DNA of 64,000 bases from an uncultured Terracidiphilus sp. (lineage in GTDB: Bacteria > Acidobacteriota > Terriglobia > Terriglobales > Acidobacteriaceae), in contig CAYTJN010000001.1 of NCBI GenBank assembly GCA_964438125.1, forward strand, positions 42,641 through 106,640. The letters are read 5' to 3'. The position numbers and the translations under genes were made by a program. Under the pieces are notes generated by a model. It had not been told where the DNA came from and did no database searches. It saw only the letters and a list, made by a program, of their open reading frames with translations. Shown here piece by piece: positions 1 to 64,000 of the stretch. The first letter of the stretch is position 1. The number at the start of each line of letters is the position of its first letter.

Positions 1-2675
1 AGTCGGTGACTATCAACGATTCGATGGCGGGCACAACAATCTACTACACAACCAACGGGACCACGCCCACCGTTTCTTCGACACCGTACACAGGTGCAAT
101 CTCGGTAAGTGCAACTGAGACGATCGAAGCTATCGCGGTGAAGACGGGCTACACGAACAGCCCGGCCGCGGCGGCAGCTTATATCATCGCTCCAGCGCTG
201 CCACTGCCTGTGTTCTCGCCCGCGCCCGGCACCTATACTGGACCCCTAGCGGTGACGATCACTGAAGCCACCGGAGGTGCAATGATTTACTACACCACGG
301 ACGGCTCCATTCCCACCACCTCTTCGACGCCGTATACCGGCGCGATCTGGCAGTGTGAGACGCAGACGCTGAAGGCCATAGCAGTCGAAACAAACTACAC
401 TACCAGCGCCGTAGCGATAGCGGCTTACACCATTGCCCCGGTGCTGCCCTCACCAACGTTCAGCCTGGCCGGCGGTCCCGCAGCTTATCCCACTCCACAG
501 ACGGTGACAATCAGCGACTCATCGGCTGGTGCCACCATCTACTACACCACCAACGGCACCACGCCAACGGCAGCTTCGACGAAGTACACCGGCGCGATTA
601 CCGTCAGCACGACAGAGACAATCGAAGCCATCGCGATTGAGACGAACTGTACCGATAGCGCTGTCAGTTCGGTGTTGTACACCATCGCTAATTCGACACT
701 GCCAGCGCCGTCGTTCTCGCCAGCGGCCGGTACGTATTCGGGCTCTCAGTCAGTGACTATCAGTGACTCGATCGCCGGCACGAACATCTACTACACCACG
801 AATGGAACGACGCCCACCACATCGTCAACAAAGTACAATGGCGCGATTACGGTGAGCGCAATCGAAACTTTGGAAGCTATTGCTGTCGAGACAGGCCAAA
901 CCAATAGCCCTGTCGCTACGGCTGCTTACGTGATCAATACAGGTATTCCGGCCCCGACTTTCTCGGTTGCAGCCGGCACTTACACCTCGTCGCAAACAGT
1001 GACCATCAGCGATGCGACGGCGGGCACGACCATCTACTACACCACGAACGGAACGACGCCTAGCACATCGTCAACAAAGTACAGTAGTGCGATTACGGTG
1101 AGCGCAACCGAAACTCTGGAAGCTATTGCCGTCGAGACAGGTCAAACCAATAGCCCGGTCGCTACGGCTGCTTACGTCATCAACCCAGGTCTTCCGGCTC
1201 CGACGTTCTCGGTTGCGGCAGGTACTTACACCTCGTCGCAAACGGTGAGCATCAGCGATGCGACTGCGGGCACGACGATCTACTACACCACGAACGGCTC
1301 CGCGCCTACAACCTCATCTTCGGTTTACGGTGGCGCGATTACGGTGAGCTCAACGGAGACCTTGGAAGCAATCGCGGCAGAAGCGGGTTATACCAACAGT
1401 GCGGTGACTTCAGCGCTGTATACAATCAGCTCTTCAACTCTTCCGGCGCCTTCATTCTCGCCCGCGGCGGGCTTGTACACATCTCCGCAAGGGGTCAAGA
1501 TCACTGACGCGAGCGCCGGGGCCACTATCTACTACACAACCAATGGCACCACGCCCACAACCTCGTCGACTGTCTACACGGGCACAATATGGCAAAGCTC
1601 CACTCAGACGCTAGAGGCCATCGCAGTTCAGACGGGCTACGCCAACAGCGCTGTAACGACGGCTGCTTACACCATCGCTCCGGTGTTACCGACACCGACG
1701 TTCAGTCTCGCAGGCGGCCAGACCCCTTATGCCACGGCGCAATCCGTGACCATCAGCGACCAAGCCGGGGCCACCATCTACTACACCACCAACGGCACCA
1801 CGCCCACAGCCTCGTCAACCAAGTACAGCGGCGCAATCACTGTGAGCGCGACCGAAACAATTGAAGCCATCGCTATCGAGACCGGCTATACCAACAGCGC
1901 CGTGGCTTCGGTCCTGTACACCATCGCCCCTCCGACAGTGGCGGCACCTACATTCTCACCCGCGCCTGGTTTTTACACGTCCCCGCAAGGAGTTCAGATC
2001 GCCGATACGACTGGCGGGGCCACCATTTACTACACCACCGATGGAACCACGCCCACAACTTCATCCATCCAATACCGGGGCGCGATCTGGCAAAGTCAGT
2101 CACAGACGCTTCGGGCTATCGCAGTCGAGACAGGTTACGCAACCAGTCCAGTAACGACAGCGGCTTACACCATCGCCCCGGTGCTGCCTACGCCTACGTT
2201 TAGCCTTGCAGGCGGTCAGACACCTTATACCACGCCCCAAATCGTGACTATCAGCGACCAAGCGGGGGCGACCATCTACTACACCACCAACGGTACCACG
2301 CCCACAACCGCATCGGCCGTGTACAGCGGCGCTATTACGGTAAGTTCCACGGAGACGATCGAGGCTATTGCCGTCGAGACCGGCTTTACTAACAGTGCCG
2401 TAGGTTCGGTGTTGTACACCATTGCTACTTCAACCCTTCCGGCCCCTATGTTTTCACCAGGGGCCGGCACGTACACTACCTCGCAGTCGGTTTCAATTGC
2501 AGACGCGACGGCTGGCGCAACCATTTATTACACGACGAACGGGGCTATGCCCACCACCTCGTCCTCCGTCTACAGCGGCGCGATCTCGGTGAGCGCGACA
2601 GAGACGGTTGAAGCCATCGCCGTGGAGACGGGCTACATCACCAGCCCGCCCTCCACGGGGGCATACACCATCACG
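1..2675 (+). repeat. in-frame tandem coding repeats, period about 240 bp (about 80 aa), 11 units
   Basis: The IYYTT motif recurs 11 times. Units near 720-1430 are nearly identical at the DNA level (for example 808-935 vs 1046-1175, and 951-1060 vs 1189-1300). Confidence 0.85.
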
Positions 2676-3236
2676 GGCAGCGGAAGCTCCAATGTCGTTG
2701 AAGACTTTACGATCAGTTCCTCGGGGACCTCGGCGGTCGTCTCGCCGGGAGGCTCTGTGTCATACGCGCTTACTGTTACGCCACTCTCTCCCGCGATAAC
2801 GTTCCCAACCGCGATCAACCTGTCGGCCAATGGATTACCGCAAGGCGCCACGTACAGCTTTTCGCCAGCCGCGGTAGCGGAGGGCGCGGGCGCAACTGCA
2901 GTCGCCTTGACTGTCCAATTACCTCGGGCCGCCTCGGCACAACAACCGGCGGGTGGCATTGGGAGCCAGTTTAGCCCCAAAATTGCCCCACTAGCGCTTG
3001 GGTTGCTGCTGCTACCTTTTGCGGGCAGGCTTCGTCGCTCCGGAAAGAGAATGGGACGTGCTATGCCAGTGGTGCTCTTGCTTGTCGCTGTCGCTTTTGC
3101 CGTCATCGGTCTCGGTGGGTGTGGATCCACTAACGCATTGATCAGACCAGCCCAACAAAGTTACGCGGTGACCGTGATTGGGACCTCGGGCTCATTATCA
3201 AAATCCACAATTGTGACGCTGATTGTTACCCAATGA
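1..3236 (+). CDS. giant secreted/cell-surface repeat protein, 5' end cut by the window edge; 11 CHB_HEX_C-like (chitobiase/hexosaminidase C-terminal, Fn3-associated) modules plus a C-terminal Ig-like domain
   Basis: The frame is open to base 1. The codon before the GTG at 6 reads Ser and continues the repeat consensus QSVTISD. There are eleven copies of G(A/T)TIYYTT(N/D)GTTPTxSSxxYxGAIxVSxTETIEAIAVETGYTNS. The tail has Ig-like strands (SYALTVTP..., YAVTVIGTSGSLSKSTIVTLIVTQ). Confidence 0.75.
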   Translation, partial: SVTINDSMAGTTIYYTTNGTTPTVSSTPYTGAISVSATETIEAIAVKTGYTNSPAAAAAYIIAPALPLPVFSPAPGTYTGPLAVTITEATGGAMIYYTTDGSIPTTSSTPYTGAIWQCETQTLKAIAVETNYTTSAVAIAAYTIAPVLPSPTFSLAGGPAAYPTPQTVTISDSSAGATIYYTTNGTTPTAASTKYTGAITVSTTETIEAIAIETNCTDSAVSSVLYTIANSTLPAPSFSPAAGTYSGSQSVTISDSIAGTNIYYTTNGTTPTTSSTKYNGAITVSAIETLEAIAVETGQTNSPVATAAYVINTGIPAPTFSVAAGTYTSSQTVTISDATAGTTIYYTTNGTTPSTSSTKYSSAITVSATETLEAIAVETGQTNSPVATAAYVINPGLPAPTFSVAAGTYTSSQTVSISDATAGTTIYYTTNGSAPTTSSSVYGGAITVSSTETLEAIAAEAGYTNSAVTSALYTISSSTLPAPSFSPAAGLYTSPQGVKITDASAGATIYYTTNGTTPTTSSTVYTGTIWQSSTQTLEAIAVQTGYANSAVTTAAYTIAPVLPTPTFSLAGGQTPYATAQSVTISDQAGATIYYTTNGTTPTASSTKYSGAITVSATETIEAIAIETGYTNSAVASVLYTIAPPTVAAPTFSPAPGFYTSPQGVQIADTTGGATIYYTTDGTTPTTSSIQYRGAIWQSQSQTLRAIAVETGYATSPVTTAAYTIAPVLPTPTFSLAGGQTPYTTPQIVTISDQAGATIYYTTNGTTPTTASAVYSGAITVSSTETIEAIAVETGFTNSAVGSVLYTIATSTLPAPMFSPGAGTYTTSQSVSIADATAGATIYYTTNGAMPTTSSSVYSGAISVSATETVEAIAVETGYITSPPSTGAYTITGSGSSNVVEDFTISSSGTSAVVSPGGSVSYALTVTPLSPAITFPTAINLSANGLPQGATYSFSPAAVAEGAGATAVALTVQLPRAASAQQPAGGIGSQFSPKIAPLALGLLLLPFAGRLRRSGKRMGRAMPVVLLLVAVAFAVIGLGGCGSTNALIRPAQQSYAVTVIGTSGSLSKSTIVTLIVTQ

Positions 3237-3497
3237 GGTTACCCGACAAGATTAGCCACATGAGTGGGTAGCAAAAACCTCGTTTTGAATCCAGCGATAT
3301 ATGGAACATCGACATATCGCTAAGTGAGGTGTGTCTACCGCCAGCCGGCAACAATTAGGATTTGATCGGAAAGGCCAAGAGAAGAATCGCAGCTACTTCC
3401 CACTTCATTAGCTTCAAGCTAAACGCTGTTTCGCCTTAAGCATCAGAGATTTAAGAATGGTGCGACGATCTGAAGCGGTTAGCCTCTCGGGTAAAGT

Positions 3498-4586
3498 TCA
3501 TCTGCGAGATATGTTTTTAGAGTGCAATGAATCTAGGTAAGGATTAATCGCCGACGCTATCCAAGGCGATATCTTGTCGATGCCGTACCGGTTGAAATGA
3601 CCACCGTCTGCATAGAATTCCGCATTATTGCTGAATTGTTGAGCGTCAAGCAACGGTCCGAGCCTCTCATATGCGGCGTGGTCGTACTGCCCCGGCCTGC
3701 TCGAATAGAAGGGCAGATGCACAAAGACCACAAGCGCCCCACTTTGTTTCGCCAAAGCGGAGATGCGTGCCGTGTAATCCGGCTCCAGGGGCTCATTCAG
3801 CGCGTACCATGCGGATGGCTGAACCCAATACCCATCCGCGTTGCCGAGACCAGCCTTCAATTCTGCGGCTTCTCGTGTTAGCTTCTGTTGAGGAGCGACT
3901 AAGCTACGGTCAATCAGCCTTCCACCCGGAATTCGAAAACTCCTGGTGCTATCGAAGTCCGTCCCGAGATAGTCCTTGCGAAATGCACTGCTCTTTCCGA
4001 ACCAGGCGGGAGCGATGCTTTGCACAAAGTAACTCATCTGCCGGTAAGGAAGGAATGCTGCATCCTCGGCGAAGTAGTGATTGATCACGAGTGGTGCACC
4101 TAGTATGTCTTTGGCATCCGCAATATAACGAAAAGCCGGATGACTGATATCCGCTCGTTCTACGACGGAGATCAAAATTAGCTTAGTTTCAGGATGGCAA
4201 GCCAATAACTCCTTGGCAACAATGTAATGCAGATTCCGTCCCTCGTAGGGTACGGCCAGATTGGCCACATGAATCGGACGCCCCAGTTTTGTGCTGAGAG
4301 CTGCCGCGAGGTCGGGTCCGCTCAGCGCAGCTTCAACACGGGAACTGCCGATAATTGCCACGTCAATTGGAGTTGGGTCGTTATGAATTCGCTCGTAATC
4401 CCAACGCAGCTTGAAGAGATCCGAATAGTCAAATTGTTGATATCGAATATAGCGATTGTGCGGCAGCAGAATAGATAAGAAGCAAAGGGCCGCAAAACTG
4501 CTTAATAGCACGCCCATCAGTCTCCATGCTCGACTCGTCTCAATCACAGCTTCTTCAGAAACAATATTCTCCATCTTCATTGTCAT
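3498..4586 (-). CDS. DltD/AlgJ-like SGNH-type membrane-anchored protein (putative extracytoplasmic O-acyltransferase partner of the MBOAT)
   Basis: It has an N-terminal TM helix (LMGVLLSSFAALCFLSILL), a block-I-like VAIIGSSRV and a C-terminal DGGHFN (DxxH-like). It lies 9 nt downstream of the MBOAT gene on the same strand. Confidence 0.5.
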   Translation of the reverse strand: MTMKMENIVSEEAVIETSRAWRLMGVLLSSFAALCFLSILLPHNRYIRYQQFDYSDLFKLRWDYERIHNDPTPIDVAIIGSSRVEAALSGPDLAAALSTKLGRPIHVANLAVPYEGRNLHYIVAKELLACHPETKLILISVVERADISHPAFRYIADAKDILGAPLVINHYFAEDAAFLPYRQMSYFVQSIAPAWFGKSSAFRKDYLGTDFDSTRSFRIPGGRLIDRSLVAPQQKLTREAAELKAGLGNADGYWVQPSAWYALNEPLEPDYTARISALAKQSGALVVFVHLPFYSSRPGQYDHAAYERLGPLLDAQQFSNNAEFYADGGHFNRYGIDKISPWIASAINPYLDSLHSKNISRR

Positions 4587-4595
4587 CGATCTCCG

Positions 4596-6146
4596 TTAGA
4601 ACTTGAAGTATATGAAGGATGTCGAACCACGTGACAGGAACGCGAACCCGAAGAACAGCACGACGCTCACTGCACCTACCCACACATAATTGAAGTTGAA
4701 CATGAAGCTGAATCGCGCCGGATCAACCTGGCGCCACTTATCCCACTCCAGAGCGGGCCGCACGCGATCCATGATCTGCTCTGTGTTAGGAAACAAGTAA
4801 ACGATGCAGAGCCCGACGGCAATAATGGGAATCATCATCGCATTTCCGCCGGAAGCCAAACTGGCAGACCGGTCGGACGAAATGCCAAGGCCATACAAGC
4901 CGGCCATGCCGGCAAAGATCCGCCACGCTGCGCTCATGCTGTCGGCACGGAATGGAACCTCTGCACTCACAAATGCAAGAAGAGTGAGCAATCCGAAGAC
5001 GAAAAGCGCGGGGCGAGTATCCTTCTTCCCGCGTCGCCTCTTTTTGGTGATCGCGTTATAAACTTCATTAATGCACATGAATGTGCCGTGCATGATGCCG
5101 AAAGCTACATAGGTCCAGCTTGGTCCATGCCACGTCCCAATGATCAGCATCGAAAGAAATGTCGGTAACAGCGCGGACACTGCGAGAGATGTCCATCGTC
5201 CATAACCTCGATCGGCGGACAAGCGCGTTAGCGGGATCGTCAACGGTTGGAAGATATACATGCGTACGAATCTGCTGAGCGTCATGTGCCACCGGCGCCA
5301 TAGCTCAGAGATGCTTGTGGACCTGAGGGGAGAAAAGAAGTTAAGTGGCAGCACAATCCCGAGCATCCGAGCGACTCCGATTGCCATGTCGGAGTAGCCT
5401 GAGAAGTCGAAATAGATCTGCAATGTGTAGGTGAAGGCCGCTCCCCAGGAGAGAAAAAAGCCGGGGTGAGCACCGCCTTGGGCGGCATTGAAGACTGGAT
5501 CGGCCCAGAGAGCGGCTGTATCGGCAAATACGGTTTTCTTAAAGAGTCCGAATGAGAAGATCACCAGGCCGATGAGCAGGTTTTGCGCGATGGACCGCCG
5601 GTCTGGACGCACGGCGAGTTGTGGCGCAACCTCCTGGTTAAGAGTGATGGGCCCGGAAAGGAGGGTGGGAAAGAAAGCTACAAACGCCATGTATTTCATC
5701 AGCCCGTCCGGAATTGCCCGGCCGCGCGCCACGTCCACCAGAAAGCCGATCTGCTGAAACGTATAAAAGGAAATCGCCAAGGGAGCCACAATATTAACAA
5801 AAGGACTGGTGGCTCCAAATACTCCGTACGCCGCGCCCGAAACAGCACTGAAGTACTTCAGATAAAGAAGAGTTCCGGCATTCGCAGTGACACCCAGAAT
5901 CAACCATATCTGTTTCGTCCGATGGTGATCCGTCCGGACAATCAACACGGCCAGAAGATAGTTGACAATAATGGACACGAGCAGAAGCGGAACATAACGC
6001 GGTTGAGCATGGGCATAAAACAACAGGGTCATCAAGACGAGAAATGGCAGACGCAGCGAATGGAGCCGCGTCAAAGATAGACAGTAATACACAATGAGAA
6101 CAAACGGCAGAAAGGCAAATAGAAAGACGAGGGAATTAAAACTCAT
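4596..6146 (-). CDS. MBOAT family membrane O-acyltransferase (DltB/AlgI-like)
   Basis: The 516-aa protein is polytopic. It carries the motifs FYTFQQIGFLVDV, YFDFSGYSDMAIG and the invariant-His region WRRWHMTLSRF. Confidence 0.85.
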   Translation of the reverse strand: MSFNSLVFLFAFLPFVLIVYYCLSLTRLHSLRLPFLVLMTLLFYAHAQPRYVPLLLVSIIVNYLLAVLIVRTDHHRTKQIWLILGVTANAGTLLYLKYFSAVSGAAYGVFGATSPFVNIVAPLAISFYTFQQIGFLVDVARGRAIPDGLMKYMAFVAFFPTLLSGPITLNQEVAPQLAVRPDRRSIAQNLLIGLVIFSFGLFKKTVFADTAALWADPVFNAAQGGAHPGFFLSWGAAFTYTLQIYFDFSGYSDMAIGVARMLGIVLPLNFFSPLRSTSISELWRRWHMTLSRFVRMYIFQPLTIPLTRLSADRGYGRWTSLAVSALLPTFLSMLIIGTWHGPSWTYVAFGIMHGTFMCINEVYNAITKKRRRGKKDTRPALFVFGLLTLLAFVSAEVPFRADSMSAAWRIFAGMAGLYGLGISSDRSASLASGGNAMMIPIIAVGLCIVYLFPNTEQIMDRVRPALEWDKWRQVDPARFSFMFNFNYVWVGAVSVVLFFGFAFLSRGSTSFIYFKF

Positions 6147-6193
6147 CCGTGGCTTCCTCCGGAGTTTAGATTGCTTTGAGTTAGTTAGTCAGG

Positions 6194-8122
6194 CTACACC
6201 GACTGGGGCTGTCGGGTACTTTCAACGAGAGTACCGAATACGACCACGCTTATGGGAAGTTCGGGTGGCTGGTATCCAACAAGATCAAGCGACCATTCTG
6301 TGCCGTCATCGGGCAAGTCAGAAATCTTTGTAAATCCGAGCTTTGCAAAATGATCGACAACTAGGGAGTTTTTCATGGTTGGCAGGTATACTCCCGTCAA
6401 ACGGAGAGCGCCGGCCCTCAGAGCGGCGGCTGCAACGTGCCCCAGCACGAGTTCTTCGACACGTCTCCCTAATACACGGCAACTCATTAGCCAGGTATCG
6501 CAATGCCACTCGAATTCTGCACAATCGAAGATCACCACAGAGATCATACCGTTGTCTCCGAAGCGATCCGCCAACCGGACCTGAATGCAAAATTTGCTGG
6601 GGTCGGTCTCGAAGCGCGCAATTTCATTTTCTGAATATCGCCGCGTTGTCAGATTAAACTGATTCGACTTGTTGATCAGTTGTGCGATGCGCACGCGGCC
6701 CACCGCGTCGAATGGCGCTATGGTTGCAACCATCTCAAGCGAGGCGAGGTAGTCTTCAAGATTGCCGATCTTCATGAGCGATGCGCGTTCTGCATTGGCA
6801 CCGTAATAATCGGCGCGTTTGAGATCCTCACTCGACAATCCAACGGCCTCAAAGTACCCCGCACGAGAGAGAATTCCTGCATAATCTGCCGGATCTTCAG
6901 TTAATTCAGGCACGGCCACTTCGGGAAGTAATTCGCGCACCAAGCCGCGCTCGACAGGATTATCGTCGAGAAAGACAATGGCGTCGATGCCGATGTTCAA
7001 GGTAGCCGCGATCTCACGAATGTTGTTGGCTTTGTCGTCCCAATTGGCGACGAACACGGCGATATGCTCTTCTCTGAGCAGCATCTCCGGATGTTTACGG
7101 AAGGGGAGGCGTGCGTTTTGCTCGTCATTTTTTGAGCAGACAGCCAGAACGATTCCCCTCTGTCGCAAGTTGAGAGCATAGCGCTGCAAAGCAAGATGAG
7201 CTTCCCCGGTGCTGCTGCCCTGGCCGAGCTGAATTCCATTGAGGCCGTCATCTCCAATCACACCTCCCCAAAGAGTGTTATCGAGATCCATGACCAGGCA
7301 CTTACGCGACTTGCCGCGCGCTGCAGCTAGAACGCGACACAGATGCTCGGCATGGAGCGGCGTGGCATCCATTGCCGCAGGAAGTTTCGCCTTGTGCCAG
7401 TCGCGCGCATCGTTCCACGCGGCAAGCCCGGTGAGGGCCGCAAGAGAGGCGGTATCCAAAATTAGGTCGGTGTCGCCTGCGATCTCGAAAAGCAATCGGT
7501 GATTGAATCGCTCAATCATCGCGCGAGCAGATCCTGGAAACTTTGCATCGTAGTTGCCGAAGAGCGACTCTGAAGGAGGAACAAGAGTTTGCAGCAGGCA
7601 GCATGTTCCGATTGTGTTGCGCACTCCTTCAGCCAAACCAGCAGCGTAACTGACAGCGGCATCCACCGCCGACTCGGCATCCGTTGTTGTGAGGCGTGCT
7701 TCGCTCAAACCGAGCGCACGATGATCCAAAGCAATCAGGATCGCGTCGAGGTGCGCACGGCCAAAGTCGGAGCCACGGTCCAGAAGTTGCTGTGCCGCCT
7801 GGCCGAACTCTGCCATGACAACGTCGAGCACCAGACCGTGGCGCAGGGCCGTCCCCGGTAGGGCCTGGGCGAGATAATCCACGGTATGAGAGGAAACGAT
7901 GCCGAGACGAAAAGGAGTCAAACCGACCTTTTCGGTCAGCCATTCGCGCTTCGCCTTGACTAACTTACGCAGCGCGTCCAATCCGGTGAGGTCCAAATCG
8001 AAGGCCGCCAGACGCTGAATCTCCGCGATGTCGGGAGACTCAGCCCTAAGCAGCGTCGACACACGGGCACGAAAGTTGGCCGGCTGCGGCAGATTCCACG
8101 AGAGTGAAAAGGGGCAATTCAT
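6194..8122 (-). CDS. FkbH-like HAD-superfamily IIIC protein (carrier-protein loading enzyme) with C-terminal GNAT-like fold
   Basis: It has the HAD motif I LVMDLDNTLWGGVIGDDG, then FLDDNP, and a C-terminal NQFNLTTRRY...LMSCRVLGRRVE with a conserved Cys. Its start overlaps the ACP stop by ATGA (8119-8122). Confidence 0.85.
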   Translation of the reverse strand: MNCPFSLSWNLPQPANFRARVSTLLRAESPDIAEIQRLAAFDLDLTGLDALRKLVKAKREWLTEKVGLTPFRLGIVSSHTVDYLAQALPGTALRHGLVLDVVMAEFGQAAQQLLDRGSDFGRAHLDAILIALDHRALGLSEARLTTTDAESAVDAAVSYAAGLAEGVRNTIGTCCLLQTLVPPSESLFGNYDAKFPGSARAMIERFNHRLLFEIAGDTDLILDTASLAALTGLAAWNDARDWHKAKLPAAMDATPLHAEHLCRVLAAARGKSRKCLVMDLDNTLWGGVIGDDGLNGIQLGQGSSTGEAHLALQRYALNLRQRGIVLAVCSKNDEQNARLPFRKHPEMLLREEHIAVFVANWDDKANNIREIAATLNIGIDAIVFLDDNPVERGLVRELLPEVAVPELTEDPADYAGILSRAGYFEAVGLSSEDLKRADYYGANAERASLMKIGNLEDYLASLEMVATIAPFDAVGRVRIAQLINKSNQFNLTTRRYSENEIARFETDPSKFCIQVRLADRFGDNGMISVVIFDCAEFEWHCDTWLMSCRVLGRRVEELVLGHVAAAALRAGALRLTGVYLPTMKNSLVVDHFAKLGFTKISDLPDDGTEWSLDLVGYQPPELPISVVVFGTLVESTRQPQSV

Positions 8123-8364
8123 TGCGTAGCCCTCCTGACAATAATGTCGAGCGCCTCTCCAATGTTCTTTAGTCCATCAATTTCACCGCTCGTGAAGCGG
8201 AACGAAAACTCTTTTTCCACGGCAACCAGAAAGCGAACATGGCTGAGACTGTCCCATCCCTCAACATTATCCGCAGTGAGGCTGTCATCGTACTGTAGGT
8301 CGTCCTCGTCGAATACGTCACGCATGATTTCGATTAATCGCGCAGCAGCTTCATCTCGGGTCAT
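8119..8364 (-). CDS. acyl carrier protein
   Basis: The 81-aa protein is acidic and has a phosphopantetheine-site-like GWDSLSHVRF. Confidence 0.8.
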   Translation of the reverse strand: MTRDEAAARLIEIMRDVFDEDDLQYDDSLTADNVEGWDSLSHVRFLVAVEKEFSFRFTSGEIDGLKNIGEALDIIVRRATQ

Positions 8365-8434
8365 CGTGTGCTTGCTCTCCTATGGACTGAAAGACGTAGG
8401 ATTTCTGTTCAGTGGGATATTGCCTGACTGTACA

Positions 8435-9910
8435 TTACCAGCCTCCCACCAACTCGGCGTTGCGAATTCTCGGCCGATAAACGATAAGGCGATCGATCTT
8501 GCCGAGATCCTCGGTCGAGTCCTTGAGATCGATCGAGTGCTCGGTATCGGTCAGCCCGGTCGCAAGCACATAGCGATACTCGGTTGTCCCGTCGCCGCGA
8601 TCGAGAACCTCGGGCTTTCCCCCGCACACGTAATCTACCGACCAGTTAACGCGGAAGGAACTGTGCAGTGGAACCTTAGAGTGCTCCCAGGCTCGCTCGA
8701 CCATCCAATCACCGGGTTCAATCTGAAGCTTTCCGGAACTGGAAACAAAAGTACCTTCAGAGCTGCCAGTTCCCTGCGGTCCGGACTTGTCTCCTTGAAC
8801 CGCGAAGTTGAATTCCTTCTGATCAGAAGAAAAGTCTGAGAGCGTCGCAGTCCAGTTCTCTGCTACACGATCGTGCATAAGGACAATGCGCCGAATAGCG
8901 GGCCAGTCTGGCACGGTCTCTATTGAAGATGTCCGGCTTACCTGATAGCATCCATCGAGATTTGTTGGCGACTGCCCGTCCACGCTGACGGCCGGCCATG
9001 CGGTCAAAGGTCGATCACTTACAAGTTCCAGGCGCGTTCCCTCAATGCGTACATTCGCACTGCCGGAATCGCGCTCCTGCTCCGTCAGATGAAGCGAGTC
9101 AACATCGTGGGCCATCTCGCCGTTGTATTGACTTACCAATCCATCGAAATACTTGTTAAAGAACTCGGCGATCAATTCTTTGCCGCGAGCATTAGGGTGA
9201 ATCTCGTCGCTTAGCAGATCGCTTGGACTCGATCCGGTACGGAGAAGATACCCTCGCCACCAGTCCCGTTGCGGTTCGACGGCAAGCGCATACTTTCGGG
9301 CCATCGCGGGGATCTTGTGGTAGGACATTTCGTCATTCCACATTCGCTGGTGATACCAAAGCAAACCAGCGCAACCCGCCGGGCGGGAGAGTGTCAGATG
9401 AATCCCCTCGTCGCAACGCGGATCCGGCATCACATCCCCGTGATCTGTCTGCACGATGATGTCAGCCGCGGTACGCGATCGAAACAGCCGGATGATCTTC
9501 TCATAATCGCGGTGATCGCCATACACGTGAAAAATAATCAGGTCCGGATAGAACGCCGCAATGTCCTGTTCCGTTGTACGAACCAAGGCTTGCGACGGAA
9601 ATCCTCCAAGCGCACGATTCTCTACGACAAAGACTGTATTCGGATAGATCTGACGCCAATGCTCTACGACAGCTTCGTGCCATCCGCTGCGGGTGATCGA
9701 CTGGCCATAAAACAAAACCTTGAGAACCTTACGGTCGTTCGGTGAGCTGCCGCGGATGATCGACAGCGTGCGCGCGATTTTCTGTACATCTGGAACACTA
9801 TCGTGTTCCCGGAAGCGAACTAGCATGGTGGCAGCGAACACACCAAGAGTTGCTGCGACGCAGAGAACCAAAGCCACACGTAACCATATCTTGCGCATGG
9901 ATGAATTCAT
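8435..9910 (-). CDS. SGNH/GDSL-type hydrolase or acyltransferase with N-terminal signal/anchor and an extra C-terminal beta-rich domain
   Basis: It has an N-terminal hydrophobic segment, block I VLFYGQSITRSGW, block II ALGGF and block V SDEIHPNARG. About 250 aa at the C-terminus carry no motif I recognise. Confidence 0.6.
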   Translation of the reverse strand: MNSSMRKIWLRVALVLCVAATLGVFAATMLVRFREHDSVPDVQKIARTLSIIRGSSPNDRKVLKVLFYGQSITRSGWHEAVVEHWRQIYPNTVFVVENRALGGFPSQALVRTTEQDIAAFYPDLIIFHVYGDHRDYEKIIRLFRSRTAADIIVQTDHGDVMPDPRCDEGIHLTLSRPAGCAGLLWYHQRMWNDEMSYHKIPAMARKYALAVEPQRDWWRGYLLRTGSSPSDLLSDEIHPNARGKELIAEFFNKYFDGLVSQYNGEMAHDVDSLHLTEQERDSGSANVRIEGTRLELVSDRPLTAWPAVSVDGQSPTNLDGCYQVSRTSSIETVPDWPAIRRIVLMHDRVAENWTATLSDFSSDQKEFNFAVQGDKSGPQGTGSSEGTFVSSSGKLQIEPGDWMVERAWEHSKVPLHSSFRVNWSVDYVCGGKPEVLDRGDGTTEYRYVLATGLTDTEHSIDLKDSTEDLGKIDRLIVYRPRIRNAELVGGW

Positions 9911-9981
9911 TATTGGACCTTGCTCTTGCTTTTGGTTTGATCGTTGTGCGGTGGACGATGCGTATCGAAATTGCTCTTGCT

Positions 9982-11034
9982 TCAGTCTGCGCCACTCTGC
10001 TTGTACTCGATGAGTTTGCGCGCTTTTCTCTGTCTCTTTCCCAGTTCATATTGCAGTTGCCCTGCGAGAATTGGAATCTGCTGGAGATGCGAATGAACCC
10101 CGTACAGCAGTAGAGTTCCGAGGCTCGCATTCTTCCGGCGGGCCTTCCACGCTGAGCGCACCGACAATCCCATGAGCAGGCCAAGCCAGAGCAAGATGGG
10201 GAGGAACCCAAAGAATAAACTGACAAGGATAACAATGGTCAACGAGACAAGCCAGAAGCCTCCGCGCATCAGATTGCGTCTTCGGTCTGTGCTCCAGAAT
10301 GGATCCTCAGTGTTTCGGAAGCGCTCCGATACTTCGGCATAGGCATGGCCGGCGCGCGTGGCGCGCTTCCAATACTGGCTCCAGCGCGTGATTTGCAAAT
10401 CGTGTCCTGTCATTGGGCAATCGATGTGCAATATCGCATAGCCTTGAGATCTTATGCGCCGGCAAAGCTCCGGTTCCTCTCCGGCAATGAGCCGCTCGTC
10501 GAAGCCTCCCGTCCCGACCAGAACCTGGCGGCGCATCAGCACGTCGCCGCCGCAGAACTCCGTGAACCCAGGAGGATACACCCAATCGAGGTCGAGGATG
10601 CGGTTATAGATTGAGGCCTCAGGCTGGATCTCGCGGCGATGCCCCCAGACTGCGCCAACTGAAGGCCCTTGCTCCATTGCCTTACATGCCGCCAAGGCAA
10701 AGTCCGGATCGAGCACGGTATCTCCATCGAGAAAAAGAATCAACTCCGATGTTGCGCACTGCCAGCCGGCGTTTCGTCCGATGGCAGCAGTAGGCCTCTC
10801 CGGATGGACCGCGATTACCTTTGCGCCAGACCGCGCTGCCAACTCCGGGCTGCCATCGGTTGATGAGGAATCAACATAGATCAACTCCTTCACAACAACG
10901 CCTCGAACCCGACCGATGGAGTCGAGGCACGCAGTTAGGCGCTGGCCCTCATTGCGGCCGATCACGACAACCGAGATTGCCGGCGGCGCCGCATCGGATT
11001 CGTTCTCCACGTGATTCTTAGCGACTGGTTGCAT
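9982..11034 (-). CDS. family 2 glycosyltransferase with C-terminal TM helices
   Basis: Motifs are ISVVVIGRNEG, YVDSSSTDGS and FLDGDTVL (DxD), with hydrophobic C-terminal helices. The ORF extends to 11154, but I chose ATG 11034 (MQPVAKN...) to limit overlap with the upstream gene. The start is uncertain. Confidence 0.75.
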   Translation of the reverse strand: MQPVAKNHVENESDAAPPAISVVVIGRNEGQRLTACLDSIGRVRGVVVKELIYVDSSSTDGSPELAARSGAKVIAVHPERPTAAIGRNAGWQCATSELILFLDGDTVLDPDFALAACKAMEQGPSVGAVWGHRREIQPEASIYNRILDLDWVYPPGFTEFCGGDVLMRRQVLVGTGGFDERLIAGEEPELCRRIRSQGYAILHIDCPMTGHDLQITRWSQYWKRATRAGHAYAEVSERFRNTEDPFWSTDRRRNLMRGGFWLVSLTIVILVSLFFGFLPILLWLGLLMGLSVRSAWKARRKNASLGTLLLYGVHSHLQQIPILAGQLQYELGKRQRKARKLIEYKQSGAD

Positions 11035-11608
11035 GCACACTCCGCTCTTCAGCCGCGTTTGCATTGACCTTCTCAACATTTGTTGCAATGGACGGCGTCT
11101 TTCGCGGAAGCACTCGCGCCGGAACTCCGACTGCGACGGAATTAGAGGGAACATCGATAAGAACCACTGCGTTGGCTCCGATTACAACGTCATCCCCTAT
11201 TCGGATCGCGCCAAGGATCTTGGCGCCCGCGCCTATGTCCACACGGTTCCCGAGGATGGGTGCTCCGCGCTGACCGGTGTACTTCAGTCCCACGGTGACG
11301 CCGTTGCGGATCACGCAGTCGTCCCCGAAGACTGCGTCTCCGCTGATGACAATCCCGCCGAAATGGTCGATTCTAAATCGCCGCCCAAGCGTTGCTTCAC
11401 AAGGAAGCTCGATCCCCGTAAGGACTTCGGAAATAGGCTTCAGCACCTTATAGACAAAAGAGAAGGGAACTCGCAGCCAGCGCCAGCGAATCGTATAGCG
11501 CCAGCGCCCATAGCGGTAAACTGCCATTGCCCAAAGACCCTGGCGGGAGATTTGGCGGTCGTGCGTTTGCCAGTCTTCGCGGATGCTGTCGAACAAATCC
11601 AGCCTCAA
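11018..11608 (-). CDS. left-handed beta-helix (hexapeptide) acetyltransferase, serine-acetyltransferase/WcaB-like
   Basis: Hexapeptide repeats are visible: GGIVISGDAVFGDDCVIRNGVTVG...RVDIGAGAKILGAIRIGDDVVIGANAVV. Confidence 0.75.
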   Translation of the reverse strand: MRLDLFDSIREDWQTHDRQISRQGLWAMAVYRYGRWRYTIRWRWLRVPFSFVYKVLKPISEVLTGIELPCEATLGRRFRIDHFGGIVISGDAVFGDDCVIRNGVTVGLKYTGQRGAPILGNRVDIGAGAKILGAIRIGDDVVIGANAVVLIDVPSNSVAVGVPARVLPRKTPSIATNVEKVNANAAEERSVHATSR

Positions 11609-11653
11609 TCCTTTCAGAGCGTTTGCTCAAATCAAGTGCTGTTTTACGGATCG

Positions 11654-12745
11654 TTAGACAGAGAGCGGCACGCCGAGTTCTCGAAGAATCCGCTTGAAGC
11701 CCAATAAAGCGTGAGACTCGGTGCAGTGCTCGGCGGCGAAAGCGCGGCCCGCCTCGCCAAGCTGTGCGCAAAGTTCCGATTCGTACCACATCCGGCGCAA
11801 TACGCTCGTCATTTCATCTACGCTTTTGGCTGAGAACATCAGCGCGTTGTCCCCCTCGCGAACGTAGTCTACAACACCTACTGAGCGTGTGATCGCGAAA
11901 GCTTTGCCCAGATGCATCGCGTTGACCAGCGTAACGTGTCCGCAGGGAACTCGCGCGCCATCCAAAGGAAGTGCCATAAACCTGGAGAACGCAAGTACAT
12001 TCATGGCCTGACCGAAAGGAATATCGGTCATGACTTTGACGTTGGGAGGAATATCAATGCCGACGACATTCTCAGGCCGGACCACCATCACCACCCTGAT
12101 CTCCGGGAGGCGCTTCACCGATTCAATAAATGTCCGGTAGTCGCGCGAGTTTCCCCCAATGGCGCAAAGGTAATCGCCCTCCACGATAGGCTTGCCGGGC
12201 GAATCGATGTGAGGAGGAGCGACACCCCAATGCGTAAACTCCAGAAGCTCCAAGGGAATATTGAAATGCTCGTGATAAAGTTCACGCTCTATCGTTGAAT
12301 AAACCACAAATCTGTCGATCCCCTTAAATCCGAGGCGATGCAGGCGGCTCTTCAATCCGGAGGGCAGCCATGGATAGTTGAAAGAGAAAGCCAAATGCGG
12401 ACCACGATAACTATACAGCTTCAAGAAATGCTGGACAGCAAAGGATATTCGCGGGTCATGCGTAACCACAATGCTCGCGCCCAAGTCTTGTGCCGCGCGC
12501 GCTGCTCTAAGGCAAGCGGAGAACCGTCGCAGGTTGCCGTTGTTTCGAAACAGGGGAGTGTGCAGCGAATCTTTTGCGGAGAAATGCCGCCAGCGTAGCG
12601 TATCTTCGGTGTGGGGTTCAAAAAAATCTCCCTTTTGCGTTGTGTGGGAGCAGTTGATGACCAGCGGTTTCTCTTGAACGACCTGGTCGCTCGCGTCCGC
12701 AACGGATGAAATGGAGATCTCTTCCAGTTGGTTCATTGTGGCCAC
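11654..12745 (-). CDS. GT-B fold glycosyltransferase (GT4-like)
   Basis: The call rests on a 363-aa size, a C-terminal E-x7-E-like region (VVDYVREGDNALMF) and the locus context. This is a weaker motif match than for the other GTs. Confidence 0.55.
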   Translation of the reverse strand: MATMNQLEEISISSVADASDQVVQEKPLVINCSHTTQKGDFFEPHTEDTLRWRHFSAKDSLHTPLFRNNGNLRRFSACLRAARAAQDLGASIVVTHDPRISFAVQHFLKLYSYRGPHLAFSFNYPWLPSGLKSRLHRLGFKGIDRFVVYSTIERELYHEHFNIPLELLEFTHWGVAPPHIDSPGKPIVEGDYLCAIGGNSRDYRTFIESVKRLPEIRVVMVVRPENVVGIDIPPNVKVMTDIPFGQAMNVLAFSRFMALPLDGARVPCGHVTLVNAMHLGKAFAITRSVGVVDYVREGDNALMFSAKSVDEMTSVLRRMWYESELCAQLGEAGRAFAAEHCTESHALLGFKRILRELGVPLSV

Positions 12746-12851
12746 GATCCTTTGTGATTGGATTCAAAAGTAGACTGGGCGGCTCAATCCAAATGAGACT
12801 TCCTGCGGGTCAAACGCCGATTCATTCTTCCGTCCGCCGCTCATTCAAGGA

Positions 12852-13454
12852 CTATCGTTCGCGTATTCCGGCCGATGCGCTAACTGCGCGCGCAGGCACT
12901 CCCACGACCGTCGCTCCCGGCGGCACATCGCGGGTGACCACCGCGTTGGCGCCTACGGTCGCTCCGTCTCCGATCGTAACTCCGCCTAGTACAGTCACGC
13001 CACGACCAATCCACACCTCATTGCCGATGTCGATGGGTTGCGCGATGTGGCCAGACTCGCGAATTGTCAATCCCGGTAGTCGGACATGATTTGCGTCGCG
13101 TATGCTTGAGTACTCGCCAATCATGGTGCCATCGCCGATGGTTATACTTTCGTGTGAAACGATGTGCACTCCGCGCGAAAGCACGACTTCGTTGCCGAGG
13201 TGAATGTATCCGCTGTCCTCTGTTTCAAAATAGACTGCCGGATACAGGAGCACATCCTGCCCGATGCGGATCATGCCGGTGCCGTGCACTTCTGCAGGAC
13301 CCAGTACGAGCACCGACGCATGGAGCGAATGCGAAAGCTTGGACGACAGTAGGGCGTGGTTGCGGATGTTCCCGATGCTTCGACGCAGTCCAAAGGTCGT
13401 TCGGTAAAACAACGACAGCAGCGATGTTAGCAATGATTTCAGTTTGCGGCGCAT
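12852..13454 (-). CDS. hexapeptide-repeat acetyltransferase
   Basis: Motif: NEVWIGRGVTVLGGVTIGDGATVGANAVVTRDVPPGATVVGVPAR. I chose the start at ATG 13454 (MRRKLKS) because the longer ORF overlaps the upstream GT2. Confidence 0.8.
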   Translation of the reverse strand: MRRKLKSLLTSLLSLFYRTTFGLRRSIGNIRNHALLSSKLSHSLHASVLVLGPAEVHGTGMIRIGQDVLLYPAVYFETEDSGYIHLGNEVVLSRGVHIVSHESITIGDGTMIGEYSSIRDANHVRLPGLTIRESGHIAQPIDIGNEVWIGRGVTVLGGVTIGDGATVGANAVVTRDVPPGATVVGVPARAVSASAGIRER

Positions 13455-13498
13455 AGAGTTTCCTGGCAGATCGATGTGGGCTTCATGGCGCAGGTTAT

Positions 13499-14503
13499 TT
13501 ACCACGGCTGTTGAGGAGAGAAGCGTCCACCCCTTGTATCGCGCCAGGCCTCGCTCATGATCGTGATCATGAATCGATCCGTTTTGGCACTCTCGCGGCG
13601 ATCTGGATTTCTGCTCCATCGCCTCCGATGCGAGCGCAGCCAATACCAGCTAGCTTCGATTACCATAGCCAGCCATACGGACAATCCATGATGTTTTCGA
13701 TAGTAGAGCAGCATACTCCTCATGCGCCATAGAGTGAGTTGTGCCCCGGTGCGGGAGAACTGGAGCGATCGCACCTGCCGGGAGGACTCTCCACCGATAT
13801 GAACGATGGCGATATCCGGCCAATACCAGATGGAGTATCCATGTTCCTTGATACGTTTGCAAAAGTCGACCTCTTCGAAGTAAAGGAAGAAGCGCGGGTC
13901 GAAGGGGCCTACCGCTGCAAGCACTTCGGCGCGTACGATCGAATACGCGCCGGGAACCCAGTCGACCTCCGCTGCTTCCATTGGATTGGCCCAGGTGCGG
14001 TCGGCACGCCCAAAGAAACGCGATCTTGGAAACTGCGCCGCAAGCCCAGAAAGAACCAGCAGGTCGCTGAATGCGGTCGGAAACATACGCGCCGATGGCT
14101 GCCATGAGCCATCCCGTCCTGTTAGGCGTCCGCCGCCCAGCCCCGCATCGGGAGTCTGGTCCATATGTGCAACTGACCTTTCGAGCGATCCTTCAGTTAG
14201 AAATGCATCCGAGTTAAGAAGAACAATGTACCGACCACGTGCAAATTGGAAGCCGCGATTGTTCGCAGGGCCAAAACCAAGATTGATCTCACTCCGGACC
14301 AAGAAAACATCCGGAAACTCTTGCTCGATCATAGCGGGAGAGCCGTCCGTCGAAGCGTTATCGACCACAATGACCTGGACCCGTAGCGACCCCCTTTCGC
14401 GAAAAACTGCACGAAGACATTCTCGTAAAACGTCTCTAGTATTGAAGGACACAATCACGATGGAAACGTCGAATCGAAAGACAATCGAGCTCTGAGTATG
14501 CAT
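13499..14503 (-). CDS. family 2 glycosyltransferase (rhamnosyltransferase-like)
   Basis: Motifs are VSIVIVSFNTRD, VVDNASTDGS and LLNSDAF. ATG 14503 is preceded by AAGAGGG and lies 7 nt after the upstream stop. Confidence 0.8.
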   Translation of the reverse strand: MHTQSSIVFRFDVSIVIVSFNTRDVLRECLRAVFRERGSLRVQVIVVDNASTDGSPAMIEQEFPDVFLVRSEINLGFGPANNRGFQFARGRYIVLLNSDAFLTEGSLERSVAHMDQTPDAGLGGGRLTGRDGSWQPSARMFPTAFSDLLVLSGLAAQFPRSRFFGRADRTWANPMEAAEVDWVPGAYSIVRAEVLAAVGPFDPRFFLYFEEVDFCKRIKEHGYSIWYWPDIAIVHIGGESSRQVRSLQFSRTGAQLTLWRMRSMLLYYRKHHGLSVWLAMVIEASWYWLRSHRRRWSRNPDRRESAKTDRFMITIMSEAWRDTRGGRFSPQQPW

Positions 14504-14510
14504 AGCCCTC

Positions 14511-15863
14511 TTAGATGCTATTGGGCGCATGCTCCCGAAAAACACGCGCCAGCAAGCCAACGTTTAACGGCAGGTTGTAAAGATCGAGCACTCGCTTGCA
14601 AGCTGCCGCTCCAAGACTGCGCCGCAAGGATGGATCTTCGATAAGCCGTTCGATTGCCGACGCCAAGGCTTCGATCGAGGAGGCGGGAACGAGCAATCCG
14701 TCGAGACCATCGCGAATCAGTTCGGGGATACCCGCAATGCGTGTGCTCACGCAAGGAACCTCCATGGCCATCGCCTCCATCAGTGCGACCGGCACGCCTT
14801 CGGCAAAACTGGCCAAGGCGAAGATATCCGCGGAGTCAAGCAAGCGCCGCGTCTCGTCGTGGCTTTTTGCTCCCTCGAAGACCACGGGGATCTTCTCCTG
14901 CTCCGCGTAGACTTGCAAATGTTCAAGGTCAGGCCCAGCGCCCACGAGACGCACCCGAAATGAATGGCCGGAGGCAAGCAAGATAGCGCAAGCCCTCAAG
15001 AGGATGAGCTGTCCTTTCGATGGTACAAGCCGGCCTACGCATAGGATCTCGAGCGGGCCTCCTTCGGGCTCAAACTGTTTCCGCGACGGACGAAAGACAT
15101 TTGGATCGATTCCCAGTCTCACTACATGCATCTTGTCCCAGTGGACCGGAGCCGCGATGCGCATCAACTGGCTTCGGCAAAAGTCGCTGATGCAGAGGAT
15201 AAACTTTGCGTGCTCGATCTTCTGAGGGAGATAGAATTTCTCCACATCGTAGAATTCGTCCGGGCCGTGTACAGTCAGCGAATAAGAGAAACCCCACGCC
15301 GCCGATGCCAACATGCCCACAGTCGCCACCGGGCCGCAAAAGTGAATGTGAAGATGATGAAGACCGCGCAAACGCATCCAGTCGCCCAGAATGAGAGCCT
15401 CGGCAAAATAGAAGAGAGAATAAAGAGTCGCGGTCGGATTCCACTGCCCCAATCGCAGTGCGCCCGCCAGCCCCCGGGCAAAGACCATGGGCCTCAGAAG
15501 CAGCGTCTTCGCGGCAATCGCCGTGGCGCGCGCAGTTCCCTTTGACTTGATGTAAAACGTCCTGTCGGCCTCTTCCACTTCCGCCACCGGCATCGAAGTA
15601 CGTGGCCGGTCGGGCGGATTGATCGATGCTACTTCAACATTGCAGCCGTGTTTCCTGAGCTCTTTGATTTCGTTTAGAAAGAATGTGTGCGAGACGGCAG
15701 GATAGCGACTCAGAAGATAGACAAGCCGCCAAGGAGTTGCCCCGTTCCGATCCTTCGCCGCGCGGAGTTCGTCGGTGAGCGCGGAATCTGTGTGTGTTTC
15801 TGTATTCAAAATCATCGCTGCACTGCCGGCTCGCTGCCTTAGATTCTCAGAGCTCGTGTCCAT
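14511..15863 (-). CDS. group 1 (GT4) glycosyltransferase, WcaL-like
   Basis: The N-terminus reads LVYLLSRYPAVSHTFFLNEI. The C-terminus reads SFAEGVPVALMEAMAMEVPCVSTRIAGIPELI (EX7E). Confidence 0.8.
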   Translation of the reverse strand: MDTSSENLRQRAGSAAMILNTETHTDSALTDELRAAKDRNGATPWRLVYLLSRYPAVSHTFFLNEIKELRKHGCNVEVASINPPDRPRTSMPVAEVEEADRTFYIKSKGTARATAIAAKTLLLRPMVFARGLAGALRLGQWNPTATLYSLFYFAEALILGDWMRLRGLHHLHIHFCGPVATVGMLASAAWGFSYSLTVHGPDEFYDVEKFYLPQKIEHAKFILCISDFCRSQLMRIAAPVHWDKMHVVRLGIDPNVFRPSRKQFEPEGGPLEILCVGRLVPSKGQLILLRACAILLASGHSFRVRLVGAGPDLEHLQVYAEQEKIPVVFEGAKSHDETRRLLDSADIFALASFAEGVPVALMEAMAMEVPCVSTRIAGIPELIRDGLDGLLVPASSIEALASAIERLIEDPSLRRSLGAAACKRVLDLYNLPLNVGLLARVFREHAPNSI

Positions 15864-15874
15864 GCGTGACCACC

Positions 15875-17161
15875 TCAGTTTTGCTGGGAAATCGTGGCGG
15901 ATGAAACCAGTGTGTCTTGGAATTCCGCTGGAACCTTAGGCTTCGCTGCAAGCGAGTTATAGATGTCAATGATCTGGTCGATCTTTCGCTGCCAGTCAAA
16001 ATCGCGAACCGCTCGTTCGCGCCCGGCGGCGCCCATGGATTCTGCCAGTACGGGCGAGTCGATCATCTTCTGCATCGCTTCAGCAAATCCGGCCACTAGC
16101 GCAGCGTAGCCTTCGGGCGACACAAGCATTCCACAAGAGGAGTCGAGATAGTCTGCGGGTCCGCCCCAGTTGGTGGCAACGACAGGCTTGCCCATGGCCA
16201 TGGCCTCCAGGACTACGGCTCCCCCGCATTCATATATGCTGGGTAAAACCAGCGCAACGGCGGTGCGAAGGCGGGCAGCACAATCCTGCTGCGGCAGCCA
16301 TCCAACAAAATCGACGCGGTCCTTCAAGCATAGTTCACTCGCCAGCGATCGCCAGGTTTCCAGCATGGGCCCGTCACCAATGATCTCCAAGCATGCCGCT
16401 GGAACGCTCAGAAGCGCCCGAATTGCAATGTCTACAGCCTTCCAATCCACGAGCCGCCCAATGAAGACGAAGCGAGGAACCTTGCTCACAGCGTTGTTGG
16501 ACGCTTCTTGCCAGATGTCGAAGTCGATGCCGTTCTCCACCAGTTCAATCACGCGGCCGCGAACTCCCGATGGCAGAGCACGCCGCGTGCGTTCATTCGC
16601 AACAAGCACGACCTCCGCCTCCTTCTTGCCCGGAAGCAGTGCGTTGCCGGCGTTTGAAAACAGCCGGGCTACAACGATGGCCGCGCGGCTCATCCAAGAC
16701 TCGGTGCGGCGAAAAGACGGTGGGTATTCCATTCCCCCATTCAGGGGTCCAATTATCACCGGCGCACCCAAGCCGAAGATCGCTGAAGGAAAGCGCGGCG
16801 CAACAGGAATCGGTTGGTGAATCACGTCGATCTGGTGTTCGCGAATTAGCCGGCGCACAATTGCGCGCTGACAGAATTGCGTAATGAGTTGGTTGAGAAG
16901 GCCGAATGTGGATTCCGAAACTCGCCTGGGCAGATAGCGGCTGAGATGAAAGAAAAGCTTTTGTATCCACATGTCCGGAATAAATACCATCCTGTCGATC
17001 TGCTCCGGGAATAATTCCTCCACTTCGCTCCGTGTTCGCGAGTGCACAACCAGCCAGCTTTCGATCCCGCGAGACCGCAGCAGGCGAAAATAATGTACCG
17101 GAAGGATGGCCTCACCGCCGAAGCGTGTCGAGGCGTGTTCGGCAACAATGCATATTCGCAT
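15875..17161 (-). CDS. group 1 (GT4) glycosyltransferase
   Basis: Motifs are MRICIVAEHASTRFGGEA and ECGGAVVLEAMAMGKPVVATNWGGPADY. Confidence 0.8.
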   Translation of the reverse strand: MRICIVAEHASTRFGGEAILPVHYFRLLRSRGIESWLVVHSRTRSEVEELFPEQIDRMVFIPDMWIQKLFFHLSRYLPRRVSESTFGLLNQLITQFCQRAIVRRLIREHQIDVIHQPIPVAPRFPSAIFGLGAPVIIGPLNGGMEYPPSFRRTESWMSRAAIVVARLFSNAGNALLPGKKEAEVVLVANERTRRALPSGVRGRVIELVENGIDFDIWQEASNNAVSKVPRFVFIGRLVDWKAVDIAIRALLSVPAACLEIIGDGPMLETWRSLASELCLKDRVDFVGWLPQQDCAARLRTAVALVLPSIYECGGAVVLEAMAMGKPVVATNWGGPADYLDSSCGMLVSPEGYAALVAGFAEAMQKMIDSPVLAESMGAAGRERAVRDFDWQRKIDQIIDIYNSLAAKPKVPAEFQDTLVSSATISQQN

Positions 17162-17167
17162 AGGCGC

Positions 17168-18124
17168 TCACGCAGTACGGAAGATTTGGTAGTATCCCAA
17201 GGCTGCGAGCACTCGCTTGAATGCAAGTTCACGCGCATAATGTTTCGGAGTCAATTCTTCAAATGGAATCGTGCGACCCGGCTGAGTCAGCGTGGCTCGC
17301 CCGTCTACCAATCCGGTCTCGCGGGCTGCATGCAACCACCACTTTGCCTCGCCTCCGGCGTGGAAGCATTTCAGGCTCGCCCAAGATTCCGATCGCAGAA
17401 TGCTCTGCCCGCTCACGCCAAGTTTCGTCATCACGCGCTTTGCCGGCGAACGGCGCCAGCATCTCCAGAATGCGGGATCAAGATGGCCTCCACCCTCGCG
17501 CATGGCCAGCGCCGCCCACACGATCGCTTCTACGTGCATGATGCGCGGCAGATTATCGCCGCCCAGTTTGCCCACCAGCCAGTCCAGCCAATCCAGATCT
17601 GTCGATGCGCGCCAGTGCGCGACTCCGATATCCACATGGTGCGCGAGCCGGATTCCGCTGCCGAGAGCTGTCCTGACTACCTCGGGGGGGAAAAGGCAGT
17701 TCGGCTGTTGCCACATCAGCAATAGTCCGGTTGCGGGTGTTTTCTCAAACTGAAATCGATTGGGGAAATAAAGATCTGGATCCAGGAGCACCATCTCCGC
17801 ATCAGGTTCGCTCACTAGAAGTGGATCGGTGATCTTGCGCCAGCACGGGTGCCCGCGGCGAAACTTGCGCAGGTTGTTATATCTCGCGAAGACAGCATCC
17901 TCACGCGCCTTCAAATTGTCCTCGGAATAGACCGTCCACTTGTGAGACCTGACATCAAGAGCCGTCAAAACCTCTGAGAGTTCCTCGCTGTCCTGCCTCG
18001 AGTCGGTGATCAGACGCAGGTGTATCGATTCAAGAGAATTCGAAAACAAACTTTCTAACGCATCTTTGGCATAGCTTAGAGAGCGCGGCGAGAGCACCAT
18101 ATACACTTCGCGCATTGTAGACAT
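17168..18124 (-). CDS. hypothetical protein, possible GT-A-like nucleotide-sugar transferase (DxD-like LLDPDLYF)
   Basis: The 318-aa ORF is tightly packed: 13 nt after the C-T-TE gene and 6 nt before the next GT4. Only a DPD motif is recognisable. Confidence 0.4.
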   Translation of the reverse strand: MSTMREVYMVLSPRSLSYAKDALESLFSNSLESIHLRLITDSRQDSEELSEVLTALDVRSHKWTVYSEDNLKAREDAVFARYNNLRKFRRGHPCWRKITDPLLVSEPDAEMVLLDPDLYFPNRFQFEKTPATGLLLMWQQPNCLFPPEVVRTALGSGIRLAHHVDIGVAHWRASTDLDWLDWLVGKLGGDNLPRIMHVEAIVWAALAMREGGGHLDPAFWRCWRRSPAKRVMTKLGVSGQSILRSESWASLKCFHAGGEAKWWLHAARETGLVDGRATLTQPGRTIPFEELTPKHYARELAFKRVLAALGYYQIFRTA

Positions 18125-18137
18125 AGGGGGCTCCTGT

Positions 18138-20777
18138 TTATTTCAAAACTGCTGCGGGTTCACGCAAGCGAACCTCGGCAACGCCGGAGCGCTCCAGATC
18201 GGATCGTTCGGCTTCGGATCGTTCAAGACAGGCGCGAAGTTGCGCCGCCAAAACCTGGATGTTCGGTTCGCGGAAGACTAGGTCGTGATCGCCAGGCAGT
18301 TCAAACACCTCAACTCCACCTTCCGCGAAGGGAGTCCATCCCAGATCCAGCGGCAGCCGCGGATCCGGCTGGACGGAAGCTCGGAAGAGCGTCACCTTTC
18401 CTGACCAGGGTTGCGCACGATACTTCATCGCCGCCACCCAGGTTATGTCGTCGGTGCTTTTCATAAACGATGGTACGGTGCGAAAACCGAGCACGACCGC
18501 AAGCGAGTAGATCCGGCGCAAGGTTCTTGTAAAAAACTTCTGCCACAGATACTCGATCTTTTCTGTCATCGATAGATCGGAGAGATTTCCTAGAAAGCGC
18601 TCGATTCGGCGACTGAGTTGAAGCCTCACGGAATCGTTCCGTTGCGCGACGCCGATGCAGTCACGCTGGCGGCTATCGAGCATGCCGAGTAGTTTCACCT
18701 GTTCCCCTAGTGTGCGCAACTGATGTGCGATTTCAAGGGCAATCGTGCCCCCGAATGAATATCCGAGGAAATAGTACGGACCCGTTGGTTGGATCTCCCT
18801 CATTTCCTTCAGATAGAACGCTGCCTGATCTTCTAAGCGCAGAAGTGCCGGCTGCTCAGCCAGCAGCGACTGAGCTTGAATGCCATAAATAGGGTGTTTG
18901 GTACCCACCAGCATAGCGAGTTGGTAAAAGCGAATTACGTTTCCACCAGCGCCGTGAATGATAAACAGAGGAGCTGCCGTTCCCTCCGGCTGCATCGGTA
19001 CGATTGAGGAACTGCCGTTTGCGGAAAGACGCTGCGTGACTAACTGCGCCATCCGTTCAACCGTGTGCCCTGAGAACAAAGAAGCTAGACCAAAACTGAG
19101 CGAGTAAGTCTTATTGATTCGGGAGACGATTTGCATTGCGGCCAGTGACCGCCCGCCGAGGTCAAAGAAACTGTCTCGAACGCTCAGATTTGTCGTCCCT
19201 ATTGCCGTCTCCCATATTCTGGCGATCTGTGCCTCAAGCGCGTCGCGGGGAGCCACGTGGAGTTCTCTCTGCTTTGCGGCGACATCTGTTCCCTCGATGG
19301 CGCCTGCGTTCCGATGTCCATTCGGACGGATGACTCGTTCCTGGGCTGCGCCCTCAGAAGCCCCGTCTGAAACCGCAATGAGCTGCTGGCTGCTTTCGCC
19401 TTTCGCCGCTTCCCCCGCCAGACTTTCCGCGCTCGATAGAATGGTGTCAAGAATCTGCACATAAAGCTTGAGAATCCGTTGAATCGTCGAAACGCGAAAG
19501 AATGCTGGATTGAATTCCAACTGGAGGCGGGGACCTTCAGTACGCTCCACGATGCTCAGCATCAGGTCGAACATCGTTCCTGGACTGACGGAGCGCAGGG
19601 GAAAGATCTCCAAAGAAGGCGTCTTCTGGGCCTGCATGAAGGCCTTCTGATAAATGAAGTACACCTGCAGTGAGATTTGATTTTGATCACGGCAAAAAAA
19701 CTCGTCATCGATCAGATCCTCGAAAGGTAGGTCCTGGTGAGCCAGAGCACCAAGTGTCCAGTTACGAACGCTTTCTACGATCGAGTCAAGAGTATCTTCT
19801 TTTCCGATCTTAACGCGAATGACCTGAGGGTTTGAAAAGGGACCGATCAGGTCCTCCGTTTGTTGACGGCGATTGGCGCAGGGCGTGCCGATAAGGATGT
19901 CTCCCTGCTCCGTCAGCCTGTGCAGAGTCGCGGCGTAGGCCGCGAGCAGCAACATATAAAGTGTGACCCCGCGAAGCGCGCAGAAATCCCGAGCCTGCCG
20001 AACCAGATCGGGAGCCAGCAAAAGAGTCTCGATATCGCCGTGTTCTTCGACTCCTCCTCCGTGAATATCTCGGGGGATTCGAAGAGGAGTGAAGTTCCCA
20101 CCGAGAGTTAGACGCCAGTAGGCCAAAGACTCGGTCGACTGTTCTCCCTTTCTCCATTGGTCGAGCCAGACGGCGAAATCGCCAAACTGAATGGGCAACT
20201 CCGGGAGGCAAGGGGGAAGGTTTCGCATCAGGCCGTCATAGATTGCAGCAAAGTCCCTGAGCACTACGCCGTTCGACCATCCGTCGCACACGCTGTGATG
20301 AATCGTGATCAGGAGTATGTGCTGGTCGGCTCCCATCTGTATTGCCCGAGCACAAAGCAGTGGTCCCTTCTCCATATCGATCTTGATACGGGCTTGCTCA
20401 CGAATGATTGCTTCGGCCTGGCGTTGACGGGCATCATTCGGTAGATATTGCAGGTCATCTAAATGCAGGGGCACTTCGATGGGCGAATGAATGATCTGAG
20501 ATAACTGGCCATCTACTACTTCGAAAGTCGTGCGCAGCGACTCGTGTCGACGCACCAGTTCCGTAAGCGCGGCTGCCGCTAGATCCGTAGAGAATGTTCC
20601 TCGGCAGGTCCATGCGAGGGGCATATTCAGTGAGTGGTTGCCGGGGTACATTCGATGCAGCAACCAAAAACGTGTTTGGCACGGTGTCGCCGGCATCACA
20701 AAGTCGTCCGTTGGCGTCGGTATCGCGGGGCGCTCAACTTCGTGAGGAGGAATCGACTTGTCCGGTGAGCTCTTCAT
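18138..20777 (-). CDS. NRPS terminal module C-T-TE with no adenylation domain
   Basis: The C domain has HHSVCDGWS (aa 159-167). The T domain has FFDLGGRSL (Ser544, about nt 19146-19148). The TE has GYSFGG (Ser674) and GDHD (His831). Its ATG shares one base with the upstream TGA at 20777. Confidence 0.9.
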   Translation of the reverse strand: MKSSPDKSIPPHEVERPAIPTPTDDFVMPATPCQTRFWLLHRMYPGNHSLNMPLAWTCRGTFSTDLAAAALTELVRRHESLRTTFEVVDGQLSQIIHSPIEVPLHLDDLQYLPNDARQRQAEAIIREQARIKIDMEKGPLLCARAIQMGADQHILLITIHHSVCDGWSNGVVLRDFAAIYDGLMRNLPPCLPELPIQFGDFAVWLDQWRKGEQSTESLAYWRLTLGGNFTPLRIPRDIHGGGVEEHGDIETLLLAPDLVRQARDFCALRGVTLYMLLLAAYAATLHRLTEQGDILIGTPCANRRQQTEDLIGPFSNPQVIRVKIGKEDTLDSIVESVRNWTLGALAHQDLPFEDLIDDEFFCRDQNQISLQVYFIYQKAFMQAQKTPSLEIFPLRSVSPGTMFDLMLSIVERTEGPRLQLEFNPAFFRVSTIQRILKLYVQILDTILSSAESLAGEAAKGESSQQLIAVSDGASEGAAQERVIRPNGHRNAGAIEGTDVAAKQRELHVAPRDALEAQIARIWETAIGTTNLSVRDSFFDLGGRSLAAMQIVSRINKTYSLSFGLASLFSGHTVERMAQLVTQRLSANGSSSIVPMQPEGTAAPLFIIHGAGGNVIRFYQLAMLVGTKHPIYGIQAQSLLAEQPALLRLEDQAAFYLKEMREIQPTGPYYFLGYSFGGTIALEIAHQLRTLGEQVKLLGMLDSRQRDCIGVAQRNDSVRLQLSRRIERFLGNLSDLSMTEKIEYLWQKFFTRTLRRIYSLAVVLGFRTVPSFMKSTDDITWVAAMKYRAQPWSGKVTLFRASVQPDPRLPLDLGWTPFAEGGVEVFELPGDHDLVFREPNIQVLAAQLRACLERSEAERSDLERSGVAEVRLREPAAVLK

Positions 20778-23700
20778 CAGGCATTGGTTCTCCGAAACTT
20801 TTCCCTTGAAACAGGCGCAATGACGGGTCCCGCGGGAGGCTTTTCAGTGCTTGAGATATTGGCTTCAACAAGAGCATTCGACAGACTGGCGATGGTGCGA
20901 TGCTGAAAAATCTGCGCGGGTTGGATCGGTAGTCCTTCATGCCCGGCACGGGCTGAAATCCTGAAAATAAGAAGCGAGTCAGCTCCCAACTCAAAGATGC
21001 TATCGGTGATGCTGACTCGATCGAGATTCAAAACATCAGCCCAGATTGCCACCAGCTTTTGCTGCTCAGGCGTTGTCGCAGGGGTAAACTCCCGCGTTTT
21101 AGTATGGGTTCCAAAGGTCGGTTCTGGCAAAGACCTGCGGTCGATCTTACCGTTAGCAGTGCGCGGCAAGGCGGGCAGCAAGGAGATGACAGTCGGATGC
21201 ATATACTCAGGCAGTTTCGCAGCCAGCAGGGAGTGCAGTTGCGCGTCTAGATCTATTGGCGGGGTGACCATCGCCGACTCCACCCAGGCCGCCAGCCTCA
21301 CGTCACCGGGCCTGACTTGGACTGCGGTCACCACCGCATCTCGTACCGATGGATGACTCGCAAGAGCTGCCTCTATTTCGCCCAGTTCAATCCTGAAGCC
21401 GCGTACCTTCACCTGGAAATCGGTCCGTCCCTGCAGTTCAATGTGACCGTTCTGGAGCCAGCGCGCCTGATCGCCTGTGCGGTAGATTCGTCCCTGGCCG
21501 AATGGGTTCGGCAGAAATTTTGCGGCAGTCAAATCGGGTCTCTTCCAGTAGCATCGAGCCAACCCGACCCCACCAATGTATAGCTCGCCGGTTACTCCCA
21601 ACGGTACTGGTTGCAGGCGCTCGTCAAGCACATAGAACTGGGTGTTGGCGATGGGCGGTCCAATCGGCACCGGGCCTGTCCGTTTTTCGAGCCGGGTTGC
21701 CGAAGACCAGATGGTGGTCTCCGTCGGCCCGTAAACGTTCCATACATCGTCACTGCAATCCATCAGCGAATCGGCAAGTTCGCGGGCCAGAGCCTCGCCG
21801 CCGCAGAGCACTTTGAGCCGCGGAAGCCCCTTCCAGCCTGCCTCTAGCAGAATCCGCCAACCTGCCGGCGTCGCCTGCATCACTGTGGCCTGGGTCTGCT
21901 CCAGCAGGTTGAGCAATTGGTACCCATCGACAACCTGTTCTTTGGTAGCAATTACCAGCCTGCCCCCAGTTACGAGAGGCAGAAAGAGTTCAAGCGCGGC
22001 AATGTCGAACGAAAGAGTTGTGACCGAAACTAGCGTGTCCGTAGCGTTCAAGCCAGGTTCCCGCTCCATGCTCCGAAGCAGGTTGGTCAGTGCTCCATGT
22101 TCGATGGCTACGCCCTTGGGCTGTCCCGTGGAGCCGGAGGTATAAATCACATACGCCAAAGAATCGGGCTCATTTTTCGTGACAAGGTCCGTGGTACCTT
22201 CCCTCGCCCATAATGTCCGCTCGCTGTCAAGGCAAACGACCCGCGCGCTGGCGTGCAGCCTTGAGGCCAAGTGTTCCTGGGTAAGCAGCAGGGCTACGTG
22301 CGCGTCAGAAAGTACCCATTCCAGGCGGCTGATAGGGTGGCTGGGGTCGAGGGGTAGATATGCCGCGCCCGCCTTGAGTACTCCCAATACCGCGCCCAGC
22401 ATCTGGAAGGAGCGCTCAAGGCATACGCCCACAAGAGAGCCTTCGCCAATTCCCTGGCGGCGGAGATGTCGGGCCAACCGATTACTGTATTCGTTAAGTT
22501 GTCCGTAGGTCCACCGCGCTCCGTCGCAGATTACCGCAACACGATCGGGTGAATATGTGGCTTGTTTCTCAATGGCTCGATGGACCGGTTCAAACGGCCC
22601 GAAATCCACCGCCGTGCGGTTCCACTCGTCGAGCACCAGCCTTCGTTCGCTTTCATCCAAAACCTCGAGATCCTCGACCTCGCGGCCTGCGTCCGCAGCT
22701 ATTCCGCGCAGAATCGTTGCGTACGAGGCCAGCCAGCGTTTGAGTGTTTCGCTGTCGATCAGGTCGGTATTGTAATCGCAATTCATCAGAAGATCGTCGT
22801 CGGTTTCAACGATATTCAAGAAGAGGTCCGTGTTCACGAATCTCTTCGGATTGGCATGCACTTCTGTAGCAAGCCCCTCGAAGTGGAGATTTGTTCCCAG
22901 TTTCTCCAAGTTGAACTGGACTTCAATCAATGGCAGGCGGCTTGAATCCCGCTGAATCGGCAGCTTGCGCAACAGCGTGCCGTAGGTGAATTCCTGATGG
23001 TCATAAGCATCGAGAAGTTGTCCGCGCGTGGTGGCCATGTGTTCTTTGACTGTGATGGCCCTCGATAGAACGCTCAGAATCGGGAGGAAATGCACGCAGT
23101 GTCCTACGAGGCTCGCGTCTTCATATAAGGCTTGTCCGGCAGATGAAATGCCGACCACCACTTCGGACTGCCGCGTCAGTCGATGCAGCAGAATCTGAAA
23201 CGCCGAAAGCAGGGTCACATACAGCGTGCAGCCAAGTCTGGAGCTGATTTTTTTAAGCTCCCCGGATAGCTCCGCACCCAAAGATGATTGCAGTGTCGCT
23301 CCCTTGTAGGACTTCATCGCTGGGCGCGGCCGATCGGTGGGCAGGTCCAGCACCGGTGTGTGTCCAGTGAAAACCTCTATCCAGTAACGCTCGTTTTCGG
23401 CATAAGTGCCCGCTTGAGTTTCTTCGAACTCCTTCAGCGCATAACTGCTAAAGGGAACCAGCGGCGCCAGAGCCGGTTTGGAATGGGTCTTTGATGCACT
23501 GTAGATCTTGCTCATATCCTCAAGCAGTTGGTTCGATGACCACCCGTCGAGTACGATATGATGCCCAGTCGCAAGTAGCAGTAACTCTTCGGGGGCTGTG
23601 CGGAAGAGCGTTGCCCGGAAAAGCGGGCCACGAGCCAAATCGAAGGGCTTGCATCCTTCTTCCGCGATACGCGCGTTGATGAATGCCTTACGCTCTTCGG

Positions 23701-26700
23701 CGGAAATCGCGCTCAAGTCAACGAACGCGATCTGGCCTGTGAACGCGGGTGCGATCCTCATGCATTCCTCGTCGGGATCGACCGTCGAACGAAGAGCGTC
23801 GTGGCGTGCGATGGCCGCTTCGAGCGCATGCAGCGTTTGATCCTCGCGCGCCGGACCTCGCAGGCTCAGCGTCAGCGATTCGTTAAAGGCGCAGTTGGCC
23901 TCGCTGCCTCGCGTGGCTGCCAGCCAGATCTCGCGCTGCGATTCGGTGAGGGGAACTTTGGCTGGAGCCTCGTAGGCGCTTGATGTGACGCGTGAGGCTT
24001 GATGAAATTCCGGCAACATGGCCGTGGCAGGCGCGGGGACCTCTAGAACTGCCGGAGCCGGCAACATGCCGCCACGGCGCATCTCTAGGACTGATTCGCG
24101 GAAGCCCTCAACAACGTGCGCAAAATCCTCATCGGAGTGCGCAGTGGTAAAGAAGCAGGGGTAGTTCTCGAGGATGTGAATACCCTTCTCGCGCATGTGG
24201 TAATACAGAAGGCTGCCGAAGCGGGCTTCCGTGGGCAAGTTGAATGAGAACCACGCGCCGCATGGGTGCACGCCAACATCGAGCGCGGCATCTTTAAAAA
24301 TCTCTGCCACGGCCTGCGCTGCGGAGGCCACCTTCCGACTGAGGGTTTCTTGGAGTTGCGGTCCCGCTTCCTTTAGATGGCGCAGGATGGCCTTGGCTGC
24401 TGCGAGAGCCAGCGGATGGCGCACAAACGTTCCAGCAAAGAACGTCATCCCAACCTCGGGAGCCGAGTCATCGCCGTATTGCCACGCACCGCCATCGAGC
24501 GTGTCAAGGAACTCCGCTCGTCCCGCTACCACGCCGATCGGATAGCCACCGCCCATCACTTTACCATAGGTGGCCAAATCGGCGCGAATCCCGTAGTACT
24601 CCTGTGCCCCGCCGAGAGCCACGCGGAAACCAGTCACCACTTCATCGAAGATCAGCGCTGTTCCAGATAGAGCGGTGATTCTGCGCAGTTCGCTCAGAAA
24701 CTCACGCGGCTGCACTTCTGGATGACGGCTTTGAATGGGCTCGACCAGAACTGCGGCGATCTCATTGCCATGTGCACGAACGTACTCCAGTGATGCTTGC
24801 GCTCCGTATTCCAACACCACAGTGTTGTTCGAGCCTCCCGCCATGATGCCGGGAGCAATCGGCGCGGCGCCGTGCGGTGTGGCTCGTAGCAGAACTTCGT
24901 CGAAAGTCCCGTGATAGTCACCCGTGAAGTAAACGATTTTGTCGCGAGCAGTCACCGTGCGTGCCACGCGCAGCGCCGCCATCACCGCTTCAGATCCCGT
25001 ATTGCAAAACGCGGCGCGCTCCATGCCTGTTAGCTCGCAGATCAGAGCCGCAACTTCACCTGACAGCGAACTCTGCGGGCCGATCTCAACGCCCAGATCG
25101 ATTTGGTTGTGCACGGCTTCATTCACAAAATCCGGTCCGTGCCCGAACATGATCGCGCCAAAACCGTTGACGATGTCGATGTATTCGTTGCCGTCAAGAT
25201 CCACGATCCGCGAGCCTTTTGAGCGGCAGGTCACCAACGGGTAGACCATTTCCTTCCACAAGGACCGAAAACCTGCGACGGCCCGCGGATCGGAAAGATG
25301 TGGCCGATACGCTTGCGTATACTCCTTTGACTTACCGGTGCGGCTCGTGTAGCGAGAGATGAGTGACTGAATGTACTCGCTCTGCTTCTCTGTCAGCCCG
25401 TCTTTGGTCCCCGCCTGCACTGGTTTGAATGGCCCATGCGTCTTAAGTCCGCCAGATGGTGCGACGGAAACTGCTGCGCTCCCGACGGCGTTCTTCGCAG
25501 CGGCCGGCAGAGAACTGCCTGACTGTGCGCAGGCTTGCTGCGTTTTGATGTCAGGCGCTGCTCCGCGGACCGCCGCGAGTTGCTGTTCAAAAAGCCTGGA
25601 CATTGCCTGCATCTGCGCTCGCAACAGCTCTTCGAGAGCCGAACCTGTCTCGGCGGAAAGTGGAGCGTCTGCCGCAGGAGCAACCCCGGCGATAGCTGCG
25701 GTAGGCTGCGCCTGTTCTTGAGGGAAAGCATCTGCGGGAAGAATCGCGTCCAGTCGTTCGGCGAGCATGCGAATGCTTGAGTACTGTTCCACGATCTGAC
25801 GGAAGGTCACCTTCACGCCGAAGCGGCGCTGCACCGCCTGCGTCGCCTGGGTCAGAAAAAGAGAATCGAATCCCAGCTCCAGAAACGATGTGTCGAAGTA
25901 TTCCGAGCCGATGGCAATCCCGCTTAATTCCTCAAAGAGCCTTGCAACAACAGGCTGAAGCCTAAGACTGCGTTCAACTGCGATTCCAACTACATCAAGG
26001 GTCATCTTTCCTTCTCCCCCAATTTGTACTTCAGTCTCTCGGGTCGCAATGTTCGATTGGAGGGGAGCGTTGGCCGCAATCGCGCCGGCCGCCACGTATG
26101 CGGGTGGCTCGATCCAATGCTTCTTGCGTTCGAATGGATAAGTGGGAAGTGAAATGCGGCGCCTACGTTCGTGGTTCCAAACACGCTCCCAATCCGGCTG
26201 AATACCGGTTGTCCATAGCCGGCCCAGGGCCTCCAGCATGGTTCCCGAATCACCCGCTTCCCCGGTACGCTCCGGCATGGATGCCACGATCGGCACGGCG
26301 CGATTGCCGCGCTGCTGTCGCGCAAGGGTCGTCAGCGACTGCCCCGGCCCCACTTCCAGCAGCACAGCTTCGGGCAGGCCGAGCAAGAGCTTCACGGCGT
26401 CGGCGAAACGCACAGGCTTCCGGCAATGATCCCGCCAATAACGCGGCGTGATCGCTTCTTCCGGTTTGATCCAAGTACCAGTCACTCCGGAGACGTATGG
26501 AATCGTGGGCGCATGAAGAGCGACTCGCCGAACTTCATCCTCGAAGGCATCGAGCATCGGGTCCATCATTGCGGAATGGAAGGCGTGCGAAGTTCGCAAG
26601 CGTTTGCATTCGACCTGCTCCTCTCGCAACAGCTTCTCCAATTCCTCAATGGCTTCCAGCGGTCCCGACGCGACACTCAGTGACGAGCTGTTTACTGCTG

Positions 26701-28777
26701 CAATCGAAAGCTGTTCGCCGATAAAAGACCTGATCTGCTCATCGCCTAAGCGCACCGAGAGCATCGCCCCGCGCTCCATCTGCTGCATTAACCTGCCGCG
26801 CACTGCGACCAGCCTAAGCCCATCTTCTCGCGACATCACATCTGCAGCGACGGCGGCAACAAATTCCCCGATGCTATGCCCAGTCATGGCCTTCGGCGTG
26901 ACGCCCCACGCCATCCATTGCCTGACCATCGCGAGTTCAGTGATGAATAGTGCAGGTTGCGCCAATCGCGTTTCAGTTAATGCCTCCGCGCAGGCATTTG
27001 AGTCCGCACCTGCCGGAAAAAGAATGTTGCGCAGGTCGAGATCCAGCAATGGGCGCAGGATTTCTGCGCATTCATCGATTTCTTTCCGATAAACGGCCTC
27101 AGTCTCATAGAGTGCGCGACCCATCCCTGGATACTGCGCGCCCTGCCCGGTGAAAAGAAAGATCGGTTGGGGCCTGGCGAGTACGCTCGCGGACCTCTGA
27201 ATCCGCCGGTTCGCAGGGTCTGCAAGCGTCCGCGCAGCTTCGTCCACACTCGAGCATACGACCGATGCGCGATAATCGAATCCGTGTCGGCCTGTCTGGA
27301 GCGTATAGGAAACGTCCGCTAGATTCGATTTGGGATGTTCTTGCAGATAGCGGCCGAGGTTACCAAGCGCCGCATCAATCGCGGTCTCAGAACGCGCGGA
27401 CACCGTGAGCAACTGGGTTGGGCGCACGGAAGGTTCCAGTGAAACATGTGGCCCTTCTTCGAGCACCACATGTGCGTTCACGCCTCCGACGCCAAAGGCG
27501 CTCACGCCGGCCATGCGCGGGCCATCGGACTTCCATGGCGAAGCTTCGCCGCTCACAAGAAAAGGTGTGTTCGCAAAATCGATCCGCGGGTTTGGGCGGC
27601 GGAAATTGGCCACCGGCGGGATAGTTTTATGCCGCATAGCGAGCACGGTTTTGATCAACCCGCTGACTCCTGCCGCTGCGTCTAGGTGGCCGATGTTTGC
27701 TTTGGTGCTGCCCAGTGCGCAGAAACCATTTTGCTGCGTCGTTTGGCGAAAGGCCCTAGTCAGCGCGGCAACCTCGACGGGATCGCCCAGCGGCGTTGCG
27801 GTGCCGTGCGCTTCAACAAACGTAATGGCGTCCGCGCTGATTCCTGCCATTGCGTGGGCGGCTGCGATAGCCGCAGCTTGTCCATCCACGCCGGGGGCCA
27901 TGTAGCTGACCTTCGCTGCGCCATCGTTGGAGACCGCAAAGCCGCGAATGACGGCGTCGATGCGGTCGCCGTCGTTAAGCGCATCTTCCAGTCGCTTCAG
28001 CAGCACCACCCCCACACCGTGTCCAAACACAGTGCCTGTCGCGTCGGCGTCGAATGGGCGGCAATGACCGTCGCGCGATCCCATGCTGCCTTCCTGAAAG
28101 ACATGGCCGCGATGTTGTGGGAACGTCACCGACACGCCGCCGGCAAGCGCCATGTCGCACTGGTACGTTAAAAGATTCTGGCACGCCTGACAGATCGCGA
28201 CCAGCGATGTTGCGCACGCGCCTTGTACCGTCATGCATGGCCCACGCAGGTTCAGCTTGTAGGCCACGCGGGAACAGAGAAAGTCCTTATCGTTGCCCAG
28301 CGTCGTCTGAAGTTCGCCGACCTGGTAGTTGCCCGTGAGTTCGTCGATAAACTCCCGGGTTGCGCTCAGGTTTGCCAGCAAATAGGTGTTCAGGCTGCAT
28401 CCGCCAAAGATGCCGATCTGCCCAGCAAATTGCGCCGGATCATATCCGCCATCTTCGAGCGCATTCCAGCAAGTCTCCAGAAACAACCGGTGCTGCGGGT
28501 CTAGAACATCAGCCTCACGCGGTGGTATGCCGAAGAAGCCGGCATCGAACATCTCGGCACCTTCGAGAACACCGTGAGCTGCCACGTAGTCGGCGCCGAA
28601 CTCCAAAGACGCATGGTTTTTGGCTTCCAATTCCTCGCGAGAGAATTGTGTGATCGTATCTTTGCCTGCCGCGACATTTGCCCAAAAGATATCGAGATTC
28701 GGCGCGCCGGGAAACTTGCCCGACATGCCGATGATTGCAACGCCTTCGAGACGGTTTTCGTTTTCAGGAGTGCTCAT
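20777..28777 (-). CDS. hybrid PKS-NRPS: KS-AT-ACP-aminotransferase(class III PLP)-C-A-T
   Basis: The true start is ATG 28777 (MSTPENENRLEGVAIIGMSGKFPGA). Approximate domain coordinates follow. KS is at 27458-28750 (GACATS Cys, EAHGTAT, NIGHLD). AT is at 26273-27166 (GHSIGE, HAFH). ACP is at 25748-26005 (LGFDSL). AMT is at 24083-25405 (GSEAVMAALRVAR, FDEVVTGFR, ATYGKVMGGG). C is at 22658-23965 (HHIVLDGWS). A is at 21128-22600 (YTSGSTGQPKGV, NVYGPTETT, YRTGD, GKIDRR). T is at 20858-21085 (LGADSL). Confidence 0.95.
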   Translation of the reverse strand: MSTPENENRLEGVAIIGMSGKFPGAPNLDIFWANVAAGKDTITQFSREELEAKNHASLEFGADYVAAHGVLEGAEMFDAGFFGIPPREADVLDPQHRLFLETCWNALEDGGYDPAQFAGQIGIFGGCSLNTYLLANLSATREFIDELTGNYQVGELQTTLGNDKDFLCSRVAYKLNLRGPCMTVQGACATSLVAICQACQNLLTYQCDMALAGGVSVTFPQHRGHVFQEGSMGSRDGHCRPFDADATGTVFGHGVGVVLLKRLEDALNDGDRIDAVIRGFAVSNDGAAKVSYMAPGVDGQAAAIAAAHAMAGISADAITFVEAHGTATPLGDPVEVAALTRAFRQTTQQNGFCALGSTKANIGHLDAAAGVSGLIKTVLAMRHKTIPPVANFRRPNPRIDFANTPFLVSGEASPWKSDGPRMAGVSAFGVGGVNAHVVLEEGPHVSLEPSVRPTQLLTVSARSETAIDAALGNLGRYLQEHPKSNLADVSYTLQTGRHGFDYRASVVCSSVDEAARTLADPANRRIQRSASVLARPQPIFLFTGQGAQYPGMGRALYETEAVYRKEIDECAEILRPLLDLDLRNILFPAGADSNACAEALTETRLAQPALFITELAMVRQWMAWGVTPKAMTGHSIGEFVAAVAADVMSREDGLRLVAVRGRLMQQMERGAMLSVRLGDEQIRSFIGEQLSIAAVNSSSLSVASGPLEAIEELEKLLREEQVECKRLRTSHAFHSAMMDPMLDAFEDEVRRVALHAPTIPYVSGVTGTWIKPEEAITPRYWRDHCRKPVRFADAVKLLLGLPEAVLLEVGPGQSLTTLARQQRGNRAVPIVASMPERTGEAGDSGTMLEALGRLWTTGIQPDWERVWNHERRRRISLPTYPFERKKHWIEPPAYVAAGAIAANAPLQSNIATRETEVQIGGEGKMTLDVVGIAVERSLRLQPVVARLFEELSGIAIGSEYFDTSFLELGFDSLFLTQATQAVQRRFGVKVTFRQIVEQYSSIRMLAERLDAILPADAFPQEQAQPTAAIAGVAPAADAPLSAETGSALEELLRAQMQAMSRLFEQQLAAVRGAAPDIKTQQACAQSGSSLPAAAKNAVGSAAVSVAPSGGLKTHGPFKPVQAGTKDGLTEKQSEYIQSLISRYTSRTGKSKEYTQAYRPHLSDPRAVAGFRSLWKEMVYPLVTCRSKGSRIVDLDGNEYIDIVNGFGAIMFGHGPDFVNEAVHNQIDLGVEIGPQSSLSGEVAALICELTGMERAAFCNTGSEAVMAALRVARTVTARDKIVYFTGDYHGTFDEVLLRATPHGAAPIAPGIMAGGSNNTVVLEYGAQASLEYVRAHGNEIAAVLVEPIQSRHPEVQPREFLSELRRITALSGTALIFDEVVTGFRVALGGAQEYYGIRADLATYGKVMGGGYPIGVVAGRAEFLDTLDGGAWQYGDDSAPEVGMTFFAGTFVRHPLALAAAKAILRHLKEAGPQLQETLSRKVASAAQAVAEIFKDAALDVGVHPCGAWFSFNLPTEARFGSLLYYHMREKGIHILENYPCFFTTAHSDEDFAHVVEGFRESVLEMRRGGMLPAPAVLEVPAPATAMLPEFHQASRVTSSAYEAPAKVPLTESQREIWLAATRGSEANCAFNESLTLSLRGPAREDQTLHALEAAIARHDALRSTVDPDEECMRIAPAFTGQIAFVDLSAISAEERKAFINARIAEEGCKPFDLARGPLFRATLFRTAPEELLLLATGHHIVLDGWSSNQLLEDMSKIYSASKTHSKPALAPLVPFSSYALKEFEETQAGTYAENERYWIEVFTGHTPVLDLPTDRPRPAMKSYKGATLQSSLGAELSGELKKISSRLGCTLYVTLLSAFQILLHRLTRQSEVVVGISSAGQALYEDASLVGHCVHFLPILSVLSRAITVKEHMATTRGQLLDAYDHQEFTYGTLLRKLPIQRDSSRLPLIEVQFNLEKLGTNLHFEGLATEVHANPKRFVNTDLFLNIVETDDDLLMNCDYNTDLIDSETLKRWLASYATILRGIAADAGREVEDLEVLDESERRLVLDEWNRTAVDFGPFEPVHRAIEKQATYSPDRVAVICDGARWTYGQLNEYSNRLARHLRRQGIGEGSLVGVCLERSFQMLGAVLGVLKAGAAYLPLDPSHPISRLEWVLSDAHVALLLTQEHLASRLHASARVVCLDSERTLWAREGTTDLVTKNEPDSLAYVIYTSGSTGQPKGVAIEHGALTNLLRSMEREPGLNATDTLVSVTTLSFDIAALELFLPLVTGGRLVIATKEQVVDGYQLLNLLEQTQATVMQATPAGWRILLEAGWKGLPRLKVLCGGEALARELADSLMDCSDDVWNVYGPTETTIWSSATRLEKRTGPVPIGPPIANTQFYVLDERLQPVPLGVTGELYIGGVGLARCYWKRPDLTAAKFLPNPFGQGRIYRTGDQARWLQNGHIELQGRTDFQVKVRGFRIELGEIEAALASHPSVRDAVVTAVQVRPGDVRLAAWVESAMVTPPIDLDAQLHSLLAAKLPEYMHPTVISLLPALPRTANGKIDRRSLPEPTFGTHTKTREFTPATTPEQQKLVAIWADVLNLDRVSITDSIFELGADSLLIFRISARAGHEGLPIQPAQIFQHRTIASLSNALVEANISSTEKPPAGPVIAPVSREKFRRTNA

Positions 28778-30765
28778 CAGATTGCCTTCCTGACCGCGCG
28801 GGCTTGTGCAAACGCCGCTCGCTGCTTCTGCGCCTGATCCTGTGTTCGATCTTGCGTTGAATGCACCGACTCGTGATCCGGGTCCAAACGTCCAAGCTTT
28901 TCTGAAAGAGCGCGGACCGTAGTGTAGGCAAATAGATCCGCGACGGGAATGCTTTTGCCGAGCATGGTTTGCAGTTTCGCGTGCAGCGATACCAGAAGCA
29001 CCGAGTTGCCACCAATGTCGAAGAAGTTGTCGTCCAGTCCGACATAATCCGCGCCCAGCACGCTTCGCCAGGCGCCGGCCACTTCCTGTTGCAGATCCGT
29101 GCCTGAAGTCTGCGCTCCCGTGCGAGCCGATCCGGCAGTCGGTGACGGTAGCCGCGCATAATCGACTTTGCCGTGAGGGGTCAGCGGAAAAGCCGCGACC
29201 GATAGATACACGGACGGCATCATCCATGGTGGAAGTTTCTGGCGCAGATGCTCGCTCAACTCGCGTACAGAAAGTGCAGCGTCCTCATGCGCCACGTAGT
29301 ACGCTGCCAGCCTCTTCATTCCTGCGTCATCTTTGTGAGCAACCACTCGCGCCTCTCGGATCTGCGGGTGCCCCGCCAGGGCGGCTTCGATCTCGCCCAG
29401 TTCAATTCGAAAACCTTGAATCTTCACCTGATCGTCGCCCCGTCCCAGATACTCCACTTCACCATCGGGCAGCAGGCGAGCCAAGTCACCGGATCTGTAC
29501 ATCCGCTCATTCGGAATTCTGGAAAATGGATCGGGAACAAAACGCTCGGCGTTCAGTTCGGGCCGGTTCAAGTATCCGCGCGCCACGCCCGCCCCGCCTA
29601 CACAGATCTCGCCTGTTTCGCCCGTCCGCACAGGTTGCCGGTCGTCGCCGAGAAGGTAAAGCCGCATATCGGGGATCGGCAAGCCAATCACGCTGCGCAC
29701 GCCGTCGGCGGCATCGGCCGCGGTGACCTCCCGATAGGTTACGTGCACAGTTGTTTCTGTAATTCCGTACATGTTCACCAATAGTGGATGCTGGTCGCCG
29801 TGCGTTTCAAACCATGGCCGCAGGGTTTTGAAGTTCAACGCCTCGCCGCCAAAAATCACTAGCCGGAGAGACAGTTCCGGCGAACTGGGCGCCTGGTCGA
29901 CAGCCATAAGCTGATAGAAAGCCGAAGGAGTCTGGTTCAGCACCGTAACCTGTTCCTTCGCCAATAACTCACGAAATCCCTCAGGCGAGCGCGAAACAGT
30001 GAAGGGAACGATTACCAGCCTTCCGCCGTGCAGCAGACAACCCCATATCTCCCATACTGAGAAGTCGAATGCAAGAGAATGGAAGAGTGTCCAAACATCG
30101 AGTTCGTTGAAGTGAAACCATTCCGCAGTCGCACTAAACAAGCGCGCAACGTTGCTCTGCGTCACCATCACGCCCTTGGGTTTTCCAGTCGATCCTGATG
30201 TGTAGATCACGTACGCCAGATTATCAACGCCCCATTCGGAGTTGATTGCGGGAAATTCTGAATAAGAGTTCCCTGTCGTCTCCCGATCGAGGCAAATCAC
30301 GCGGGCATCATGCCGAGGCAAACCATCGAGAAGATGCTTTTCGGTCAGCAATACCAGTGGCTGGGCATCATCGAGGATCAGGGCGACGCGCTCGCTCGGA
30401 TAGGCCGGATCCAGAGGCAGATATGCTCCTCCGGCCTTGAGAACGGCGACCAGGGCGACAATCGCAAGCGCAGATCTCTCCAGATAAACTCCAACCAGTG
30501 AATCGGGACCGACGCCCAATTTCCGCAGTCGGAGCGCCAACTGGTTGGCCTGCGATTGAAGCTCGCGGTAAGTCATCTGCTGATCGCCAAAAGTCACTGC
30601 CGTTCGGCTGGCGTGTCTCGCTGCGACTTCATCGAAGATTTGCGATAGTGGTTTCAGAGCGGCAGAACCGGCGCGCTCAACTGCTCCGGGTGTTGCTGCC
30701 GGAGCGGTGTCGCACGGAAAATAGGCTGTAGGCATTACGTTCATAGGCAACGCGCATTCGAACAA
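28777..30765 (-). CDS. stand-alone NRPS A-T didomain, predicted Thr-activating
   Basis: Motifs are LAYVIYTSGSTGKPKGV, FDFSVWE, NMYGITETTVHV, YRSGD, GRGDDQVKIQGFRIELGEIE and HGKVDY, with T-domain FFDIGGNSV. The by-eye Stachelhaus code is DFWNIGMVHK. The start is uncertain: TTG 30765, or ATG 30744 or 30735. Confidence 0.9.
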   Translation of the reverse strand: MFECALPMNVMPTAYFPCDTAPAATPGAVERAGSAALKPLSQIFDEVAARHASRTAVTFGDQQMTYRELQSQANQLALRLRKLGVGPDSLVGVYLERSALAIVALVAVLKAGGAYLPLDPAYPSERVALILDDAQPLVLLTEKHLLDGLPRHDARVICLDRETTGNSYSEFPAINSEWGVDNLAYVIYTSGSTGKPKGVMVTQSNVARLFSATAEWFHFNELDVWTLFHSLAFDFSVWEIWGCLLHGGRLVIVPFTVSRSPEGFRELLAKEQVTVLNQTPSAFYQLMAVDQAPSSPELSLRLVIFGGEALNFKTLRPWFETHGDQHPLLVNMYGITETTVHVTYREVTAADAADGVRSVIGLPIPDMRLYLLGDDRQPVRTGETGEICVGGAGVARGYLNRPELNAERFVPDPFSRIPNERMYRSGDLARLLPDGEVEYLGRGDDQVKIQGFRIELGEIEAALAGHPQIREARVVAHKDDAGMKRLAAYYVAHEDAALSVRELSEHLRQKLPPWMMPSVYLSVAAFPLTPHGKVDYARLPSPTAGSARTGAQTSGTDLQQEVAGAWRSVLGADYVGLDDNFFDIGGNSVLLVSLHAKLQTMLGKSIPVADLFAYTTVRALSEKLGRLDPDHESVHSTQDRTQDQAQKQRAAFAQARAVRKAI

Positions 30766-30824
30766 GAGCTTAAGTGGTTATTGGATTGGAGTGCGACGGA
30801 CGCAAACCCCGGTAAGGATGAATA

Positions 30825-32234
30825 CTAGCTGACGATCGACACTCGCAGAGCCATGCCGAATCCCAGGAGAACCAGAAAAAACCCAGTGGCCAGCAGATCC
30901 TGCCGCCATGTTGATATGCCTTCGCGGCTGGCTCCTGTAACGGTCACGAAATAGAGTGGCAGGTCGCCGGCAGCTACTGCAATCACCGCGCCGAACATTC
31001 CAAAGAAATGAAAGGCAAGCGGGATGGCAATAATTACTGCGATGCAGTAGGACGCATTGCCGATCGCCGCGTACTGCGACTTGCCGAGAGAAAACAGCGC
31101 GGGCATGGTCGTCGCATACATTAGTGTGTGCCACAATCCAAGAGCTAAAATCGGCACCATCCACGCGGCAGCATGATAGCGGCGGTCGTACATGTGAGTA
31201 ACCAGGAAGCCGCCGAGATGCACCATCAGGCACAGCATCGCCGCTCCCGCCAGAAGCGTGTAAATGCGGTACCGCAAAAACACTCCACGGAATTCAGCGA
31301 TCGGCAAATGGGACATCTTCGCGATGAATGGATAACCGACTCTCTGTGCGAATGCATTGATGATCGATCGCGGCATCTCGGAAACTGAAAATGCGATGCC
31401 GTACACACCAAGCAGGCTGAAACTGATCAGCTTTCCAAGAATCAGCCGGTCTGCCTGTGACGCAAAGAAGTAGAACGCGGTCGCAAGCAAAATCCATTTG
31501 CCAAAGTGAACCAGGCCATGCACGCTCTCCTTGTCCCACCGGAAGGAATTCCGAATGCCTGGAATCAACCGCTGGTAAAAGCTGAGCGCCAGTCGGTATG
31601 CCGTACTCAATGCCGCTCCCAGTACCAGCGCCCACACCGACCTGTAAACCAGCGCGCATCCGACCGTGACCAGGAGCGAGACCCCCTGCGTCGTGATGTC
31701 GAGAAGGAAGAGCCTGCGCACGCCCATGTGCCGCGACATCGAAAGAAGATTCGTACTGTTGAAAGCGCCAATGATGGTATTGATGCCAAGCGCCGGCAAT
31801 AATAATAAAAGTCGCGGTTCATGGTACATCAGCGACATGGGCCACGCTAAAGCGAGTGAAACGACAAAAATCCCCAGGCCGCGAAGCACCTGCAAAGTCC
31901 ACGCAGTGTTCAGAAGGACGGGATCATCTCCACGCGGGCTTTGAATCACGCTGGGTCCCAACCCAATATCGGAGATAAGACTAATTCCGACGATGAGCGT
32001 CGAGACAAGCGTCATCAGCCCGAAGGCTTCCGGCATCAACAGGCGGGTAAGAACCATGCTGTTGACGACGCGTAGCGCCATCGAACACCCGTAGTCGGTC
32101 ACAGTCCAGAACGTCGCCCGCACTGCCGTCGATTCCAGCGCTTTTCGGGCGTGCTTCTCCGCTCCGGCACTATCTTCAGGCGACAACTCCGGTTCCTCGA
32201 CATCGGGCATTGATAATATCGTGTCTATTGGCAT
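30825..32234 (-). CDS. Wzx-type oligosaccharide flippase (MOP/PST family)
   Basis: The 469-aa protein has about 12 TM segments. Its N-terminal region RATFWTVTDYGCSMALRVVNSMVLTRLLMPEAFGLM is typical of polysaccharide flippases. Confidence 0.8.
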   Translation of the reverse strand: MPIDTILSMPDVEEPELSPEDSAGAEKHARKALESTAVRATFWTVTDYGCSMALRVVNSMVLTRLLMPEAFGLMTLVSTLIVGISLISDIGLGPSVIQSPRGDDPVLLNTAWTLQVLRGLGIFVVSLALAWPMSLMYHEPRLLLLLPALGINTIIGAFNSTNLLSMSRHMGVRRLFLLDITTQGVSLLVTVGCALVYRSVWALVLGAALSTAYRLALSFYQRLIPGIRNSFRWDKESVHGLVHFGKWILLATAFYFFASQADRLILGKLISFSLLGVYGIAFSVSEMPRSIINAFAQRVGYPFIAKMSHLPIAEFRGVFLRYRIYTLLAGAAMLCLMVHLGGFLVTHMYDRRYHAAAWMVPILALGLWHTLMYATTMPALFSLGKSQYAAIGNASYCIAVIIAIPLAFHFFGMFGAVIAVAAGDLPLYFVTVTGASREGISTWRQDLLATGFFLVLLGFGMALRVSIVS

Positions 32235-32357
32235 AGTCTTCTTTCGGTATGGGTATCTTGTAGCCCTGGTGGATTGAATCGAAACAGTAGAGGTTCACCC
32301 GCGCAACGCTCGAGTCTTCACTCCCAGCGCGGACCTTGAGAAGTTAGAGGACAGCGG

Positions 32358-33092
32358 TTAACTCGCACTGTTTTCTAATGGCCTCTCCGCTCCCGCAGGA
32401 GGAATATTGCTGCGATTCGCCGGCTGCGTCGCGCTGCTCGATCCGTAGAAATGCTCGACCCGGCGCCGAACAAGTTCCTTTTCCATCCCCGTGTCGAGGT
32501 CCACACCCCGCTGTCGAATCATCTCTCCCCAAGGCAATGAATCTGTCTTTGCCTGAAGCCTGGCGACAAGGTCATCGACTCTTCCTATAGTCTTCGCCGG
32601 AACTCCTCCCACGATGTCTCCTGGTGCAACATCGCGGTTGACAACAGCGCCCGCGGCGACGATCGCGTTGGGGCCGATAGTCACATCGGGTAACACGATC
32701 GCGCCGTAGCCGATAAAGACGTTATCCCGAATCTCGATCTTGCCCACTGAGTCAAGCCTTACATCGTATGCACGATTCAACATGGCCACTGCGCCGTCGT
32801 GGCCAACCAGTGTGCAATTTGAGAAATGCACATTGTTCCCCAGTTTCACGTAGGCAGGATCGGTAAAGTTCGTACTTGGAAGAATGCTGCAGTTCTCCCC
32901 GATTGCATTGAAACCACCATACAGCTTCATAAATCGTGTGTACTCCTGCGCACCCGGACTGCAAATGCGCAGGTACAGACCCTTGAAGCGGCCCGTTCGA
33001 AAGGCGACACTGCGCACGATTGAACTGATCAGATTACGCAATCTCCCCCTCCAGGAATGCCTAAGACGATATCCGCTGTCGCACTCTTTCAT
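32358..33092 (-). CDS. hexapeptide-repeat acyl/acetyltransferase
   Basis: Motif: NVFIGYGAIVLPDVTIGPNAIVAAGAVVNRDVAPGDIVGGVPAK. Confidence 0.8.
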   Translation of the reverse strand: MKECDSGYRLRHSWRGRLRNLISSIVRSVAFRTGRFKGLYLRICSPGAQEYTRFMKLYGGFNAIGENCSILPSTNFTDPAYVKLGNNVHFSNCTLVGHDGAVAMLNRAYDVRLDSVGKIEIRDNVFIGYGAIVLPDVTIGPNAIVAAGAVVNRDVAPGDIVGGVPAKTIGRVDDLVARLQAKTDSLPWGEMIRQRGVDLDTGMEKELVRRRVEHFYGSSSATQPANRSNIPPAGAERPLENSAS

Positions 33093-33110
33093 GCGGCGAA
33101 AGATGGGTGA

Positions 33111-34928
33111 TCAGAGACGATAGACCCACACCGGCAAATTTCCCATGCGTTCCCATCCAGGCGCCGTGGAAGAGTCCGGCCTATACCACGCCACAACAGC
33201 GGTTGCGCCAGTAAGGCGAAACCTTTCGATCACTTGCTGCTGCGTCTCCGCCGTAAGACTCCAGAACTGTTTCCAGTCATTGGCCGTGGCAATCTCGCCC
33301 GTGATATCCAACCTTGCGATGTAAGCCCAGTCGCAATGTAAGCTCGGTTCCCATGAAATCGTGCCGATATTCGTGCCTGGCTTCAATCCCGCGCGAGTCA
33401 TCAATTCAGCAGCCTTCCACTCAAGATTCTCCGCGTATGAGTCTCCTCTGGCAATGCGACGAAGAACGACCCATTCAGATATCGCGCCTTCGAGCACGGC
33501 TCCAATCAAGAAGATCGTGAGGACGGCGATTCGACCGCGACTGGAAATCTCCGCACCTTGTCCCATGATTCCAACAAGCGTAGTAATCGCCAGCACAGCC
33601 AGGGCCGGTGCAATATAGCGCCCTTCAAGATGAACGGGAAGATATAACGCAATCATCGCCAGGGCCAGGAGCCAAACTGGCCACTGCTGCGCCGTCCACC
33701 CGCTCCACGCATTCTTGCGTGACATAGCGAGGAGTACAACCGCAATCGCCGCCGCATAGAGCAATGGATGGGTTAGAAGCACCTTTGCAAGCTCCAATGA
33801 GTTATACCCGATGGCGACGACCTGATATCGCCAGTTCCAAAAATGCCGGTAACCCTCATACCACCAAGGTGGATTGTAGAAAGGCGGATAGGTAACTGAG
33901 AATGGGATACCAAACGCGAAGATCGTCGGATTGGCGCTCACTATTTGCGAAGGATGGATCGGCTTTCCGAAATCAGGGGGATGATTCGTCCAATCTACGA
34001 AGCGGGCGATAGCGGCCTGCGGAATGGCCTTCTCCGCTGGAAGCGTGCCACCCTCCCAGTGCGCCCACTTCTCCAGGCGATTCACGTTCACTGCATAGTT
34101 CAGCACCCCGGCTTCTGCCAGTGTCGGACGCCCAAATGCAACGGTGAGACCAAAGGCGTACAAGCTTGCAATCGCTGCGAACACAATGGCACAGACTGCC
34201 ACGTGTCGAAGTGGAAGCGTCCTTCGCCGTAGAACCAGACAAAGTTCTATCAAAACAAAACATCCCAGTGGAAGAAACGCCTGCTTTGTGACATATCCAA
34301 ATCCCATCACCAGGCCACACAGGATAGAAAGACTTACCGCACCCTTCCGTACCATGCGCACCACCAATCCGCATGTCAAAAAGAATAGACAAGCCACAAG
34401 CTGATCTGGACCAAACCTCGATACGCAGTCAATGCAGAGTTGCGTGCCAGCAAAGATTGAGGCGCCTCCAAACAGCAATACCCACCGCCCCTTACCGCCC
34501 CAGCTTCGCTCCTGCGAGCCTGCCTCTAAGAGAAGTCCTTTTACCAGATAGCAAAAGCTCAGGCCGGACGCAGCAAAAATGGCTAGATTGAGAAACCGCG
34601 CCACAAAAAGATCATTGACCGGCCCTGACGGAAACAGAGGGCGAATGACCGCCAAAAGCATCGGATATCCAAAGCCCCAATAGGGGTTCATAGCCTGCTT
34701 CCAGTTCCCCGCATCCAATGCCCTTGACATATCCAAGTACTGCACCGCATCGGAGCCGTACAAGCCTCCTTGGACAGTTCGACCGTACACGCATTCAACC
34801 ACTCCTGCGAGCAGTGCTGCGGTCACGACCAAACCCGGCAGCAGAATAGCCGGCAGCGGGCGACCCCGTTCGGTCTTTGATACCGATTTGTCGCGGCGTT
34901 CCGAACCTTCTGTCAAGGCTGCTTTCAT
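33111..34928 (-). CDS. polytopic membrane protein, GT-C fold glycosyltransferase-like (ArnT/PMT-like) or polymerase
   Basis: The 605-aa protein has many TM helices, a first periplasmic loop with acidic SDAVQYLDMSRAL and a C-terminal soluble domain. No motif here is decisive. Confidence 0.45.
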   Translation of the reverse strand: MKAALTEGSERRDKSVSKTERGRPLPAILLPGLVVTAALLAGVVECVYGRTVQGGLYGSDAVQYLDMSRALDAGNWKQAMNPYWGFGYPMLLAVIRPLFPSGPVNDLFVARFLNLAIFAASGLSFCYLVKGLLLEAGSQERSWGGKGRWVLLFGGASIFAGTQLCIDCVSRFGPDQLVACLFFLTCGLVVRMVRKGAVSLSILCGLVMGFGYVTKQAFLPLGCFVLIELCLVLRRRTLPLRHVAVCAIVFAAIASLYAFGLTVAFGRPTLAEAGVLNYAVNVNRLEKWAHWEGGTLPAEKAIPQAAIARFVDWTNHPPDFGKPIHPSQIVSANPTIFAFGIPFSVTYPPFYNPPWWYEGYRHFWNWRYQVVAIGYNSLELAKVLLTHPLLYAAAIAVVLLAMSRKNAWSGWTAQQWPVWLLALAMIALYLPVHLEGRYIAPALAVLAITTLVGIMGQGAEISSRGRIAVLTIFLIGAVLEGAISEWVVLRRIARGDSYAENLEWKAAELMTRAGLKPGTNIGTISWEPSLHCDWAYIARLDITGEIATANDWKQFWSLTAETQQQVIERFRLTGATAVVAWYRPDSSTAPGWERMGNLPVWVYRL

Positions 34929-34997
34929 GGTCGGTGTCTTTGGCAGGAAATTTGCTCGAGATGTTTGTCGTCAATCTCGACGTGGAGGGGCGGCTCT

Positions 34998-35912
34998 CTA
35001 AATTCCGTAGCGCGAGCGCAGCCCCTTTCGTGCCGCGTGCGCAGCCTCGTACGGCCTGCCGAATGCAAGGTTTTTCAGGCGATCGAGGGCTGGTGATCGA
35101 CCAGGCTCGGTCGGATGCAAACCGAACTTCCGCGCGTAGTAATTGGCTCGGAACGCCCCAATGCTTTCGTTCCGTACCCGTTTGAAGTTGATGCTAACGG
35201 AAACTGAAACATTGTTTGAATTTTTTACCCAATGAGGAAAAGTCGCCGGGTTAAAGACGCCCAACCCCGGAGATAGCTCGTAGCGCCACTGCCCTTCTGA
35301 TAATTCTTCGTGCCATCTGGGCGCCCGCAGATTCCCCGTCCAGTATCGTTCCATCTCTTCAGCAGTGAGGATTTCAGGATCGCGAGCATTGTAAAGGTAT
35401 ATCAATTTGCTCCCCTGTACTTGCGCCAGAAAATTGGCTTCCCCATCAAGATGGTAAGGTGTGACACGGTTGGGCGAGGTAATGAAGATAGTGAGAATGG
35501 GATCGTGATAATGCCGGCGCAAATCGATTCCCGTTAGCTCCGAAAGCTCCGAAATGAAGCTCTCAAGAGCAGCGCGATACTCCGGCTCCTCGTGAATGCG
35601 CTTGAGAATAATCCAGTTCTTGTCCTCCCCGATCCGTTCTAAGGCCTGCACCAGGTTCATGTCAGTTGGCTTGTTGCCGAAGTAGCCGTTTACAACCGGT
35701 TCGCCGCTTTCATAATGGCTCTTATGTTCGCGCTTCTTCATGCAGCGGTCGGCCAACTTCAGAAGAGCCCGCATTTCAAAGATCTCCATCGTATGCAGCG
35801 AGTGGCGGAACTGAAAAGGGAGGGAGTCGAAGCTCGCGGCGAATAGTTTGCATGTCTTCGCGTCGCGGGGAAAAATCTCCGCCTTCGCGACTGGGTGGAA
35901 TGCTGTAGCCAT
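34998..35912 (-). CDS. JmjC/cupin_8 (FIH-like) Fe(II)/2-oxoglutarate oxygenase, paralog 1
   Basis: The HxD core is VTPYHLDGEANFLAQVQGSK. The distal His region is FPHWVKNSNNVSVSVSINF. ATG 35912 is preceded by GGAGGAAACC, whereas the longer ORF would overlap rfbB. Confidence 0.7.
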   Translation of the reverse strand: MATAFHPVAKAEIFPRDAKTCKLFAASFDSLPFQFRHSLHTMEIFEMRALLKLADRCMKKREHKSHYESGEPVVNGYFGNKPTDMNLVQALERIGEDKNWIILKRIHEEPEYRAALESFISELSELTGIDLRRHYHDPILTIFITSPNRVTPYHLDGEANFLAQVQGSKLIYLYNARDPEILTAEEMERYWTGNLRAPRWHEELSEGQWRYELSPGLGVFNPATFPHWVKNSNNVSVSVSINFKRVRNESIGAFRANYYARKFGLHPTEPGRSPALDRLKNLAFGRPYEAAHAARKGLRSRYGI

Positions 35913-35976
35913 GGTTTCCTCCGTCTCTACCCATCGAAGTAGTTTCGAATCTCCCAGACGTTGTCCGTGCGCACCT

Positions 35977-37071
35977 TTATAGGCTTGCGGAGCCTGCCAG
36001 GCCGGACGGAGCATACTGCAGTTTCATCCATTCCAGGTGAGAGCCGCTCGTCGCTCGTTCCACCCACTCGACGTTGTTCAGATACCACTGAACTGTCTTG
36101 CGCAACCCGTCGATAAAGTTCCCTTGCGGTTGCCAGCCGAGCTCCCGCTCTATCTTTGAACAATCGATGGCATAACGGCGGTCGTGACCTTGCCGATCCT
36201 TAACGAACGAAATCAGATTCGCATAGGGCTTTCGCGATGGCCTGACTTCGTCCAGGATGGCGCAAAGCTGCCGCACCAAATCGAGATTGGACATCTCCTG
36301 GCGACCACCGATATTGTAGGTCTGCCCCGGAACCCCAGCCGCTAACACAGTACGCAGACCTTCGCAGTGGTCGTCAACGTAAAGCCAGTCGCGAACATTC
36401 AATCCATCGCCATACACCGGCAAAGGTAGGCCTTGGAGAGCTCTTAGTATCATCAGGGGAATCAGTTTCTCCGGCATCTGGCGCGGGCCATAGTTATTGG
36501 AGCAATTGGTGGTCAGCACCGGGAGGCCGTAGGTGTGGAAGTAGGCCCGTGCCAAATGGTCCGAGGAGGCCTTAGAGGCCGAATATGGACTGTTCGGGGC
36601 ATAAGGAGTCTCTTCGGTGAATGGCGGTGACGTAGGAGAAAGCGAGCCATAGACCTCATCGGTGGAAACATGCAGGAAGCGAAACTCGCTCTGCTCGACG
36701 GACGTCAGGGTACGCCAATATTCACGAGCCCCTTCAAGCAACTGGAAGGTTCCCTCAATGTTGGTACGTACGAATTCCGCAGGTCCGTGTATCGATCGGT
36801 CCACATGGCTCTCCGCTGCCAAATGCACTATCGCTCGCGGCCGCTGTTCCTGGAGGACGCGGCGAACGAGCGCACCGTCCAAAATATCCCCGCGCACGAA
36901 GCTAAAGTGGAGATCCTTTTCGCCGTGCCTCAGATTCTCTAGACTCCCAGCATAAGTCAATTTGTCCAGAACTGTCACCGGCGTTCGTTGACCGGCCAGC
37001 CACTGTAATACAAAGTTGGAACCGATGAAACCGGCTCCGCCCGTCACGATAATTGGCGAATTCGAGAGCAT
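35977..37071 (-). CDS. rfbB: dTDP-glucose 4,6-dehydratase
   Basis: Motifs are IIVTGGAGFIGSNFV, HLAAESHVDRS, STDEVYG, YSASKASSDHL and NCSNNYGPRQMPEKLIP. Confidence 0.95.
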   Translation of the reverse strand: MLSNSPIIVTGGAGFIGSNFVLQWLAGQRTPVTVLDKLTYAGSLENLRHGEKDLHFSFVRGDILDGALVRRVLQEQRPRAIVHLAAESHVDRSIHGPAEFVRTNIEGTFQLLEGAREYWRTLTSVEQSEFRFLHVSTDEVYGSLSPTSPPFTEETPYAPNSPYSASKASSDHLARAYFHTYGLPVLTTNCSNNYGPRQMPEKLIPLMILRALQGLPLPVYGDGLNVRDWLYVDDHCEGLRTVLAAGVPGQTYNIGGRQEMSNLDLVRQLCAILDEVRPSRKPYANLISFVKDRQGHDRRYAIDCSKIERELGWQPQGNFIDGLRKTVQWYLNNVEWVERATSGSHLEWMKLQYAPSGLAGSASL

Positions 37072-37227
37072 CCGTTATCACCTCGTTCCACGGCGCAAGC
37101 TCTGTGTCGTGGATGGTCAACATGATCGTTAAAACCTTAGTCGATGGCCATGAAGTTGCTTGACAATGAGCGGCGCCCCGCGCGCAGTCTGAGTCCCACG
37201 ATGCACAGTGTTGAAATGTAAACTTCT

Positions 37228-38775
37228 CTAAGAACCAGTTCCAGCAATCACCACGCCAATTGTGCGTAAAATGATCCTGAAGTCAAGCCAGATACTCCAG
37301 TTCTCGATATAAGTCACATCCAGTGAGATGTAGCTATCGAAGGAGGGATCCTGGCGCGACTGCACCTGCCAAAGGCCGGTAATCCCGGGTGTCACGTCGA
37401 GACGACGAAGATGATTGAGTTTGTACTCCTGCACCTCGCTGGCGAGCGGTGGACGCGGACCGACGATGCTCATGTCACCGTGCAGAACATTGAGGAACTG
37501 CGGCAGTTCATCAAGCGAATATTTGCGCAGGAAGCGGCCGAGCCGGGTAATGCGGGGGTCGTCGGTAATTTTGAACAGAACCCCGTCGCGTTCGTTCATG
37601 TGCAAAATGTTAGCGCGCAGTTTCTCCGCATTGCTCACCATGGTGCGAAACTTGATGCAGCCGAAGACACGCCCTTTCTTGCCGATCCGTTCAGATAAAT
37701 AGAAAACGGGACCAGGCGAATCCATCTTGATTGCGATGGCGATGGCCAGCAACACCGGTGAAATGGCGATCAAGATCAAACTGGAGATGATGATATCGAT
37801 CCATCTCTTGAAGAGTAGAGCAATCTCCGGCACGCTGCCGTGTTGCAGCGGAATGGTCGGGAACTGTCCGATATACTCGATGGGGCTGTCCCAAACCAGC
37901 CCATCGTACATGTCGGGAACCACGCGCACGTCCACGCCATTAGCACGGGACTGCTCCAGCATGTCCTTGACGACGCCGCGCTGCTCGCAAGGTGCGGTGA
38001 AGAATACCTCATCCACAAAGTGCTTACGAGTATGTTGAAACAGCGTGTCGAGCGTGCCCACCACATCTGTGGAGAGGTCGTCAGCACGGGAGCAGCCGCC
38101 TGGAAACGCGATGAAACCCTTGAAGTTGTAGCCAAGATGCCGGATGCGATCCAGATGATTACGGAGCGCGTGAGCCTCAGTTCCAGTTCCGACGATGAAT
38201 ACGTTGCGGCTGCCTATGCCGCGCTCGAATCGGTGATAAAGCAGAAAGCGGTAACCGAACCTGCGGAGACTCAGCCCAAAGGTGACCAGTAAAATCGTGA
38301 TGACCACAATACTGCGCGGAATGTATTCAGCATGAAGTAGGAAGAGAGCGCCAGTTAGTAGCAACCCTGAGATCAAACAGGCCTGAATGCTGAGAGTTTG
38401 CTCATGCAGAAAACTGTTAAGGCGCTTCGGGGTATACAAATGCATACGTCGGCTGGTTATGATGAGTGACAAGGCGTACCCGCACAGGGCAGCCAGCAGG
38501 ATTTCCATCGAACTACCGTGCATAAGACCGCCATGCCCGAGGCTTCTGATACCGGCAATGTGCCCGGTGTGCCGCTCATAGAGCGTGACGAGCGCTGCGG
38601 ACGCCAAGATCGTGATCCCATCCAGGATCATCCACAGCGTAACCATGCCGTGCGAACTGTGCGACGAACCTGCCGTAGGCCTTTCCGCCCATGGTTGGGA
38701 GGAAGACATGTTTGCGGTAACTCTTTGCCAAAAGCCTGTTGTCGCCATATTTATTCCGAAGACCTCGCGTTTCAA
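37228..38775 (-). CDS. priming polyprenyl-phosphate hexose-1-phosphate transferase (WcaJ/CpsE-type bacterial sugar transferase)
   Basis: It has N-terminal TM helices and a C-terminal core: KRWIDIIISS...SPGPVFYLSERIGKKGRVFGCIKFRTM...DELPQFLNVLHGDMSIVGPRP. The start is uncertain. Confidence 0.9.
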   Translation of the reverse strand: MKREVFGINMATTGFWQRVTANMSSSQPWAERPTAGSSHSSHGMVTLWMILDGITILASAALVTLYERHTGHIAGIRSLGHGGLMHGSSMEILLAALCGYALSLIITSRRMHLYTPKRLNSFLHEQTLSIQACLISGLLLTGALFLLHAEYIPRSIVVITILLVTFGLSLRRFGYRFLLYHRFERGIGSRNVFIVGTGTEAHALRNHLDRIRHLGYNFKGFIAFPGGCSRADDLSTDVVGTLDTLFQHTRKHFVDEVFFTAPCEQRGVVKDMLEQSRANGVDVRVVPDMYDGLVWDSPIEYIGQFPTIPLQHGSVPEIALLFKRWIDIIISSLILIAISPVLLAIAIAIKMDSPGPVFYLSERIGKKGRVFGCIKFRTMVSNAEKLRANILHMNERDGVLFKITDDPRITRLGRFLRKYSLDELPQFLNVLHGDMSIVGPRPPLASEVQEYKLNHLRRLDVTPGITGLWQVQSRQDPSFDSYISLDVTYIENWSIWLDFRIILRTIGVVIAGTGS

Positions 38776-38982
38776 AGATTCAGGGGAAGATTTGTAATTC
38801 GGATTTCTAGCATCGGGGAAAGAGCCAAAGCTGCCTCCAATGGGGACCCGGACCTCCGCATCGTTTCAAAGTAATTCCATGCACACTTCAGGATTTTCCT
38901 GGACTAAGGGCGATTCCTCATAGTTCGCTTCCAAATATTGTGACGCGTTCATCAAGTAGAATCTAACCCGGGAGAACGCCGC

Positions 38983-39735
38983 TTGAATCGAACTACGTCC
39001 TGGCTTCAGTTCCGCTCAGCGAAGGGGACTTCACGTTTGCGCTTGTTCTGTTTTCCCCATGCGGGAGGTGGGGCAACGGCATATCGCTCATGGCTCGCCG
39101 AACTGCCGCCCTTCGTGGAGTTATGTCCGGTTCTTCTGCCCGGCCGGGAGACGCGCCTTTCAGAGTCTCCTTACCTCCAATTCGATTCACTGGTGGAGGA
39201 TTTGGATCGAGAACTACGACCATGGATCGACATTCCCTACGCCATCTTCGGGCACAGCATGGGAGCGTTGCTGGCGTTCGAGTGGGCGCGTCGATTGAAG
39301 CGGTATGCATCTTCCCAACCTGTCTGGCTCTTTGTCTCCGGCCGTCGCGCACCGGATTTACCGGGCGATAGTGCACTTTTGCATCCGCTCCCCGATCGTG
39401 AATTCATTAACGAACTGACTCGCGTCTACAACGGAATACCTCAGGAGCTACTGCAGAGCGATGAACTCATGGAAGTTCTTCTGCCGATTTTGCGCGCCGA
39501 TATTGCGGTGGTCGAGAGTTATCGTTTTTTGGAGGATGAGCCGCTCAACTGCCCTATTACGGTCTTCTCAGGAATAGAGGACTCAAGCGTCAGTTGGGAT
39601 CAGTTGATAGCCTGGAAACGTCATACGAAACGTCGCTTCGCGATGCACGTCTTTCCCGGAGGCCATTTCTTTCCCCACGGACCTATGTTGCAATCGGTCT
39701 CCGCAAACCTTGAAGAGTGGGATCACCTGCACTGA
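38983..39735 (+). CDS. type II (editing) thioesterase
   Basis: The 250-aa protein has LFCFPHAGGGA, GHSMGALLAFEWA and a C-terminal FPGGHFF. It starts at TTG and is the only plus-strand gene inside the locus. Confidence 0.85.
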   Translation: MNRTTSWLQFRSAKGTSRLRLFCFPHAGGGATAYRSWLAELPPFVELCPVLLPGRETRLSESPYLQFDSLVEDLDRELRPWIDIPYAIFGHSMGALLAFEWARRLKRYASSQPVWLFVSGRRAPDLPGDSALLHPLPDREFINELTRVYNGIPQELLQSDELMEVLLPILRADIAVVESYRFLEDEPLNCPITVFSGIEDSSVSWDQLIAWKRHTKRRFAMHVFPGGHFFPHGPMLQSVSANLEEWDHLH

Positions 39736-39805
39736 CGAAGACTTGAACCCCGCGCCGATGTTGCGAGCATTTGCAACTATTTGCAGGTGGCCTGTCTCTT
39801 GCCTT

Positions 39806-40813
39806 TCACGACTGTTCAGTCACGGGGGCGTAGTCGTCGTCTGCGCTCTGACCGCTTAGTGGTTGGCGCAGCCCCGCCAGTTGTGCGATTCTTCTGTTTT
39901 GCTCGCGTGCTTCCGCAGGGATGTGGGGTCGACCTTTCACCACCTCCTTTCCCCGCTGAAGGACGGTAAAAGCCGCGCTCTTCAGACGGTCGGTTAAAGG
40001 GTGGCTCCCAGGTGGATGCGGTATGATACCCGCCCGGCGCAGGTGGTAATTCGCCCTGTAAACATTTGCCCAATGCCGGTCGTGAAATTGAAAATTAACA
40101 TTCAGAGTTACTGAAATATTGTTTTTGTTTCGTAGCCAGTGCGGAGAGTTGATAGGAATATGAACTCCGGAGCCGGGGCGCATCTGATAAATCATCGCTC
40201 TGGATTCGTATTCCGGCTTATAACGCGCTGCGCGATTGTCGGCGGTCCAGTAAACCTCTAGTTCATGGTCGGGAACAATGTCTTTGTCGGCACGATCGAA
40301 CACATGAATCTCTTTGTCGCCCTGCAGCTGAAGAATCCAGGAGACCTCGCGATCTAAGTGATACTCCGTAACACGATTTGGCGAAGTGATGAAGAGAATT
40401 GCCTCGAACCATTTGATTTTGCGCAGAAGCTGCGGTCCGGAAAATTGAAGGATATCGCGTATGCAGTTTTCCAACACTTGGCGATAGGCAGGTTCGCGCT
40501 CTACATGCTTGAGGATGATCCATGCCTGTGCGGTATCGATTTTGCGTATAAAGTCGACAGCTGCCGTTCGTGGAAGGTTCGGCGATAACGGCTTTTCGTC
40601 TGGCTCAATGATCCCATCATTGAAATACACGTCCCCCCCGGTCAAGTGCGGAGCGCTGCGGGTCGCGACTTTCTCGGCAAGGTCCACCAACCGGGAGAGT
40701 TCGAACAGCGGATTGCCGGCAAGAGTATGAGCGAACTCGTAGGGAAGCCGGTTGAAGTTCTGTTTAAACATGCCGGGTTCGCACTGGATTACGCGATCAG
40801 AGGCATCGGGCAT
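39806..40813 (-). CDS. JmjC/cupin_8 (FIH-like) Fe(II)/2-oxoglutarate oxygenase, paralog 2
   Basis: Motifs are VTEYHLDREVSWILQLQGDK and SPHWLRNKNNISVTLNVNF. It aligns with paralog 1 along its whole length (WIILKHVEREPAYR vs WIILKRIHEEPEYR). Confidence 0.7.
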   Translation of the reverse strand: MPDASDRVIQCEPGMFKQNFNRLPYEFAHTLAGNPLFELSRLVDLAEKVATRSAPHLTGGDVYFNDGIIEPDEKPLSPNLPRTAAVDFIRKIDTAQAWIILKHVEREPAYRQVLENCIRDILQFSGPQLLRKIKWFEAILFITSPNRVTEYHLDREVSWILQLQGDKEIHVFDRADKDIVPDHELEVYWTADNRAARYKPEYESRAMIYQMRPGSGVHIPINSPHWLRNKNNISVTLNVNFQFHDRHWANVYRANYHLRRAGIIPHPPGSHPLTDRLKSAAFTVLQRGKEVVKGRPHIPAEAREQNRRIAQLAGLRQPLSGQSADDDYAPVTEQS

Positions 40814-40928
40814 ATGGCCCTCCTGTGAGGGGCTAAATGATTGGTTGCGAGTCTGAGACTCTTGCGGTCGGGTCCGCCACTGGGCTGGACGAAACCGGCG
40901 TCGGTTAAGTTCGGTCTACTCTGGCGTC

Positions 40929-42362
40929 TCATTGGCCGTCGGAATTGAGCGAAGTCACAATCCTTTTTTTGCCTACCGGCTGTACGTCCAACGCAGCTTC
41001 GGCATATGGGCCAAAGCGCGTTCTGAGGATATCCGGATCCTCGTCTCGTAACGTCATACCAAAAAACGCCACTACGTAGCTTCGCACGATGTTCTGAATC
41101 TGCCGGGCGGGGAGCGCGCCCCGATGCGCTATCGAGCGCAGCGGAGAAGTTAGCGGCTGATCGGTGAAGTCGTCGTGCGCAGCGCCCTTCACTGACAACA
41201 TGTATCCGCCGAACTCGTGCAACGATCTCTCCACTTCCGCGAAGTCCGTCGCGTCAAGAGTCGCTTCCACCTTTTTGGCCGGATCGGAAGTCTCGCCAGG
41301 CCTTACGTTGTAAGCGTCCATCACAAGCAGGGGCTGGTTCGGACCTCGAGCGCGGATCGCGCCGAAGAACCATCCATCCATGTTTACCGCTGCACGAACC
41401 CTGCGATCCTCCGCGCACACTGCGGTGGCTGCTGCTCCACCAAATGAGTGACCGATGGATCCAGTTACGTTGGTGTTCAGCCGCCCAAACCATGGTGAGC
41501 CGTTCATGCTGTTCATAATCTCAAGGCGATCGAGGATGAAGCGTTGATCAGCTACCGACTTCGCGAGTTCCTGGTCCCAGGTTGCTCTGACATGCTCCGC
41601 AGTGCTGGACTCCGGATCATTGACCGCGTTTGCCGCGGTCCCACGCACAACTCGCCCATTCGGAAATACAACGAGCCGCGCATTGTAGGTGTGATCGATA
41701 CTAACCACGGCATAGCCACGACTCGCCAACTCTTCAGTAAGGAACGTGTCGTTTGTCCGCCTGCCCCCCCATGCATGGTTAAAAAGGATAACCGGAAACG
41801 GCGCGCCCATGAACGCAACTGGAGCATCGAGCCGCGAATGGGTGAGAATCAAGCTCTGGTAGGAACTAAGAGCGTTGGTTTCCCGAGGTTCACGGTAAGG
41901 GGCGAAGCGATTGTGCGATGGCTGGGCCGGATACCAAATCTGCACCATCAATTCTCGTGGCAAACCTGCGGCGGGTACTGCATCCTCGATGCGAGAGGTG
42001 TCCTTCAGGTACAGGATCGACGTGCCGACTGGATAAGGACCAGTGGGTTCGGGCAGCCTGAACACGGGTAGAAGAAGACACAATAAAACACTGGCGGAAG
42101 CGAGCAACAACGCGGACCATGCTGTGAATCTTTTGAATTGAATCCGAGGGCTGGCCGTTCCCCAGATTGCCAAGCAGAGAATACCCACGGCTGCGTACGC
42201 GGGAGCCATCTGCCAGTGAGCCCCTTCAAGAGCCCCATGCGCGATCGTGGTCAACAGGCTACCCGCGATGAGCAGATTGCCTGTTCGCGGCCAGTGGTTC
42301 ATGAGCAAGCAAACAGCCGCTCCGGCGACTATCAAAACAAGGACGATCTCAAGTGGGCGCAT
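40929..42362 (-). CDS. membrane-anchored alpha/beta hydrolase, PAF-acetylhydrolase/lipase-like
   Basis: It has four N-terminal TM helices, then VILFNHAWGGRRTNDTFLTEELASRGYAVVSIDH and the nucleophile elbow GHSFGGAAA. I chose the start at ATG 42362 (MRPLEIV) because the longer ORF overlaps the Wzc-like gene. Confidence 0.65.
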   Translation of the reverse strand: MRPLEIVLVLIVAGAAVCLLMNHWPRTGNLLIAGSLLTTIAHGALEGAHWQMAPAYAAVGILCLAIWGTASPRIQFKRFTAWSALLLASASVLLCLLLPVFRLPEPTGPYPVGTSILYLKDTSRIEDAVPAAGLPRELMVQIWYPAQPSHNRFAPYREPRETNALSSYQSLILTHSRLDAPVAFMGAPFPVILFNHAWGGRRTNDTFLTEELASRGYAVVSIDHTYNARLVVFPNGRVVRGTAANAVNDPESSTAEHVRATWDQELAKSVADQRFILDRLEIMNSMNGSPWFGRLNTNVTGSIGHSFGGAAATAVCAEDRRVRAAVNMDGWFFGAIRARGPNQPLLVMDAYNVRPGETSDPAKKVEATLDATDFAEVERSLHEFGGYMLSVKGAAHDDFTDQPLTSPLRSIAHRGALPARQIQNIVRSYVVAFFGMTLRDEDPDILRTRFGPYAEAALDVQPVGKKRIVTSLNSDGQ

Positions 42363-42441
42363 CGATTGACAACGTCCTTTGCCCGGGATAGCCTTCCTCC
42401 CGAAGTTATCCTCATGAAGCGGGTTTGTTTTGATCTCGAAG

Positions 42442-44628
42442 TCAAGCGCGAACCCTTTCTCGCCTTGCCGGGTCCTTCGCCGGCGTTGAACGACGTTGCC
42501 TGAACGATTGCTCATACCTGTTGAGTTCTGTTTTCAAGGCCCGATCCGCTCGCTCCAGACGAATCTTGTTCAAAACCACTGCCACTCCGGAGACCTCCAG
42601 ACGCTCGAGCAGCCTTGCCGCGCGATCCAGTTCCTGCTTAGTCGTGGTGCTCGACATCACTACAAGCACGGTCACATCTGACACCCTAGCAAGATACTCG
42701 GTATGCGCGGAGATAGGCAACGGAGTCGCATCGATCAGAATTACGTCGTATTGTTCGCTCGCGTGATGCAAGCCCTGCATTACTGGATTGAGCGTTGAAG
42801 CCTCATGTCCCATTCCGTATTCCGGGCGACTATGAGTAGCCGCGATCGGTGCGAGGGCGGCGAGTCGGATTTCGTCGTTCTTGTTCCGCTTTTGCAATAG
42901 GAATTGAGAACGCCAGGTGTTGTTACCGGGGGTGATTTCCGCTCCTTCGGATGCCGACGCCACGATCGTATGTGTTCTAAGATCGAGGCTGCGCAGCTTT
43001 TCGCTCACCTCCCTCACAACAGTGCTTGTACCGCTGCCATGCGATGGAGCCGTAAACAGAAAGACTCGCGCCCCCGCATTCCTGACCGCATGGTCGATGC
43101 CTGCCGCCAATCGCAGATAGTATTCGCCGGCAACTTCGCGGCGGAATTCCCGATTGTCAAGTAGAACTCCGAGCGGATAGAAGCCCATGACTCGCTCGAC
43201 GTCGTTTGCGGTGAATATTCTATTGTCCAGCAGATCGATTGAGACTGGAGTGCCAACGACGAAGGCTAGACTCAACAGAAAAAGACCAAGAAAGTAGATT
43301 CGCTCCCGGCTTGTCTCCGGGTTGAGCGGAGTGAGCGCTTTTGTGGATACATGGATTGACCCAGGAGAACTGCTTTCAAGTTCGAGGTCGCGGATGCGGT
43401 CGTCGACTGCGCTATACGCCTTTTGCAGACTATCAATCTCTGGCCCAAGTGCCGCGGCTCTTTGAAATTTCGGAGCTGCAGATGTAGCCGTGTGCGTCTT
43501 TTGCGCCAGTTCCTGGGTCAATTGAAGTTCAATCATGCGCGTGCGCGCTACTTCCTGGCGCATCCTGTCTTGAAGGTGTTCGCCGGCCTCGCGTCGCAGG
43601 TTGTTCATCATACCGTCGATTGAAGTCAATTCTTCCTTGTCTTTCTGGTAGATTGGATGATCCGGCCGCATCCCGCTCATTTCTTCCATCAAGGCAGTTC
43701 TCCGATTGTTCAGGGAAGTCCTCACTCCAGACAATCCTGAGTCGGTGGCGATCGCCTGATCTTCGTCCGCCTCCATCGCATTCGGTCCCCCAGTACTGCT
43801 TCCTTTCAATACGGCTGCCAATTGCGCCTCTGCCGCTTCGCGCTGCATGCGTGCGTTAACCTGCTCCTCGTTCAACTTTTGCAGCGTCGAATCATAGACA
43901 TTGCTTCCGCCATCCTGGCCCGAAAGCGTGGCAACGCCGAGCTGCTGCATCAGCTGCGCTTGTTCCGACAGACCGTCATCCATCTGCTTCTGGAGCCGGA
44001 CCTTTTCCTGCCGAAGAGTATTCAAGCGATCGTCCAGCCCATAAAACTCCTCGTTCTTCATTCGCTCTACATAGGTGTCGGTTACAGTATTTACAACCTC
44101 AGCGAGATCGTTTGGCGTCGTGCCATGCAGGATGATTTCCATCTCATACGTGGCGCCGAGTCTCTTAACTTCAAGCTCCGATTGCAAGACCTCAATCTCG
44201 TATGGCAATGCGGGACCCTGGTAGGACCGCGGCAAACCTCTCCGGTATCGCACTGCATAGGGAAGTCTGGAGATGGAATCCGCAATGATGTCGTGCCGTG
44301 TCACCGTCGAGATCTGGTCCTGAACATACGAATCGTACGGAAGTTCAACCTCAGTGTCTCCTACCAGCATCTTCGGAAACTTCGGCGACAGATAAACCAC
44401 GCTGTGTGATTCATAATTAGGTTTCGCCTTTTTCCAGATAGCAAAAGTCCCGCAGCCGCCCAAGACAAGAAACAGTGCCGCCGCGACGTACCAGTGACGG
44501 CGAAGACTGCCAAACACGTCGATAACTGGACGCGACCCTTCACTTGAACCGCCGGTCCGGCGCAGAGGTGCCGATGGCAGGCTCTTGGAGCTTCCGGGAA
44601 GCGAGTTGTCGGATGTTGTATTGATCAT
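42442..44628 (-). CDS. polysaccharide co-polymerase (PCP-2a/Wzc/GumC-like) with degenerate C-terminal P-loop domain
   Basis: It has two TM segments around a long coiled-coil periplasmic region. The C-terminal ATPase-like domain has Walker A APSHGSGTST (Lys replaced) and a VILIDATP segment. ATG 44628 is preceded by GGAAAGG. Confidence 0.8.
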   Translation of the reverse strand: MINTTSDNSLPGSSKSLPSAPLRRTGGSSEGSRPVIDVFGSLRRHWYVAAALFLVLGGCGTFAIWKKAKPNYESHSVVYLSPKFPKMLVGDTEVELPYDSYVQDQISTVTRHDIIADSISRLPYAVRYRRGLPRSYQGPALPYEIEVLQSELEVKRLGATYEMEIILHGTTPNDLAEVVNTVTDTYVERMKNEEFYGLDDRLNTLRQEKVRLQKQMDDGLSEQAQLMQQLGVATLSGQDGGSNVYDSTLQKLNEEQVNARMQREAAEAQLAAVLKGSSTGGPNAMEADEDQAIATDSGLSGVRTSLNNRRTALMEEMSGMRPDHPIYQKDKEELTSIDGMMNNLRREAGEHLQDRMRQEVARTRMIELQLTQELAQKTHTATSAAPKFQRAAALGPEIDSLQKAYSAVDDRIRDLELESSSPGSIHVSTKALTPLNPETSRERIYFLGLFLLSLAFVVGTPVSIDLLDNRIFTANDVERVMGFYPLGVLLDNREFRREVAGEYYLRLAAGIDHAVRNAGARVFLFTAPSHGSGTSTVVREVSEKLRSLDLRTHTIVASASEGAEITPGNNTWRSQFLLQKRNKNDEIRLAALAPIAATHSRPEYGMGHEASTLNPVMQGLHHASEQYDVILIDATPLPISAHTEYLARVSDVTVLVVMSSTTTKQELDRAARLLERLEVSGVAVVLNKIRLERADRALKTELNRYEQSFRQRRSTPAKDPARRERVRA

Positions 44629-44644
44629 GATCAGCCTTTCCAAC

Positions 44645-45814
44645 TCAGTGAACAGCCAGGGCCGCAAAACTTGCCATGGTCACGAATGGCGCTAACTGTT
44701 GCATCACGAAGCCCACTTTGGCCATTCCACTCTTGGGCACGTAGACGATGTCGCCGGGATAAAGCGAGACTTCCATGCCGCCATTTGGCTTCAAAAGATC
44801 TTTGAAACGGACATATTGAGTCTTGTCCCCCTTTGAACGGTGGACGACCTGAATCTCCGGATTTCCACCTGCGGAATCGTTCACCCCACCTGCCTCGCCC
44901 AAAACCGAAGCGACAGTTGAATCGTGCTTTAAGGCCACCGGCCCAGGATGCTGCACCTGCCCCATAATGGTTATGGTTCTTGTCGACAACGCGGGCACAA
45001 ATACTACGTCGTTGCGTCGTAATCGCAGATCTGCGAGCGGACTGCCCGATGTCAGCAGTTGTTGTAATTCAACCCAGTACACTTGATCCCCGCGGTAAAT
45101 CACACACTGCTCTGGCATGCTGCCATCGGGGCGTGCTTGTATGCCGCCTCTGGAGAGCACTTCCAGCAGAGTGGGCGTTTGTTCAAAGCTCACCATGCCG
45201 GGATTCTTCACGTCTCCTAGTAAAGTGACATGATTTGAGCCATATTTCTCCACCTCGACGGTCGCGGCGAGCTTTGTGTAGTAAGGGGACATCGCCTCCA
45301 CAATCGTCTGCCCCGCTTGCTCGCGAGTCAGGTCAGCAAGCTTGATCGGCCCGACGAGCGGGAGCGTCACCCGACCGTCTGGACCAATCACATCTTTGCT
45401 TGCCAAATCGGTCCTGCCAGGATACTGAATGGATATTTCATCCCCCGGTCCCAGCGTGTACTCCTCATCCACTGAAGGCTCGAACTTGCGTAGGGCCTCG
45501 ATGGGGCTCAGTTTCAGTTGTGGGTCAGGCAGATTCTCCTGGTTCGAACCTCCAGTTGACTGATCGCTGCGGGGCGAGTCCTTGGCCGACGTCTGACCGT
45601 CTGCTCCCTTGGCTTCAGCCGGCTGCGTGCAGACCGCGCCAAGTGCAAAGAGAGTGATGCCGCATAGCTTAAGCGCTTGACGTTGAATCGGCAGATTCAC
45701 AGATAACTCCTTCAGCAAACGCTTGGCGGATTGCTTAGAGACGCGGCCGGCAAGCGCTGCCACAACAGCATAAATTGGATTCGACGCTGCACGCCGAATG
45801 CTGCGCTCGTTCAT
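44645..45814 (-). CDS. Wza-like outer-membrane polysaccharide export protein (Poly_export + SLBB)
   Basis: The Poly_export motif is YTLGPGDEISIQYPGRTDL. The SLBB-like repeats are RGDQVYWV...RRNDVVFVP and YPGDIVYVP. It has a 4-nt ATGA overlap with the upstream GT2. Confidence 0.85.
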   Translation of the reverse strand: MNERSIRRAASNPIYAVVAALAGRVSKQSAKRLLKELSVNLPIQRQALKLCGITLFALGAVCTQPAEAKGADGQTSAKDSPRSDQSTGGSNQENLPDPQLKLSPIEALRKFEPSVDEEYTLGPGDEISIQYPGRTDLASKDVIGPDGRVTLPLVGPIKLADLTREQAGQTIVEAMSPYYTKLAATVEVEKYGSNHVTLLGDVKNPGMVSFEQTPTLLEVLSRGGIQARPDGSMPEQCVIYRGDQVYWVELQQLLTSGSPLADLRLRRNDVVFVPALSTRTITIMGQVQHPGPVALKHDSTVASVLGEAGGVNDSAGGNPEIQVVHRSKGDKTQYVRFKDLLKPNGGMEVSLYPGDIVYVPKSGMAKVGFVMQQLAPFVTMASFAALAVH

Positions 45815-47064
45815 TGGCTATCTCCCGGAGTGTCTCTAGCAGTTCGTACCCATGATGAATCGGCGCGGGAAGCACGCCAGACCTCGGGGATAATTCGTAA
45901 CTTCCAGAAGATATAGGCTGGCGCCTCTGCTAGAACTCTTATCGTTCCCCGCCAACCGGAACCACAAGCGGCGGCAGCCGTTACGTGCAATGTGAGGACG
46001 AGAAACCCTACCGACGCATACAGCCTGAGCCACGGAACAGGCAGGCAGGCAGCAAGAAACAGCAGACAAACTTCGGTTGCGATCGGCAACGTCAGCAGAT
46101 CGAGCAGTGGCTCCAGAAGCCGAACTCGTCCGCCCAGTAAGTCTCCCATAAGCCGAGGAACCCACTGTCTCGTCATTCTCCGCCGGCCTCCTTCCCAGCG
46201 TGCGCGTTGTGTGCATGCCCCTTGATCCGACTGCGGCATCTCGCCGCTTACTGCGGCAGTGTCAACAAACTCCACCCGGATGCCGGCTCGTACGAGAGCG
46301 AGATGATATTCAAGATCCTCAACGACGGAATAGGCACAGTACGGAATTCGCGTCAGCACTTCGCGGCGCAATGCGAAACCATTGCCCAGGATCCCCGCCG
46401 AAAGACCTAAGCGGTCGCGTCCACGCGGGCGAATCACATTGAATGCTTGAAAGGCGAGAGTCATCAACCGTGTGCGATCGCTTTGCTCACTGTTATAAAC
46501 TTCATAACGGCATTGCACGGCTTGCGCGCCACACAGAAATTTCTCTCGAACAGCATCAATCAGGCCCGGGCTTACGACAGAGTCCGCATCAATGACCATC
46601 ACGGCCTTTGAGGGCCCAGCTAGAGCTTCAGCGAAGCCAAAACTGAGCGCACTGCCCTTACCCTTTTGTTCGGGATCGTTCAACATCAAAACTCTTGCTC
46701 CAGCGGCTTCGGCTTCGGATGCAGTCCTATCTGTGCAGTTATGGGCGATCGCTAAAAGGTCCACGCCAGGACCCACCGAGGAAGCGAAACTGCGAATGCA
46801 GCGCCCGATGAGAGCCTCCTCGTTATGGGCCGGAACCAGGATTGTTATCGCAAAATCCTCCGTTGAGCCCACCTGTTTTGCTTTTTTCCGCGCGTGTGGC
46901 AGCAAAGATGCAGTGGTCAGCACGAGCAGTTCCGCAAGCAAAGGAGCCGTGCCCAGTACCAGTGCGATCCCAATGACGTCAAGCGCTCGCGATAAAAACA
47001 TAGGATTGATCTCCGATTGTCCGGGCAGTGACGAAGCCATTTTGTGAGGAGGTACTGCTGGCAA
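45811..47064 (-). CDS. membrane-embedded family 2 glycosyltransferase with processive-synthase-type QxxRW motif
   Basis: Motifs are ITILVPAHNEE, VIDADSVV and QRARWEGG, with flanking TM helices. Confidence 0.8.
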   Translation of the reverse strand: MPAVPPHKMASSLPGQSEINPMFLSRALDVIGIALVLGTAPLLAELLVLTTASLLPHARKKAKQVGSTEDFAITILVPAHNEEALIGRCIRSFASSVGPGVDLLAIAHNCTDRTASEAEAAGARVLMLNDPEQKGKGSALSFGFAEALAGPSKAVMVIDADSVVSPGLIDAVREKFLCGAQAVQCRYEVYNSEQSDRTRLMTLAFQAFNVIRPRGRDRLGLSAGILGNGFALRREVLTRIPYCAYSVVEDLEYHLALVRAGIRVEFVDTAAVSGEMPQSDQGACTQRARWEGGRRRMTRQWVPRLMGDLLGGRVRLLEPLLDLLTLPIATEVCLLFLAACLPVPWLRLYASVGFLVLTLHVTAAAACGSGWRGTIRVLAEAPAYIFWKLRIIPEVWRASRADSSWVRTARDTPGDSQ

Positions 47065-47122
47065 TCATCCGCCGATAGTAGTTGAGTGTCTTAAGCCTGT
47101 AGGCGGTCGCGGTATTTGGTTT

Positions 47123-48457
47123 CTATGCCGCGTCGGCCGGTGTCAAACTTTGTATCAGTCCATCGAGGTCGCGTCCGCTTTGGGGCATCGCCGGCACAGA
47201 ATCGACAGCAAATCCCCGGCTAAGCAGTTGCTGTACCTGACGGTATACAGACGGGACCTCCTGGGCGTGAATCGGAACCAGTTGGCCGCCAATCCGGCAG
47301 TACGCCCAGTCCTTCCCGAACTGCGAAACCGGAACCGTCTCCGGCTGGATGCGCCGCAATGCCCCCGCGACTTTTGGCGCCGTGCGAAAGAAAAGACGCA
47401 GCCGTGAAGCCTCCAGCACATTTGCCAGAAGACGATCAAGCCCTGCCAACCATAGTTCGCGTTTCCAGCATCGAGCAACGTTCATGACATAGATGAGCGA
47501 GGCGAGCGCGTCCGCACCAATGTACGCCGTGTTGCCCATATCCAGAACCACATGGAAACCTGCAAGAACCGCGCTGCGGACGTCGGATTCAAATTGCGGC
47601 AAGATTGCGCCCGTGAAATCACCATCGATGCGGATCACGAGAGCCGAGCCTGACATCTGTTGCGAAATCCGCGCCTCTTTGCGCCGCTTCCCCTGCATCG
47701 CCATCGCGGCAAGTTGGACCGGGAGATAACGCAACAGACCGATGGCATTGCCGACATAGCGCTTGGCCAACCGCGATGGCTCCTGCATTGTGCGGTAGAG
47801 CCACTCCATTCCGGTCTGCTGCATCCATAACGGCGCGCGGGAAACTTTGCCGCTGAGAAAATCGAATGATGCGCCGACTCCAACACAAACGGGCACCTCG
47901 AGCCGGTGCCGATGCATGGCCAACCATTTTTCCTGCTTGGGGTTTCCAAAGGCAACCAGAAGAATGTCCGGACGGGCGGCTTCGATCCTATCAAGGATAC
48001 CCTCGTGATCCATCTCTTCCAGTGGTTGATGCTTCGGACAATATCGTCCCACAATGCAGACGCCAGGATAGTTCTTCTCCATCCACGCTGCTGCGCCAGC
48101 AGAACTCTCTTCCTCCGCCCCGAGCAGGAAGAGTCGATAGCCCTGTTCGGCCGACAATTTCGCGAGCTGCGGAACGAGATCCGCACCAGCCACCCGTTCC
48201 TTCAGCCCCGCACCCAGGAGCCGCGATGCCCACACGAGTGGTGCTCCATCAGCCAAAACCAGATCACAACCGGCAAGCGTCTCGTAGAGTTCCTCATCGT
48301 GGATTGACTTCATCAGGAAGTCGACGTTTGCGGTCGCAATTTGATGGAAGCCGCCCTCTGCGATGTTGGCCTCCACTGCGTCGAGAACTTCTTCCATCGT
48401 CAGGTTGTCAACAGCAACACCCAGGATGGCAACACGGGGATCTTTGCATTCTGCCAT
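47123..48457 (-). CDS. WecG/TagA/CpsF (GT26) glycosyltransferase fused to a C-terminal STAS domain
   Basis: The GT26 part reads ILGVAVDNLTMEEVL...LADGAPLVWASRLLG...LLVAFGNPKQEKW. The STAS part reads LVIRIDGDFTGAILPQFESDV...VVLDMGNTAYIGADALASL. ATG 48457 is preceded by GGAGCG. Confidence 0.8.
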   Translation of the reverse strand: MAECKDPRVAILGVAVDNLTMEEVLDAVEANIAEGGFHQIATANVDFLMKSIHDEELYETLAGCDLVLADGAPLVWASRLLGAGLKERVAGADLVPQLAKLSAEQGYRLFLLGAEEESSAGAAAWMEKNYPGVCIVGRYCPKHQPLEEMDHEGILDRIEAARPDILLVAFGNPKQEKWLAMHRHRLEVPVCVGVGASFDFLSGKVSRAPLWMQQTGMEWLYRTMQEPSRLAKRYVGNAIGLLRYLPVQLAAMAMQGKRRKEARISQQMSGSALVIRIDGDFTGAILPQFESDVRSAVLAGFHVVLDMGNTAYIGADALASLIYVMNVARCWKRELWLAGLDRLLANVLEASRLRLFFRTAPKVAGALRRIQPETVPVSQFGKDWAYCRIGGQLVPIHAQEVPSVYRQVQQLLSRGFAVDSVPAMPQSGRDLDGLIQSLTPADAA

Positions 48458-48654
48458 GGTGATCGCTCCACAGTGCTTCTGCTTGCGACGGGTCCTGCCT
48501 ACTGTTCTCAATTTGATCTGTAGACCAATCGAACCCGTGGAAGGGAAGAAACGAGGTTACGGCGGTCTCATGACCGGTAAAGATGAAAAGGGAAGCTTAC
48601 GTAGACGCGTTCCTCAGGAAGGCGCCCGAATTGCGGTGGTTATGGCGGTTCTCG

Positions 48655-48690
48655 GTAAAAAATACACCCCCTCACATGGACGGTGAGGGC
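48655..48690 (-). terminator. candidate intrinsic terminator/attenuator hairpin in the leader between the NusG paralog and the first biosynthetic gene
   Basis: On the minus strand, a 7-bp GC-rich stem (48683-48689 pairs with 48669-48675) has a 7-nt loop and is followed by GGTGTATTTTTT. The U-tract is offset from the stem by about 6 nt. Confidence 0.3.
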
Positions 48691-48859
48691 ATTCCTGTTA
48701 GAGAATCGCACGACATTTCTGGGAAGTTTGAACGAAGAGCGACTCACAACAGCTTATGATTCCGGCATGACGGGATAAGTTAGCATTCCCCGGTTTTCTG
48801 GTTGCTTTCTGTTCTGTTTCCATAGTGCGACTTTACTTAGTTGCGTTTCATGGTTGAGG

Positions 48860-49456
48860 TTAATTGTTTCGGTCGATACTATTTGATCCGGATCGCTCAT
48901 GAACGGCCTCTACATCACTCAAGGCAAGCTCGGCCGAAATAGCTTGCGAGAATACTGAGATGGTAACGATGAGACGAAGGTTGTTCTTGATTCGCGCCAG
49001 GCGCCCCTTTATTCCCGCCAGGGGACCTCGAGTAACCTGCACCAGCGTCCCGGCAGTCAATGCATCGCAGCGATTACAGGGAATGTTGCTACCGAGGGTT
49101 CGGTGAACAGCCTCTATTTCGACTTCGGAAATCTGGCTTGGTGTGTGGTTTCCGCCCAGCAGACGAACAATGCCGTTCGTCTCCAGCACCTTCACCCGGT
49201 TACGTAAACTCGGTTCATAGTGAATAAAAAGGTAGCCGCTGAATGCGGGCACCTCAATAACCTTGCGGCGATCCTTCCATTGATGTATCTCTCGCAGCAA
49301 TGGAAGATAAGTCCGAAATCCTTTCGCGGTTAAACCGGAAGCAACGCGCTGCTCGCAGCGGTAACCGGTCTGCACTGCGTACCAGGCTTGGTCAGTATTA
49401 TCCCGTAAGGGCAACTTTCCGATTCCGGTTTCGACGCTAAAGCAGGCTTCGCCCAT
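48860..49456 (-). CDS. NusG-family specialised antiterminator paralog (RfaH/UpxY/TaA-like)
   Basis: The NGN region reads WYAVQTGYRCEQRVASGLTAKGFRTYLPLL...VPAFSGYLFI. The KOW region reads GTLVQVTRGPLAGIKGRLARI. I chose the start at ATG 49456. Confidence 0.8.
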   Translation of the reverse strand: MGEACFSVETGIGKLPLRDNTDQAWYAVQTGYRCEQRVASGLTAKGFRTYLPLLREIHQWKDRRKVIEVPAFSGYLFIHYEPSLRNRVKVLETNGIVRLLGGNHTPSQISEVEIEAVHRTLGSNIPCNRCDALTAGTLVQVTRGPLAGIKGRLARIKNNLRLIVTISVFSQAISAELALSDVEAVHERSGSNSIDRNN

Positions 49457-49675
49457 GTCACCCCCATCTGAGTGCTGACAATTCTGTTTTTTCTTTGTCG
49501 ATCGAATCAGGACAGGTGCAAGAGCGAGTAGCTCCCGACACCAAAGCAACAACAGCAAAGTGAAGCCAATGGAACAATTCTCGGTTCTGAGCGCTGAAAA
49601 AATCTGTTCTGTTTTGTCCGGTGGAAAAAGGGAAGGTGCTAGAGCGCATCGCTCCGAGCACTACAGTTACACCAA

Positions 49676-49846
49676 CAGGTGACGCAATCAATCAGTTAAA
49701 AACAACCAGTGAGGCAATCGATCAATTAATTGGTTTTGAGCGCTTACAGTTACATTTCTGTTTGTTCAGTCGAAACAAAGAAGGTGGAGAAGCGAAACAC
49801 TTCTGGCACTAAACAACAACATCCAGTGACGCCAAATCATCAATTA
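49676..49846. promoter_or_regulatory. three imperfect direct repeats (about 23 bp), candidate operator sites upstream of the NusG-paralog gene
   Basis: The three copies are 49676-49698 CAGGTGACGCAATCAATCAGTTA, 49706-49728 CCAGTGAGGCAATCGATCAATTA and 49823-49846 CCAGTGACGCCAAATCATCAATTA. Each is preceded by an AACAAC-like run. Copy 2 runs into the perfect palindrome CAATTAATTG (49724-49733). Confidence 0.4.
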
Positions 49847-50070
49847 CTGGTGATGAAGTTTTCACCCACCGTCACTCCTGCCTTAATAGTGTCGGTTTCC
49901 TTCATAACCGTTTCAAAAAGCCAATCCGCATCGCACCCCAAAACCCAAGCAATCTCTTGTCGCATTTGCTGCCGGGGCACACGGACTCCGTTGATGATGC
50001 GGCTAAGATAGGCCTCATCGATCCCCACCAGTTTCGCCAGTCGATTTTGACGCATGCCGGTCGTGTACAT
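49840..50070 (-). CDS. XRE-family helix-turn-helix transcriptional regulator
   Basis: The 76-aa protein has the HTH RQNRLAKLVGIDEAYLSRIINGVRVP. Confidence 0.7.
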   Translation of the reverse strand: MYTTGMRQNRLAKLVGIDEAYLSRIINGVRVPRQQMRQEIAWVLGCDADWLFETVMKETDTIKAGVTVGENFITSN

Positions 50071-50572
50071 TCGCAGCTTGAGATTCGGGTAGATACTTCT
50101 CTCCTTTTTGCTTGATGGCGGTCAGTTACTTAGTGAATGCCGTGACAACTTATGTGTCGGCCGTCACAGCGAGCCACATTTCGCCGCCGCTAAACTCGCA
50201 GTAAGCCAAGAGTATGCCAAACGACAAGTTTTTGCCACAAAACTTTGGTAACTTTGATGTGTCTCTTCTGCGCGACCAACAGGCATTTTCTGGTAGGGGT
50301 TCAATCATAAATAGCATAAATAGAATAACTTATAGGAGTGGACATTTCATTACACACAACAGTGTGCATAATTAAATCTGTATAACTTGGAGGAGAGTCT
50401 TGCTGCTTCGGAATAGAGGAGCATTCGATGTCCTTTTGGTGCGCCGGCATCCTGATCTGAACAATGATGCGAGCTACAACGACCGGGCAAAGCCAGCGAT
50501 TGCCTCTTCACATCCAATCAAAAGCACCACATGTGTTCTAAGACCCTGCAAGGAGGCTTTCTCGAGAACGCC

Positions 50573-51967
50573 ATGCACATCTCCCCGCTCGCCGTCCTTC
50601 TCGCTTGGATACCCTTCAGCGTGTATCTCTTCCGCCGCTATCCCGTCCGCATTGCAATTCTAGCCAACTTTATTGGTGGGTGGGCAATCCTACCGGGGGC
50701 CCATTACCAGGCAACGGGCGACTCCTTTCCCTATTGGGTTCTCGGCGTTTGCCTACCAACTGATCCTTTTGTCACCAAGGCTATGGCCACTGGACTGGCC
50801 GCGTTGGCGGGAATTCTTCTTTTTTATTTCTCGGATTTGAAGAAGTTCAGGCCGCGCATCTGCGATCTTCCCATGTTTATATGGTGCTGTGTTCCTCTGC
50901 TCTCGGCGGCTGCACATTGGAACACATTTCCTGAAGCTATTAGGGGGTCAATTTACCAGACAGTCTCCTGGGGCGTTCCCTGGTTCCTGGGCCGCATTTA
51001 CTTTTCCGACGACGCCTCGCTGCTGCTCGCCGCCAAAGCGTGCGTAATCGCGGGCATCTGTTATGTGCCGATCTGTCTGTTCGAAATCTGCGTGGGACCT
51101 CAGCTCTACGCATTTTTTTACGGTTATCAACCTTATCGCTGGATCGGCGCCGCACGCTATATAGGCTTCCGTCCCATCGGCTTTATGGAGGACGGCAATC
51201 AACTGGGAATTTGGATGGGAGCTGCGACCTTGGTTGCCGTTTTCCTTTCCCTTCATCGGCTGACGAGCCGCCTTTTAGGTTTGCCAATCGGATGGATCGC
51301 AACAGGCCTGGCATGTGTGACCCTGCTCTGCCAGTCCGCAGGCAGTATTCTTTTGCTCCTCTTCCTACTCCCTTTAGCGCTATTGAAGCGGCGCTCGTTC
51401 CTGCGGGTCTTCGTCGCAGTTGTGGTTGTGAGCATCTTGGCACTCACAGTCTTCCGGATGACGAATCTCGTTTCCTTGCGCGCGTTGGCGCAGCGCACCG
51501 GGGTAGTACATTCGCTTTCGGGCGTCCTGACAAGCGTGGGGCGGCACTCACTCGTCTGGCGCTTGGCCAGAGACGAAGGCCATATCAAAGTGGCGCTCGA
51601 GCGGCCTCTGCTTGGGTCTGGGGAATGGAATTGGTGGCGGAACGGCGATTCCCGGCCTTGGAGCCTCTGGCTGCTTGTCTTTGGAATGTACGGATTGGTC
51701 GGCCTCGCGTCATTCGGACTCATACTGCTTTGGCCGGTCGAACGCGCAATGTGGCCGCCCGCGCGAGCGAGCGCCCAAAACGAGCCGAATCTTCGCCTGG
51801 CCATGGCCGCACTTATCCTGATGGTGGCCATTGACAACCTGCTCAACGGTGCAATGATTCTGCCCTATCTGCTCATCATGGGGGGCTTGGCAGCCGCACC
51901 ATTGAAACGCTCATCTGTCTCGTCAATTCTGAGAACTCCTGTCTCGATCAGGGCAAAGCATCCGTAA
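50573..51967 (+). CDS. O-antigen ligase/polymerase-like (Wzy_C-type) polytopic membrane protein
   Basis: It has about 10-12 TM helices and a large loop (RLARDEGHIKVALERPLLGSGEWNWW) typical of the O-antigen ligase family. The start is ambiguous: ATG 50531 or ATG 50573, with AGGAGG at 50551. Confidence 0.55.
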   Translation: MHISPLAVLLAWIPFSVYLFRRYPVRIAILANFIGGWAILPGAHYQATGDSFPYWVLGVCLPTDPFVTKAMATGLAALAGILLFYFSDLKKFRPRICDLPMFIWCCVPLLSAAAHWNTFPEAIRGSIYQTVSWGVPWFLGRIYFSDDASLLLAAKACVIAGICYVPICLFEICVGPQLYAFFYGYQPYRWIGAARYIGFRPIGFMEDGNQLGIWMGAATLVAVFLSLHRLTSRLLGLPIGWIATGLACVTLLCQSAGSILLLLFLLPLALLKRRSFLRVFVAVVVVSILALTVFRMTNLVSLRALAQRTGVVHSLSGVLTSVGRHSLVWRLARDEGHIKVALERPLLGSGEWNWWRNGDSRPWSLWLLVFGMYGLVGLASFGLILLWPVERAMWPPARASAQNEPNLRLAMAALILMVAIDNLLNGAMILPYLLIMGGLAAAPLKRSSVSSILRTPVSIRAKHP

Positions 51968-52223
51968 CAAAGATCGAGAGCGCAGTAGACCGAAGGCTGT
52001 TTTTCCGCAGTCACTCCTCCAGATCTATTTGGAAATGTCCGCAAATAAACCGTTTCAGCCTCTGGTGTGGAACAGATTGCCTTCGCAGAACGTCCAGGTG
52101 AAACCCCGTTCAGGCGAAGCCCAATCGAGGCGTAGACTCGGTACTCGTTTCCTTGTAGAATTACGCTCAAATGGACCTTAGTACACTTCCCCAACTGTTC
52201 TTGGCCGTCTGCCGAATGAACAA

Positions 52224-54518
52224 TTGAATACACCCTTGGATACCCCCTCCAAATTCGCTCGGATAGCGTTGGAGAACCTGTTCGAGATTTCTCCGGACGC
52301 TATTTTTGTCACCGATCGCGATGGGATGATTCGCGACGCAAACCCTCGTGCGACGGAGCTCTTTGGTTACACTCACGGAGAACTGTCCGGCATGAAGGTC
52401 GACGAGTTGGTCCCGGAGCGCCTGAGAGCGCGTCACCCAGGCCATCGTGAGAACTACAATGCCCACCCGCGGGAACGCCAGATGGGCGCGGCGATGGAAT
52501 TGTCGGGTCTGCGCAAGGATGGGACCGAGTTTCCAGTGGATATCATGCTCAAACCGCTGGAAACCGAAGATGGTCCTGCCGTCCTCAGCTTTGTTCGCGA
52601 CGCAACCGAGCAGCGGGCAGCCCAGGACGCGATGCGACGCCAAGACCAGCAGATGCGCTCGATTATTGATAGCGTACGCGACTATGCCATCTACCTGCTG
52701 GACAGCGAGGGTTATGTCCTCACATGGAGCCCCGGCGGCGAACGCATCAAGGGTTATACGCCGGACGACATCATTGGCAAGCATTTTTCGCGGTTTTTCA
52801 CTCGCGAGGATTTGGAGCGAGACCATCCGGCGGAGCTGATGCGTCTGGCAGGGGCGCATGGAAGATTTGAAGAAGAAGGCTGGCGACTGCGAAAGGATGG
52901 ATCGCGCTTCTGGGCAAACAGCATCCTTACCGCGATCCGGGATACCGCCGGCACGGTGACCGGCTATGCCAAGGTGACTCGGGACTTTACCGATCGCAAG
53001 CGCGCGGAAGAAGCAGTGATGATGCAGTTGACCAGTGCCCTGCTAGCCAATGTGGATGTACGCAAACTTCTGGGAGCGATTTCGGCGAGTCTCCATGAAG
53101 TGATCCCTCACGATGCTGCGACGCTGGGCCTATATGACGCGGCTGCTGATTTGATGTTAGTGCAGTTCCTGGGCCTTGAGGAAGGTGATTATCGCCGCGC
53201 TGAGATACGCTTGCCCGTTGAAGGCTCGCCGGCCGGCGAGGTATTTCGCACCCGACAGCCCGTCTTGCAGGACAAGATCAAGGGCTCCCCCTTTGCTGAA
53301 GCGTCCGTGCGCCATTTCACAGAACTGGGAATGCAATCCGGTTGCTGGGTTCCATTAATTTACCGGGGCGAGCTAATAGGTACATTGGCGGTTGCCAGCC
53401 GGCTTGAATCTGCTTTTGTCCAACGCGACGCAGAAATGCTGACTCAGGTTGCAGTCCAAGTGGCAATCGCCGTGAACAACGCAATGACGTTCCGACAGAT
53501 TGCCGAGTTGCGCGATCGTCTGACGCAAGAAAAACGATACCTCGAAGAGGAGATCAACGTCGAGAATCGATTCGAGGACATCGTGGGAGAGAGTTCCGGG
53601 CTTCGACAAGTGCTGCGGGATGTCGAGACCGTGGCGCCCACCGGCGCGACCGTATTGATCCAAGGCGAGACGGGTACCGGCAAGGAGCTTCTGGCGCGCG
53701 CAATTCACAAGCTCAGCCCGCGCAATGAACGCACTTTCATCAAGGTGAATTGCGCCGCCATCCCCGCGGGGCTGCTGGAAAGCGAGCTGTTTGGCCACGA
53801 GAAAGGGGCCTTCACCGGCGCCATTGCTCGCAAAATGGGCCGTCTAGAGCTGGCTCATGAAGGGACTCTCTTCCTGGATGAAGTCGGAGAATTGCCGCTC
53901 GAACTACAGCCAAAGCTGTTACGCGCAATACAGGAAAGAGAGATCGAGCGGTTGGGCGGAACCAGGCCCATCAAGATAGACGTGCGCCTCATCGCAGCAT
54001 CCAATCGCGATCTGGCTAAGATGGTTGCCGAAAAAGAATTCCGTGCGGATCTTTTCTATCGACTAAAAGTCTTCCCCATTCAATCCCCCCCTTTGCGTGA
54101 ACGAATCGACGACATCCCCATTCTGGTGCGACACTTCGTTAGCCTGCACAGCCGGCGGATGGGCAAGACCATTGAGAACATTTCAGAAGCGACAATGGCA
54201 GCATTGACCAAGTGGAAATGGCCTGGCAATATTCGCGAATTGGAGAATTTTCTTGAACGGGCGGTGATTCTCACCCGCGGTTCAACGCTTTACATCCCGG
54301 TGGCAGAACTGGAAATCGAAGCGGAGCCGGAAGAGAACGCCACGGTTGAAAGCTCAACCTATGAAGCAGCCGAGAGAGAGCACATCTTACGAGTGCTTCG
54401 CGCCACCAAAGGCACGATCGCGGGCGACGATGGTGCGGCGGCGCGTTTGGGCCTCAAACGAACTACATTGAATTCCAAAATGAAGAAGCTCGGCATCCTG
54501 CGCAGTGACTATATTTAG
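52224..54518 (+). CDS. sigma54-dependent transcriptional activator with PAS-PAS-GAF sensor domains, an AAA+ domain and a Fis-type HTH
   Basis: AAA+ motifs are [30 protein letters not shown] (GAFTGA) and [10 protein letters not shown]. The C-terminal HTH is [21 protein letters not shown]. It starts at TTG. Confidence 0.9.
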
Positions 54519-54650
54519 TCCCAGTGACGAAATCTCGTCTTCGTCAGTCCGTCAATTTTTTTGTAAGGTTCAAACATAAATCGAGATTGATTTTAACTAA
54601 ATCATTTCCTATCATAAAGCTGGTCATATACGAACAAAACCTCAAGCGGT

Positions 54651-54667
54651 TTGGCATAGCCCGTGCA
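54651..54667 (+). promoter_or_regulatory. candidate sigma54 (-24/-12) promoter
   Basis: The sequence TTGGCAT-AGCCC-GTGCA has GG (54653-54654) and GC (54665-54666) at the canonical spacing of TGGCAC-N5-TTGCW. It lies directly upstream of the STAS-like ORF, which would leave almost no 5' leader. Confidence 0.3.
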
Positions 54668-54678
54668 CATAGGTGTGC

Positions 54679-54966
54679 ATGTCGCTAAGGATTACCGTTC
54701 ACGAGGATGAAAGATTGGTGAAGCTAACCCTGGAAGGACGGCTCGCTGGGCCGTGGGTGGCTGAACTCGACAAGGCGTGGAGAGAAACCGCTCAACGCCT
54801 TGGGAGCAAGAAATTGCTCTTGAACCTGCACGATTTGACCTTCTCGAATGAGGAAGGCAAGCAAGCGCTGAGAGAAATTGTCCTGCAAACAAACGCAGAG
54901 ATCTCTTCCAGCACACCCTTAACGAAGTATCTCGCCCAGGAAATCAGTTCCCCCAAAACAAACTGA
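54679..54966 (+). CDS. small STAS-like (anti-sigma-antagonist fold) protein
   Basis: The sequence reads MSLRITVHEDERLVKLTLEGRLAGPWVAELDKAW...LLLNLHDLTFSNEEGKQAL. This is pattern resemblance only. Confidence 0.45.
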   Translation: MSLRITVHEDERLVKLTLEGRLAGPWVAELDKAWRETAQRLGSKKLLLNLHDLTFSNEEGKQALREIVLQTNAEISSSTPLTKYLAQEISSPKTN

Positions 54967-54985
54967 GTTCAACCGGAGGCCGTTC

Positions 54986-55702
54986 ATGGAATCGACACGC
55001 GAAGGAAATTGCAGGAGCCAGTTCAATCGTACCGGAGAGTTTTTCAGCAAGCTACCGAATTCGGCATTGGAAAGTTTTCGCGCTATGGAGCGCCCGGCGC
55101 CCTATGCGGCTAATGTGGTGCTTTTCGCAGAGGGAGATCCGGTAAGGGCACTGTTTGTTGTTCTTTCCGGCGAGGTTCGCCTTTCGATCAACTCGAGCGA
55201 AGGAAAGCGTCTGAGCCTGCGCATCGCAAGGGAAGGCGACATCATCGGTTTGTCGTCAACACTCACTGGCACCTCGTACGATATGACAGCCGAAACACTC
55301 TACCCCTCAAAGATTGCCACCATCGAGCGCCGTGAGTTCCTGAGCTTTCTGGCGCGCCACCCAGAAGCCTACCAGGCTGTGACTGAAGAGCTTGGACGTC
55401 ACATGTCCGAGGCTTGTTCGCAGTTGCGCACCCTGGGGCTGTGCTCTACCGCACCCGAGAAACTCGCGCGTCTGTTGCTGGAGTGGAGCGATCGCGGGCA
55501 GACAAAAGAGGCCGGAAGCCGCCTGCGTTTTTCCTTGACCCATGAAGAAATTGGGGATTTCATCGGCACTTCGCGCGAAACCGTGACACGCACGCTCAAC
55601 AACTTCAAAAACCGGCGTCTGGTGGCTTTCCAAGGTTCCATGATGACAATTCCAAGCCGCGCGGCACTGGCAAATTATGCCCACGGACAGGCTTACAACT
55701 AA
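54986..55702 (+). CDS. Crp/Fnr family transcriptional regulator
   Basis: It has a cNMP-binding-like beta-roll (LFAEGDPVRALFVVLSGEVRLS) and a C-terminal HTH (IGTSRETVTRTLNNFKNRRLV). Confidence 0.85.
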   Translation: MESTREGNCRSQFNRTGEFFSKLPNSALESFRAMERPAPYAANVVLFAEGDPVRALFVVLSGEVRLSINSSEGKRLSLRIAREGDIIGLSSTLTGTSYDMTAETLYPSKIATIERREFLSFLARHPEAYQAVTEELGRHMSEACSQLRTLGLCSTAPEKLARLLLEWSDRGQTKEAGSRLRFSLTHEEIGDFIGTSRETVTRTLNNFKNRRLVAFQGSMMTIPSRAALANYAHGQAYN

Positions 55703-55748
55703 GGTTCATCCCAAATATTCATAAACTAATACTTATTCATAAAACCAA

Positions 55749-55785
55749 TCCCACTCGGCGGCGTTCGCTGGACCGTCGAGTGGGA
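55749..55785 (+). terminator. long hairpin downstream of the Crp-family gene (possible terminator, weak U-tract)
   Basis: A 13-bp stem with one G-U pair (55749-55761 pairs with 55773-55785) has an 11-nt loop and is followed by ATTACTCT. Confidence 0.3.
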
Positions 55786-55956
55786 ATTACTCTCCAAACG
55801 CACTGCACCAGAGATTTGAGATTCGAGCGCCGTGACCCGAACAAGGGAACGGACGGCGAGCACTCCGTCGAGTTGCTTATTGCGCATGCGAACGCCGCGC
55901 GGCCTCGATCCGGTAAACTGCTGAGAATCCCGGATCGCCGGCGAGGAAGCCCGTAA

Positions 55957-57429
55957 ATGTCTCTGCTTTATGTTGTTGTTTTGGCCATCATTGTAGTTGT
56001 GCTGCTGGCGGTCGCGCTTTATCGCTCCACCCAAGTCAAGACCAAAGCCGACTACCTTGTCGCCGGGCGGTCGCTGCCGGCGGCCGTGCTGGTTTTGACG
56101 CTGCTGACCTCATGGATCGGCGCAGGCAGCCTCTTTGCTGGGGCTGAGAACGCATACAAGAATGGCTTTGCCGCGCTCTGGCAGCCGGCCGGTGGCTGGC
56201 TTGGCCTGTTGCTTATCTACTTCCTCGCGCCCCGAGCGCGCAAATTTGCGCAGTTCACACTGCCGGATCTGCTTGAGGTCCGCTACAACCAGACGGCGCG
56301 GGTGCTAGGCACGATCGCTATCCTCTTCGCCTATATCGGCATTACCAGTTACCAGTTTCGCGGCGGCGGCGACGTGCTGCACCTGATCTTTCCCGAGACG
56401 GTGACACCGCTGCTGGGCACGTACATTATTGCCGTCTTTGTCATTGTGACTACCTCCCTGGCCGGTATGTCGTCGGTGGTCCACATGGACACGGTCATTG
56501 GCTCGCTGGTGACCGGAATCTGCATCATCGCCGCGCCTTATCTTTTCTTGCAGGCCGGCGGCTGGGCCGGGCTACACGCTGCGCTGCCGCCCCAATACTT
56601 CGAAGTGTTGGGCAACTATCGGCTCAGCCCCGAACATGTGCGGCAATCGGCAGGAATGGGCGTGGTTCGCGCGCTCGAATTCCTGGTGCCCACGATGCTG
56701 CTGATGCTGGGCAACCAGGTGATGTACCAGAAGTTCTTCTCGGCAAAGTCGGAGAAGGACGCTCGCATATCAGTCGTAGGTTGGATTCTCGGCACGATGC
56801 TGCTCGAGACACTGATCGTGGCCATCGCGGTCTTCGGTCGAGCGCTTTATCCCACCGGCGAAGTGGCTCTGCATCCCCGCGAGATCATTCCCTATACGGC
56901 GCGCCACGGGCTACCCGCATTCATGGGCGCGGTGCTGCTGGGCGCGGTCTTTGCCAAGGTCATTTCTACGGCCTCGAATTATCTGTTCTCGCCGGCGACT
57001 AATTTGGTGGAGGACGTTTTTGTTCGTTACATCTCTCCAGGAGCTTCGAACAAGCGGATTCTGATTGCCTCGCGGCTGGCTGTGGTGCTGCTGGGCTGCT
57101 GGGCGCTCTACCAGGCTGTCTATGCGGAGAGCATCCTCAAAAAAATGTTGTGGGCTTACACCATCTACTCCGCCGCGCTGACGCCTGTGGTGCTGGCGGC
57201 GTTCTTTTCAAAGCGGGTCACGGCCTGGGGCGCAGTGGCGGCTATCGGAACCGGCACGGTGGTTACCCTGGCCTGGGATCTGCCCGGTGTGAAGGGCCTT
57301 TTTCCGCACCTTCTGGCCGACAGAGACGCAATCTTTCCCGCGCTCTTTGGAGCCGTTGCGGCGATGATCGTGGTCAGCCTGTTTACCGCCAAGCCGTCGG
57401 CGAAGCAGTTGGAACAGTTCGCAGATTGA
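55957..57429 (+). CDS. sodium:solute symporter (SSS) family transporter
   Basis: The 490-aa protein has about 13 TM segments. Its N-terminal region reads DYLVAGRSLPAAVLVLTLLTSWIGAGSLFAGAENAY. Confidence 0.85.
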   Translation: MSLLYVVVLAIIVVVLLAVALYRSTQVKTKADYLVAGRSLPAAVLVLTLLTSWIGAGSLFAGAENAYKNGFAALWQPAGGWLGLLLIYFLAPRARKFAQFTLPDLLEVRYNQTARVLGTIAILFAYIGITSYQFRGGGDVLHLIFPETVTPLLGTYIIAVFVIVTTSLAGMSSVVHMDTVIGSLVTGICIIAAPYLFLQAGGWAGLHAALPPQYFEVLGNYRLSPEHVRQSAGMGVVRALEFLVPTMLLMLGNQVMYQKFFSAKSEKDARISVVGWILGTMLLETLIVAIAVFGRALYPTGEVALHPREIIPYTARHGLPAFMGAVLLGAVFAKVISTASNYLFSPATNLVEDVFVRYISPGASNKRILIASRLAVVLLGCWALYQAVYAESILKKMLWAYTIYSAALTPVVLAAFFSKRVTAWGAVAAIGTGTVVTLAWDLPGVKGLFPHLLADRDAIFPALFGAVAAMIVVSLFTAKPSAKQLEQFAD

Positions 57430-57500
57430 GGCGCTCGGGCCGCTCAGAATAAAATCTTTTCGCACGCCACAACCCGACCTACACTATCGGTGTAACCTGT

Positions 57501-57833
57501 GTGATGCCAATGCCGGTGGCCTACTTGACGCTCGAAATCCGCATTGAGCACGCCCAGTCGCTCAAGGACCGGCGGCAGGTGGTGCGCTCGATGAAAGATC
57601 AACTACGCCAGGGCTTCAATATCTCCGTGGCCGAATTGGATGAGGCGGTGACCTGGCAGTCGGCAACCATCGGAGTGGTTGCTGTTTCGCGGTCGCGCGA
57701 TTATCTTCACGGGCTCATTGAAGAGGTAGAGCGAGCGGCCCGGCGCATGACCAATGAACTCGGAGCCGAACTCATCGATTCGTTCTGGGATTACCTCGAA
57801 TTGGACCCAGATCCACCGAGCGACGAACCATAA
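57501..57833 (+). CDS. DUF503 (YlxP-like) protein
   Basis: The sequence LEIRIEHAQSLKDRRQVVRSMKDQLRQGFNISVAELD is typical of DUF503. Confidence 0.7.
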   Translation: MMPMPVAYLTLEIRIEHAQSLKDRRQVVRSMKDQLRQGFNISVAELDEAVTWQSATIGVVAVSRSRDYLHGLIEEVERAARRMTNELGAELIDSFWDYLELDPDPPSDEP

Positions 57834-58105
57834 CCATTTAATTACCTGCAAGCTTTCGAAAATATGGGAGGGGGGGTGGGGGTAGGCCCTCCGGAATTGG
57901 GAAATGGAGCCCGGCCACGCCGACTTCACCTGACTTATTCTCATTGTGCGCCTGCGGAGGTTAATGATCGGCAAAACTGCGGGAGACACGCCGGCGGCGG
58001 CATGGCGACCGTGAACCGGCCGCTCAACCGACTCGCGTTTTGCGGTGACCGGATGTCTAACTGGGGCGGAAGGCCGACAGGCAAATGAAAACAAAGGAGG
58101 CGTTC

Positions 58106-58576
58106 ATGAGCACACTTGAAAACTTTCCCCGCATCACGCCGTTTCTTTGGTTCGACTCGAACGCAGAAGAGGCGGTTGATTTTTACTTGACGGTATTCAA
58201 GAACTCACGCCGTCTCGACGAAGTGCGCAATACCGGCGATGCGCCCGGACCCAAAGGAGGCATCCTGACGATTGCGTTTGAACTCGACGGCCAGAAATTC
58301 ACCGCTCTCAATGGCGGACCTGCCTTCAAATTCACCGAGGCAATCTCGTTTACAGTCCGGTGCGACACGCAGGAGGAGATCGACGAGTACTGGTCGAAAC
58401 TCACCGCGGGCGGCAGCGAGGTCCAGTGTGGATGGCTCAAGGACAAATTCGGTCTTAGCTGGCAGATTGTGCCGGCGCGGCTGCCTGAGCTGATCAAGAG
58501 TCCTCGGGGGATGCAGGCCATGATGAAGATGGTCAAGTTCGACATTGCGGAACTTGAACGCGCTGCAAAGTCATGA
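58106..58576 (+). CDS. VOC/PhnB-like (3-demethylubiquinone-9 3-methyltransferase-domain) protein
   Basis: Motifs are ITPFLWFDSNAEEAVDFYLTVFKNS and KFGLSWQIVP. ATG 58106 is preceded by AAGGAGG. Confidence 0.8.
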   Translation: MSTLENFPRITPFLWFDSNAEEAVDFYLTVFKNSRRLDEVRNTGDAPGPKGGILTIAFELDGQKFTALNGGPAFKFTEAISFTVRCDTQEEIDEYWSKLTAGGSEVQCGWLKDKFGLSWQIVPARLPELIKSPRGMQAMMKMVKFDIAELERAAKS

Positions 58577-58610
58577 TCGGTCAGGCCGTTGGCCGCGACC
58601 AATCCAGCTT

Positions 58611-60323
58611 TTATCCCTTCCGCGATGCGATCAGCTCCAGCAGGGCCGTTCGCACTCTGTCGATGACTGGGCGCCAATCGCCGTCGCGCCTCTGGCGGAA
58701 AAGCCGCGCGGTGGGATACCAAGGGCTGTCTTCGCGATCCATCAGCCAGCGCCAGTCGGGAGTGTGGCCTAAAAGAACCCAGACGGGACGGGCCAAGGCT
58801 CCGGCAAGGTGGGCCATGGAGGTATCGATGGTGACGATCAGGTCGAGATTCGCCATTTGCGCCGCCGTATCGGCCATATCCCCGGTGAAGGGGGCAAGGT
58901 CGGTAATGGGCAGCTTGCGGGCGGCAAGGTCGGCGGCGGCGGGCCCCATCTGGAGGGAGTAAAAGTGCACGTTTGGGAGATCGAGCAGCGACTCAAGAAT
59001 CTCAAGAGGCACGGAACGGAAGCGATTCTTGGGGTGATCCGGATTGCCCGTCCATGCCAGCCCGACCTTGAGCCCCGAGGCCGGCAAGGGTAGGGTTGCC
59101 GCAGCTTGGAGGGCCTCGGGCGGAGCGGATAGATAGGGCACGCGCGCGGGAACGGTCTCAAGAGTGGTCCCGAAGGCCAGCGGAAGGCTCATCAATGGGC
59201 AATGGCAGTCGAAGTAAGGCAAAGGGCCGCCGGTCTTGATCAAGGCCAGGATGCCGGGGAATCCGTTGACAAGCCGATGGAGCTTGGCAGGAAGGTCAAG
59301 CATGACTTTGCCACCGGCAGCCTGTACAAGTGGCACATAACGCAGGAATTGAAGTGAGTCGCCTAATCCCTGCTCGGCGTGGAGCAGGATGCGCGCACCT
59401 TTGAGGGGCGCACCGAGCCACAGGGGTTGGGAAAAGGTGCGGGGCGTGTAGACCTCCCAACGCACCTCGTAGTTGCGCCAGCCGTTTACATAGTCGCCTT
59501 GAAGCAGTTGCAGCAGGCACTGGTTCATTCGAGCGTCGCCGAAATGGGGATTCAAGGCCAGGCAGCGCTCGCCCCAAGCCATGGATTGCACAAGGTCGCC
59601 CTTGTCAAAATAGCCATTGCAGAGGCAGTTACAGGCCTTGCTGTGCTTCGGGTCAAGCTCCAGTGTCCGCGTGTACCAGAAGATGGCCTCATCGACCTTG
59701 CCCTGGGCATGGAGAGCATCGCCCAGGTTGCAGCAGAGATCGGCGTGCTCTGGCGCCATGATCATGGCGCGCTCAAAACAGTCGATCGCTTCGTCGAGTT
59801 TTTTCTGCTGTCGATAGGCGGCGCCCAAATTGCACAATGCGTCGAGGAAGCGGGGATTGATCTCGAGCGCGCGCTTGTAGGCAGCCACAGCCTCTTCGAG
59901 CTTCTTCTGGATCAAGAGGGTGTTTCCCAGGTTGTAAAAGGACTCCTCGTGAACGGGGTTGATCTTTATCGCCCGGTCAAAACAGGACACGGCCTCATCG
60001 AGCTTGTTTTGCGCCTTAAGCGCGTTCCCGAGATTGGAATGATAGAAAGCCTGACGCGGGTTTGCGGCGATGGCCCGGCGAATCATCCGCTCGGCCATCT
60101 CGTAGCGCTGGGTCTTCAAGCCGGCCAATCCGAGCAGATAGAGAGCGTCCGCGTGACGGACGTCAAAAGCCAGAATCTGGAGGCAAAGCCGCTCGACATC
60201 GGCGATGTGATCCAATTCATACTCGCGTAGAGCGAGCGTGAATAACATCCGAATCTTTTCGGTGGTTTCGTTCCTCAGTGTTCTTTCGGGCTGACGGGCG
60301 ACGGAATATGATGCGCATCTCAT
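58611..60323 (-). CDS. TPR-repeat protein with C-terminal GT9 (heptosyltransferase)-like domain
   Basis: It has multiple 34-aa TPR units (...AIxxYxxALxxxPxxxxAxxNLG...) and a C-terminal region GLGDSLQFLRYVPL...DLIVTIDTSMAHLAGALARPVWVLL. Confidence 0.7.
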   Translation of the reverse strand: MRCASYSVARQPERTLRNETTEKIRMLFTLALREYELDHIADVERLCLQILAFDVRHADALYLLGLAGLKTQRYEMAERMIRRAIAANPRQAFYHSNLGNALKAQNKLDEAVSCFDRAIKINPVHEESFYNLGNTLLIQKKLEEAVAAYKRALEINPRFLDALCNLGAAYRQQKKLDEAIDCFERAMIMAPEHADLCCNLGDALHAQGKVDEAIFWYTRTLELDPKHSKACNCLCNGYFDKGDLVQSMAWGERCLALNPHFGDARMNQCLLQLLQGDYVNGWRNYEVRWEVYTPRTFSQPLWLGAPLKGARILLHAEQGLGDSLQFLRYVPLVQAAGGKVMLDLPAKLHRLVNGFPGILALIKTGGPLPYFDCHCPLMSLPLAFGTTLETVPARVPYLSAPPEALQAAATLPLPASGLKVGLAWTGNPDHPKNRFRSVPLEILESLLDLPNVHFYSLQMGPAAADLAARKLPITDLAPFTGDMADTAAQMANLDLIVTIDTSMAHLAGALARPVWVLLGHTPDWRWLMDREDSPWYPTARLFRQRRDGDWRPVIDRVRTALLELIASRKG

Positions 60324-60558
60324 CGTTTGACAGGAACCTTTCCCAAGAGATGAACGTCGACAGCTCTTAAATGATTGAGAGGATTATGGAACTGTCCTCC
60401 CCCGACCATCTCGGCCGGAGAATCTCGTACGGAACTTTGCAATTTAACGACCCGCACTGGACAGCCAAGGTTAGAAAGGACTGAAATGAGACTCTCAGCG
60501 GAAAGGCGGTTGGCGACCTCTGGTATGCTGAAGGGTTTAGGCGGGTCGGGAGGGATTC

Positions 60559-60999
60559 ATGCCGGAGCACAGAGGGCGCAAGCACCATCAGGATCGGGTC
60601 GCGGAGACGCTGCGAGAGGAGATCGGCGTTCTGATTGAGGGCGAACTGGTTGATCCGCGCATCGATCTGTGCTACGTGACCGAGGTGGCGTTGAATCCTG
60701 GGGGCAAGTCGGCGCGAGTGTATGTGGCGATCGACAGCGCGGTGAAGGATATTGCCAAAGCCGAAGAGGATACGGTGGCGGGTCTTGAGGCTGCGAAGGG
60801 ATTTATCCGCTATGAGCTGAAGGAACGGATGGGCGTGCGTCACGTGCCCGAGTTGAGCTTTCTTGCCGACCGCTCGGGCCGCTTTCAATCGCGCATTGAG
60901 GAGTTGATGGAGAGGCACCGTAAACGGCAGAAGCCGGCCGCCGAGGTGAGCGCCGCTGGGCAGAGTCCAGCAGGTGAGCAAAAGATAACGCAGGAGTAG
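60559..60999 (+). CDS. rbfA: ribosome-binding factor A
   Basis: Motifs are RVAETLREEIGVLIEGELVDPRI and HVPELSF, with a long C-terminal tail. Confidence 0.85.
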   Translation: MPEHRGRKHHQDRVAETLREEIGVLIEGELVDPRIDLCYVTEVALNPGGKSARVYVAIDSAVKDIAKAEEDTVAGLEAAKGFIRYELKERMGVRHVPELSFLADRSGRFQSRIEELMERHRKRQKPAAEVSAAGQSPAGEQKITQE

Positions 61000-61006
61000 C
61001 CCAAGC

Positions 61007-62077
61007 ATGGATCATGCGAGCCGCAGCATTTCGTTCCAACCGATGGATGGGGCCTCAGGCGTTGGAGCGGCTGCAAGTTCGGGGTCGGCACCGAGGTGCG
61101 AGACCGTCGACCGGATGGAAGCGATCCTCGATATCCTGCGCTGCGGCGAGCGGTTCCTGGTTTGTTCCCATATGCGACCGGATGGCGATGCAGTGGGGTC
61201 GGTGCTGGCGATGGGATTGCTGCTGAAACAGTTGGGCAAGCGGGCGGACCTGGTGACGGCGGATCGAATTCCAAGGGTTCATCGGGTGCTGCCAGGCGCA
61301 GAAGAGATTCGGACGGTGGAGCGGGTGGAGGGGGAGTATGACGCGGCGATTCTGCTCGAATGCGACGGGCTGGAACGGACCCGACTGCTCGGCTTGGAGC
61401 GCTTCTTCCTGATCAACATCGATCATCACACGACCGGTTGCGAGTATGCGGATTTGAATTGGATTGACCGGGGAGCGGCCAGCGTGGGGGAGTTGGTCTA
61501 CCGACTGGCCAAGGCCGCAGGGATCGCGATTACGCCTGAGATGGCCACCTGCCTTTACACCACGGTGCTGACCGACACGGGCGGTTTTTGCTACGGCTCG
61601 ACGCAGGCATCGACATTCGGGCTGGCGCAGGAGCTGGTGCTGGCGGGGGCCGACCCGATTCGCATCGCGCATAACGTGTATTTTTCGACGCCCACCTCGA
61701 AGTTGCTGCTGTTGGGCGCGGCGCTCAGCAATCTGAATTGCGAGGACCGGTTGGCGTGGCTGTGGGTGACCGGGGAGGATCTAGCGCGGACCCATGCCAC
61801 TGAGGAGGATTGCGAGGGCATTGTGAACTTTGCATTGTGCGCCTCGGGTGTGGAGGCCGCTGTTTTTTTGCGCGAGATGCCGAATCAGCGCGTCCAGTTA
61901 AGCCTGCGAAGCAAGGGGCGGATCAACGTGGCCGCGATCGCTGAGAGGCTGGGCGGAGGAGGACATGAAAGCGCGGCCGGTTGCGCAGTGTTGGGACCAC
62001 TGGAGCGCGCGCTCAAGGAGATCCTCAGCCAACTGCGCCCCAGCGTGGATGCGCTGCGAGAGCAAGCAGGGTTATAG
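61007..62077 (+). CDS. DHH/DHHA1 phosphoesterase (NrnA-like)
   Basis: Motifs are FLVCSHMRPDGDAVGS, INIDHH and GGGGHESAAG. The true start may be ATG 61115 (MEAILDIL). Confidence 0.85.
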   Translation: MDHASRSISFQPMDGASGVGAAASSGSAPRCETVDRMEAILDILRCGERFLVCSHMRPDGDAVGSVLAMGLLLKQLGKRADLVTADRIPRVHRVLPGAEEIRTVERVEGEYDAAILLECDGLERTRLLGLERFFLINIDHHTTGCEYADLNWIDRGAASVGELVYRLAKAAGIAITPEMATCLYTTVLTDTGGFCYGSTQASTFGLAQELVLAGADPIRIAHNVYFSTPTSKLLLLGAALSNLNCEDRLAWLWVTGEDLARTHATEEDCEGIVNFALCASGVEAAVFLREMPNQRVQLSLRSKGRINVAAIAERLGGGGHESAAGCAVLGPLERALKEILSQLRPSVDALREQAGL

Positions 62078-62339
62078 AATACGTCAAGTTCTACTCGAAT
62101 CTGATAGCCTTTACCCTGTCGAACCACGGCACAAACTTCGCGGCTTAAACGAGCGCGGACCCTGGGCGAAGTCTGCCAGCTCTCCCCCAGAGCAAACCAG
62201 GGATGGTGTAGCCTGATTTGCACCGCCGCAGGGCGCGGTTCCCTGTGGGTCGCGTCGGCTGCTTGGGCGCACCGGGATTGAAGCCGGCATCGCTGGCCTG
62301 CAGAAGGCAAGCGAGAGCCCGTTTGGAGAAACGCTGTAA

Positions 62340-64000
62340 GTGGAAAAGATTGAGCAACCATCCGGTCTTGATTCGCCTGAAGGCTGGCGCATACGGCTGC
62401 CTCGGTGGACAACTGTTCGGGAGGCGGCTGTCTTCCTTGCCTTCACCCTTTTTTTTCTTCTGTATGGACAGACGCCCCTGGTGGGCGGCGATGGCCTGGG
62501 ACTGGTTGGCGCCGATGAACCCCGCTATGCGCAGATCGCGCATGAGATGCTGGACCGGTTCGACTCGGCGCACACACTCAAAGGAAAACTGATCGCGTGC
62601 GTCACGCCTTATCTTTATGGTCACCCGTGGCTGGAGAAGCCGGCGCTCTATTATTGGCGGGCAATGTTCGTCTTCCAGGAGTTCGGCATGCACGACTGGA
62701 CGGCGCGCCTGCCCGCAGCCAGCTTTGCTTTCCTGATGGTGGCTTTGATCTACCTGCACATGCGGCGTTTCCGCCCCGGCGGGCACCTCGACGCGGCTCT
62801 GATTACTGTGGCCTGCGCGGGGATCATGGGCTTTGCCCGCGGCGCCTCGACCGATATGCAGATGGCGGCGCCCCTGGCGATCGGCCTGCTGGGCTGGTAT
62901 GCCTGGTATGAGACCGGCTCCAAGTTCTGGCTCTTCGACATCTATTTCTTCACCGGCGTGGCAACGCTGGCCAAGGGGCCAGTGGCGCCGTTTCTGGCCA
63001 TCGTGATTGTGACCGCATTCGCAGCCCTGCGACGCGAGTGGTCGATTCTGAGGCGGTCGTTCTGGTGGCCGGGAGCGTTGCTCTACTTTGCCATTGTGCT
63101 GCCGTGGTTCATCGCCGTGCAGCACCAGAATCCCGACTTCTTCCGCGTGTTCTTCCTGGAACATAATCTGGAGCGCTTTGCCACCAATCGCTACGAACAC
63201 CAGCAGCCCTTCTGGTACTACCTGGTTGTGGTGCTGCTGGCGGTGATGCCGTGGACGGTGATCGCGGTGCGTGCGTTAATCGACGGCATCCAGACCTCGG
63301 TCTGCGAATGGCGTGCACGCCACTTCAGCAGTTGCAAGCGCTGCCCAGGCGGGCCCGGCGATGCCTTCCCGGAGTTCCTGGTGCTGTGGGCGCTGATTCC
63401 CATCCTCTTCTTCTCCCTGTCGCAATCGAAGCTCCCCGGTTACATCCTGCCCTCGATTCCGCCGATTACCATTCTCACCGGGGATTATCTCTTCCGGCGC
63501 CGGCAGCCGGGACTGAATCGCTGGGTTCTGCTGGGCCATGCTGTGCTATGCGGCGTGACGACTATCGCAGCTCTGCTCGTGCCCTGGTTTGTGGCGCACG
63601 GCGCGCAGATGCCGCCCCTGCATGCGCTGGTAGCAGCCCTGCTGGCCTCCTGCGGCGCGGCGCTGCTGATCTTGATCGTTGTCAAGGGCTTCGGCGTGGC
63701 CCGGCTACGGCTGGTCACCTCCGGGGTGCTGGTCGTCCTCGTCTTGTTTCTCTATGGCGTGGGCCCGTTCTTTGGCATTCCGGCCATCGAGCGGACCAAG
63801 CGGGTGATTCACTTGCTCGACCGCTCCTACTCGGCACGCCCGCTGGCCGAGCAGTTGGCTGCGCAGGCGCCCGGCATCGAGACGGTCGCGGTCTTTCGCG
63901 TGCGGCGCGACGTGGAATACGGACTCTCGTTCTACAGAAACCGCGCCGTGGTGAATTACGAGGAGAGCGGAGTACCGGATGAACAGCATCTTCTGGTGAT
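62340..64000 (+). CDS. ArnT/PMT-like GT-C glycosyltransferase (family 39/83-like), 3' end beyond the window
   Basis: I translated this by hand, since it is not in the ORF track. The frame is open from GTG 62340 (GGAGAA lies 9 nt upstream, and an in-frame TAA is at 62337) to base 64000. It reads ...LVGADEPRYAQIAHEM...LAKGPVAPFLA...FFSLSQSKLPGYILP..., with many TM helices. Confidence 0.8.
   Translation, partial: MEKIEQPSGLDSPEGWRIRLPRWTTVREAAVFLAFTLFFLLYGQTPLVGGDGLGLVGADEPRYAQIAHEMLDRFDSAHTLKGKLIACVTPYLYGHPWLEKPALYYWRAMFVFQEFGMHDWTARLPAASFAFLMVALIYLHMRRFRPGGHLDAALITVACAGIMGFARGASTDMQMAAPLAIGLLGWYAWYETGSKFWLFDIYFFTGVATLAKGPVAPFLAIVIVTAFAALRREWSILRRSFWWPGALLYFAIVLPWFIAVQHQNPDFFRVFFLEHNLERFATNRYEHQQPFWYYLVVVLLAVMPWTVIAVRALIDGIQTSVCEWRARHFSSCKRCPGGPGDAFPEFLVLWALIPILFFSLSQSKLPGYILPSIPPITILTGDYLFRRRQPGLNRWVLLGHAVLCGVTTIAALLVPWFVAHGAQMPPLHALVAALLASCGAALLILIVVKGFGVARLRLVTSGVLVVLVLFLYGVGPFFGIPAIERTKRVIHLLDRSYSARPLAEQLAAQAPGIETVAVFRVRRDVEYGLSFYRNRAVVNYEESGVPDEQHLLV

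What the first reader, a model, noticed from the sequence alone, without database searches (positions are those of the whole stretch)
3498..49456. 46-kb single-strand polysaccharide locus that also encodes thiotemplate and carrier-protein chemistry
By my gene calls, 29 of 30 genes between the NusG paralog (49456) and the DltD-like gene (3498) are on the minus strand. Gaps are short and there are several 1-4 nt stop/start overlaps (8119-8122, 20777, 28777, 45811-45814). Export and assembly genes (Wza-, Wzc- and Wzx-like, priming transferase, RmlB, many GTs and acyltransferases) are interleaved with an NRPS-PKS line, a TE-II, two JmjC-type oxygenases and an FkbH/ACP/MBOAT cassette. That layout implies one co-regulated product class, such as a polysaccharide carrying, or co-produced with, a small peptide-polyketide and/or unusual ester substituents. 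I saw no transposase, integrase or flanking repeats that would mark the thiotemplate genes as a recent insertion.
Basis: partly seen in the sequence, partly recalled or inferred. Interest (0 to 1): 0.8.

Follow-up and report, generated by a model that had tools for sequence, protein, structure and literature searches.

The report
Polysaccharide operon with embedded peptide-polyketide line
A soil acidobacterium (Terracidiphilus-like) carries a 46-kb slime-polysaccharide operon with a small peptide-polyketide assembly line embedded in it; related bacteria have kept that line at the same spot for a long time or lost it with its helper genes, which suggests it decorates or accompanies the polysaccharide.

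Summary
There are 30 genes between 3498 and 49558, 29 of them on the minus strand, with short gaps and the stated overlaps. The window is Terracidiphilus-like (Acidobacteriaceae).

The core is a Wzx/Wzy-type EPS locus behind a UpxY-family NusG paralog. Embedded in it is a three-protein NRPS-PKS line: A(Thr)-T, then KS-AT(malonyl)-T-aminotransferase-C-A(Gly)-T, then C-T-TE. It comes with two JmjC-fold oxygenases, a TE-II and a membrane-anchored esterase.

Comparison with 117 related loci shows:
- The line sits between Wzx and the same downstream gene in 53 loci. Every readable context of distant C-T-TE relatives (45-51% identity) shows the same arrangement; Granulicella rosea carries such a relative, though its context was not read.
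- Its GC3 equals that of the core (0.624 vs 0.623).
- 17 loci keep the same backbone without the line. The form-B loci read far enough upstream also lack the oxygenases, TE-II and esterase, which occupy two other slots. One keeps a cupin pseudogene remnant. These are therefore secondary, concerted losses.
- The FkbH/ACP/MBOAT cassette is a separate, independently present five-gene unit. It also occurs in sphingomonad O-antigen-like loci.

Most likely the line makes a polar diamino-acyl-Gly-Gly chain tied to the EPS, probably attached to it. Attachment is inferred, not shown.

The parts
   Evidence: Pfam HTH_3 E 6e-9; sequence read
49456..49860 (-). leader with three diverged ~125-150-nt direct repeats, each carrying a hairpin, just upstream of the NusG paralog start
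   Evidence: 74% mean column identity; no Rfam match; function unknown
48860..49558 (-). g01 UpxY-family NusG paralog (probable start 49456)
   Evidence: NF033644 112.8 bits (cutoff 100), Pfam NusG
48669..48689 (-). terminator-like hairpin plus T-run in the 348-nt gap between the NusG paralog and the first EPS gene
   Evidence: suggestive only, because the site count does not exceed shuffles
47123..48511 (-). g02 WecG/TagA-family glycosyltransferase fused to a STAS domain (core)
   Evidence: PF03808 212 bits, STAS 33 bits
45811..47064 (-). g03 GT2, EpsU-like (core)
44645..45814 (-). g04 Wza/OPX outer-membrane export protein (core)
   Evidence: Poly_export + SLBB
42442..44667 (-). g05 PCP/Wzc-like co-polymerase with a degenerate kinase-like domain (core)
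   Evidence: weak TIGR01007/TIGR03017 hits; 2 TM segments; Walker A lacks Lys
40929..42515 (-). g06 esterase with 3 N-terminal TM segments; catalytic domain predicted periplasmic (accessory; co-varies with the NRPS-PKS)
   Evidence: PAF-AH_p_II 58.8 bits; PDB 5yae esterase 1e-35; GHSFG motif; present only in form A
39806..40813 (-). g07 cupin A, JmjC-fold 2OG/Fe(II) oxygenase (accessory)
   Evidence: model pLDDT 85; Foldseek top hits YxbC/FIH/NO66; invariant H152/D154/H225; pseudogene remnant in form-B locus L008
38983..39735 (+). g08 type II thioesterase, the only + strand gene (accessory)
   Evidence: PF00975 157 bits; opposite strand in all form-A loci
37228..38775 (-). g09 priming polyprenyl-phosphate glycosylphosphotransferase (core)
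   Evidence: TIGR03025 411.9 bits, cutoff 295.6
35977..37071 (-). g10 dTDP-glucose 4,6-dehydratase RmlB (variable)
   Evidence: TIGR01181 468 bits; present in only some form-A loci
34998..36014 (-). g11 cupin_8, JmjC-like oxygenase and paralog of g07 (accessory)
   Evidence: Cupin_8 27.2 bits; JMJD5 weak; shared motifs with g07
33111..34928 (-). g12 GT-C (PMT_2/ArnT-like) membrane glycosyltransferase (variable)
   Evidence: PMT_2 E 7.6e-5; 11 TM segments
32358..33092 (-). g13 hexapeptide acyltransferase (variable accessory)
   Evidence: Hexapep; found in 5 of 12 form-A loci
30825..32234 (-). g14 Wzx flippase (core)
   Evidence: Polysacc_synt_3 152 bits
28777..30765 (-). g15 NRPS loading protein A-T; specificity code DFWNIGMVHK (Thr)
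   Evidence: same code in 12 orthologues
20777..28780 (-). g16 KS-AT-T-aminotransferase-C-A-T megasynthase; AT has HAFH (malonyl); A code DILQLGVIWK (Gly-like)
18138..20777 (-). g17 termination module C-T-TE without an A domain
   Evidence: HHSVCDG, GGRS and GYSFG motifs; T-TE best PDB match AB3403, 1e-36; relatives with C-A-T-TE carry a Gly-like third A
17168..18124 (-). g18 conserved soluble protein of unknown family (core). It always follows either C-T-TE or Wzx
   Evidence: no Pfam, NCBIfam or PDB hit; census
9982..17161 (-). g19-g25: GT4, GT4, GT2, hexapeptide AT, weak GT4, CysE/EpsC-like AT, GT2 (core glycan assembly and acetylation)
   Evidence: conserved in forms A and B
8435..9910 (-). 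g26 membrane-anchored GDSL/SGNH-like protein, first gene of the FkbH cassette
   Evidence: Lipase_GDSL_2 E 0.004; PDB 6hfz 1e-3; travels with the cassette
8119..8364 (-). g27 acyl carrier protein
   Evidence: PP-binding 23.8 bits
6194..8122 (-). g28 FkbH-family protein (predicted carrier-protein loader)
   Evidence: TIGR01686 297.8 bits, cutoff 146.7
4596..6146 (-). g29 MBOAT (DltB/AlgI-like membrane O-acyltransferase)
   Evidence: PF03062 60 bits; TIGR04091 177 bits, below its cutoff of 375
3498..4586 (-). g30 membrane-anchored protein of unknown family, in the position of DltD/AlgJ
   Evidence: no database hit; GSSR and DGGH motifs and one TM segment; always follows the MBOAT gene
   Evidence: Wzy_C E 0.0068, below cutoff; a homologue lies next to Wzx in L023

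Best explanation
This is a modular Wzx/Wzy-type exopolysaccharide operon of a Terracidiphilus-like acidobacterium. It sits behind a UpxY-type NusG paralog.

Core, shown by homology: the priming transferase, glycosyltransferases and acetyltransferases build a lipid-linked repeat unit. Wzx flips it. A Wzy candidate, the Wzc-like protein and Wza polymerise and export it.

Optional module 1 is ancient and embedded in the core. It consists of:
- a three-protein NRPS-PKS line
- two JmjC-fold oxygenases
- a proofreading TE-II
- a membrane esterase whose catalytic domain is predicted to face the periplasm

Predicted chemistry of module 1, inferred from domains and specificity codes:
1. Thr is loaded on g15.
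2. It is extended with malonate by KS-AT-T.
3. The beta-keto group is transaminated, giving a 3,4-diamino-5-hydroxyhexanoyl unit.
4. This unit is condensed to Gly.
5. It is then condensed to a second Gly held on the A-less C-T-TE module. That module's T domain is probably charged in trans by the Gly-specific A domain of g16.

Most likely fate of the chain (inferred): the terminal TE transfers this small, polar, amine-rich chain onto a sugar of the lipid-linked repeat unit. The EPS would then carry peptide-polyketide side chains, and the periplasmic esterase could trim them.

Optional module 2 (FkbH, ACP, MBOAT and two membrane-anchored SGNH-like proteins) is a separate Dlt-like unit. It probably moves a carrier-protein-bound small acyl group, such as glyceryl, across the membrane onto the polymer.
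For: Locus anatomy and domain calls.

Conserved position:
- Wzx, then A-T, megasynthase and C-(A)-T-TE, then g18 and GT4 in 12 genome loci of Terracidiphilus and other Acidobacteriaceae.
- C-T-TE lies directly before g18 (median gap about 30 nt) in 53 loci.
- The same order holds for C-T-TE relatives at 51%, 46% and 45% identity and, apart from the unread Wzx side, for one 66% identical over its C domain.

Concerted absence:
- All 12 form-A genome loci have cupin A, cupin_8 and TE-II. The esterase is present wherever the stretch reaches that slot.
- No form-B locus shows any of them within the stretch read, although these genes occupy slots separated from the NRPS-PKS slot by the retained priming-GT and Wzx genes.

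Loss rather than gain:
- A cupin A C-terminal remnant lies in the Wzc-to-priming-GT gap of L008 (E 1e-7 to 1e-11 against 11 orthologues).
- Form A lies on both sides of the g18 tree root.

Other points:
- No compositional deviation.
- No exporter, regulator or resistance gene co-varies with the line. The only co-varying envelope protein is the esterase predicted to face the periplasm.
- Catalytic motifs are intact: KS Cys/His/His, GHSIG/HAFH, AmT Lys, HHxxxDG twice, three T-domain Ser, TE GYSFG.
- Specificity codes: Thr code in 12 of 12 orthologues; Gly-like codes for A2. Where a third A domain exists it is Gly-like and 55-100% identical to A2.
- The T-TE best matches the AB3403 termination module.
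- The FkbH cassette is independent of the NRPS.
Against: - No tool here shows attachment of the chain to the glycan. TE-mediated transfer to a sugar is an inference.
- Wzx in NRPS-free loci is almost as similar to the window's Wzx (73-77%) as in NRPS-bearing loci (75-86%). The flipped substrate may therefore not differ much.
- No extra glycosyltransferase or amino-sugar pathway strictly co-varies with the line.
- Cupin homologues also occur away from any NRPS (L020; L112), so their link to the line is not universal.
- The TE-II gene on the opposite strand, with a 207-nt divergent gap, means the 46 kb need not be one transcript.
It reproduces DAWTIAAICK as a self-check. The assignments to Thr and Gly rest on recalled code tables.
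- The L117 identity between A3 and A2 could be an assembly artefact.
Confidence: 0.5

Rival explanations
1. Co-produced free metabolite. The NRPS-PKS line makes a small soluble peptide-polyketide that the TE releases by hydrolysis or cyclisation. It is not attached to the polymer. It sits in the EPS operon only to be co-expressed, for example as a matrix-associated signal, metal binder or antimicrobial.
For: - The terminal domain is an ordinary type I TE. Its best PDB matches are release domains of free-product synthetases (AB3403, EntF, SrfA-C).
- The backbone genes and Wzx are nearly unchanged in loci that lack the line.
- The module can be lost without loss of the EPS genes.
Against: - No transporter, regulator or immunity gene co-varies with the line.
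- The line has stayed between Wzx and g18/GT4 down to 45% C-T-TE identity. Self-contained NRPS clusters rarely stay embedded like this.
- An esterase predicted to face the periplasm co-varies with it. That is hard to explain for a cytoplasmic free product.
Confidence: 0.25
2. The line modifies another envelope component rather than this EPS. Candidates are a lipid, LPS or a surface protein. It shares the operon only because of common regulation by the NusG paralog.
For: - JmjC/FIH-type oxygenases usually act on protein or peptide residues.
- A large CHB_HEX_C_1 repeat surface protein is a conserved neighbour at the distal end of the locus.
Against: - The tight embedding between the flippase and glycosyltransferase genes points to the EPS pathway.
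- No lipid or LPS genes are in the locus.
- The CHB repeat protein is also present next to some loci without bearing on NRPS presence.
Confidence: 0.12
3. Chance juxtaposition or a decaying remnant. An NRPS-PKS cluster once inserted into an EPS locus and is inert or being lost.
For: About a quarter of related loci have lost it (17 loci against 53).
Against: - All reading frames and catalytic motifs are intact.
- Orthologues are conserved at 63-86% protein identity across species.
- GC3 is the same as in the core.
- The arrangement persists in three of four distant relatives whose context was read.
Confidence: 0.03

Closest known systems
Wzx/Wzy-dependent EPS pathway of Myxococcus xanthus (EpsZ, EpsU, EpsA, EpsD, EpsE, EpsH, EpsC, EpsY)
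   Same: The best NCBIfam matches of g02, g03, g20 and g24 are the M. xanthus Eps models. Several other core genes (g04, g09, g19, g21, g25) also hit them. The parts list is the same: priming transferase, Wzx, OPX, PCP, GT2/GT4 and acetyltransferases.
   Different: All Eps matches are far below the equivalog cutoffs (for example EpsU 244 bits against 700; EpsE 248 against 400), so these are relatives, not orthologues. The M. xanthus locus has no NRPS-PKS, cupin oxygenases or FkbH cassette (my own knowledge).
PKS-aminotransferase-NRPS hybrid modules of mycosubtilin/iturin (MycA/ItuA) and microcystin (McyE)
   Same: The domain order KS-AT-T-AmT-C-A-T is the same. The class-III aminotransferase lies between the PKS and NRPS parts, which in those systems converts the beta-keto thioester to a beta-amino acyl chain (mechanism from my own knowledge).
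   Different: The starter here is an amino acid (Thr code) on a stand-alone A-T, not a fatty acid or a polyketide chain. The line has only three modules and lies inside a polysaccharide operon.
Yersiniabactin synthetase (one Cys A domain charging an A-less module in trans) and syringomycin SyrE module 9 (C-T-TE)
   Same: They have an A-less terminal or downstream C-T(-TE) module whose carrier domain is loaded by an A domain located elsewhere (my own knowledge). Here C-T-TE lacks an A domain, and relatives carry a third A domain with the same Gly-like code as A2.
   Different: In-trans loading is inferred here, not shown. No SyrC-like shuttle enzyme is identified. The g06 esterase is predicted to be periplasmic.
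AB3403, the C-A-T-TE termination module of Acinetobacter baumannii (PDB 4ZXH)
   Same: It is the best solved-structure match of the g17 T-TE region (1e-36, full length). As I recall, it is a Gly-activating module from a biofilm/motility-linked cluster.
   Different: AB3403 has its own A domain and is not in a polysaccharide locus.
Dlt D-alanylation system (DltA-D) and alginate AlgI/J/F/X O-acetylation
   Same: The FkbH cassette has an MBOAT (DltB model 177 bits), a small carrier protein and membrane-anchored SGNH-like partners. That is the same logic: pass a carrier-bound acyl group through an MBOAT to an extracytoplasmic polymer.
   Different: The loader is an FkbH-family enzyme, not a DltA adenylating ligase. 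The DltB hit is below its cutoff (375 bits). g30 has no detectable DltD homology. The acyl group is unknown.
NusG-paralog-controlled long operons (UpxY for Bacteroides capsules, LoaP for Bacillus polyketides, RfaH)
   Same: A UpxY-family gene heads a very long one-strand operon. A terminator-like hairpin lies in the leader between it and the first biosynthetic gene.
   Different: One operon here combines polysaccharide and thiotemplate genes. No ops-like element or antitermination activity was tested. NusG paralogs in form-B loci are only 31-43% identical.

Membership tests
Wzx/Wzy-dependent polysaccharide pathway | Polyprenyl-phosphate glycosylphosphotransferase that primes the repeat unit | tested here: met
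   g09: TIGR03025 411.9 bits (cutoff 295.6); Bac_transf 231 bits
Wzx/Wzy-dependent polysaccharide pathway | MOP-family Wzx flippase | tested here: met
   g14: Polysacc_synt_3 152 bits; 10 TM segments
Wzx/Wzy-dependent polysaccharide pathway | Wzy polymerase | tested here: inconclusive
   None inside 3498-49558. The divergent 11-TM protein at 50531-51967 gives only Wzy_C E 0.0068, 16.6 bits against a cutoff of 31.7
Wzx/Wzy-dependent polysaccharide pathway | OPX (Wza) exporter and PCP (Wzc) co-polymerase | tested here: inconclusive
   Wza is met (Poly_export 63 bits + SLBB). For Wzc only sub-threshold hits were found (TIGR01007 37 bits against 108), Walker A lacks Lys and there is no Tyr tail
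UpxY-family NusG paralog | Score above the NF033644 cutoff, with NGN and KOW architecture | tested here: met
   112.8 bits (cutoff 100); Pfam NusG 70 bits
UpxY-family NusG paralog | Operon-specific antitermination through a leader element | not testable with these tools
   Only a terminator-like hairpin at 48669-48689 and unexplained leader repeats were seen
Hybrid NRPS-PKS assembly line | Complete domain set with intact catalytic residues | tested here: met
   A-T; KS (GACATS, HGTAT, NIGH)-AT (GHSIG, HAFH)-T-AmT (ATYGK)-C (HHIVLDG)-A-T; C (HHSVCDG)-T (GGRS)-TE (GYSFG)
MycA/McyE-type beta-aminating module | Class-III aminotransferase domain between the PKS carrier domain and the NRPS C domain | tested here: met
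   Aminotran_3 169.5 bits at residues 1330-1687 of the long ORF, between the T and C domains
MycA/McyE-type beta-aminating module | Beta-amino acyl product | not testable with these tools
   Needs chemistry
Dlt-type carrier-protein/MBOAT polymer acylation system | DltB-type MBOAT | tested here: inconclusive
   Pfam MBOAT 60 bits is above its cutoff. TIGR04091 DltB scores 176.6 bits, below its cutoff of 375
Dlt-type carrier-protein/MBOAT polymer acylation system | DltA adenylating ligase that loads the carrier protein | tested here: not met
   There is no adenylating enzyme in the cassette. An FkbH-family protein takes that place (TIGR01686 297.8 bits)
Dlt-type carrier-protein/MBOAT polymer acylation system | DltD | tested here: not met
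   g30 has no Pfam, NCBIfam or PDB match, even at E 5-10. Only its position and motifs resemble DltD
FkbH family | FkbH domain above the TIGR01686 cutoff | tested here: met
   297.8 bits (cutoff 146.7), plus FkbH_N
JmjC/FIH-type 2OG oxygenases | Double-stranded beta-helix fold with an HxD/E...H iron triad | tested here: met
   g07 model pLDDT 85, pTM 0.85. Foldseek top hits are YxbC, FIH and NO66 (E about 1e-11, TM 0.45-0.51). H152, D154 and H225 are invariant in 40 homologues. Sequence-level Pfam support is borderline

The most novel reading that the evidence does not exclude
A thiotemplate line builds a cationic side chain for a secreted polysaccharide. The Thr-derived 3,4-diamino-5-hydroxyhexanoyl-Gly-Gly chain would be transferred by the terminal TE onto the undecaprenyl-linked repeat unit, flipped by Wzx and polymerised. 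This would give abundant peatland Acidobacteriaceae a peptide-polyketide-decorated, possibly zwitterionic, EPS that a dedicated periplasmic esterase can remodel. It would be the first case of an NRPS-PKS acting as a tailoring enzyme of a Wzx/Wzy polysaccharide.
Probability: 0.35. Interest if true: 0.88.

Novelty: new variant of a known kind. Interest (0 to 1): 0.68.

Why it matters
Acidobacteriaceae such as Terracidiphilus and Granulicella are dominant in acidic soils and peat. Their EPS is thought to underlie desiccation tolerance, aggregation and carbon retention. Its chemistry and genetics are barely known.

A thiotemplate module has been kept inside the EPS operon down to relatives whose C-T-TE is only about 45% identical, or lost as a unit. 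This points to a class of polysaccharide decoration not described in the literature I could search. It also yields a concrete, testable prediction: Gly plus a diamino-hydroxy acid in the EPS of carrier strains and none in natural NRPS-free relatives. Granulicella rosea is a cultured organism that encodes a relative of the termination module (its locus context was not read).

The natural presence/absence variants act as ready-made controls.

Separately, the FkbH-ACP-MBOAT five-gene unit appears to be a widespread, uncharacterised Dlt-like system for polysaccharide modification. It is shared at about 61% identity between Acidobacteria and sphingomonads.

Tried and rejected
- Exact look-up of the window's Wzx protein found nothing, probably because the called start differs.
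- The Rfam scan of the whole window found no family.
- Sigma-70 promoter and terminator scans gave no more sites than shuffles. The sigma-54 promoter consensus gave 32 matches against 35 expected. None of these can define transcription units.
- Composition test for a foreign origin of the NRPS-PKS block was negative.
- Sequence searches of g07, g11, g18 and g30 against PDB gave nothing useful. Only the structure prediction of g07 was informative.
- I considered a SyrB1/SyrC-like scheme: g15 as a side-loader for the A-less module, the cupins acting on tethered Thr, and g06 as the shuttle. I rate it lower for three reasons. g15 is translationally coupled to the KS-first megasynthase (ATGA overlap). 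Third A domains in relatives are Gly-type, not Thr-type. g06 is predicted to face the periplasm.
- I considered FkbH-ACP as the supplier of a glyceryl unit to the PKS and rejected it. The cassette is absent from most NRPS-bearing loci and present in NRPS-free ones.
- The cupin A homologue P0200, in the genome that carries L028, lies in an unrelated context. It gave no information on the distant locus.
- BLASTN of the leader and intergenic regions against the related loci found no conserved non-coding element, apart from weak TE-II/priming-GT gap similarity in L012 and L013.
- Five full-text literature searches found no description of an NRPS-PKS inside an acidobacterial EPS locus, or of an FkbH/MBOAT polysaccharide system. 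Three papers read in part added nothing either.

Full report
OBSERVATION

There are thirty genes from the NusG paralog (48860-49558) to the last gene (3498-4586). Only the type II thioesterase (38983-39735) is on the + strand. The four stated stop/start overlaps are real: 8119-8122, 20777, 28777-28780 and 45811-45814. Most other gaps are 6-160 nt. The wider ones are 348 nt after the NusG paralog and 207 nt at the divergent TE-II/priming-transferase junction.

- The 'Wzc-like' protein has only sub-threshold hits and a Walker A without lysine.
- The 'DltD-like' protein has no detectable homology to anything.
- The 'JmjC' calls are borderline at sequence level. An AlphaFold model of g07 (pLDDT 85) matches FIH, YxbC and NO66. 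g11 is a clear paralog.

- a small XRE-type regulator gene (49840-50070, minus strand)
- a leader with three diverged repeats (49456-49860)
- a divergent 11-TM protein (50531-51967) with a weak Wzy_C match. It is the only polymerase candidate.

SOURCE AND RELATIVES

A scan of one genome per species, using the Wzx protein, returned 25 loci. The best are Terracidiphilus MAGs at 86% identity, so the window is Terracidiphilus-like. A metagenome scan with g18, the gene just downstream of the NRPS-PKS, returned 80 more loci; I recognise the sample series as peat, bog and forest soil, but the tool output does not name habitats. Look-ups from the NRPS side and the cassette side added more.

WHAT THE COMPARISON SHOWS

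tblastn synteny maps reveal two forms of one locus.

Form A is the window's form. Its order is Wzc, esterase, cupin A, TE-II (opposite strand), priming GT, (RmlB), cupin_8, (GT-C, hexapeptide AT), Wzx, A-T, megasynthase, C-T-TE, g18, GT4, GT4, GT2 and onwards.

Form B runs NusG, WecG/STAS, GT2, Wza, Wzc, priming GT, Wzx, g18, GT4, GT4, GT2 and onwards. It has no NRPS-PKS. It also lacks the esterase, cupin A, TE-II and cupin_8.

Counts:
- Among loci where the gene upstream of g18 can be read, 53 have C-T-TE and 17 have Wzx.
- Among genome loci, 12 are form A and about 6 are form B.

The accessory genes occupy three separate slots: Wzc | priming GT, priming GT | Wzx, and Wzx | g18. Retained core genes lie between these slots. 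Even so, the accessory genes are present together or absent together.

The direction of change is loss:
- The Wzc-to-priming-GT gap of form-B locus L008 still holds a frame-intact fragment matching residues 232-294 of cupin A. All 11 orthologues tested hit it at E 1e-7 to 1e-11.
- On a g18 neighbour-joining tree, form A lies on both sides of the root. Form B appears as one main clade plus at least two separate tips.

Seen from the NRPS side, C-T-TE relatives at 51%, 46% and 45% identity all sit in the order Wzx, A-T, megasynthase, C-(A)-T-TE, g18-like gene, GT4. A relative 66% identical over its C domain shows the same order from A-T onward; its Wzx side lies beyond the read stretch. A further relative (44%) lies next to a Wzx gene in a different layout. 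One relative belongs to cultured Granulicella rosea; its genomic context was not read.

GC3 of the NRPS-PKS genes (0.624) equals that of the core genes (0.623).

The block is therefore old and native. It behaves as a unit with its tailoring genes and is dispensable for the backbone.

THE ASSEMBLY LINE

All catalytic motifs are intact.

It reproduces its known code DAWTIAAICK as a check. The results are:
- DFWNIGMVHK for g15, which is the canonical Thr code as I recall it. Twelve of 12 orthologues have this code or a one-residue variant.
- DILQLGVIWK for g16, which is one residue from the Gly code.

The AT domain has GHSIG and HAFH, indicating malonyl. There is no KR, DH or ER domain. A class-III aminotransferase domain follows the PKS carrier domain, as in MycA/ItuA and McyE.

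The last module is C-T-TE without an A domain. Some relatives have C-A-T-TE instead. There the third A domain has a Gly-like code and is 55-76% identical to the second A domain of the same line. In L117 it is 100% identical over about 400 residues. The two C domains share only 20-30%.

I therefore infer that the A-less carrier domain is charged with Gly in trans by the g16 A domain. Yersiniabactin synthetase is the precedent, from my own knowledge.

The predicted chain is 3,4-diamino-5-hydroxyhexanoyl-Gly-Gly, possibly hydroxylated by the two JmjC-fold oxygenases. The T-TE region best matches the AB3403 termination module (1e-36) and also Pks13.

HOW IT MOST LIKELY WORKS

Shown by homology: a Wzx/Wzy-type pathway related to, but not orthologous with, the M. 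xanthus Eps system. All Eps model hits are far below their cutoffs. The operon is headed by a UpxY-family NusG paralog.

Inferred: the thiotemplate product is functionally tied to the EPS. The reasons are:
- It has stayed between the flippase and glycosyltransferase genes across deep divergence.
- No exporter, regulator or immunity gene travels with it.
- One of the genes that does travel with it is an esterase whose catalytic domain should face the periplasm. It has three N-terminal TM segments after a positively charged N-terminus. That makes sense if the chain reaches the periplasm on the flipped glycan.

I commit to TE-mediated transfer onto the lipid-linked repeat unit as the most likely mechanism, with confidence about 0.5 for coupling to the EPS and about 0.35 for covalent attachment as specified.

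The main rival is a free, co-expressed metabolite (0.25). It is favoured by the ordinary type I TE and by the near-identical Wzx in NRPS-free loci.

THE FkbH CASSETTE IS A SEPARATE STORY

Genes g26-g30 (SGNH-like, ACP, FkbH, MBOAT, unknown anchored protein) are missing from most form-A loci. In those loci g25 is followed directly by the CHB-repeat protein. The cassette is present in the window and L069 (form A) and in L080 and L083 (form B).

In the genome of form-B locus L018 the same five genes lie about 11 kb away on the other strand. In Novosphingobium and Sphingomonas records a 61%-identical FkbH sits with ACP, MBOAT and the g30-like gene inside an rml/Wzy_C polysaccharide locus.

The cassette follows the logic of the Dlt system: carrier protein, MBOAT, extracytoplasmic SGNH-like partner. 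It fails two Dlt membership features, because it has no DltA and no detectable DltD. It should be described as Dlt-like in mechanism, not as a Dlt system.

NOVELTY AND VERDICT

Five full-text literature searches, and partial reading of three papers, found no description of either arrangement. Each component family is known. The conserved embedding of a Thr-malonyl(amino)-Gly-Gly line in a Wzx/Wzy operon, and its concerted loss with tailoring genes, is a new variant.

Noticed in passing
window 49456-49860 (minus strand): Three diverged direct repeats of about 125-150 nt lie just upstream of the NusG paralog start. Each contains a GTGCYnGGAGC...GCTCTnGCAC hairpin followed by an A-rich stretch and CAGCRCTCAGA. 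There is no Rfam match. They could be a leader RNA or regulator-binding array.
   Followed up: partly
window 48669-48689 (minus strand): A terminator-like hairpin (7-bp stem, 5 GC pairs) followed by TATTTTTT lies in the 348-nt gap between the NusG paralog and the first EPS gene. That is the place where a processive antiterminator would be needed. The overall count of such sites is not above chance.
   Followed up: no
window 49840-50070 (minus strand): An unlisted 76-aa XRE/HTH_3 regulator gene lies upstream of the NusG paralog on the operon strand.
   Followed up: partly
window 50531-51967 (+): A divergent 11-TM protein with a weak Wzy_C match (E 0.0068) is the only polymerase candidate for the locus. 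A 54%-identical homologue lies next to Wzx in L023.
   Followed up: partly
window 6-3236 (+); also L037, L040, L052-59, L062, L075-77, L117: A large surface protein with 11 CHB_HEX_C_1/Fn3_assoc repeats and a C-terminal TM anchor is a conserved convergent neighbour at the distal end of the EPS locus in many relatives.
   Followed up: no
window 52224-54518 (+); L027 20437-21867: A PAS/GAF sigma-54 enhancer-binding protein lies next to the locus. A sigma-54 activator also lies next to the distant locus L027. No convincing sigma-54 promoter was found in the window (32 matches against 35 expected).
   Followed up: partly
L115/L116 9700-15550 (Novosphingobium and a sphingomonad); L113 8215-14597: The ACP-FkbH-MBOAT-g30-like unit occurs at about 61% FkbH identity in alphaproteobacterial rml/Wzy_C polysaccharide loci, there with an added methyltransferase. 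In the acidobacterial genome that carries L018 it is a stand-alone unit about 11 kb from the EPS locus. This suggests a mobile, uncharacterised polysaccharide-acylation system.
   Followed up: partly
L117 10001-14056 versus 1971-10001: The A domain of the third module is 100% identical in protein sequence to that of the second module over about 400 residues, while the C domains are about 25-30% identical. This is either very recent gene conversion or duplication, or a metagenome assembly artefact.
   Followed up: partly
L060, 4.6-kb stretch between Wzx and g18: In this locus the slot that normally holds the NRPS-PKS carries a full-length paralog of the g06 esterase (35% identity) and other unidentified sequence.
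   Followed up: no
L020 626-8535 (also L019, L022): A more distant acidobacterial locus (Wzx 59% identical) has three Cupin_8 proteins, an ABC transporter, an MBOAT and a 2OG-Fe(II) oxygenase near Wzx, with no NRPS within 10 kb. The cupin family is therefore linked to polysaccharide loci more widely than to the NRPS.
   Followed up: partly
window 42442-44667 (minus strand): The PCP/Wzc-like protein has a kinase-like C-terminal domain whose Walker A reads GSGTST (no Lys). It has no C-terminal tyrosine cluster, so it is probably not an active BY-kinase.
   Followed up: no

What the first reader, a model, noticed from the sequence alone, without database searches (positions are those of the whole stretch)
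3498..8364. Dlt-like four-gene cassette in which an FkbH-type loader replaces the adenylating enzyme
Reading along the minus strand, the order is ACP (WDSLSH), FkbH-like HAD-IIIC protein (DLDNTLWGG; Cys in LMSCRVLGR), MBOAT (His in WRRWHMTL) and a TM-anchored SGNH/DltD-like protein. The first two overlap by 4 nt and the last two are separated by 9 nt. In the Dlt system, DltA loads carrier DltC, MBOAT DltB passes the acyl group across the membrane, and DltD delivers it to teichoic acid. Characterised FkbH enzymes load a glyceryl unit from 1,3-bisphosphoglycerate onto an ACP. Combining the two suggests carrier-protein-dependent, extracytoplasmic esterification of the polysaccharide with a glycerate-derived or other hydroxy-acid group. 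To my knowledge this cassette is uncharacterised.
Basis: partly seen in the sequence, partly recalled or inferred. Interest (0 to 1): 0.75.

Follow-up and report, generated by a model that had tools for sequence, protein, structure and literature searches.

The report
FkbH-loaded carrier-protein glycan acylation cassette
At the end of a large exopolysaccharide gene cluster in a soil Acidobacterium sits a conserved five-gene operon that probably moves a glycerate-type acyl group from a carrier protein across the membrane onto a surface polysaccharide, an undescribed but widespread variant of the machinery bacteria use to acetylate or D-alanylate their envelope polymers.

Summary
Four co-directional minus-strand genes encode an ACP, a long-form FkbH/HAD-IIIC protein (TIGR01686, 298 bits against a cut-off of 147), an MBOAT homologous to DltB, and a membrane-anchored SGNH-fold protein whose best structural matches are DltD.

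- A fifth conserved gene lies directly upstream (8435-9910). It encodes a membrane-anchored SGNH esterase/transferase with a beta-sandwich domain.
- The MBOAT ends in FIYFKF. This is the FxYxxF acyl-shuttle motif that PatA-type MBOATs carry fused and that the Dlt system carries on DltX.
- The module is widespread. Of 54 genome loci with full flanks around a homologous FkbH, 51 have an adjacent ACP, 38 an MBOAT and 35 a DltD-like protein. They span Acidobacteriota, Alpha-, Beta- and Gammaproteobacteria, Gemmatimonadota, Cyanobacteria and Nitrospinota.

The FkbH Asp motif and its single invariant Cys are conserved with polyketide-type FkbH enzymes. The cassette usually occurs without any PKS, and the neighbouring PKS has a malonyl-type AT.

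Best reading: glyceryl-S-ACP made from 1,3-bisphosphoglycerate feeds an MBOAT-SGNH relay that esterifies the exopolysaccharide. I found no description of this in the searchable literature. All function is inferred. I rate it a new variant of a known kind, interest about 0.7.

The parts
8435..9910 (-). Fifth cassette gene 'SGNH491' (491 aa). It has an N-terminal membrane anchor, an SGNH domain (GQSIT at 9692-9706, DEIHPN at 9191-9208) and a C-terminal beta-sandwich. It is a putative periplasmic polysaccharide acyl-transferase or esterase.
   Evidence: It has no Pfam or NCBIfam hit itself, although a few homologues carry PF13472. The AF2 model has pLDDT 84.6 and pTM 0.85. The top Foldseek hit is the two-domain acetyl-mannan esterase 6hfz (E 2e-10), followed by Axe2 acetylxylan esterases. 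G69, Q70, S71, D235 and H238 are invariant. The gene is conserved directly upstream of, or near, the ACP in L001, L003, L005 and L006.
8119..8364 (-). Stand-alone acyl carrier protein (81 aa). The phosphopantetheine Ser39 lies in DSLSH (8239-8253).
   Evidence: PF00550 scores 23.8 bits. The best PDB hit is the putative ACP 2lml (3e-13), not DltC. The gene overlaps the FkbH start by 4 nt. A homologous ACP lies within 2.5 kb of the FkbH gene in 51 of 54 full-flank loci.
6194..8122 (-). Long-form FkbH-like protein (642 aa), the putative glyceryl-S-ACP synthase. It comprises an FkbH_N domain, a HAD-IIIC phosphatase domain (DLDNT 7274-7288, CSKN 7127-7138, DDNP 6956-6967) and a C-terminal transferase domain with Cys548 (SCRV 6473-6484).
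   Evidence: TIGR01686 scores 297.8 bits against a cut-off of 146.65. TIGR01681 and PF21211 also match. PDB 3slr matches at 8e-69. DLDxT and LMSCRV are invariant against PKS-type FkbH homologues, and Cys548 is the only invariant Cys.
4596..6146 (-). MBOAT (516 aa) with the conserved His in WRRWHM (5283-5300) and a C-terminal acyl-shuttle hexapeptide FIYFKF (4599-4616).
   Evidence: PF03062 matches. TIGR04091 (DltB) scores 176.6 bits, below its 375 cut-off. DltB structures match at 1e-33, with WRRWHMTLS aligned to DltB WNRWHMSLS. A terminal FxYxxF is present on 43 MBOATs in FkbH loci, plus 8 with [IL]xYxxF. The motif is defined in PMC12148441.
3498..4586 (-). 'D362' (362 aa; the start may lie two codons later). 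It is a membrane-anchored SGNH-fold, DltD-like protein with GSSR (4338-4349) and DGGH (3597-3608).
   Evidence: It has no sequence-family hit. The AF2 model plus Foldseek gives DltD as top hit. S82, D327 and H330 are invariant. The family has 218 word-index hits and 870 cluster representatives at E<=1e-3. A DltD-like partner accompanies the MBOAT in 35 of 38 full-flank loci, and never appears without an MBOAT.

Best explanation
The five genes form one operon-like module at the 3' end of a roughly 45-kb Wzx/Wzy-type exopolysaccharide cluster. They constitute a carrier-protein-dependent MBOAT-SGNH acylation system.

Proposed steps (all inferred from homology):
1. The FkbH-like enzyme takes 1,3-bisphosphoglycerate, forms a (phospho)glyceryl thioester on Cys548, removes the phosphate with its HAD domain, and transfers the glyceryl group to the phosphopantetheine arm of the adjacent ACP.
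2. The MBOAT accepts glyceryl-S-ACP at its cytoplasmic face. Using the conserved His, it moves the acyl group to the Tyr of its own C-terminal FIYFKF tail on the outer face.
3. The membrane-anchored DltD-like SGNH protein takes the acyl group onto its catalytic Ser.
4. It then delivers the group as an O-ester to the polysaccharide, either directly or through the second SGNH protein, whose beta-sandwich domain would bind the glycan (the AlgJ/AlgX division of labour).

Sister cassettes add a SAM methyltransferase, a MaoC-dehydratase/ketoreductase pair or a VOC-family (epimerase-like) gene. These would turn glyceryl-ACP into O-methylglyceryl, lactyl or epimerised units. The window has none of these, so the predicted substituent here is plain glycerate.
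For: - Family membership and catalytic residues of all parts are in place.
- The genes are translationally coupled or tightly spaced, and no intervening promoter or terminator signal exceeds chance.
- The same gene order is kept in related Acidobacteria that lack a PKS.
- Around long-form FkbH homologues in 54 full-flank loci from several phyla, an ACP is present in 51, an MBOAT in 38 and a DltD-like protein in 35. All 35 also have an MBOAT, and 33 have all three partners.
- Nearly all intact MBOATs in these loci end in FxYxxF. PMC12148441 shows this motif to be the acyl-Tyr shuttle in PatA and DltX.
- The FkbH mechanism through a glyceryl-S-enzyme intermediate to the ACP is taken from PMC9057759.
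- The accessory enzymes in sister cassettes act on hydroxy-acyl thioesters: methyltransferase in 16 loci, MaoC+SDR fusion in 14, VOC in 15 of 80. This fits a glyceryl-ACP primary product.
- The most frequent flanking families are glycan genes: GT2, GT4, Wzy_C, GDP-mannose dehydratase and AT3.
- In S. meliloti the operon sits beside the rkpR capsule-export gene cluster and a KpsF/GutQ-family gene.
- In the window it ends an EPS cluster that has a priming transferase, Wzx, a Wza-like exporter and many GTs.
Against: - No biochemical or genetic data exist for any member.
- The fourth protein resembles DltD only weakly (TM 0.35-0.38) and has no sequence-level family.
- About 30% of homologous FkbH-ACP loci lack an MBOAT, so FkbH-ACP can serve other acceptors.
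- Many cassette loci are not embedded in obvious glycan clusters. Only about a fifth of flanking proteins are glycan enzymes, so the target polymer is not fixed by context.
- Substrate specificity of this FkbH clade (42-59% identity among the cassette loci recovered, about 26-30% to PKS-type enzymes) is untested.
- The role of the second SGNH protein, transferase or editing esterase, is open.
Confidence: 0.55

Rival explanations
1. The same machinery acts, but on a different acceptor. It would acylate another envelope polymer or lipid (LPS O-antigen or core, peptidoglycan, a capsule, or a membrane glycolipid) and not the exopolysaccharide encoded upstream.
For: Known MBOAT-SGNH pairs modify peptidoglycan, teichoic acids, alginate and cellulose. 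In many of the 80 loci the cassette sits alone among unrelated genes, and glycan enzymes make up only about a fifth of the flanking proteins. In L003 the upstream neighbours are unrelated to glycan synthesis.
Against: In the window the cassette is co-directional with the last glycosyltransferases of the EPS cluster, only 70-71 nt apart. Glycan genes are still the commonest neighbours. In S. meliloti it abuts capsule-export genes.
Confidence: 0.2
2. The acyl group is not glycerate-derived. This FkbH clade would load another acyl-phosphate or acyl donor onto the ACP, or the MBOAT would use acetyl-CoA while FkbH/ACP serve a separate purpose.
For: Identity to biochemically studied FkbH types is only about 26-30%. 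No member of this clade has been assayed. PatA-type MBOATs with the same fused Tyr motif use acetyl-CoA.
Against: All HAD phosphatase motifs and the single invariant Cys are retained, and TIGR01686 scores twice its cut-off. The FkbH, ACP and MBOAT genes are tightly linked and co-conserved across phyla. The accessory methyltransferase, dehydratase/reductase and VOC genes make sense only for a hydroxy-acyl thioester.
Confidence: 0.15
3. FkbH and the ACP make glyceryl-ACP as a starter or extender unit, or as a tetronate precursor, for the neighbouring FAAL/PKS/NRPS assembly line. The MBOAT and SGNH genes would be unrelated acetylation genes.
For: A hybrid PKS/NRPS lies 10 kb upstream in the same orientation. 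All characterised FkbH enzymes serve polyketide or NRPS pathways.
Against: - The cassette keeps its order in L003 and L005 and in 74 of 80 other loci with no PKS/NRPS-like gene nearby.
- The PKS AT has GHSIG/HAFH, the malonyl-type signature (the signature meaning is from general PKS knowledge).
- No FkbI/FkbK-type dehydrogenases or FabH-like tetronate synthase are present.
- The assembly line has its own carrier domains.
- Seven glycan genes separate the two units.
Confidence: 0.05

Closest known systems
Dlt D-alanylation pathway (DltA, DltC, DltB, DltX, DltD) of Gram-positive teichoic acids
   Same: A small carrier protein is loaded in the cytoplasm. An MBOAT homologous to DltB (1e-33, with the catalytic His motif aligned) passes the acyl group outward. 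A membrane-anchored SGNH protein with a DltD-like fold acts as the final transferase. An FxYxxF tyrosine shuttle is present.
   Different: The loader is an FkbH/HAD-IIIC enzyme, not the adenylating DltA. The shuttle motif is fused to the MBOAT and there is no DltX microprotein. The MBOAT scores below the DltB equivalog cut-off, and PF04914 (DltD) is not matched. The predicted acyl group is a hydroxy-acid, not D-alanine. The hosts are diderm bacteria without teichoic acids. An extra SGNH-plus-beta-sandwich protein is present.
PatA/PatB (peptidoglycan), AlgI/AlgJ/AlgF/AlgX (alginate) and WssH/WssI (cellulose) O-acetylation systems
   Same: The MBOAT carries a fused C-terminal FxYxxF acyl-shuttle and works with one or two periplasmic SGNH-like proteins. 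The pair of an anchored SGNH protein and an SGNH-plus-carbohydrate-binding-type protein mirrors AlgJ and AlgX. The hosts are diderm and the targets are glycans.
   Different: According to PMC12148441 those systems use acetyl-CoA and have no carrier protein. This cassette encodes a dedicated ACP and an ACP loader. No AlgF-like gene was seen.
FkbH-family glyceryl-S-ACP synthases (FkbH, OzmB, ZmaN, tetronate enzymes such as Mad7, and FkbH domains of BslA/AerB)
   Same: It matches the TIGR01686 domain, has the DxDxT phosphatase motif and one invariant Cys, and has a dedicated ACP encoded next door. Like the tetronate enzymes it is a long form (about 640 aa); the lengths of the tetronate enzymes are from my own knowledge.
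   Different: The downstream partner is a membrane acyltransferase relay, not a PKS/NRPS, a FabH-like tetronate synthase, or the FkbI/FkbK dehydrogenases.
BryA-type loading module (DH-KR-FkbH-ACP) proposed to make D-lactyl-ACP (from my own knowledge; not verified with the tools)
   Same: Sister cassettes encode a MaoC dehydratase plus an SDR/KR next to FkbH and the ACP. This is the same enzyme set proposed to convert glyceryl-ACP to lactyl-ACP.
   Different: Here they are free-standing proteins in glycan-acylation cassettes, and they are absent from the window itself.

Membership tests
FkbH / HAD-IIIC glyceryl-ACP synthase (TIGR01686) | Match to the FkbH domain model above its curated cut-off | tested here: met
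   TIGR01686 scores 297.8 bits against 146.65, and TIGR01681 scores 60.7 against 35.75. PF21211 scores 47.3 against 27.
FkbH / HAD-IIIC glyceryl-ACP synthase (TIGR01686) | HAD motif I DxDxT with the nucleophile Asp, plus the downstream Ser/Lys/Asp motifs | tested here: met
   DLDNT (residues 279-283), CSKN and DDNP are present. D279, D281 and T283 are invariant against ZmaN-type and Streptomyces FkbH-type proteins.
FkbH / HAD-IIIC glyceryl-ACP synthase (TIGR01686) | Conserved Cys able to carry the glyceryl thioester intermediate | tested here: met
   Cys548 in LMSCRV is the only invariant Cys in alignment A4. The thioester intermediate is described in PMC9057759.
FkbH / HAD-IIIC glyceryl-ACP synthase (TIGR01686) | Dedicated stand-alone ACP encoded next to it | tested here: met
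   The two genes overlap by 4 nt. An ACP lies within 2.5 kb in 51 of 54 loci.
FkbH / HAD-IIIC glyceryl-ACP synthase (TIGR01686) | 1,3-bisphosphoglycerate-dependent glyceryl loading of the ACP | not testable with these tools
   This needs an in vitro assay with MS read-out.
Dlt system | DltA-type adenylating enzyme that loads the carrier | tested here: not met
   The cassette has no stand-alone AMP-binding gene. The only AMP-binding domains belong to the FAAL and NRPS proteins 10-22 kb away.
Dlt system | DltB equivalog | tested here: not met
   TIGR04091 scores 176.6 bits against a cut-off of 375. The protein is homologous to DltB structures (1e-33).
Dlt system | Separate DltX microprotein carrying the FxYxxF motif | tested here: not met
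Dlt system | DltD family protein (PF04914) | tested here: inconclusive
   There is no Pfam hit and no profile hit to PDB sequences. The top Foldseek hits are DltD structures, but with TM 0.35-0.38.
MBOAT-SGNH envelope-polymer acyltransferases with fused acyl shuttle (PatA/PatB, AlgI/J/X type) | MBOAT with the conserved catalytic His | tested here: met
   PF03062 matches. WRRWHMTLS aligns with DltB WNRWHMSLS.
MBOAT-SGNH envelope-polymer acyltransferases with fused acyl shuttle (PatA/PatB, AlgI/J/X type) | C-terminal FxYxxF hexapeptide on the MBOAT | tested here: met
   FIYFKF is the last six residues. The motif is conserved in 43 strict plus 8 relaxed cases in related loci.
MBOAT-SGNH envelope-polymer acyltransferases with fused acyl shuttle (PatA/PatB, AlgI/J/X type) | Partner extracytoplasmic SGNH protein with Ser/Asp/His | tested here: met
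   There are two such proteins. D362 has S82, D327 and H330. SGNH491 has S71, D235 and H238. Both have an N-terminal helix in the AF2 models. The outward topology is inferred.
MBOAT-SGNH envelope-polymer acyltransferases with fused acyl shuttle (PatA/PatB, AlgI/J/X type) | Acyl-CoA as donor, with no carrier protein | tested here: not met
   An ACP and an ACP loader are encoded in the operon and co-conserved. Actual donor use is not testable here.

The most novel reading that the evidence does not exclude
Long-form FkbH plus ACP plus a Tyr-tailed MBOAT plus a DltD-like SGNH protein is a second, phylogenetically broad class of carrier-protein-dependent transmembrane acylation systems, alongside Dlt. 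It would install glycolysis-derived hydroxy-acyl esters on surface glycans of diderm bacteria: glyceryl, and with accessory enzymes O-methylglyceryl, lactyl or epimerised forms. It could be the missing genetic basis for glycerate esters such as those of gellan-type sphingans.
Probability: 0.45. Interest if true: 0.8.

Novelty: new variant of a known kind. Interest (0 to 1): 0.7.

Why it matters
MBOAT-SGNH acylation is currently described as having two donor modes: acetyl-CoA (PatA, AlgI, WssH) and D-alanyl-DltC, which is unique to Dlt. PMC12148441 states that the non-Dlt pathways lack a carrier protein.

This cassette would break that dichotomy in three ways.
- It links central glycolysis (1,3-BPG) directly to decoration of surface glycans.
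- It gives FkbH enzymes a role outside polyketide and NRPS chemistry.
- It offers testable candidate genes for glycerate, lactate or O-methylglycerate esters on exopolysaccharides, capsules or O-antigens. Hosts include soil Acidobacteria, sphingomonads, rhizobia (S. meliloti pSymB, next to the rkp capsule-export genes), Bradyrhizobium and Stutzerimonas.

Such substituents control gel properties in sphingans and could affect phage, immune or plant recognition.

It also defines two protein families that have no Pfam model: D362 (870 representative clusters) and SGNH491.

Tried and rejected
- Exact-sequence look-up of the FkbH protein found nothing. The source was instead reached through the fourth protein.
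- Sequence searches of the fourth protein, alone or as a profile, against Pfam, NCBIfam and PDB gave nothing. Only the fold comparison placed it.
- Literature searches that combined FkbH or HAD with MBOAT, AlgI, DltB, SGNH, polysaccharide or carrier protein returned only aeruginosin/suomilide BGC papers, where the two enzymes have unrelated roles, or irrelevant papers.
- Two searches were too loose and wasted. One was rejected for syntax.
- The Aravind 2010 and SGNH review papers do not mention such a cassette.
- I tested whether AT3 acyltransferases replace the MBOAT in MBOAT-less FkbH-ACP loci. They do not: 0 such loci.
- My DltD-like HMM misses divergent partners such as the S. meliloti 409-aa protein, so the DltD-like counts are lower bounds.
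- The promoter and terminator scan gave nothing above chance.
- The gellan/sanxan literature did not identify glyceryl-transfer genes. A link to S. sanxanigenens ssI (an MBOAT) could not be tested.
- The hypothesis that the cassette feeds the PKS was rejected on AT signature and comparative context.


Full report
**Observation.**
- The ACP and FkbH genes overlap by 4 nt. MBOAT and the last ORF are 9 nt apart, and FkbH and MBOAT 47 nt apart. Each start is preceded by a Shine-Dalgarno-like GGAG/GGAGG.
- The ACP matches PF00550.
- The 642-aa protein matches PF21211 (FkbH_N), TIGR01686 (297.8 bits, cut-off 146.65) and TIGR01681.
- The 516-aa protein matches PF03062. Its best NCBIfam hit is the DltB equivalog model, at 176.6 bits, below the 375 cut-off.
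- PDB sequence searches give BF1531 (3slr, 8e-69) for the N-terminal and HAD part of the FkbH-like protein. They give DltB structures (1e-33) for the MBOAT, with WRRWHMTLS aligned on DltB's WNRWHMSLS.
- The fourth protein has no hit in Pfam, NCBIfam or PDB sequences, even as a profile.

**The fourth protein and a fifth gene.** The fourth protein ('D362') belongs to a family of uniformly unannotated proteins. It has 218 hits in the word-indexed search. One hit is named Terracidiphilus, which points to Acidobacteriaceae as the source. It has 870 representative clusters in the exhaustive profile search.
- An AlphaFold model built on 36 homologues (pLDDT 81.6, pTM 0.82) shows one N-terminal helix followed by an alpha/beta domain. 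Its best Foldseek matches in the PDB are DltD structures (E 2e-5 to 1e-3, probability 1.0, TM only 0.35-0.38), followed by TesA and PatB.
- Ser82 (GSSR), Asp327 and His330 (DGGH) are invariant in the family. 'SGNH-fold, DltD-like' is therefore justified at fold level only.
- Contigs from related Acidobacteria show that the conserved unit starts one gene earlier. A 491-aa protein (window 8435-9910) precedes the ACP.
- That protein has a membrane helix, an SGNH domain (GQS...G...DEIHPN, invariant) and a C-terminal beta-sandwich (AF2 pLDDT 84.6). Its best structural matches are a two-domain acetyl-mannan esterase (6hfz, 2e-10) and acetylxylan esterases. A few homologues reach PF13472.

**The MBOAT tail.** The MBOAT ends in ...FIYFKF. 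PMC12148441 describes FxYxxF as the acyl-shuttle motif whose Tyr carries the acyl group. It sits on the microprotein DltX in the Dlt pathway and is fused to the C-terminus of PatA-type MBOATs. The same paper states that the non-Dlt pathways lack a carrier protein because they use acyl-CoA. The window's MBOAT therefore combines the fused shuttle of the acetyl-CoA systems with the carrier-protein supply of Dlt.

**FkbH catalytic residues.** I aligned the C-terminal 383 residues with three kinds of homologue:
- the HAD-IIIC protein of the zwittermicin-type cluster on B. thuringiensis HD-1 pBMB431 (ZmaN-type);
- a Streptomyces protein inside a KSIII/ACP/acyl-CoA-dehydrogenase/3-hydroxyacyl-CoA-dehydrogenase cassette (methoxymalonyl-ACP type);
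- cassette homologues from S. meliloti, Sphingomonas and Stutzerimonas.

DLDxT(L/I)W and LMSCRV are invariant, and Cys548 is the only invariant Cys. The published mechanism runs from 1,3-BPG to phosphoglyceryl-S-enzyme, then glyceryl-S-enzyme, then glyceryl-ACP (PMC9057759). It needs exactly these residues.

**Independence from the PKS.** Upstream lie a FAAL-ACP protein, a KS-AT-ACP-aminotransferase-C-A-PCP protein and a C-PCP-TE protein.
- The AT carries GHSIG and HAFH, the malonyl-type signature by general PKS knowledge.
- There are no FkbI/FkbK-type dehydrogenases or FabH-like tetronate synthase.
- The assembly line has its own carrier domains.
- The five-gene cassette recurs in other Acidobacteria with no PKS within 10 kb.
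- Only 6 of 80 further loci have any PKS/NRPS/FAAL-like hit.

**Distribution and co-occurrence.** A scan of one genome per species, using an FkbH alignment, found at least 579 relatives. The best 80 (42-71% identity, full length) come from Acidobacteriota, Sphingomonas and Novosphingobium, Bradyrhizobium, Caulobacterales, Acetobacteraceae, Burkholderiales, Stutzerimonas and Pseudomonas, Gemmatimonadota, a cyanobacterium, Nitrospinaceae and Magnetococcales.
- Using iterated HMMs on six-frame ORFs, of the 54 loci with at least 5 kb on both sides, 51 have an ACP within 2.5 kb, 38 an MBOAT within 5 kb and 35 a DltD-like anchored GSS/GDS...DxxH protein. All 35 also have an MBOAT, and 33 have all three partners.
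- The DltD-like count is a lower bound, because the S. meliloti partner (GGST...DPGH) escapes the HMM.
- Forty-three MBOATs in these loci end in a strict FxYxxF and eight in [IL]xYxxF. The rest are fragments.
- The commonest flanking families are GT2, GT4/GT1, Wzy_C, GDP-mannose dehydratase/epimerases and AT3, although many neighbours are unrelated.
- On S. meliloti pSymB the operon MBOAT / 409-aa partner / ACP / FkbH-like lies about 4 kb from the rkpR capsule-export gene cluster and a KpsF/GutQ-family gene.
- MBOAT-less FkbH-ACP loci also sit next to glycan enzymes: WcbI, a TylF-type methyltransferase, a polysaccharide deacetylase and a GT2+GT9 fusion. AT3 proteins do not substitute for the MBOAT.

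**Accessory genes.** Sister cassettes insert one of the following:
- a SAM methyltransferase between FkbH and the MBOAT (sphingomonads; 16 of 80 loci);
- a MaoC-dehydratase plus SDR/KR, fused or split (14 loci with the fusion);
- a Glyoxalase_4/VOC protein (15 loci).

These enzymes act on hydroxy-acyl thioesters. From my own knowledge, DH+KR+FkbH+ACP is the domain set proposed to give D-lactyl-ACP in the bryostatin loading module, and O-methylation of glyceryl units is known from FkbH pathways. This supports glyceryl-ACP as the primary product. It also predicts a family of substituents. The window has none of these genes, so plain glycerate is predicted here.

**Context in the window.** From about 48.5 kb down to 3.5 kb the minus strand encodes the following:
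- a WecG/TagA-STAS glycosyltransferase, a GT2 and a Wza-like exporter;
- a priming Bac_transf enzyme and a GDP-mannose dehydratase;
- a Wzx-like flippase;
- the FAAL/PKS/NRPS genes;
- seven GT and hexapeptide-acyltransferase genes.

The cassette comes last. It is therefore the final element of a Wzx/Wzy-type exopolysaccharide cluster.

**Mechanism proposed (all steps inferred from homology).**
1. FkbH makes glyceryl-S-ACP from 1,3-BPG.
2. The MBOAT moves the acyl group to Tyr513 of its own tail on the outer face.
3. D362 accepts it on Ser82.
4. It is delivered to the glycan directly or through SGNH491, whose beta-sandwich could bind the polymer as in AlgX. Alternatively SGNH491 trims esters.

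**Comparison and novelty.** The system works like Dlt (carrier-dependent) and like PatAB/AlgIJX (fused shuttle, diderm glycan targets), but it is a member of neither as defined. It has no DltA and no DltX, it scores below the DltB equivalog cut-off, it has no PF04914 match, and it is not carrier-free. The FkbH-like protein does meet the sequence-based membership tests for the FkbH family; 1,3-BPG-dependent loading could not be tested. I found no description of this combination in 8 million searchable papers. Subscription literature was not searchable. I rate it a new variant of a known kind, with interest 0.7. Confidence in the overall model is about 0.55. The main uncertainties are the acceptor polymer, the exact acyl group and the role of the second SGNH protein.

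Noticed in passing
window 18138-30765 (-): A FAAL-ACP protein, a 2816-aa KS-AT-ACP-aminotransferase-C-A-PCP protein and a C-PCP-TE protein are embedded between the Wzx flippase and the glycosyltransferases of the EPS cluster. This iturin-like beta-amino-fatty-acyl-peptide assembly line suggests a lipopeptide-decorated or lipid-anchored glycan.
   Followed up: partly
window 6-3236 (+); L001 11345-17473: A giant secreted repeat protein has at least 11 CHB_HEX_C_1/Fn3_assoc repeat pairs (2042 aa in the full contig). It is convergent with the cassette. A similar repeat protein with lectin domains flanks the cassette in Terracidiphilus locus L006.
   Followed up: no
L005 1-18285 and L006 1-11077: Some Acidobacteria stack several modules. 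L005 has three FkbH-ACP pairs within 21 kb, one of them about 1 kb upstream of an AT3 acyltransferase. L006 has three MBOAT genes and a GDSL-like gene between an FkbH gene and the D362 homologue.
   Followed up: partly
L087 8852-13887 (S. meliloti pSymB, CP140955.1 1048481-1053516); L088: S. meliloti carries an MBOAT(...FLYQGF) / 409-aa partner / ACP / FkbH-like operon near the rkpR capsule-export gene cluster and a KpsF/GutQ-family gene. The partner is annotated 'TonB-dependent receptor' but has GGST...DPGH motifs. In strain 1021 the FkbH-like match is split into two pieces, which may be a frameshift.
   Followed up: partly
L008, L009, L010, L017, L020, L029 (sphingomonads, Phenylobacterium): These loci share the order ACP-FkbH-methyltransferase-MBOAT-D362, often followed by a VOC/glyoxalase gene. 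S. sanxanigenens ssI (an MBOAT of 521 aa, required for sanxan, PMC5399355) might belong to such a cassette, but this could not be checked.
   Followed up: partly
P0256 (650 aa): This representative protein has its D362-like domain at residues 317-641, behind an unidentified N-terminal half of about 316 aa. It may be a fusion that could reveal a partner.
   Followed up: no
window 47123-48511 (-): A WecG/TagA-family glycosyltransferase is fused to a STAS domain, an unusual pairing that hints at partner-switching-type regulation of the first committed steps.
   Followed up: no
window 42442-44667 (-), 17168-18124 (-), 33111-34928 (-), 50531-51967 (+): Four sizeable ORFs lack a significant Pfam hit; the first three lie inside the EPS cluster and the fourth beyond its upstream end. 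The 741-aa ORF sits next to the Wza-like exporter and could be a chain-length regulator. The 318-aa ORF lies between the NRPS and a GT4. The 605-aa ORF is a weak PMT_2-like membrane protein and could be the polymerase. The 478-aa ORF is unassigned.
   Followed up: no
PDB 2lml; PDB 3slr: Two structural-genomics entries of unknown function are the closest solved relatives of the cassette's ACP (2lml) and of its FkbH N-terminal and HAD domains (3slr, B. fragilis BF1531). They may come from equivalent cassettes.
   Followed up: no

Follow-up and report, generated by a model that had tools for sequence, protein, structure and literature searches.

PKS modules that contain an aminotransferase (AMT) domain are known for making the beta-amino fatty acids of lipopeptides and toxins. 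In MycA, ItuA and BmyA, the iturin-family enzymes of Bacillus, C-A-T follows on a PKS module whose in-line aminotransferase is of class III, and this module converts a beta-keto thioester into a beta-amino acyl unit destined for the peptide. In the SyrB1/SyrE (syringomycin) and Ramo17 (ramoplanin) systems, a stand-alone Thr A-T accompanies a terminal module that lacks an A domain and is charged in trans. Thiotemplate megasynthase genes also occur inside polysaccharide export loci: RkpA (Sinorhizobium) and WcbR (Burkholderia pseudomallei) are PKS/FAS-like and thought to make the lipid part, together with a separate RkpG/WcbT-type enzyme. The exosortase-A-associated set of acyl-CoA ligase, ACP and hydrolases 1 and 2 (TIGR03098-03101) likewise brings carrier chemistry and alpha/beta hydrolases into EPS loci. 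Additionally, one secreted compound of Collimonas arenae Cal35 depends genetically on two sets of genes, the hybrid PKS/NRPS cluster cpl ('carenaemin'), which has KS/AT and an aminotransferase domain, and a Wzy-pathway locus that is separate from it (PMC8313283). Its authors propose that a peptide core is attached to a lipid-linked sugar unit and then flipped (PMC8313283).

The window analysed here, one stretch of 64,000 nucleotides of Acidobacteriaceae DNA, holds three minus-strand genes encoding A-T / KS-AT-ACP-AMT-C-A-T / C-T-TE (Table 1). Our preferred explanation, to which we give about an even chance of being right, is that they form one colinear hybrid NRPS-PKS line inside a polysaccharide locus, and that its peptide is joined to, or glycosylated by, products of that locus. 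The first-pass annotation had treated the trio as a stand-alone line; that picture had to be given up, as the genes are embedded in a polysaccharide operon together with conserved accessory enzymes.

Table 1. Features of the assembly line and the surrounding operon, in window positions
Feature	Position	Strand	Remarks
NusG-family paralog	48860-49558	minus	head of co-directional array 49558-3498
Wza-like exporter	44645-45814	minus	Poly_export
Wzc-like chain-length/tyrosine-kinase protein	42442-44667	minus	sub-threshold NCBIfam scores only
Alpha/beta hydrolase, PAF-AH_p_II family	40929-42515	minus	GHSFGG
Cupin 2	39806-40813	minus	paralog of cupin 1 family
Type II thioesterase	38983-39735	plus	sole plus-strand gene of the array
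Initiating polyprenyl-phosphate sugar transferase	37228-38775	minus	CoA_binding_3 + Bac_transf (E = 1e-68)
Cupin 1, JmjC/Cupin_8-like Fe(II)/2OG oxygenase	34998-35912	minus	real gene, 304 aa
605-aa polytopic membrane protein	33111-34928	minus	weak PMT_2 match
MOP-family flippase (Wzx-like)	30825-32234	minus	59 nt upstream of A-T gene; Polysacc_synt_3 E = 2.5e-44
A-T gene	28777-30765	minus	stand-alone loading module
A-T gene, A	~29167-30636	minus	
A-T gene, T	~28900-29085	minus	Ser in GGNS, 29002-29013
CTGATGA junction 1	28774-28780	minus	A-T gene TGA overlaps hybrid gene ATG at base 28777
Hybrid gene	20777-28777	minus	KS-AT-ACP-AMT-C-A-T; ORF 20777-29227, true start ATG at 28777
Hybrid KS	27602-28747	minus	
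Hybrid AT	26201-27163	minus	GHSIGE, HAFH
Hybrid ACP Ser	25859-25873	minus	
Hybrid AMT, class III aminotransferase	24167-25240	minus	
Hybrid C	22640-23959	minus	HHIVLDG
Hybrid A	21146-22570	minus	code DILQLGVIWK
Hybrid T	20870-21061	minus	
CTGATGA junction 2	20774-20780	minus	hybrid gene stop overlaps C-T-TE gene start at base 20777
C-T-TE gene	18138-20777	minus	
C-T-TE gene, C	19419-20696	minus	HHSVCDG
C-T-TE gene, T	19038-19229	minus	
C-T-TE gene, TE	18198-18971	minus	GYSFGG
GT8-like 318-aa protein	17168-18124	minus	13 nt downstream of TE
GT4	15875-17161	minus	in conserved-order block 12852-17161, downstream of GT8-like gene
GT4	14511-15863	minus	same block
GT2	13499-14560	minus	same block
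Hexapeptide acyltransferase	12852-13643	minus	same block

The structural claims of that annotation held up. At both CTGATGA junctions the A of the TGA stop is also the A of the next ATG, and the domain string is backed by Pfam matches that all lie far above curated cut-offs: AMP-binding/PP-binding in the A-T gene, ketoacyl-synt/Acyl_transf_1/PP-binding/Aminotran_3/Condensation/AMP-binding/PP-binding in the hybrid gene, and Condensation/PP-binding/Thioesterase in the C-T-TE gene. The KS (ketoacyl-synt E = 3.5e-69) keeps its catalytic Cys and two His in GACATS (aa 186-191), EAHGT (aa 322-326) and NIGH (aa 361-364), both parts of the reported malonyl-type AT signature were found (GHSIGE, aa 633-638; HAFH, aa 731-734), and the ACP serine lies in GFDSL (aa 969-973). 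Between the ACP and C domains, the AMT matches PF00202 (aa 1180-1537, E = 1.2e-49), with its lysine in TYGKV, invariant in the alignment. The catalytic motifs are intact across the whole trio, including the ACP and T serines, both HHxxxDG motifs and the GxSxG of the TE. The TTG start listed for the A-T gene is probably too far upstream, given ortholog lengths of 645-659 aa. The C-T-TE gene has no A domain, and only ~60 aa separate its C from its T. As for specificity, we extracted the A-domain residues by alignment to GrsA-PheA (the reference fragment being identical to 1AMU residues 231-526), and this gave exactly the codes that had been read by eye, DFWNIGMVHK (Thr) for the stand-alone A-T and DILQLGVIWK (Gly-like) for the in-line A. 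Both codes are kept in the Acidicapsa, Granulicella rosea and Tunturiibacter orthologs.

Each of the known systems shares some of these features with the trio and departs from it in others. MycA, ItuA and BmyA have in common with it a PKS module with an in-line AMT directly before C-A-T, but they make lipopeptides from a fatty-acid primer supplied through an acyl ligase and ACP, whereas the trio has an amino-acid primer and a predicted small polar product. McyE and NdaF (microcystin, nodularin) share the KS-AT-ACP-AMT-C-A-T string, and McyE was the sole match for it in the literature; however, within a large multi-enzyme line an upstream PKS hands McyE a long polyketide (the Adda precursor), and the trio has no upstream PKS. 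RkpA and WcbR, unlike the trio, have neither NRPS modules nor an AMT domain, and in comparison with the exosortase-A set this locus has a PAF-AH_p_II-type hydrolase and a TE in cis. The carenaemin line has a different string and different residues (predicted Gln, Ser and Leu, plus a second PKS), its structure is not solved, and its two loci lie far apart on the chromosome (PMC8313283), whereas both gene sets are interleaved in one operon here. A literature search covering the domain string, aminotransferase-domain hybrids, vicinal diamines and acidobacterial NRPS clusters returned no characterised match. The string itself, which the first-pass annotation had taken as singular, is common, with more than 100 orthologs and occurrences in many phyla.

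The order in which the three proteins act can be read from distant relatives in which they are fused. When concatenated, the window proteins align colinearly with a single protein, P0066 (aa 44-3946), at 46.9% identity over 3803 columns and across both gene junctions; P0120 is likewise colinear. In both relatives the A-T is fused in frame to the N-terminus of the KS, and the first junction of the window maps onto that linker. Among solved structures, the KS scores highest against KSs from hybrid NRPS/PKS proteins (476-593 bits, compared with ~280 for DEBS). These observations bear out the colinear A-T to KS reading of the first-pass annotation. Pfam scans of the window genes found no fatty-acyl ligase, starter C, additional condensation domain or further PKS; with neither a ligase nor an upstream PKS, and with A-T-KS fusions in relatives, nothing points to fatty-acyl or polyketide priming of the AMT module.

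The same evidence bears on a different order, modelled on SyrB1/SyrE, in which the Thr A-T would charge the A-less T of C-T-TE in trans while another acyl group primes the KS, giving acyl-(beta-amino)-Gly-Thr. The trio does share with SyrB1/SyrE both the stand-alone Thr A-T and a terminal C-T-TE without an A domain. In the fused relatives, however, the A-T evidently serves the KS, and the A-less module is likelier to carry Gly, since the third-module A domains of relatives have Gly-like, not Thr, codes. This is the case in the Granulicella rosea ortholog, whose third module is C-A-T-TE with the code DILALGVIWK, and in a further eight related loci (L007, L024, L045, L051, L055, L057, L077 and L079). 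Furthermore, the KS resembles hybrid-type KSs, and the conserved partners of the line include, by Pfam, no acyl ligase, starter C, halogenase or SyrC-like shuttle; homologs of SyrC and SyrB2 were likewise absent among them. We consider this order very improbable, and syringomycin-like trans-loading of Thr was rejected mainly on account of the A-T-KS fusions and the Gly-like third A domains.

In the colinear reading, Thr on T1 would be condensed by the KS with malonyl-ACP, and the AMT would then turn the 3-keto group into an amine, yielding 3,4-diamino-5-hydroxyhexanoyl-ACP by a predicted transamination. C2 would link this unit to Gly on T2, and C3 would link the chain to a second Gly on T3. 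To judge from the relatives, T3, which lacks a cognate A domain, probably receives this Gly in trans from the in-line Gly A. The TE would free a polar pseudo-tripeptide of about C10H20N4O5 (276 Da) prior to tailoring. The trio is thus predicted, from sequence, to make a small polar peptide consisting of a threonine-derived diamino acid, Gly and Gly. As the primer comes from the A-T module and is an amino acid, the first unit would be a beta,gamma-diamino acid; vicinal diamino acids are what an amino-acid-primed AMT module would make, and we found no described pathway for that building block.

The substrate of the A-less last module had been left open in the first-pass annotation. The Gly-like codes found where relatives do have a third A domain, as in the Granulicella rosea ortholog, indicate that it most likely adds a second Gly. 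It is also conceivable that T3 is never aminoacylated and that C3-T3-TE off-loads the chain onto a non-amino-acid nucleophile, such as an amino sugar or the hydroxyl of a lipid-linked glycan, or cyclises it, so that the product would be diamino-acyl-Gly on a glycan or a small lactam. Third modules without an A domain are found again in distant lineages (L008, L037, L058), the line of some relatives ends with just C-T or C-TE, and behind TE-less relatives (Variovorax, Xenophilus and others) come two alpha/beta hydrolases. The best matches of these hydrolases are the exosortase-A hydrolase models, at 71 bits against a cut-off of 168 and 96 against 203, and such kinship hints at off-loading by transfer. 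On the other hand, neither the serine of T3 nor the nucleophile of the TE has been lost, and ordinary elongation is favoured by the Gly-like codes of those orthologous and related third modules that do have an A domain, which makes an uncharged T3 improbable.

Turning to the surroundings, the trio sits exactly between the flippase and the GT8-like gene. It belongs to a 46-kb co-directional array in which most gaps measure at most 156 nt, the exceptions being 348 nt after the NusG paralog and the 1030 nt that hold the type II thioesterase. Of a Wzx/Wzy-type locus, the window contains an initiating transferase, a flippase, Wza/Wzc, GT2/GT4 and WecG domains. Models for Wzy and O-antigen ligase found no match in it, and the candidates are the 605-aa protein, with its weak PMT_2 match, and a 491-aa protein without a match. 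A homolog of the 605-aa protein adjoins Wzx in L089; the idea of a conserved GT-C mannosyltransferase was dropped, as this protein is not homologous to the PMT-type genes at the L005 and L007 cassettes. The 318-aa protein behind the TE has no Pfam or NCBIfam match, and its AF2 model (pLDDT 82) is predicted to adopt a GT-A fold like that of retaining GT8/GT6 glycosyltransferases. Foldseek placed XXYLT1 at the top (E = 8e-10), with LARGE1, ABO transferases and glycogenin, and D114-P-D116 is invariant, in keeping with a DxD motif. As sequence models miss this protein, it should be regarded as a fold-level relative of GT8 only. A promoter and terminator scan of positions 16500-33500 gave no more candidates than shuffled sequence did, and none in the gaps on either side of the trio.

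The genes are large, conserved and multidomain, and full-length orthologs number more than 100 in Acidobacteriaceae, so they are not a chance effect. The named relatives are 76-81% identical and place the DNA in this family, near Terracidiphilus; the layout itself is seen in at least eight phyla, usually with JmjC-like oxygenases. A genome scan with the AMT alignment listed as matches the cross-phylum family (best 59-63% identity), the close orthologs not being among them; the contexts of the latter came from exact-protein look-ups and from searching metagenomes with the GT8-like gene, a search that sampled 66 loci. The adjacency of Wzx-like and A-T genes is kept in Acidicapsa, Granulicella rosea and metagenomic orthologs, and the block Wzx / A-T / hybrid / C-(A)-T-TE / GT8-like / GT4 is kept in Acidicapsa, Granulicella rosea and L088, with a cupin and a hydrolase between the hybrid and C-T-TE genes in Acidicapsa. 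In 45 of the 66 metagenomic loci the GT8-like gene follows immediately on C-(A)-T-TE, and about 20 of the 66 have the same Wzx/GT8-like/GT4/GT4/GT2 locus without the cassette. Conversely, in Tunturiibacter and Granulicella sp. S190 the cassette has no polysaccharide genes within 10 kb. Either part can therefore exist alone, and the trio with its oxygenases, hydrolase and type II thioesterase makes up an optional cassette, one that the conserved Wzx/Wza/Wzc locus of Acidobacteriaceae may have or lack. Acidobacteriaceae are dominant in acidic soils and peat and carry the family abundantly, and since the layout is found in many phyla, one solved product would annotate hundreds of clusters.

The position of the cassette in the middle of an operon, where it would be co-transcribed with the flippase, the GT8-like, two GT4 and the GT2 genes, suggests that the peptide ends on or with a sugar polymer. 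Coupling to the glycan is plausible, although it is the least certain step of the explanation, and the fact that no enzyme joining peptide to sugar was identified counts against it. The carenaemin system of Collimonas arenae offers a precedent for such coupling. In its most specific form, which we advance tentatively and rate somewhat below even, beta,gamma-diamino-acyl-Gly-Gly made by the line would be a part of, or the base for, a polysaccharide that is exported or an oligosaccharide that is lipid-linked, and the NRPS-PKS would be an optional decorating module of the Wzx/Wzy system, a logic shared by related cassettes that adjoin polysaccharide export genes in Verrucomicrobiota, Proteobacteria, Planctomycetota, Bacteroidota and Myxococcota. 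If the peptide does sit on an exported glycan, the locus would join thiotemplate assembly lines with Wzx/Wzy assembly, two fields normally treated apart, and part of the variability of acidobacterial EPS would be explained. The cultured carriers Acidicapsa dinghuensis, Granulicella rosea and Tunturiibacter spp. make the matter directly testable.

The same chemistry could instead yield a free small metabolite, for instance a metal-binding or signalling peptide, with the Wzx-like MOP protein as its exporter and the operon serving as a permissive insertion site or a source of shared regulation. We regard this as rather unlikely. It would accommodate the loci in which the cassette (NRPS trio, hydrolase, cupin and PPTase) or the polysaccharide locus occurs alone, and more than half of the listed related loci in other phyla, where polysaccharide genes are absent within 10 kb. 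The neighbours in Granulicella rosea (Fur, a Zip transporter and a TonB-type receptor) and the DUF692/DUF2063 operon adjoining the cassette in L005 and L090 point in the same direction, and on chemical grounds alone good binding of Cu or Ni would be expected of a vicinal diamine with Gly-Gly. Yet the cassette does not lie in the window as one inserted block, its genes being mixed in with those for polysaccharide at three places, the gaps of 13 nt (GT8-like) and 59 nt (Wzx) are too small for separate control, the association with polysaccharide genes outlasts rearrangements (L002, L089, L169), and unrelated phyla again show it for genes of export and initiation. Across phyla, Wza, Wzc, Wzx, Bac_transf, WecG, Wzy-like or glycanase genes lie within 10 kb in 24 of the 88 listed loci, a count made without a matched random control. 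These points count against a free metabolite.

As for tailoring, the two JmjC-like oxygenases would probably hydroxylate the pseudo-tripeptide. The Pfam Cupin_8 score lies just under the cut-off (27.2 against 27.4 bits); in cupin 1, H154-x-D156 is invariant and H227 at least 90% conserved, as in an HxD...H metal triad. The top folds for the AF2 model (pLDDT 89) are NO66, MINA53, FIH and YcfD, which are peptide-residue hydroxylases, and the cupins are thus modelled as JmjC double-stranded beta-helices with HxD...H; searches of the PDB by sequence came out near noise, the predicted fold being the informative part. One or two cupin copies stand beside the assembly line in 23 of the 88 related loci listed, across phyla. 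Neither a PPTase nor an MbtH-like gene was found in the window, a point against the preferred explanation. The alpha/beta hydrolase has a hydrophobic N-terminal region that is probably membrane-spanning, so that the protein is probably membrane-anchored, and in 12 related loci, some of them without polysaccharide genes, a hydrolase of its type occurs with the assembly line. Homologs of the type II thioesterase adjoin orthologous clusters.

Our results support a reading of the trio at 18138-30765 as an amino-acid-primed aminotransferase (AMT, class III) module that belongs to a widespread family and is unusually integrated into a polysaccharide operon. The earlier observation of the trio was borne out in full. 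Its open reading frames (662, 2666 counted from the ATG at 28777, and 879 aa; all on the minus strand) meet, as had been described, in CTGATGA, where one A is common to the stop and the next start at 28777 and 20777, and Pfam returned with very strong scores the domain string given in the first-pass annotation, A-T / KS-AT-ACP-AMT-C-A-T / C-T-TE. Both specificity codes previously read by eye were recovered when the ten residues were extracted by alignment to GrsA-PheA (reference fragment identical to 1AMU residues 231-526), namely DFWNIGMVHK for the stand-alone A domain and DILQLGVIWK for the in-line one. Also intact are the Cys and two His of the KS, the AT motifs GHSIGE and HAFH noted before, the serines of the ACP and T domains, the AMT lysine, HHIVLDG and HHSVCDG (one per C domain) and the TE motif GYSFGG. 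The 662 aa of the A-T protein depend on a listed TTG start (region 30700-30765); orthologs measure 645-659 aa and align only from around residue 33-40, and the true start is probably an ATG a few codons downstream (MNVMPTAY...).

The biochemical order of such a line is not provable from gene order and overlapping stops. In syringomycin biosynthesis a stand-alone A-T feeds the last module, and the trio resembles that system in having both a stand-alone Thr A-T and a terminal C-T-TE without an A domain. The question of syringomycin-type feeding is settled by two fused relatives, P0066 (4467 aa) and P0120 (4478 aa), which carry A-T-KS-AT-T-AMT-C-A-T-C-... in this order on a single polypeptide. 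When concatenated, the window proteins are colinear with P0066 residues 44-3946 (46.9% identity over 3803 columns, both junctions spanned), and the first junction maps to the T-KS linker ('...AI|MSTPE' in the window, '...GIMSSAE' in P0066). Among solved structures, the KS is matched best by KSs of hybrid NRPS/PKS proteins (7zma, 593 bits; 4wky, 529; 8xjy/8xjz, 476), with the DEBS and MAS KSs at ~280 bits; 8xjz also contains a 'Peptide synthetase' chain that ranks with the top matches of the A-T protein. No acyl ligase, extra condensation domain or extra PKS gene came up when the genes in the window were scanned with Pfam. Given the fused relatives, the affinity of the KS and the absence of these genes, the colinear, amino-acid-primed reading, which had been proposed at first pass, is well supported.

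The A domain of the third module is absent rather than decayed, since just ~60 residues separate C and T. The Granulicella rosea ortholog is C-A-T-TE with a Gly-like third code (DILALGVIWK), and related loci that do have a third A domain often show a Gly-like code there (L007, L024, L045, L051, L055, L057, L077, L079). Third modules lacking A turn up repeatedly in distant lineages (L008, Bryobacterales; L037, Ideonella; L058). The simplest inference is that the in-line A domain would load Gly in trans onto T3, the carrier domain of this module, in which case the product would be (3,4-diamino-5-hydroxyhexanoyl)-Gly-Gly, C10H20N4O5, ~276 Da prior to tailoring. We are fairly confident in the predicted chemistry through the second residue and moderately confident in the identity of the third. 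Separately, in several Acidobacteriota and other MAGs (L010, L012, L019, L022, L023, L028, L030) the third protein is C-C-T-TE (~1370 aa), with a second condensation-like domain in the position of the G. rosea third A.

Full-length orthologs of the hybrid protein number more than 100 (56-86% identity) and include those of Terracidiphilus, Acidicapsa, Tunturiibacter, Granulicella and Edaphobacter; the Gly-type code is kept in nearly all of them, and the Thr code in all three cultured orthologs examined. A genome scan seeded with the AMT domain gave at least 80 loci. Among the matches listed, the layouts are [A-T][KS-AT-T-AMT-C-A-T][C-(A)-T-TE], [A-T-KS-AT-T-AMT][C-A-T-C-(A)-T] or fused forms, found in Acidobacteriota, Verrucomicrobiota, Cyanobacteria, Bacteroidota, Planctomycetota, Myxococcota, Methylomirabilota and Alpha-, Beta- and Gammaproteobacteria; the loading code varies (Val-like commonest, then Thr and Pro-like) and the code following AMT is mostly Gly-like. 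Judged by sequence, the string thus represents a widespread family across many phyla and not the singular one first supposed; the accompanying remark that no known pathway has it stands, as no characterised member of the family was found.

The trio lies within a co-directional array from the NusG paralog (49558) to 3498, with gaps mostly of at most 156 nt, the exceptions being 348 nt after the NusG gene and 1030 nt holding the type II thioesterase. At the head of this 46-kb array, the NusG paralog may be an operon-specific antiterminator.

Features of the polysaccharide array and its surroundings
Array order	Feature	Coordinates	Strand	Remarks
	PAS-GAF sigma-54 activator, Crp-family regulator	52224-55702	opposite to array	just past NusG paralog
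1	NusG-like	48860-49558	-	
2	WecG-STAS	47123-48511	-	WecG/TagA-family GT
3-5	GT2, Wza, Wzc-like			
6-7	PAF-AH-type hydrolase, then cupin			hydrolase has hydrophobic N-terminal region
8	type II TE		+	
9-11	Bac_transf, GDP-mannose-dehydratase-like, cupin			
12-14	605-aa membrane protein, hexapeptide transferase			
12-14	Wzx (flippase)	30825-32234		
15-16	A-T	28777-30765	-	
15-16	hybrid	20777-28777	-	
15-16	C-T-TE	18138-20777	-	
15-16	318-aa protein	17168-18124		
17-19	GT4, GT4, GT2; hexapeptide transferase; more GTs			
20	ACP/FkbH-like/MBOAT set	3498-8364	-	
	81-aa ACP	8119-8364	-	GWDSL
	FkbH/HAD-IIIC protein	6194-8122	-	TIGR01686 E = 9e-89
	MBOAT	4596-6146	-	
	362-aa protein	within 3498-8364	-	no family match
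	1076-aa protein	6-3236	+	11 CHB_HEX_C_1/Fn3_assoc repeats

The 318-aa protein (GT8-like below) matched no family; its model (pLDDT 82) has a GT-A fold nearest retaining GT8/GT6 enzymes (XXYLT1, LARGE1, ABO transferases, glycogenin), and its DPD motif is invariant. The cupins are JmjC-like (H154 and D156 invariant, H227 nearly so), and the nearest folds to the model (pLDDT 89) are the peptide-residue hydroxylases NO66, MINA53, YcfD and FIH. The C-terminal fusion of a STAS domain to the WecG-type enzyme is unusual in that it combines a GT and an anti-sigma-antagonist-like module. The second, separate carrier-protein set at the operon end resembles a Dlt-like system, in which acyl groups on a carrier protein would be used to O-acylate an extracytoplasmic polymer. 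Near its C-terminus the 1076-aa protein has a hydrophobic stretch and an Arg/Lys-rich patch, then a lipobox-like LGGCGS and ~70 further residues, an end that may be a sorting signal or reflect two genes taken as one ORF.

Several related loci retain much of this organisation. Acidicapsa dinghuensis has Wza, GT2, ..., PPTase, type II TE, Wzx, A-T, hybrid, cupin, hydrolase, C-T-TE, cupin, GT8-like, GT4, and G. rosea has Wzx, A-T, hybrid, C-A-T-TE, GT8-like, GT4, GT4, GT2, hexapeptide transferase; L088 and L089 share this block, with hydrolase, type II TE and cupins immediately upstream. By contrast, the set in Tunturiibacter and Granulicella sp. S190 is limited to PPTase, A-T, hybrid, C-T-TE, hydrolase and cupin, with no polysaccharide genes within 10 kb. 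Beside these two cassettes lies an operon of DUF692 (MbnB_TglH_ChrH), DUF2063 (HvfC_N) and small ORFs (L005, 2028-4724; L090, 1780-3895), accompanied by DoxX and an ECF sigma/anti-sigma pair; a DUF692 gene is also near the fused relative L007 (1-1207), and this proximity may be coincidence or reflect a metal-related link. In a metagenome scan with the GT8-like gene, the TE end directly precedes that gene in 45 of the 66 loci with sufficient upstream sequence and Wzx does so in ~20 (e.g., Wza-Wzc-Wzx-GT8-like-GT4-GT4-GT2). Hence the conserved locus can occur with or without the cassette, which can also stand alone. Cassette-minus loci match the window at 71-75% (Wzx) and 68-76% (GT8-like protein) identity and lack cupin, hydrolase and type II TE genes between Wzc and Wzx. 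Because GT8-like identities of cassette-plus (60-87%) and cassette-minus loci interleave, repeated gain or loss is suggested. The insertion point of the 12.6-kb trio is always the Wzx/GT8-like gap (L124, L138, L140, L146, L155, L159, L163, L164 versus L091-L123).

We clustered the flanking ORFs of 88 related loci into families, assigning hydrolases and methyltransferases by NCBIfam scans of cluster representatives. The most frequent partners were Sfp-type PPTase (26/88), cupin (23-24), PAF-AH-type hydrolase (12), TIGR04325-type methyltransferase (11), Wza (10), relatives of exosortase-A hydrolases 1 (10) and 2 (7), Wzx (9), Wzc (9) and Bac_transf (7). At least one polysaccharide-type gene occurs in 41 loci, and an export, initiation or polymerase-type gene in 24, from at least seven phyla. 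Genes of this kind account for less than one percent of a genome; against this general share, rather than a matched random control, their occurrence in 27% of loci within ~10 flanking genes looks enriched. In TE-less relatives ending in C-T (L036, L041, L043, L064, L066, L055, L079; Variovorax, Xenophilus, Polyangiaceae, others), two alpha/beta hydrolases follow, whose best NCBIfam matches, below cut-off, are exosortase-A-associated hydrolases 1 and 2.

Whether peptide and glycan are linked is uncertain. In favour, the trio and polysaccharide genes share one operon, cassette and polysaccharide genes interleave at three points, and the association persists through rearrangements and recurs across phyla. 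On the other hand, each gene set also occurs without the other, and no enzyme joining peptide to sugar was identified. Speculatively, the GT8-like enzyme could O-glycosylate the Thr-derived hydroxyl, a free amine could be amide-linked to a uronic acid, or the TE or hydrolase could transfer the chain to a sugar nucleophile. A further point in favour of a link is the precedent of Collimonas, where an AMT-containing PKS/NRPS and a Wzy-pathway locus are both required for one secreted compound (PMC8313283).
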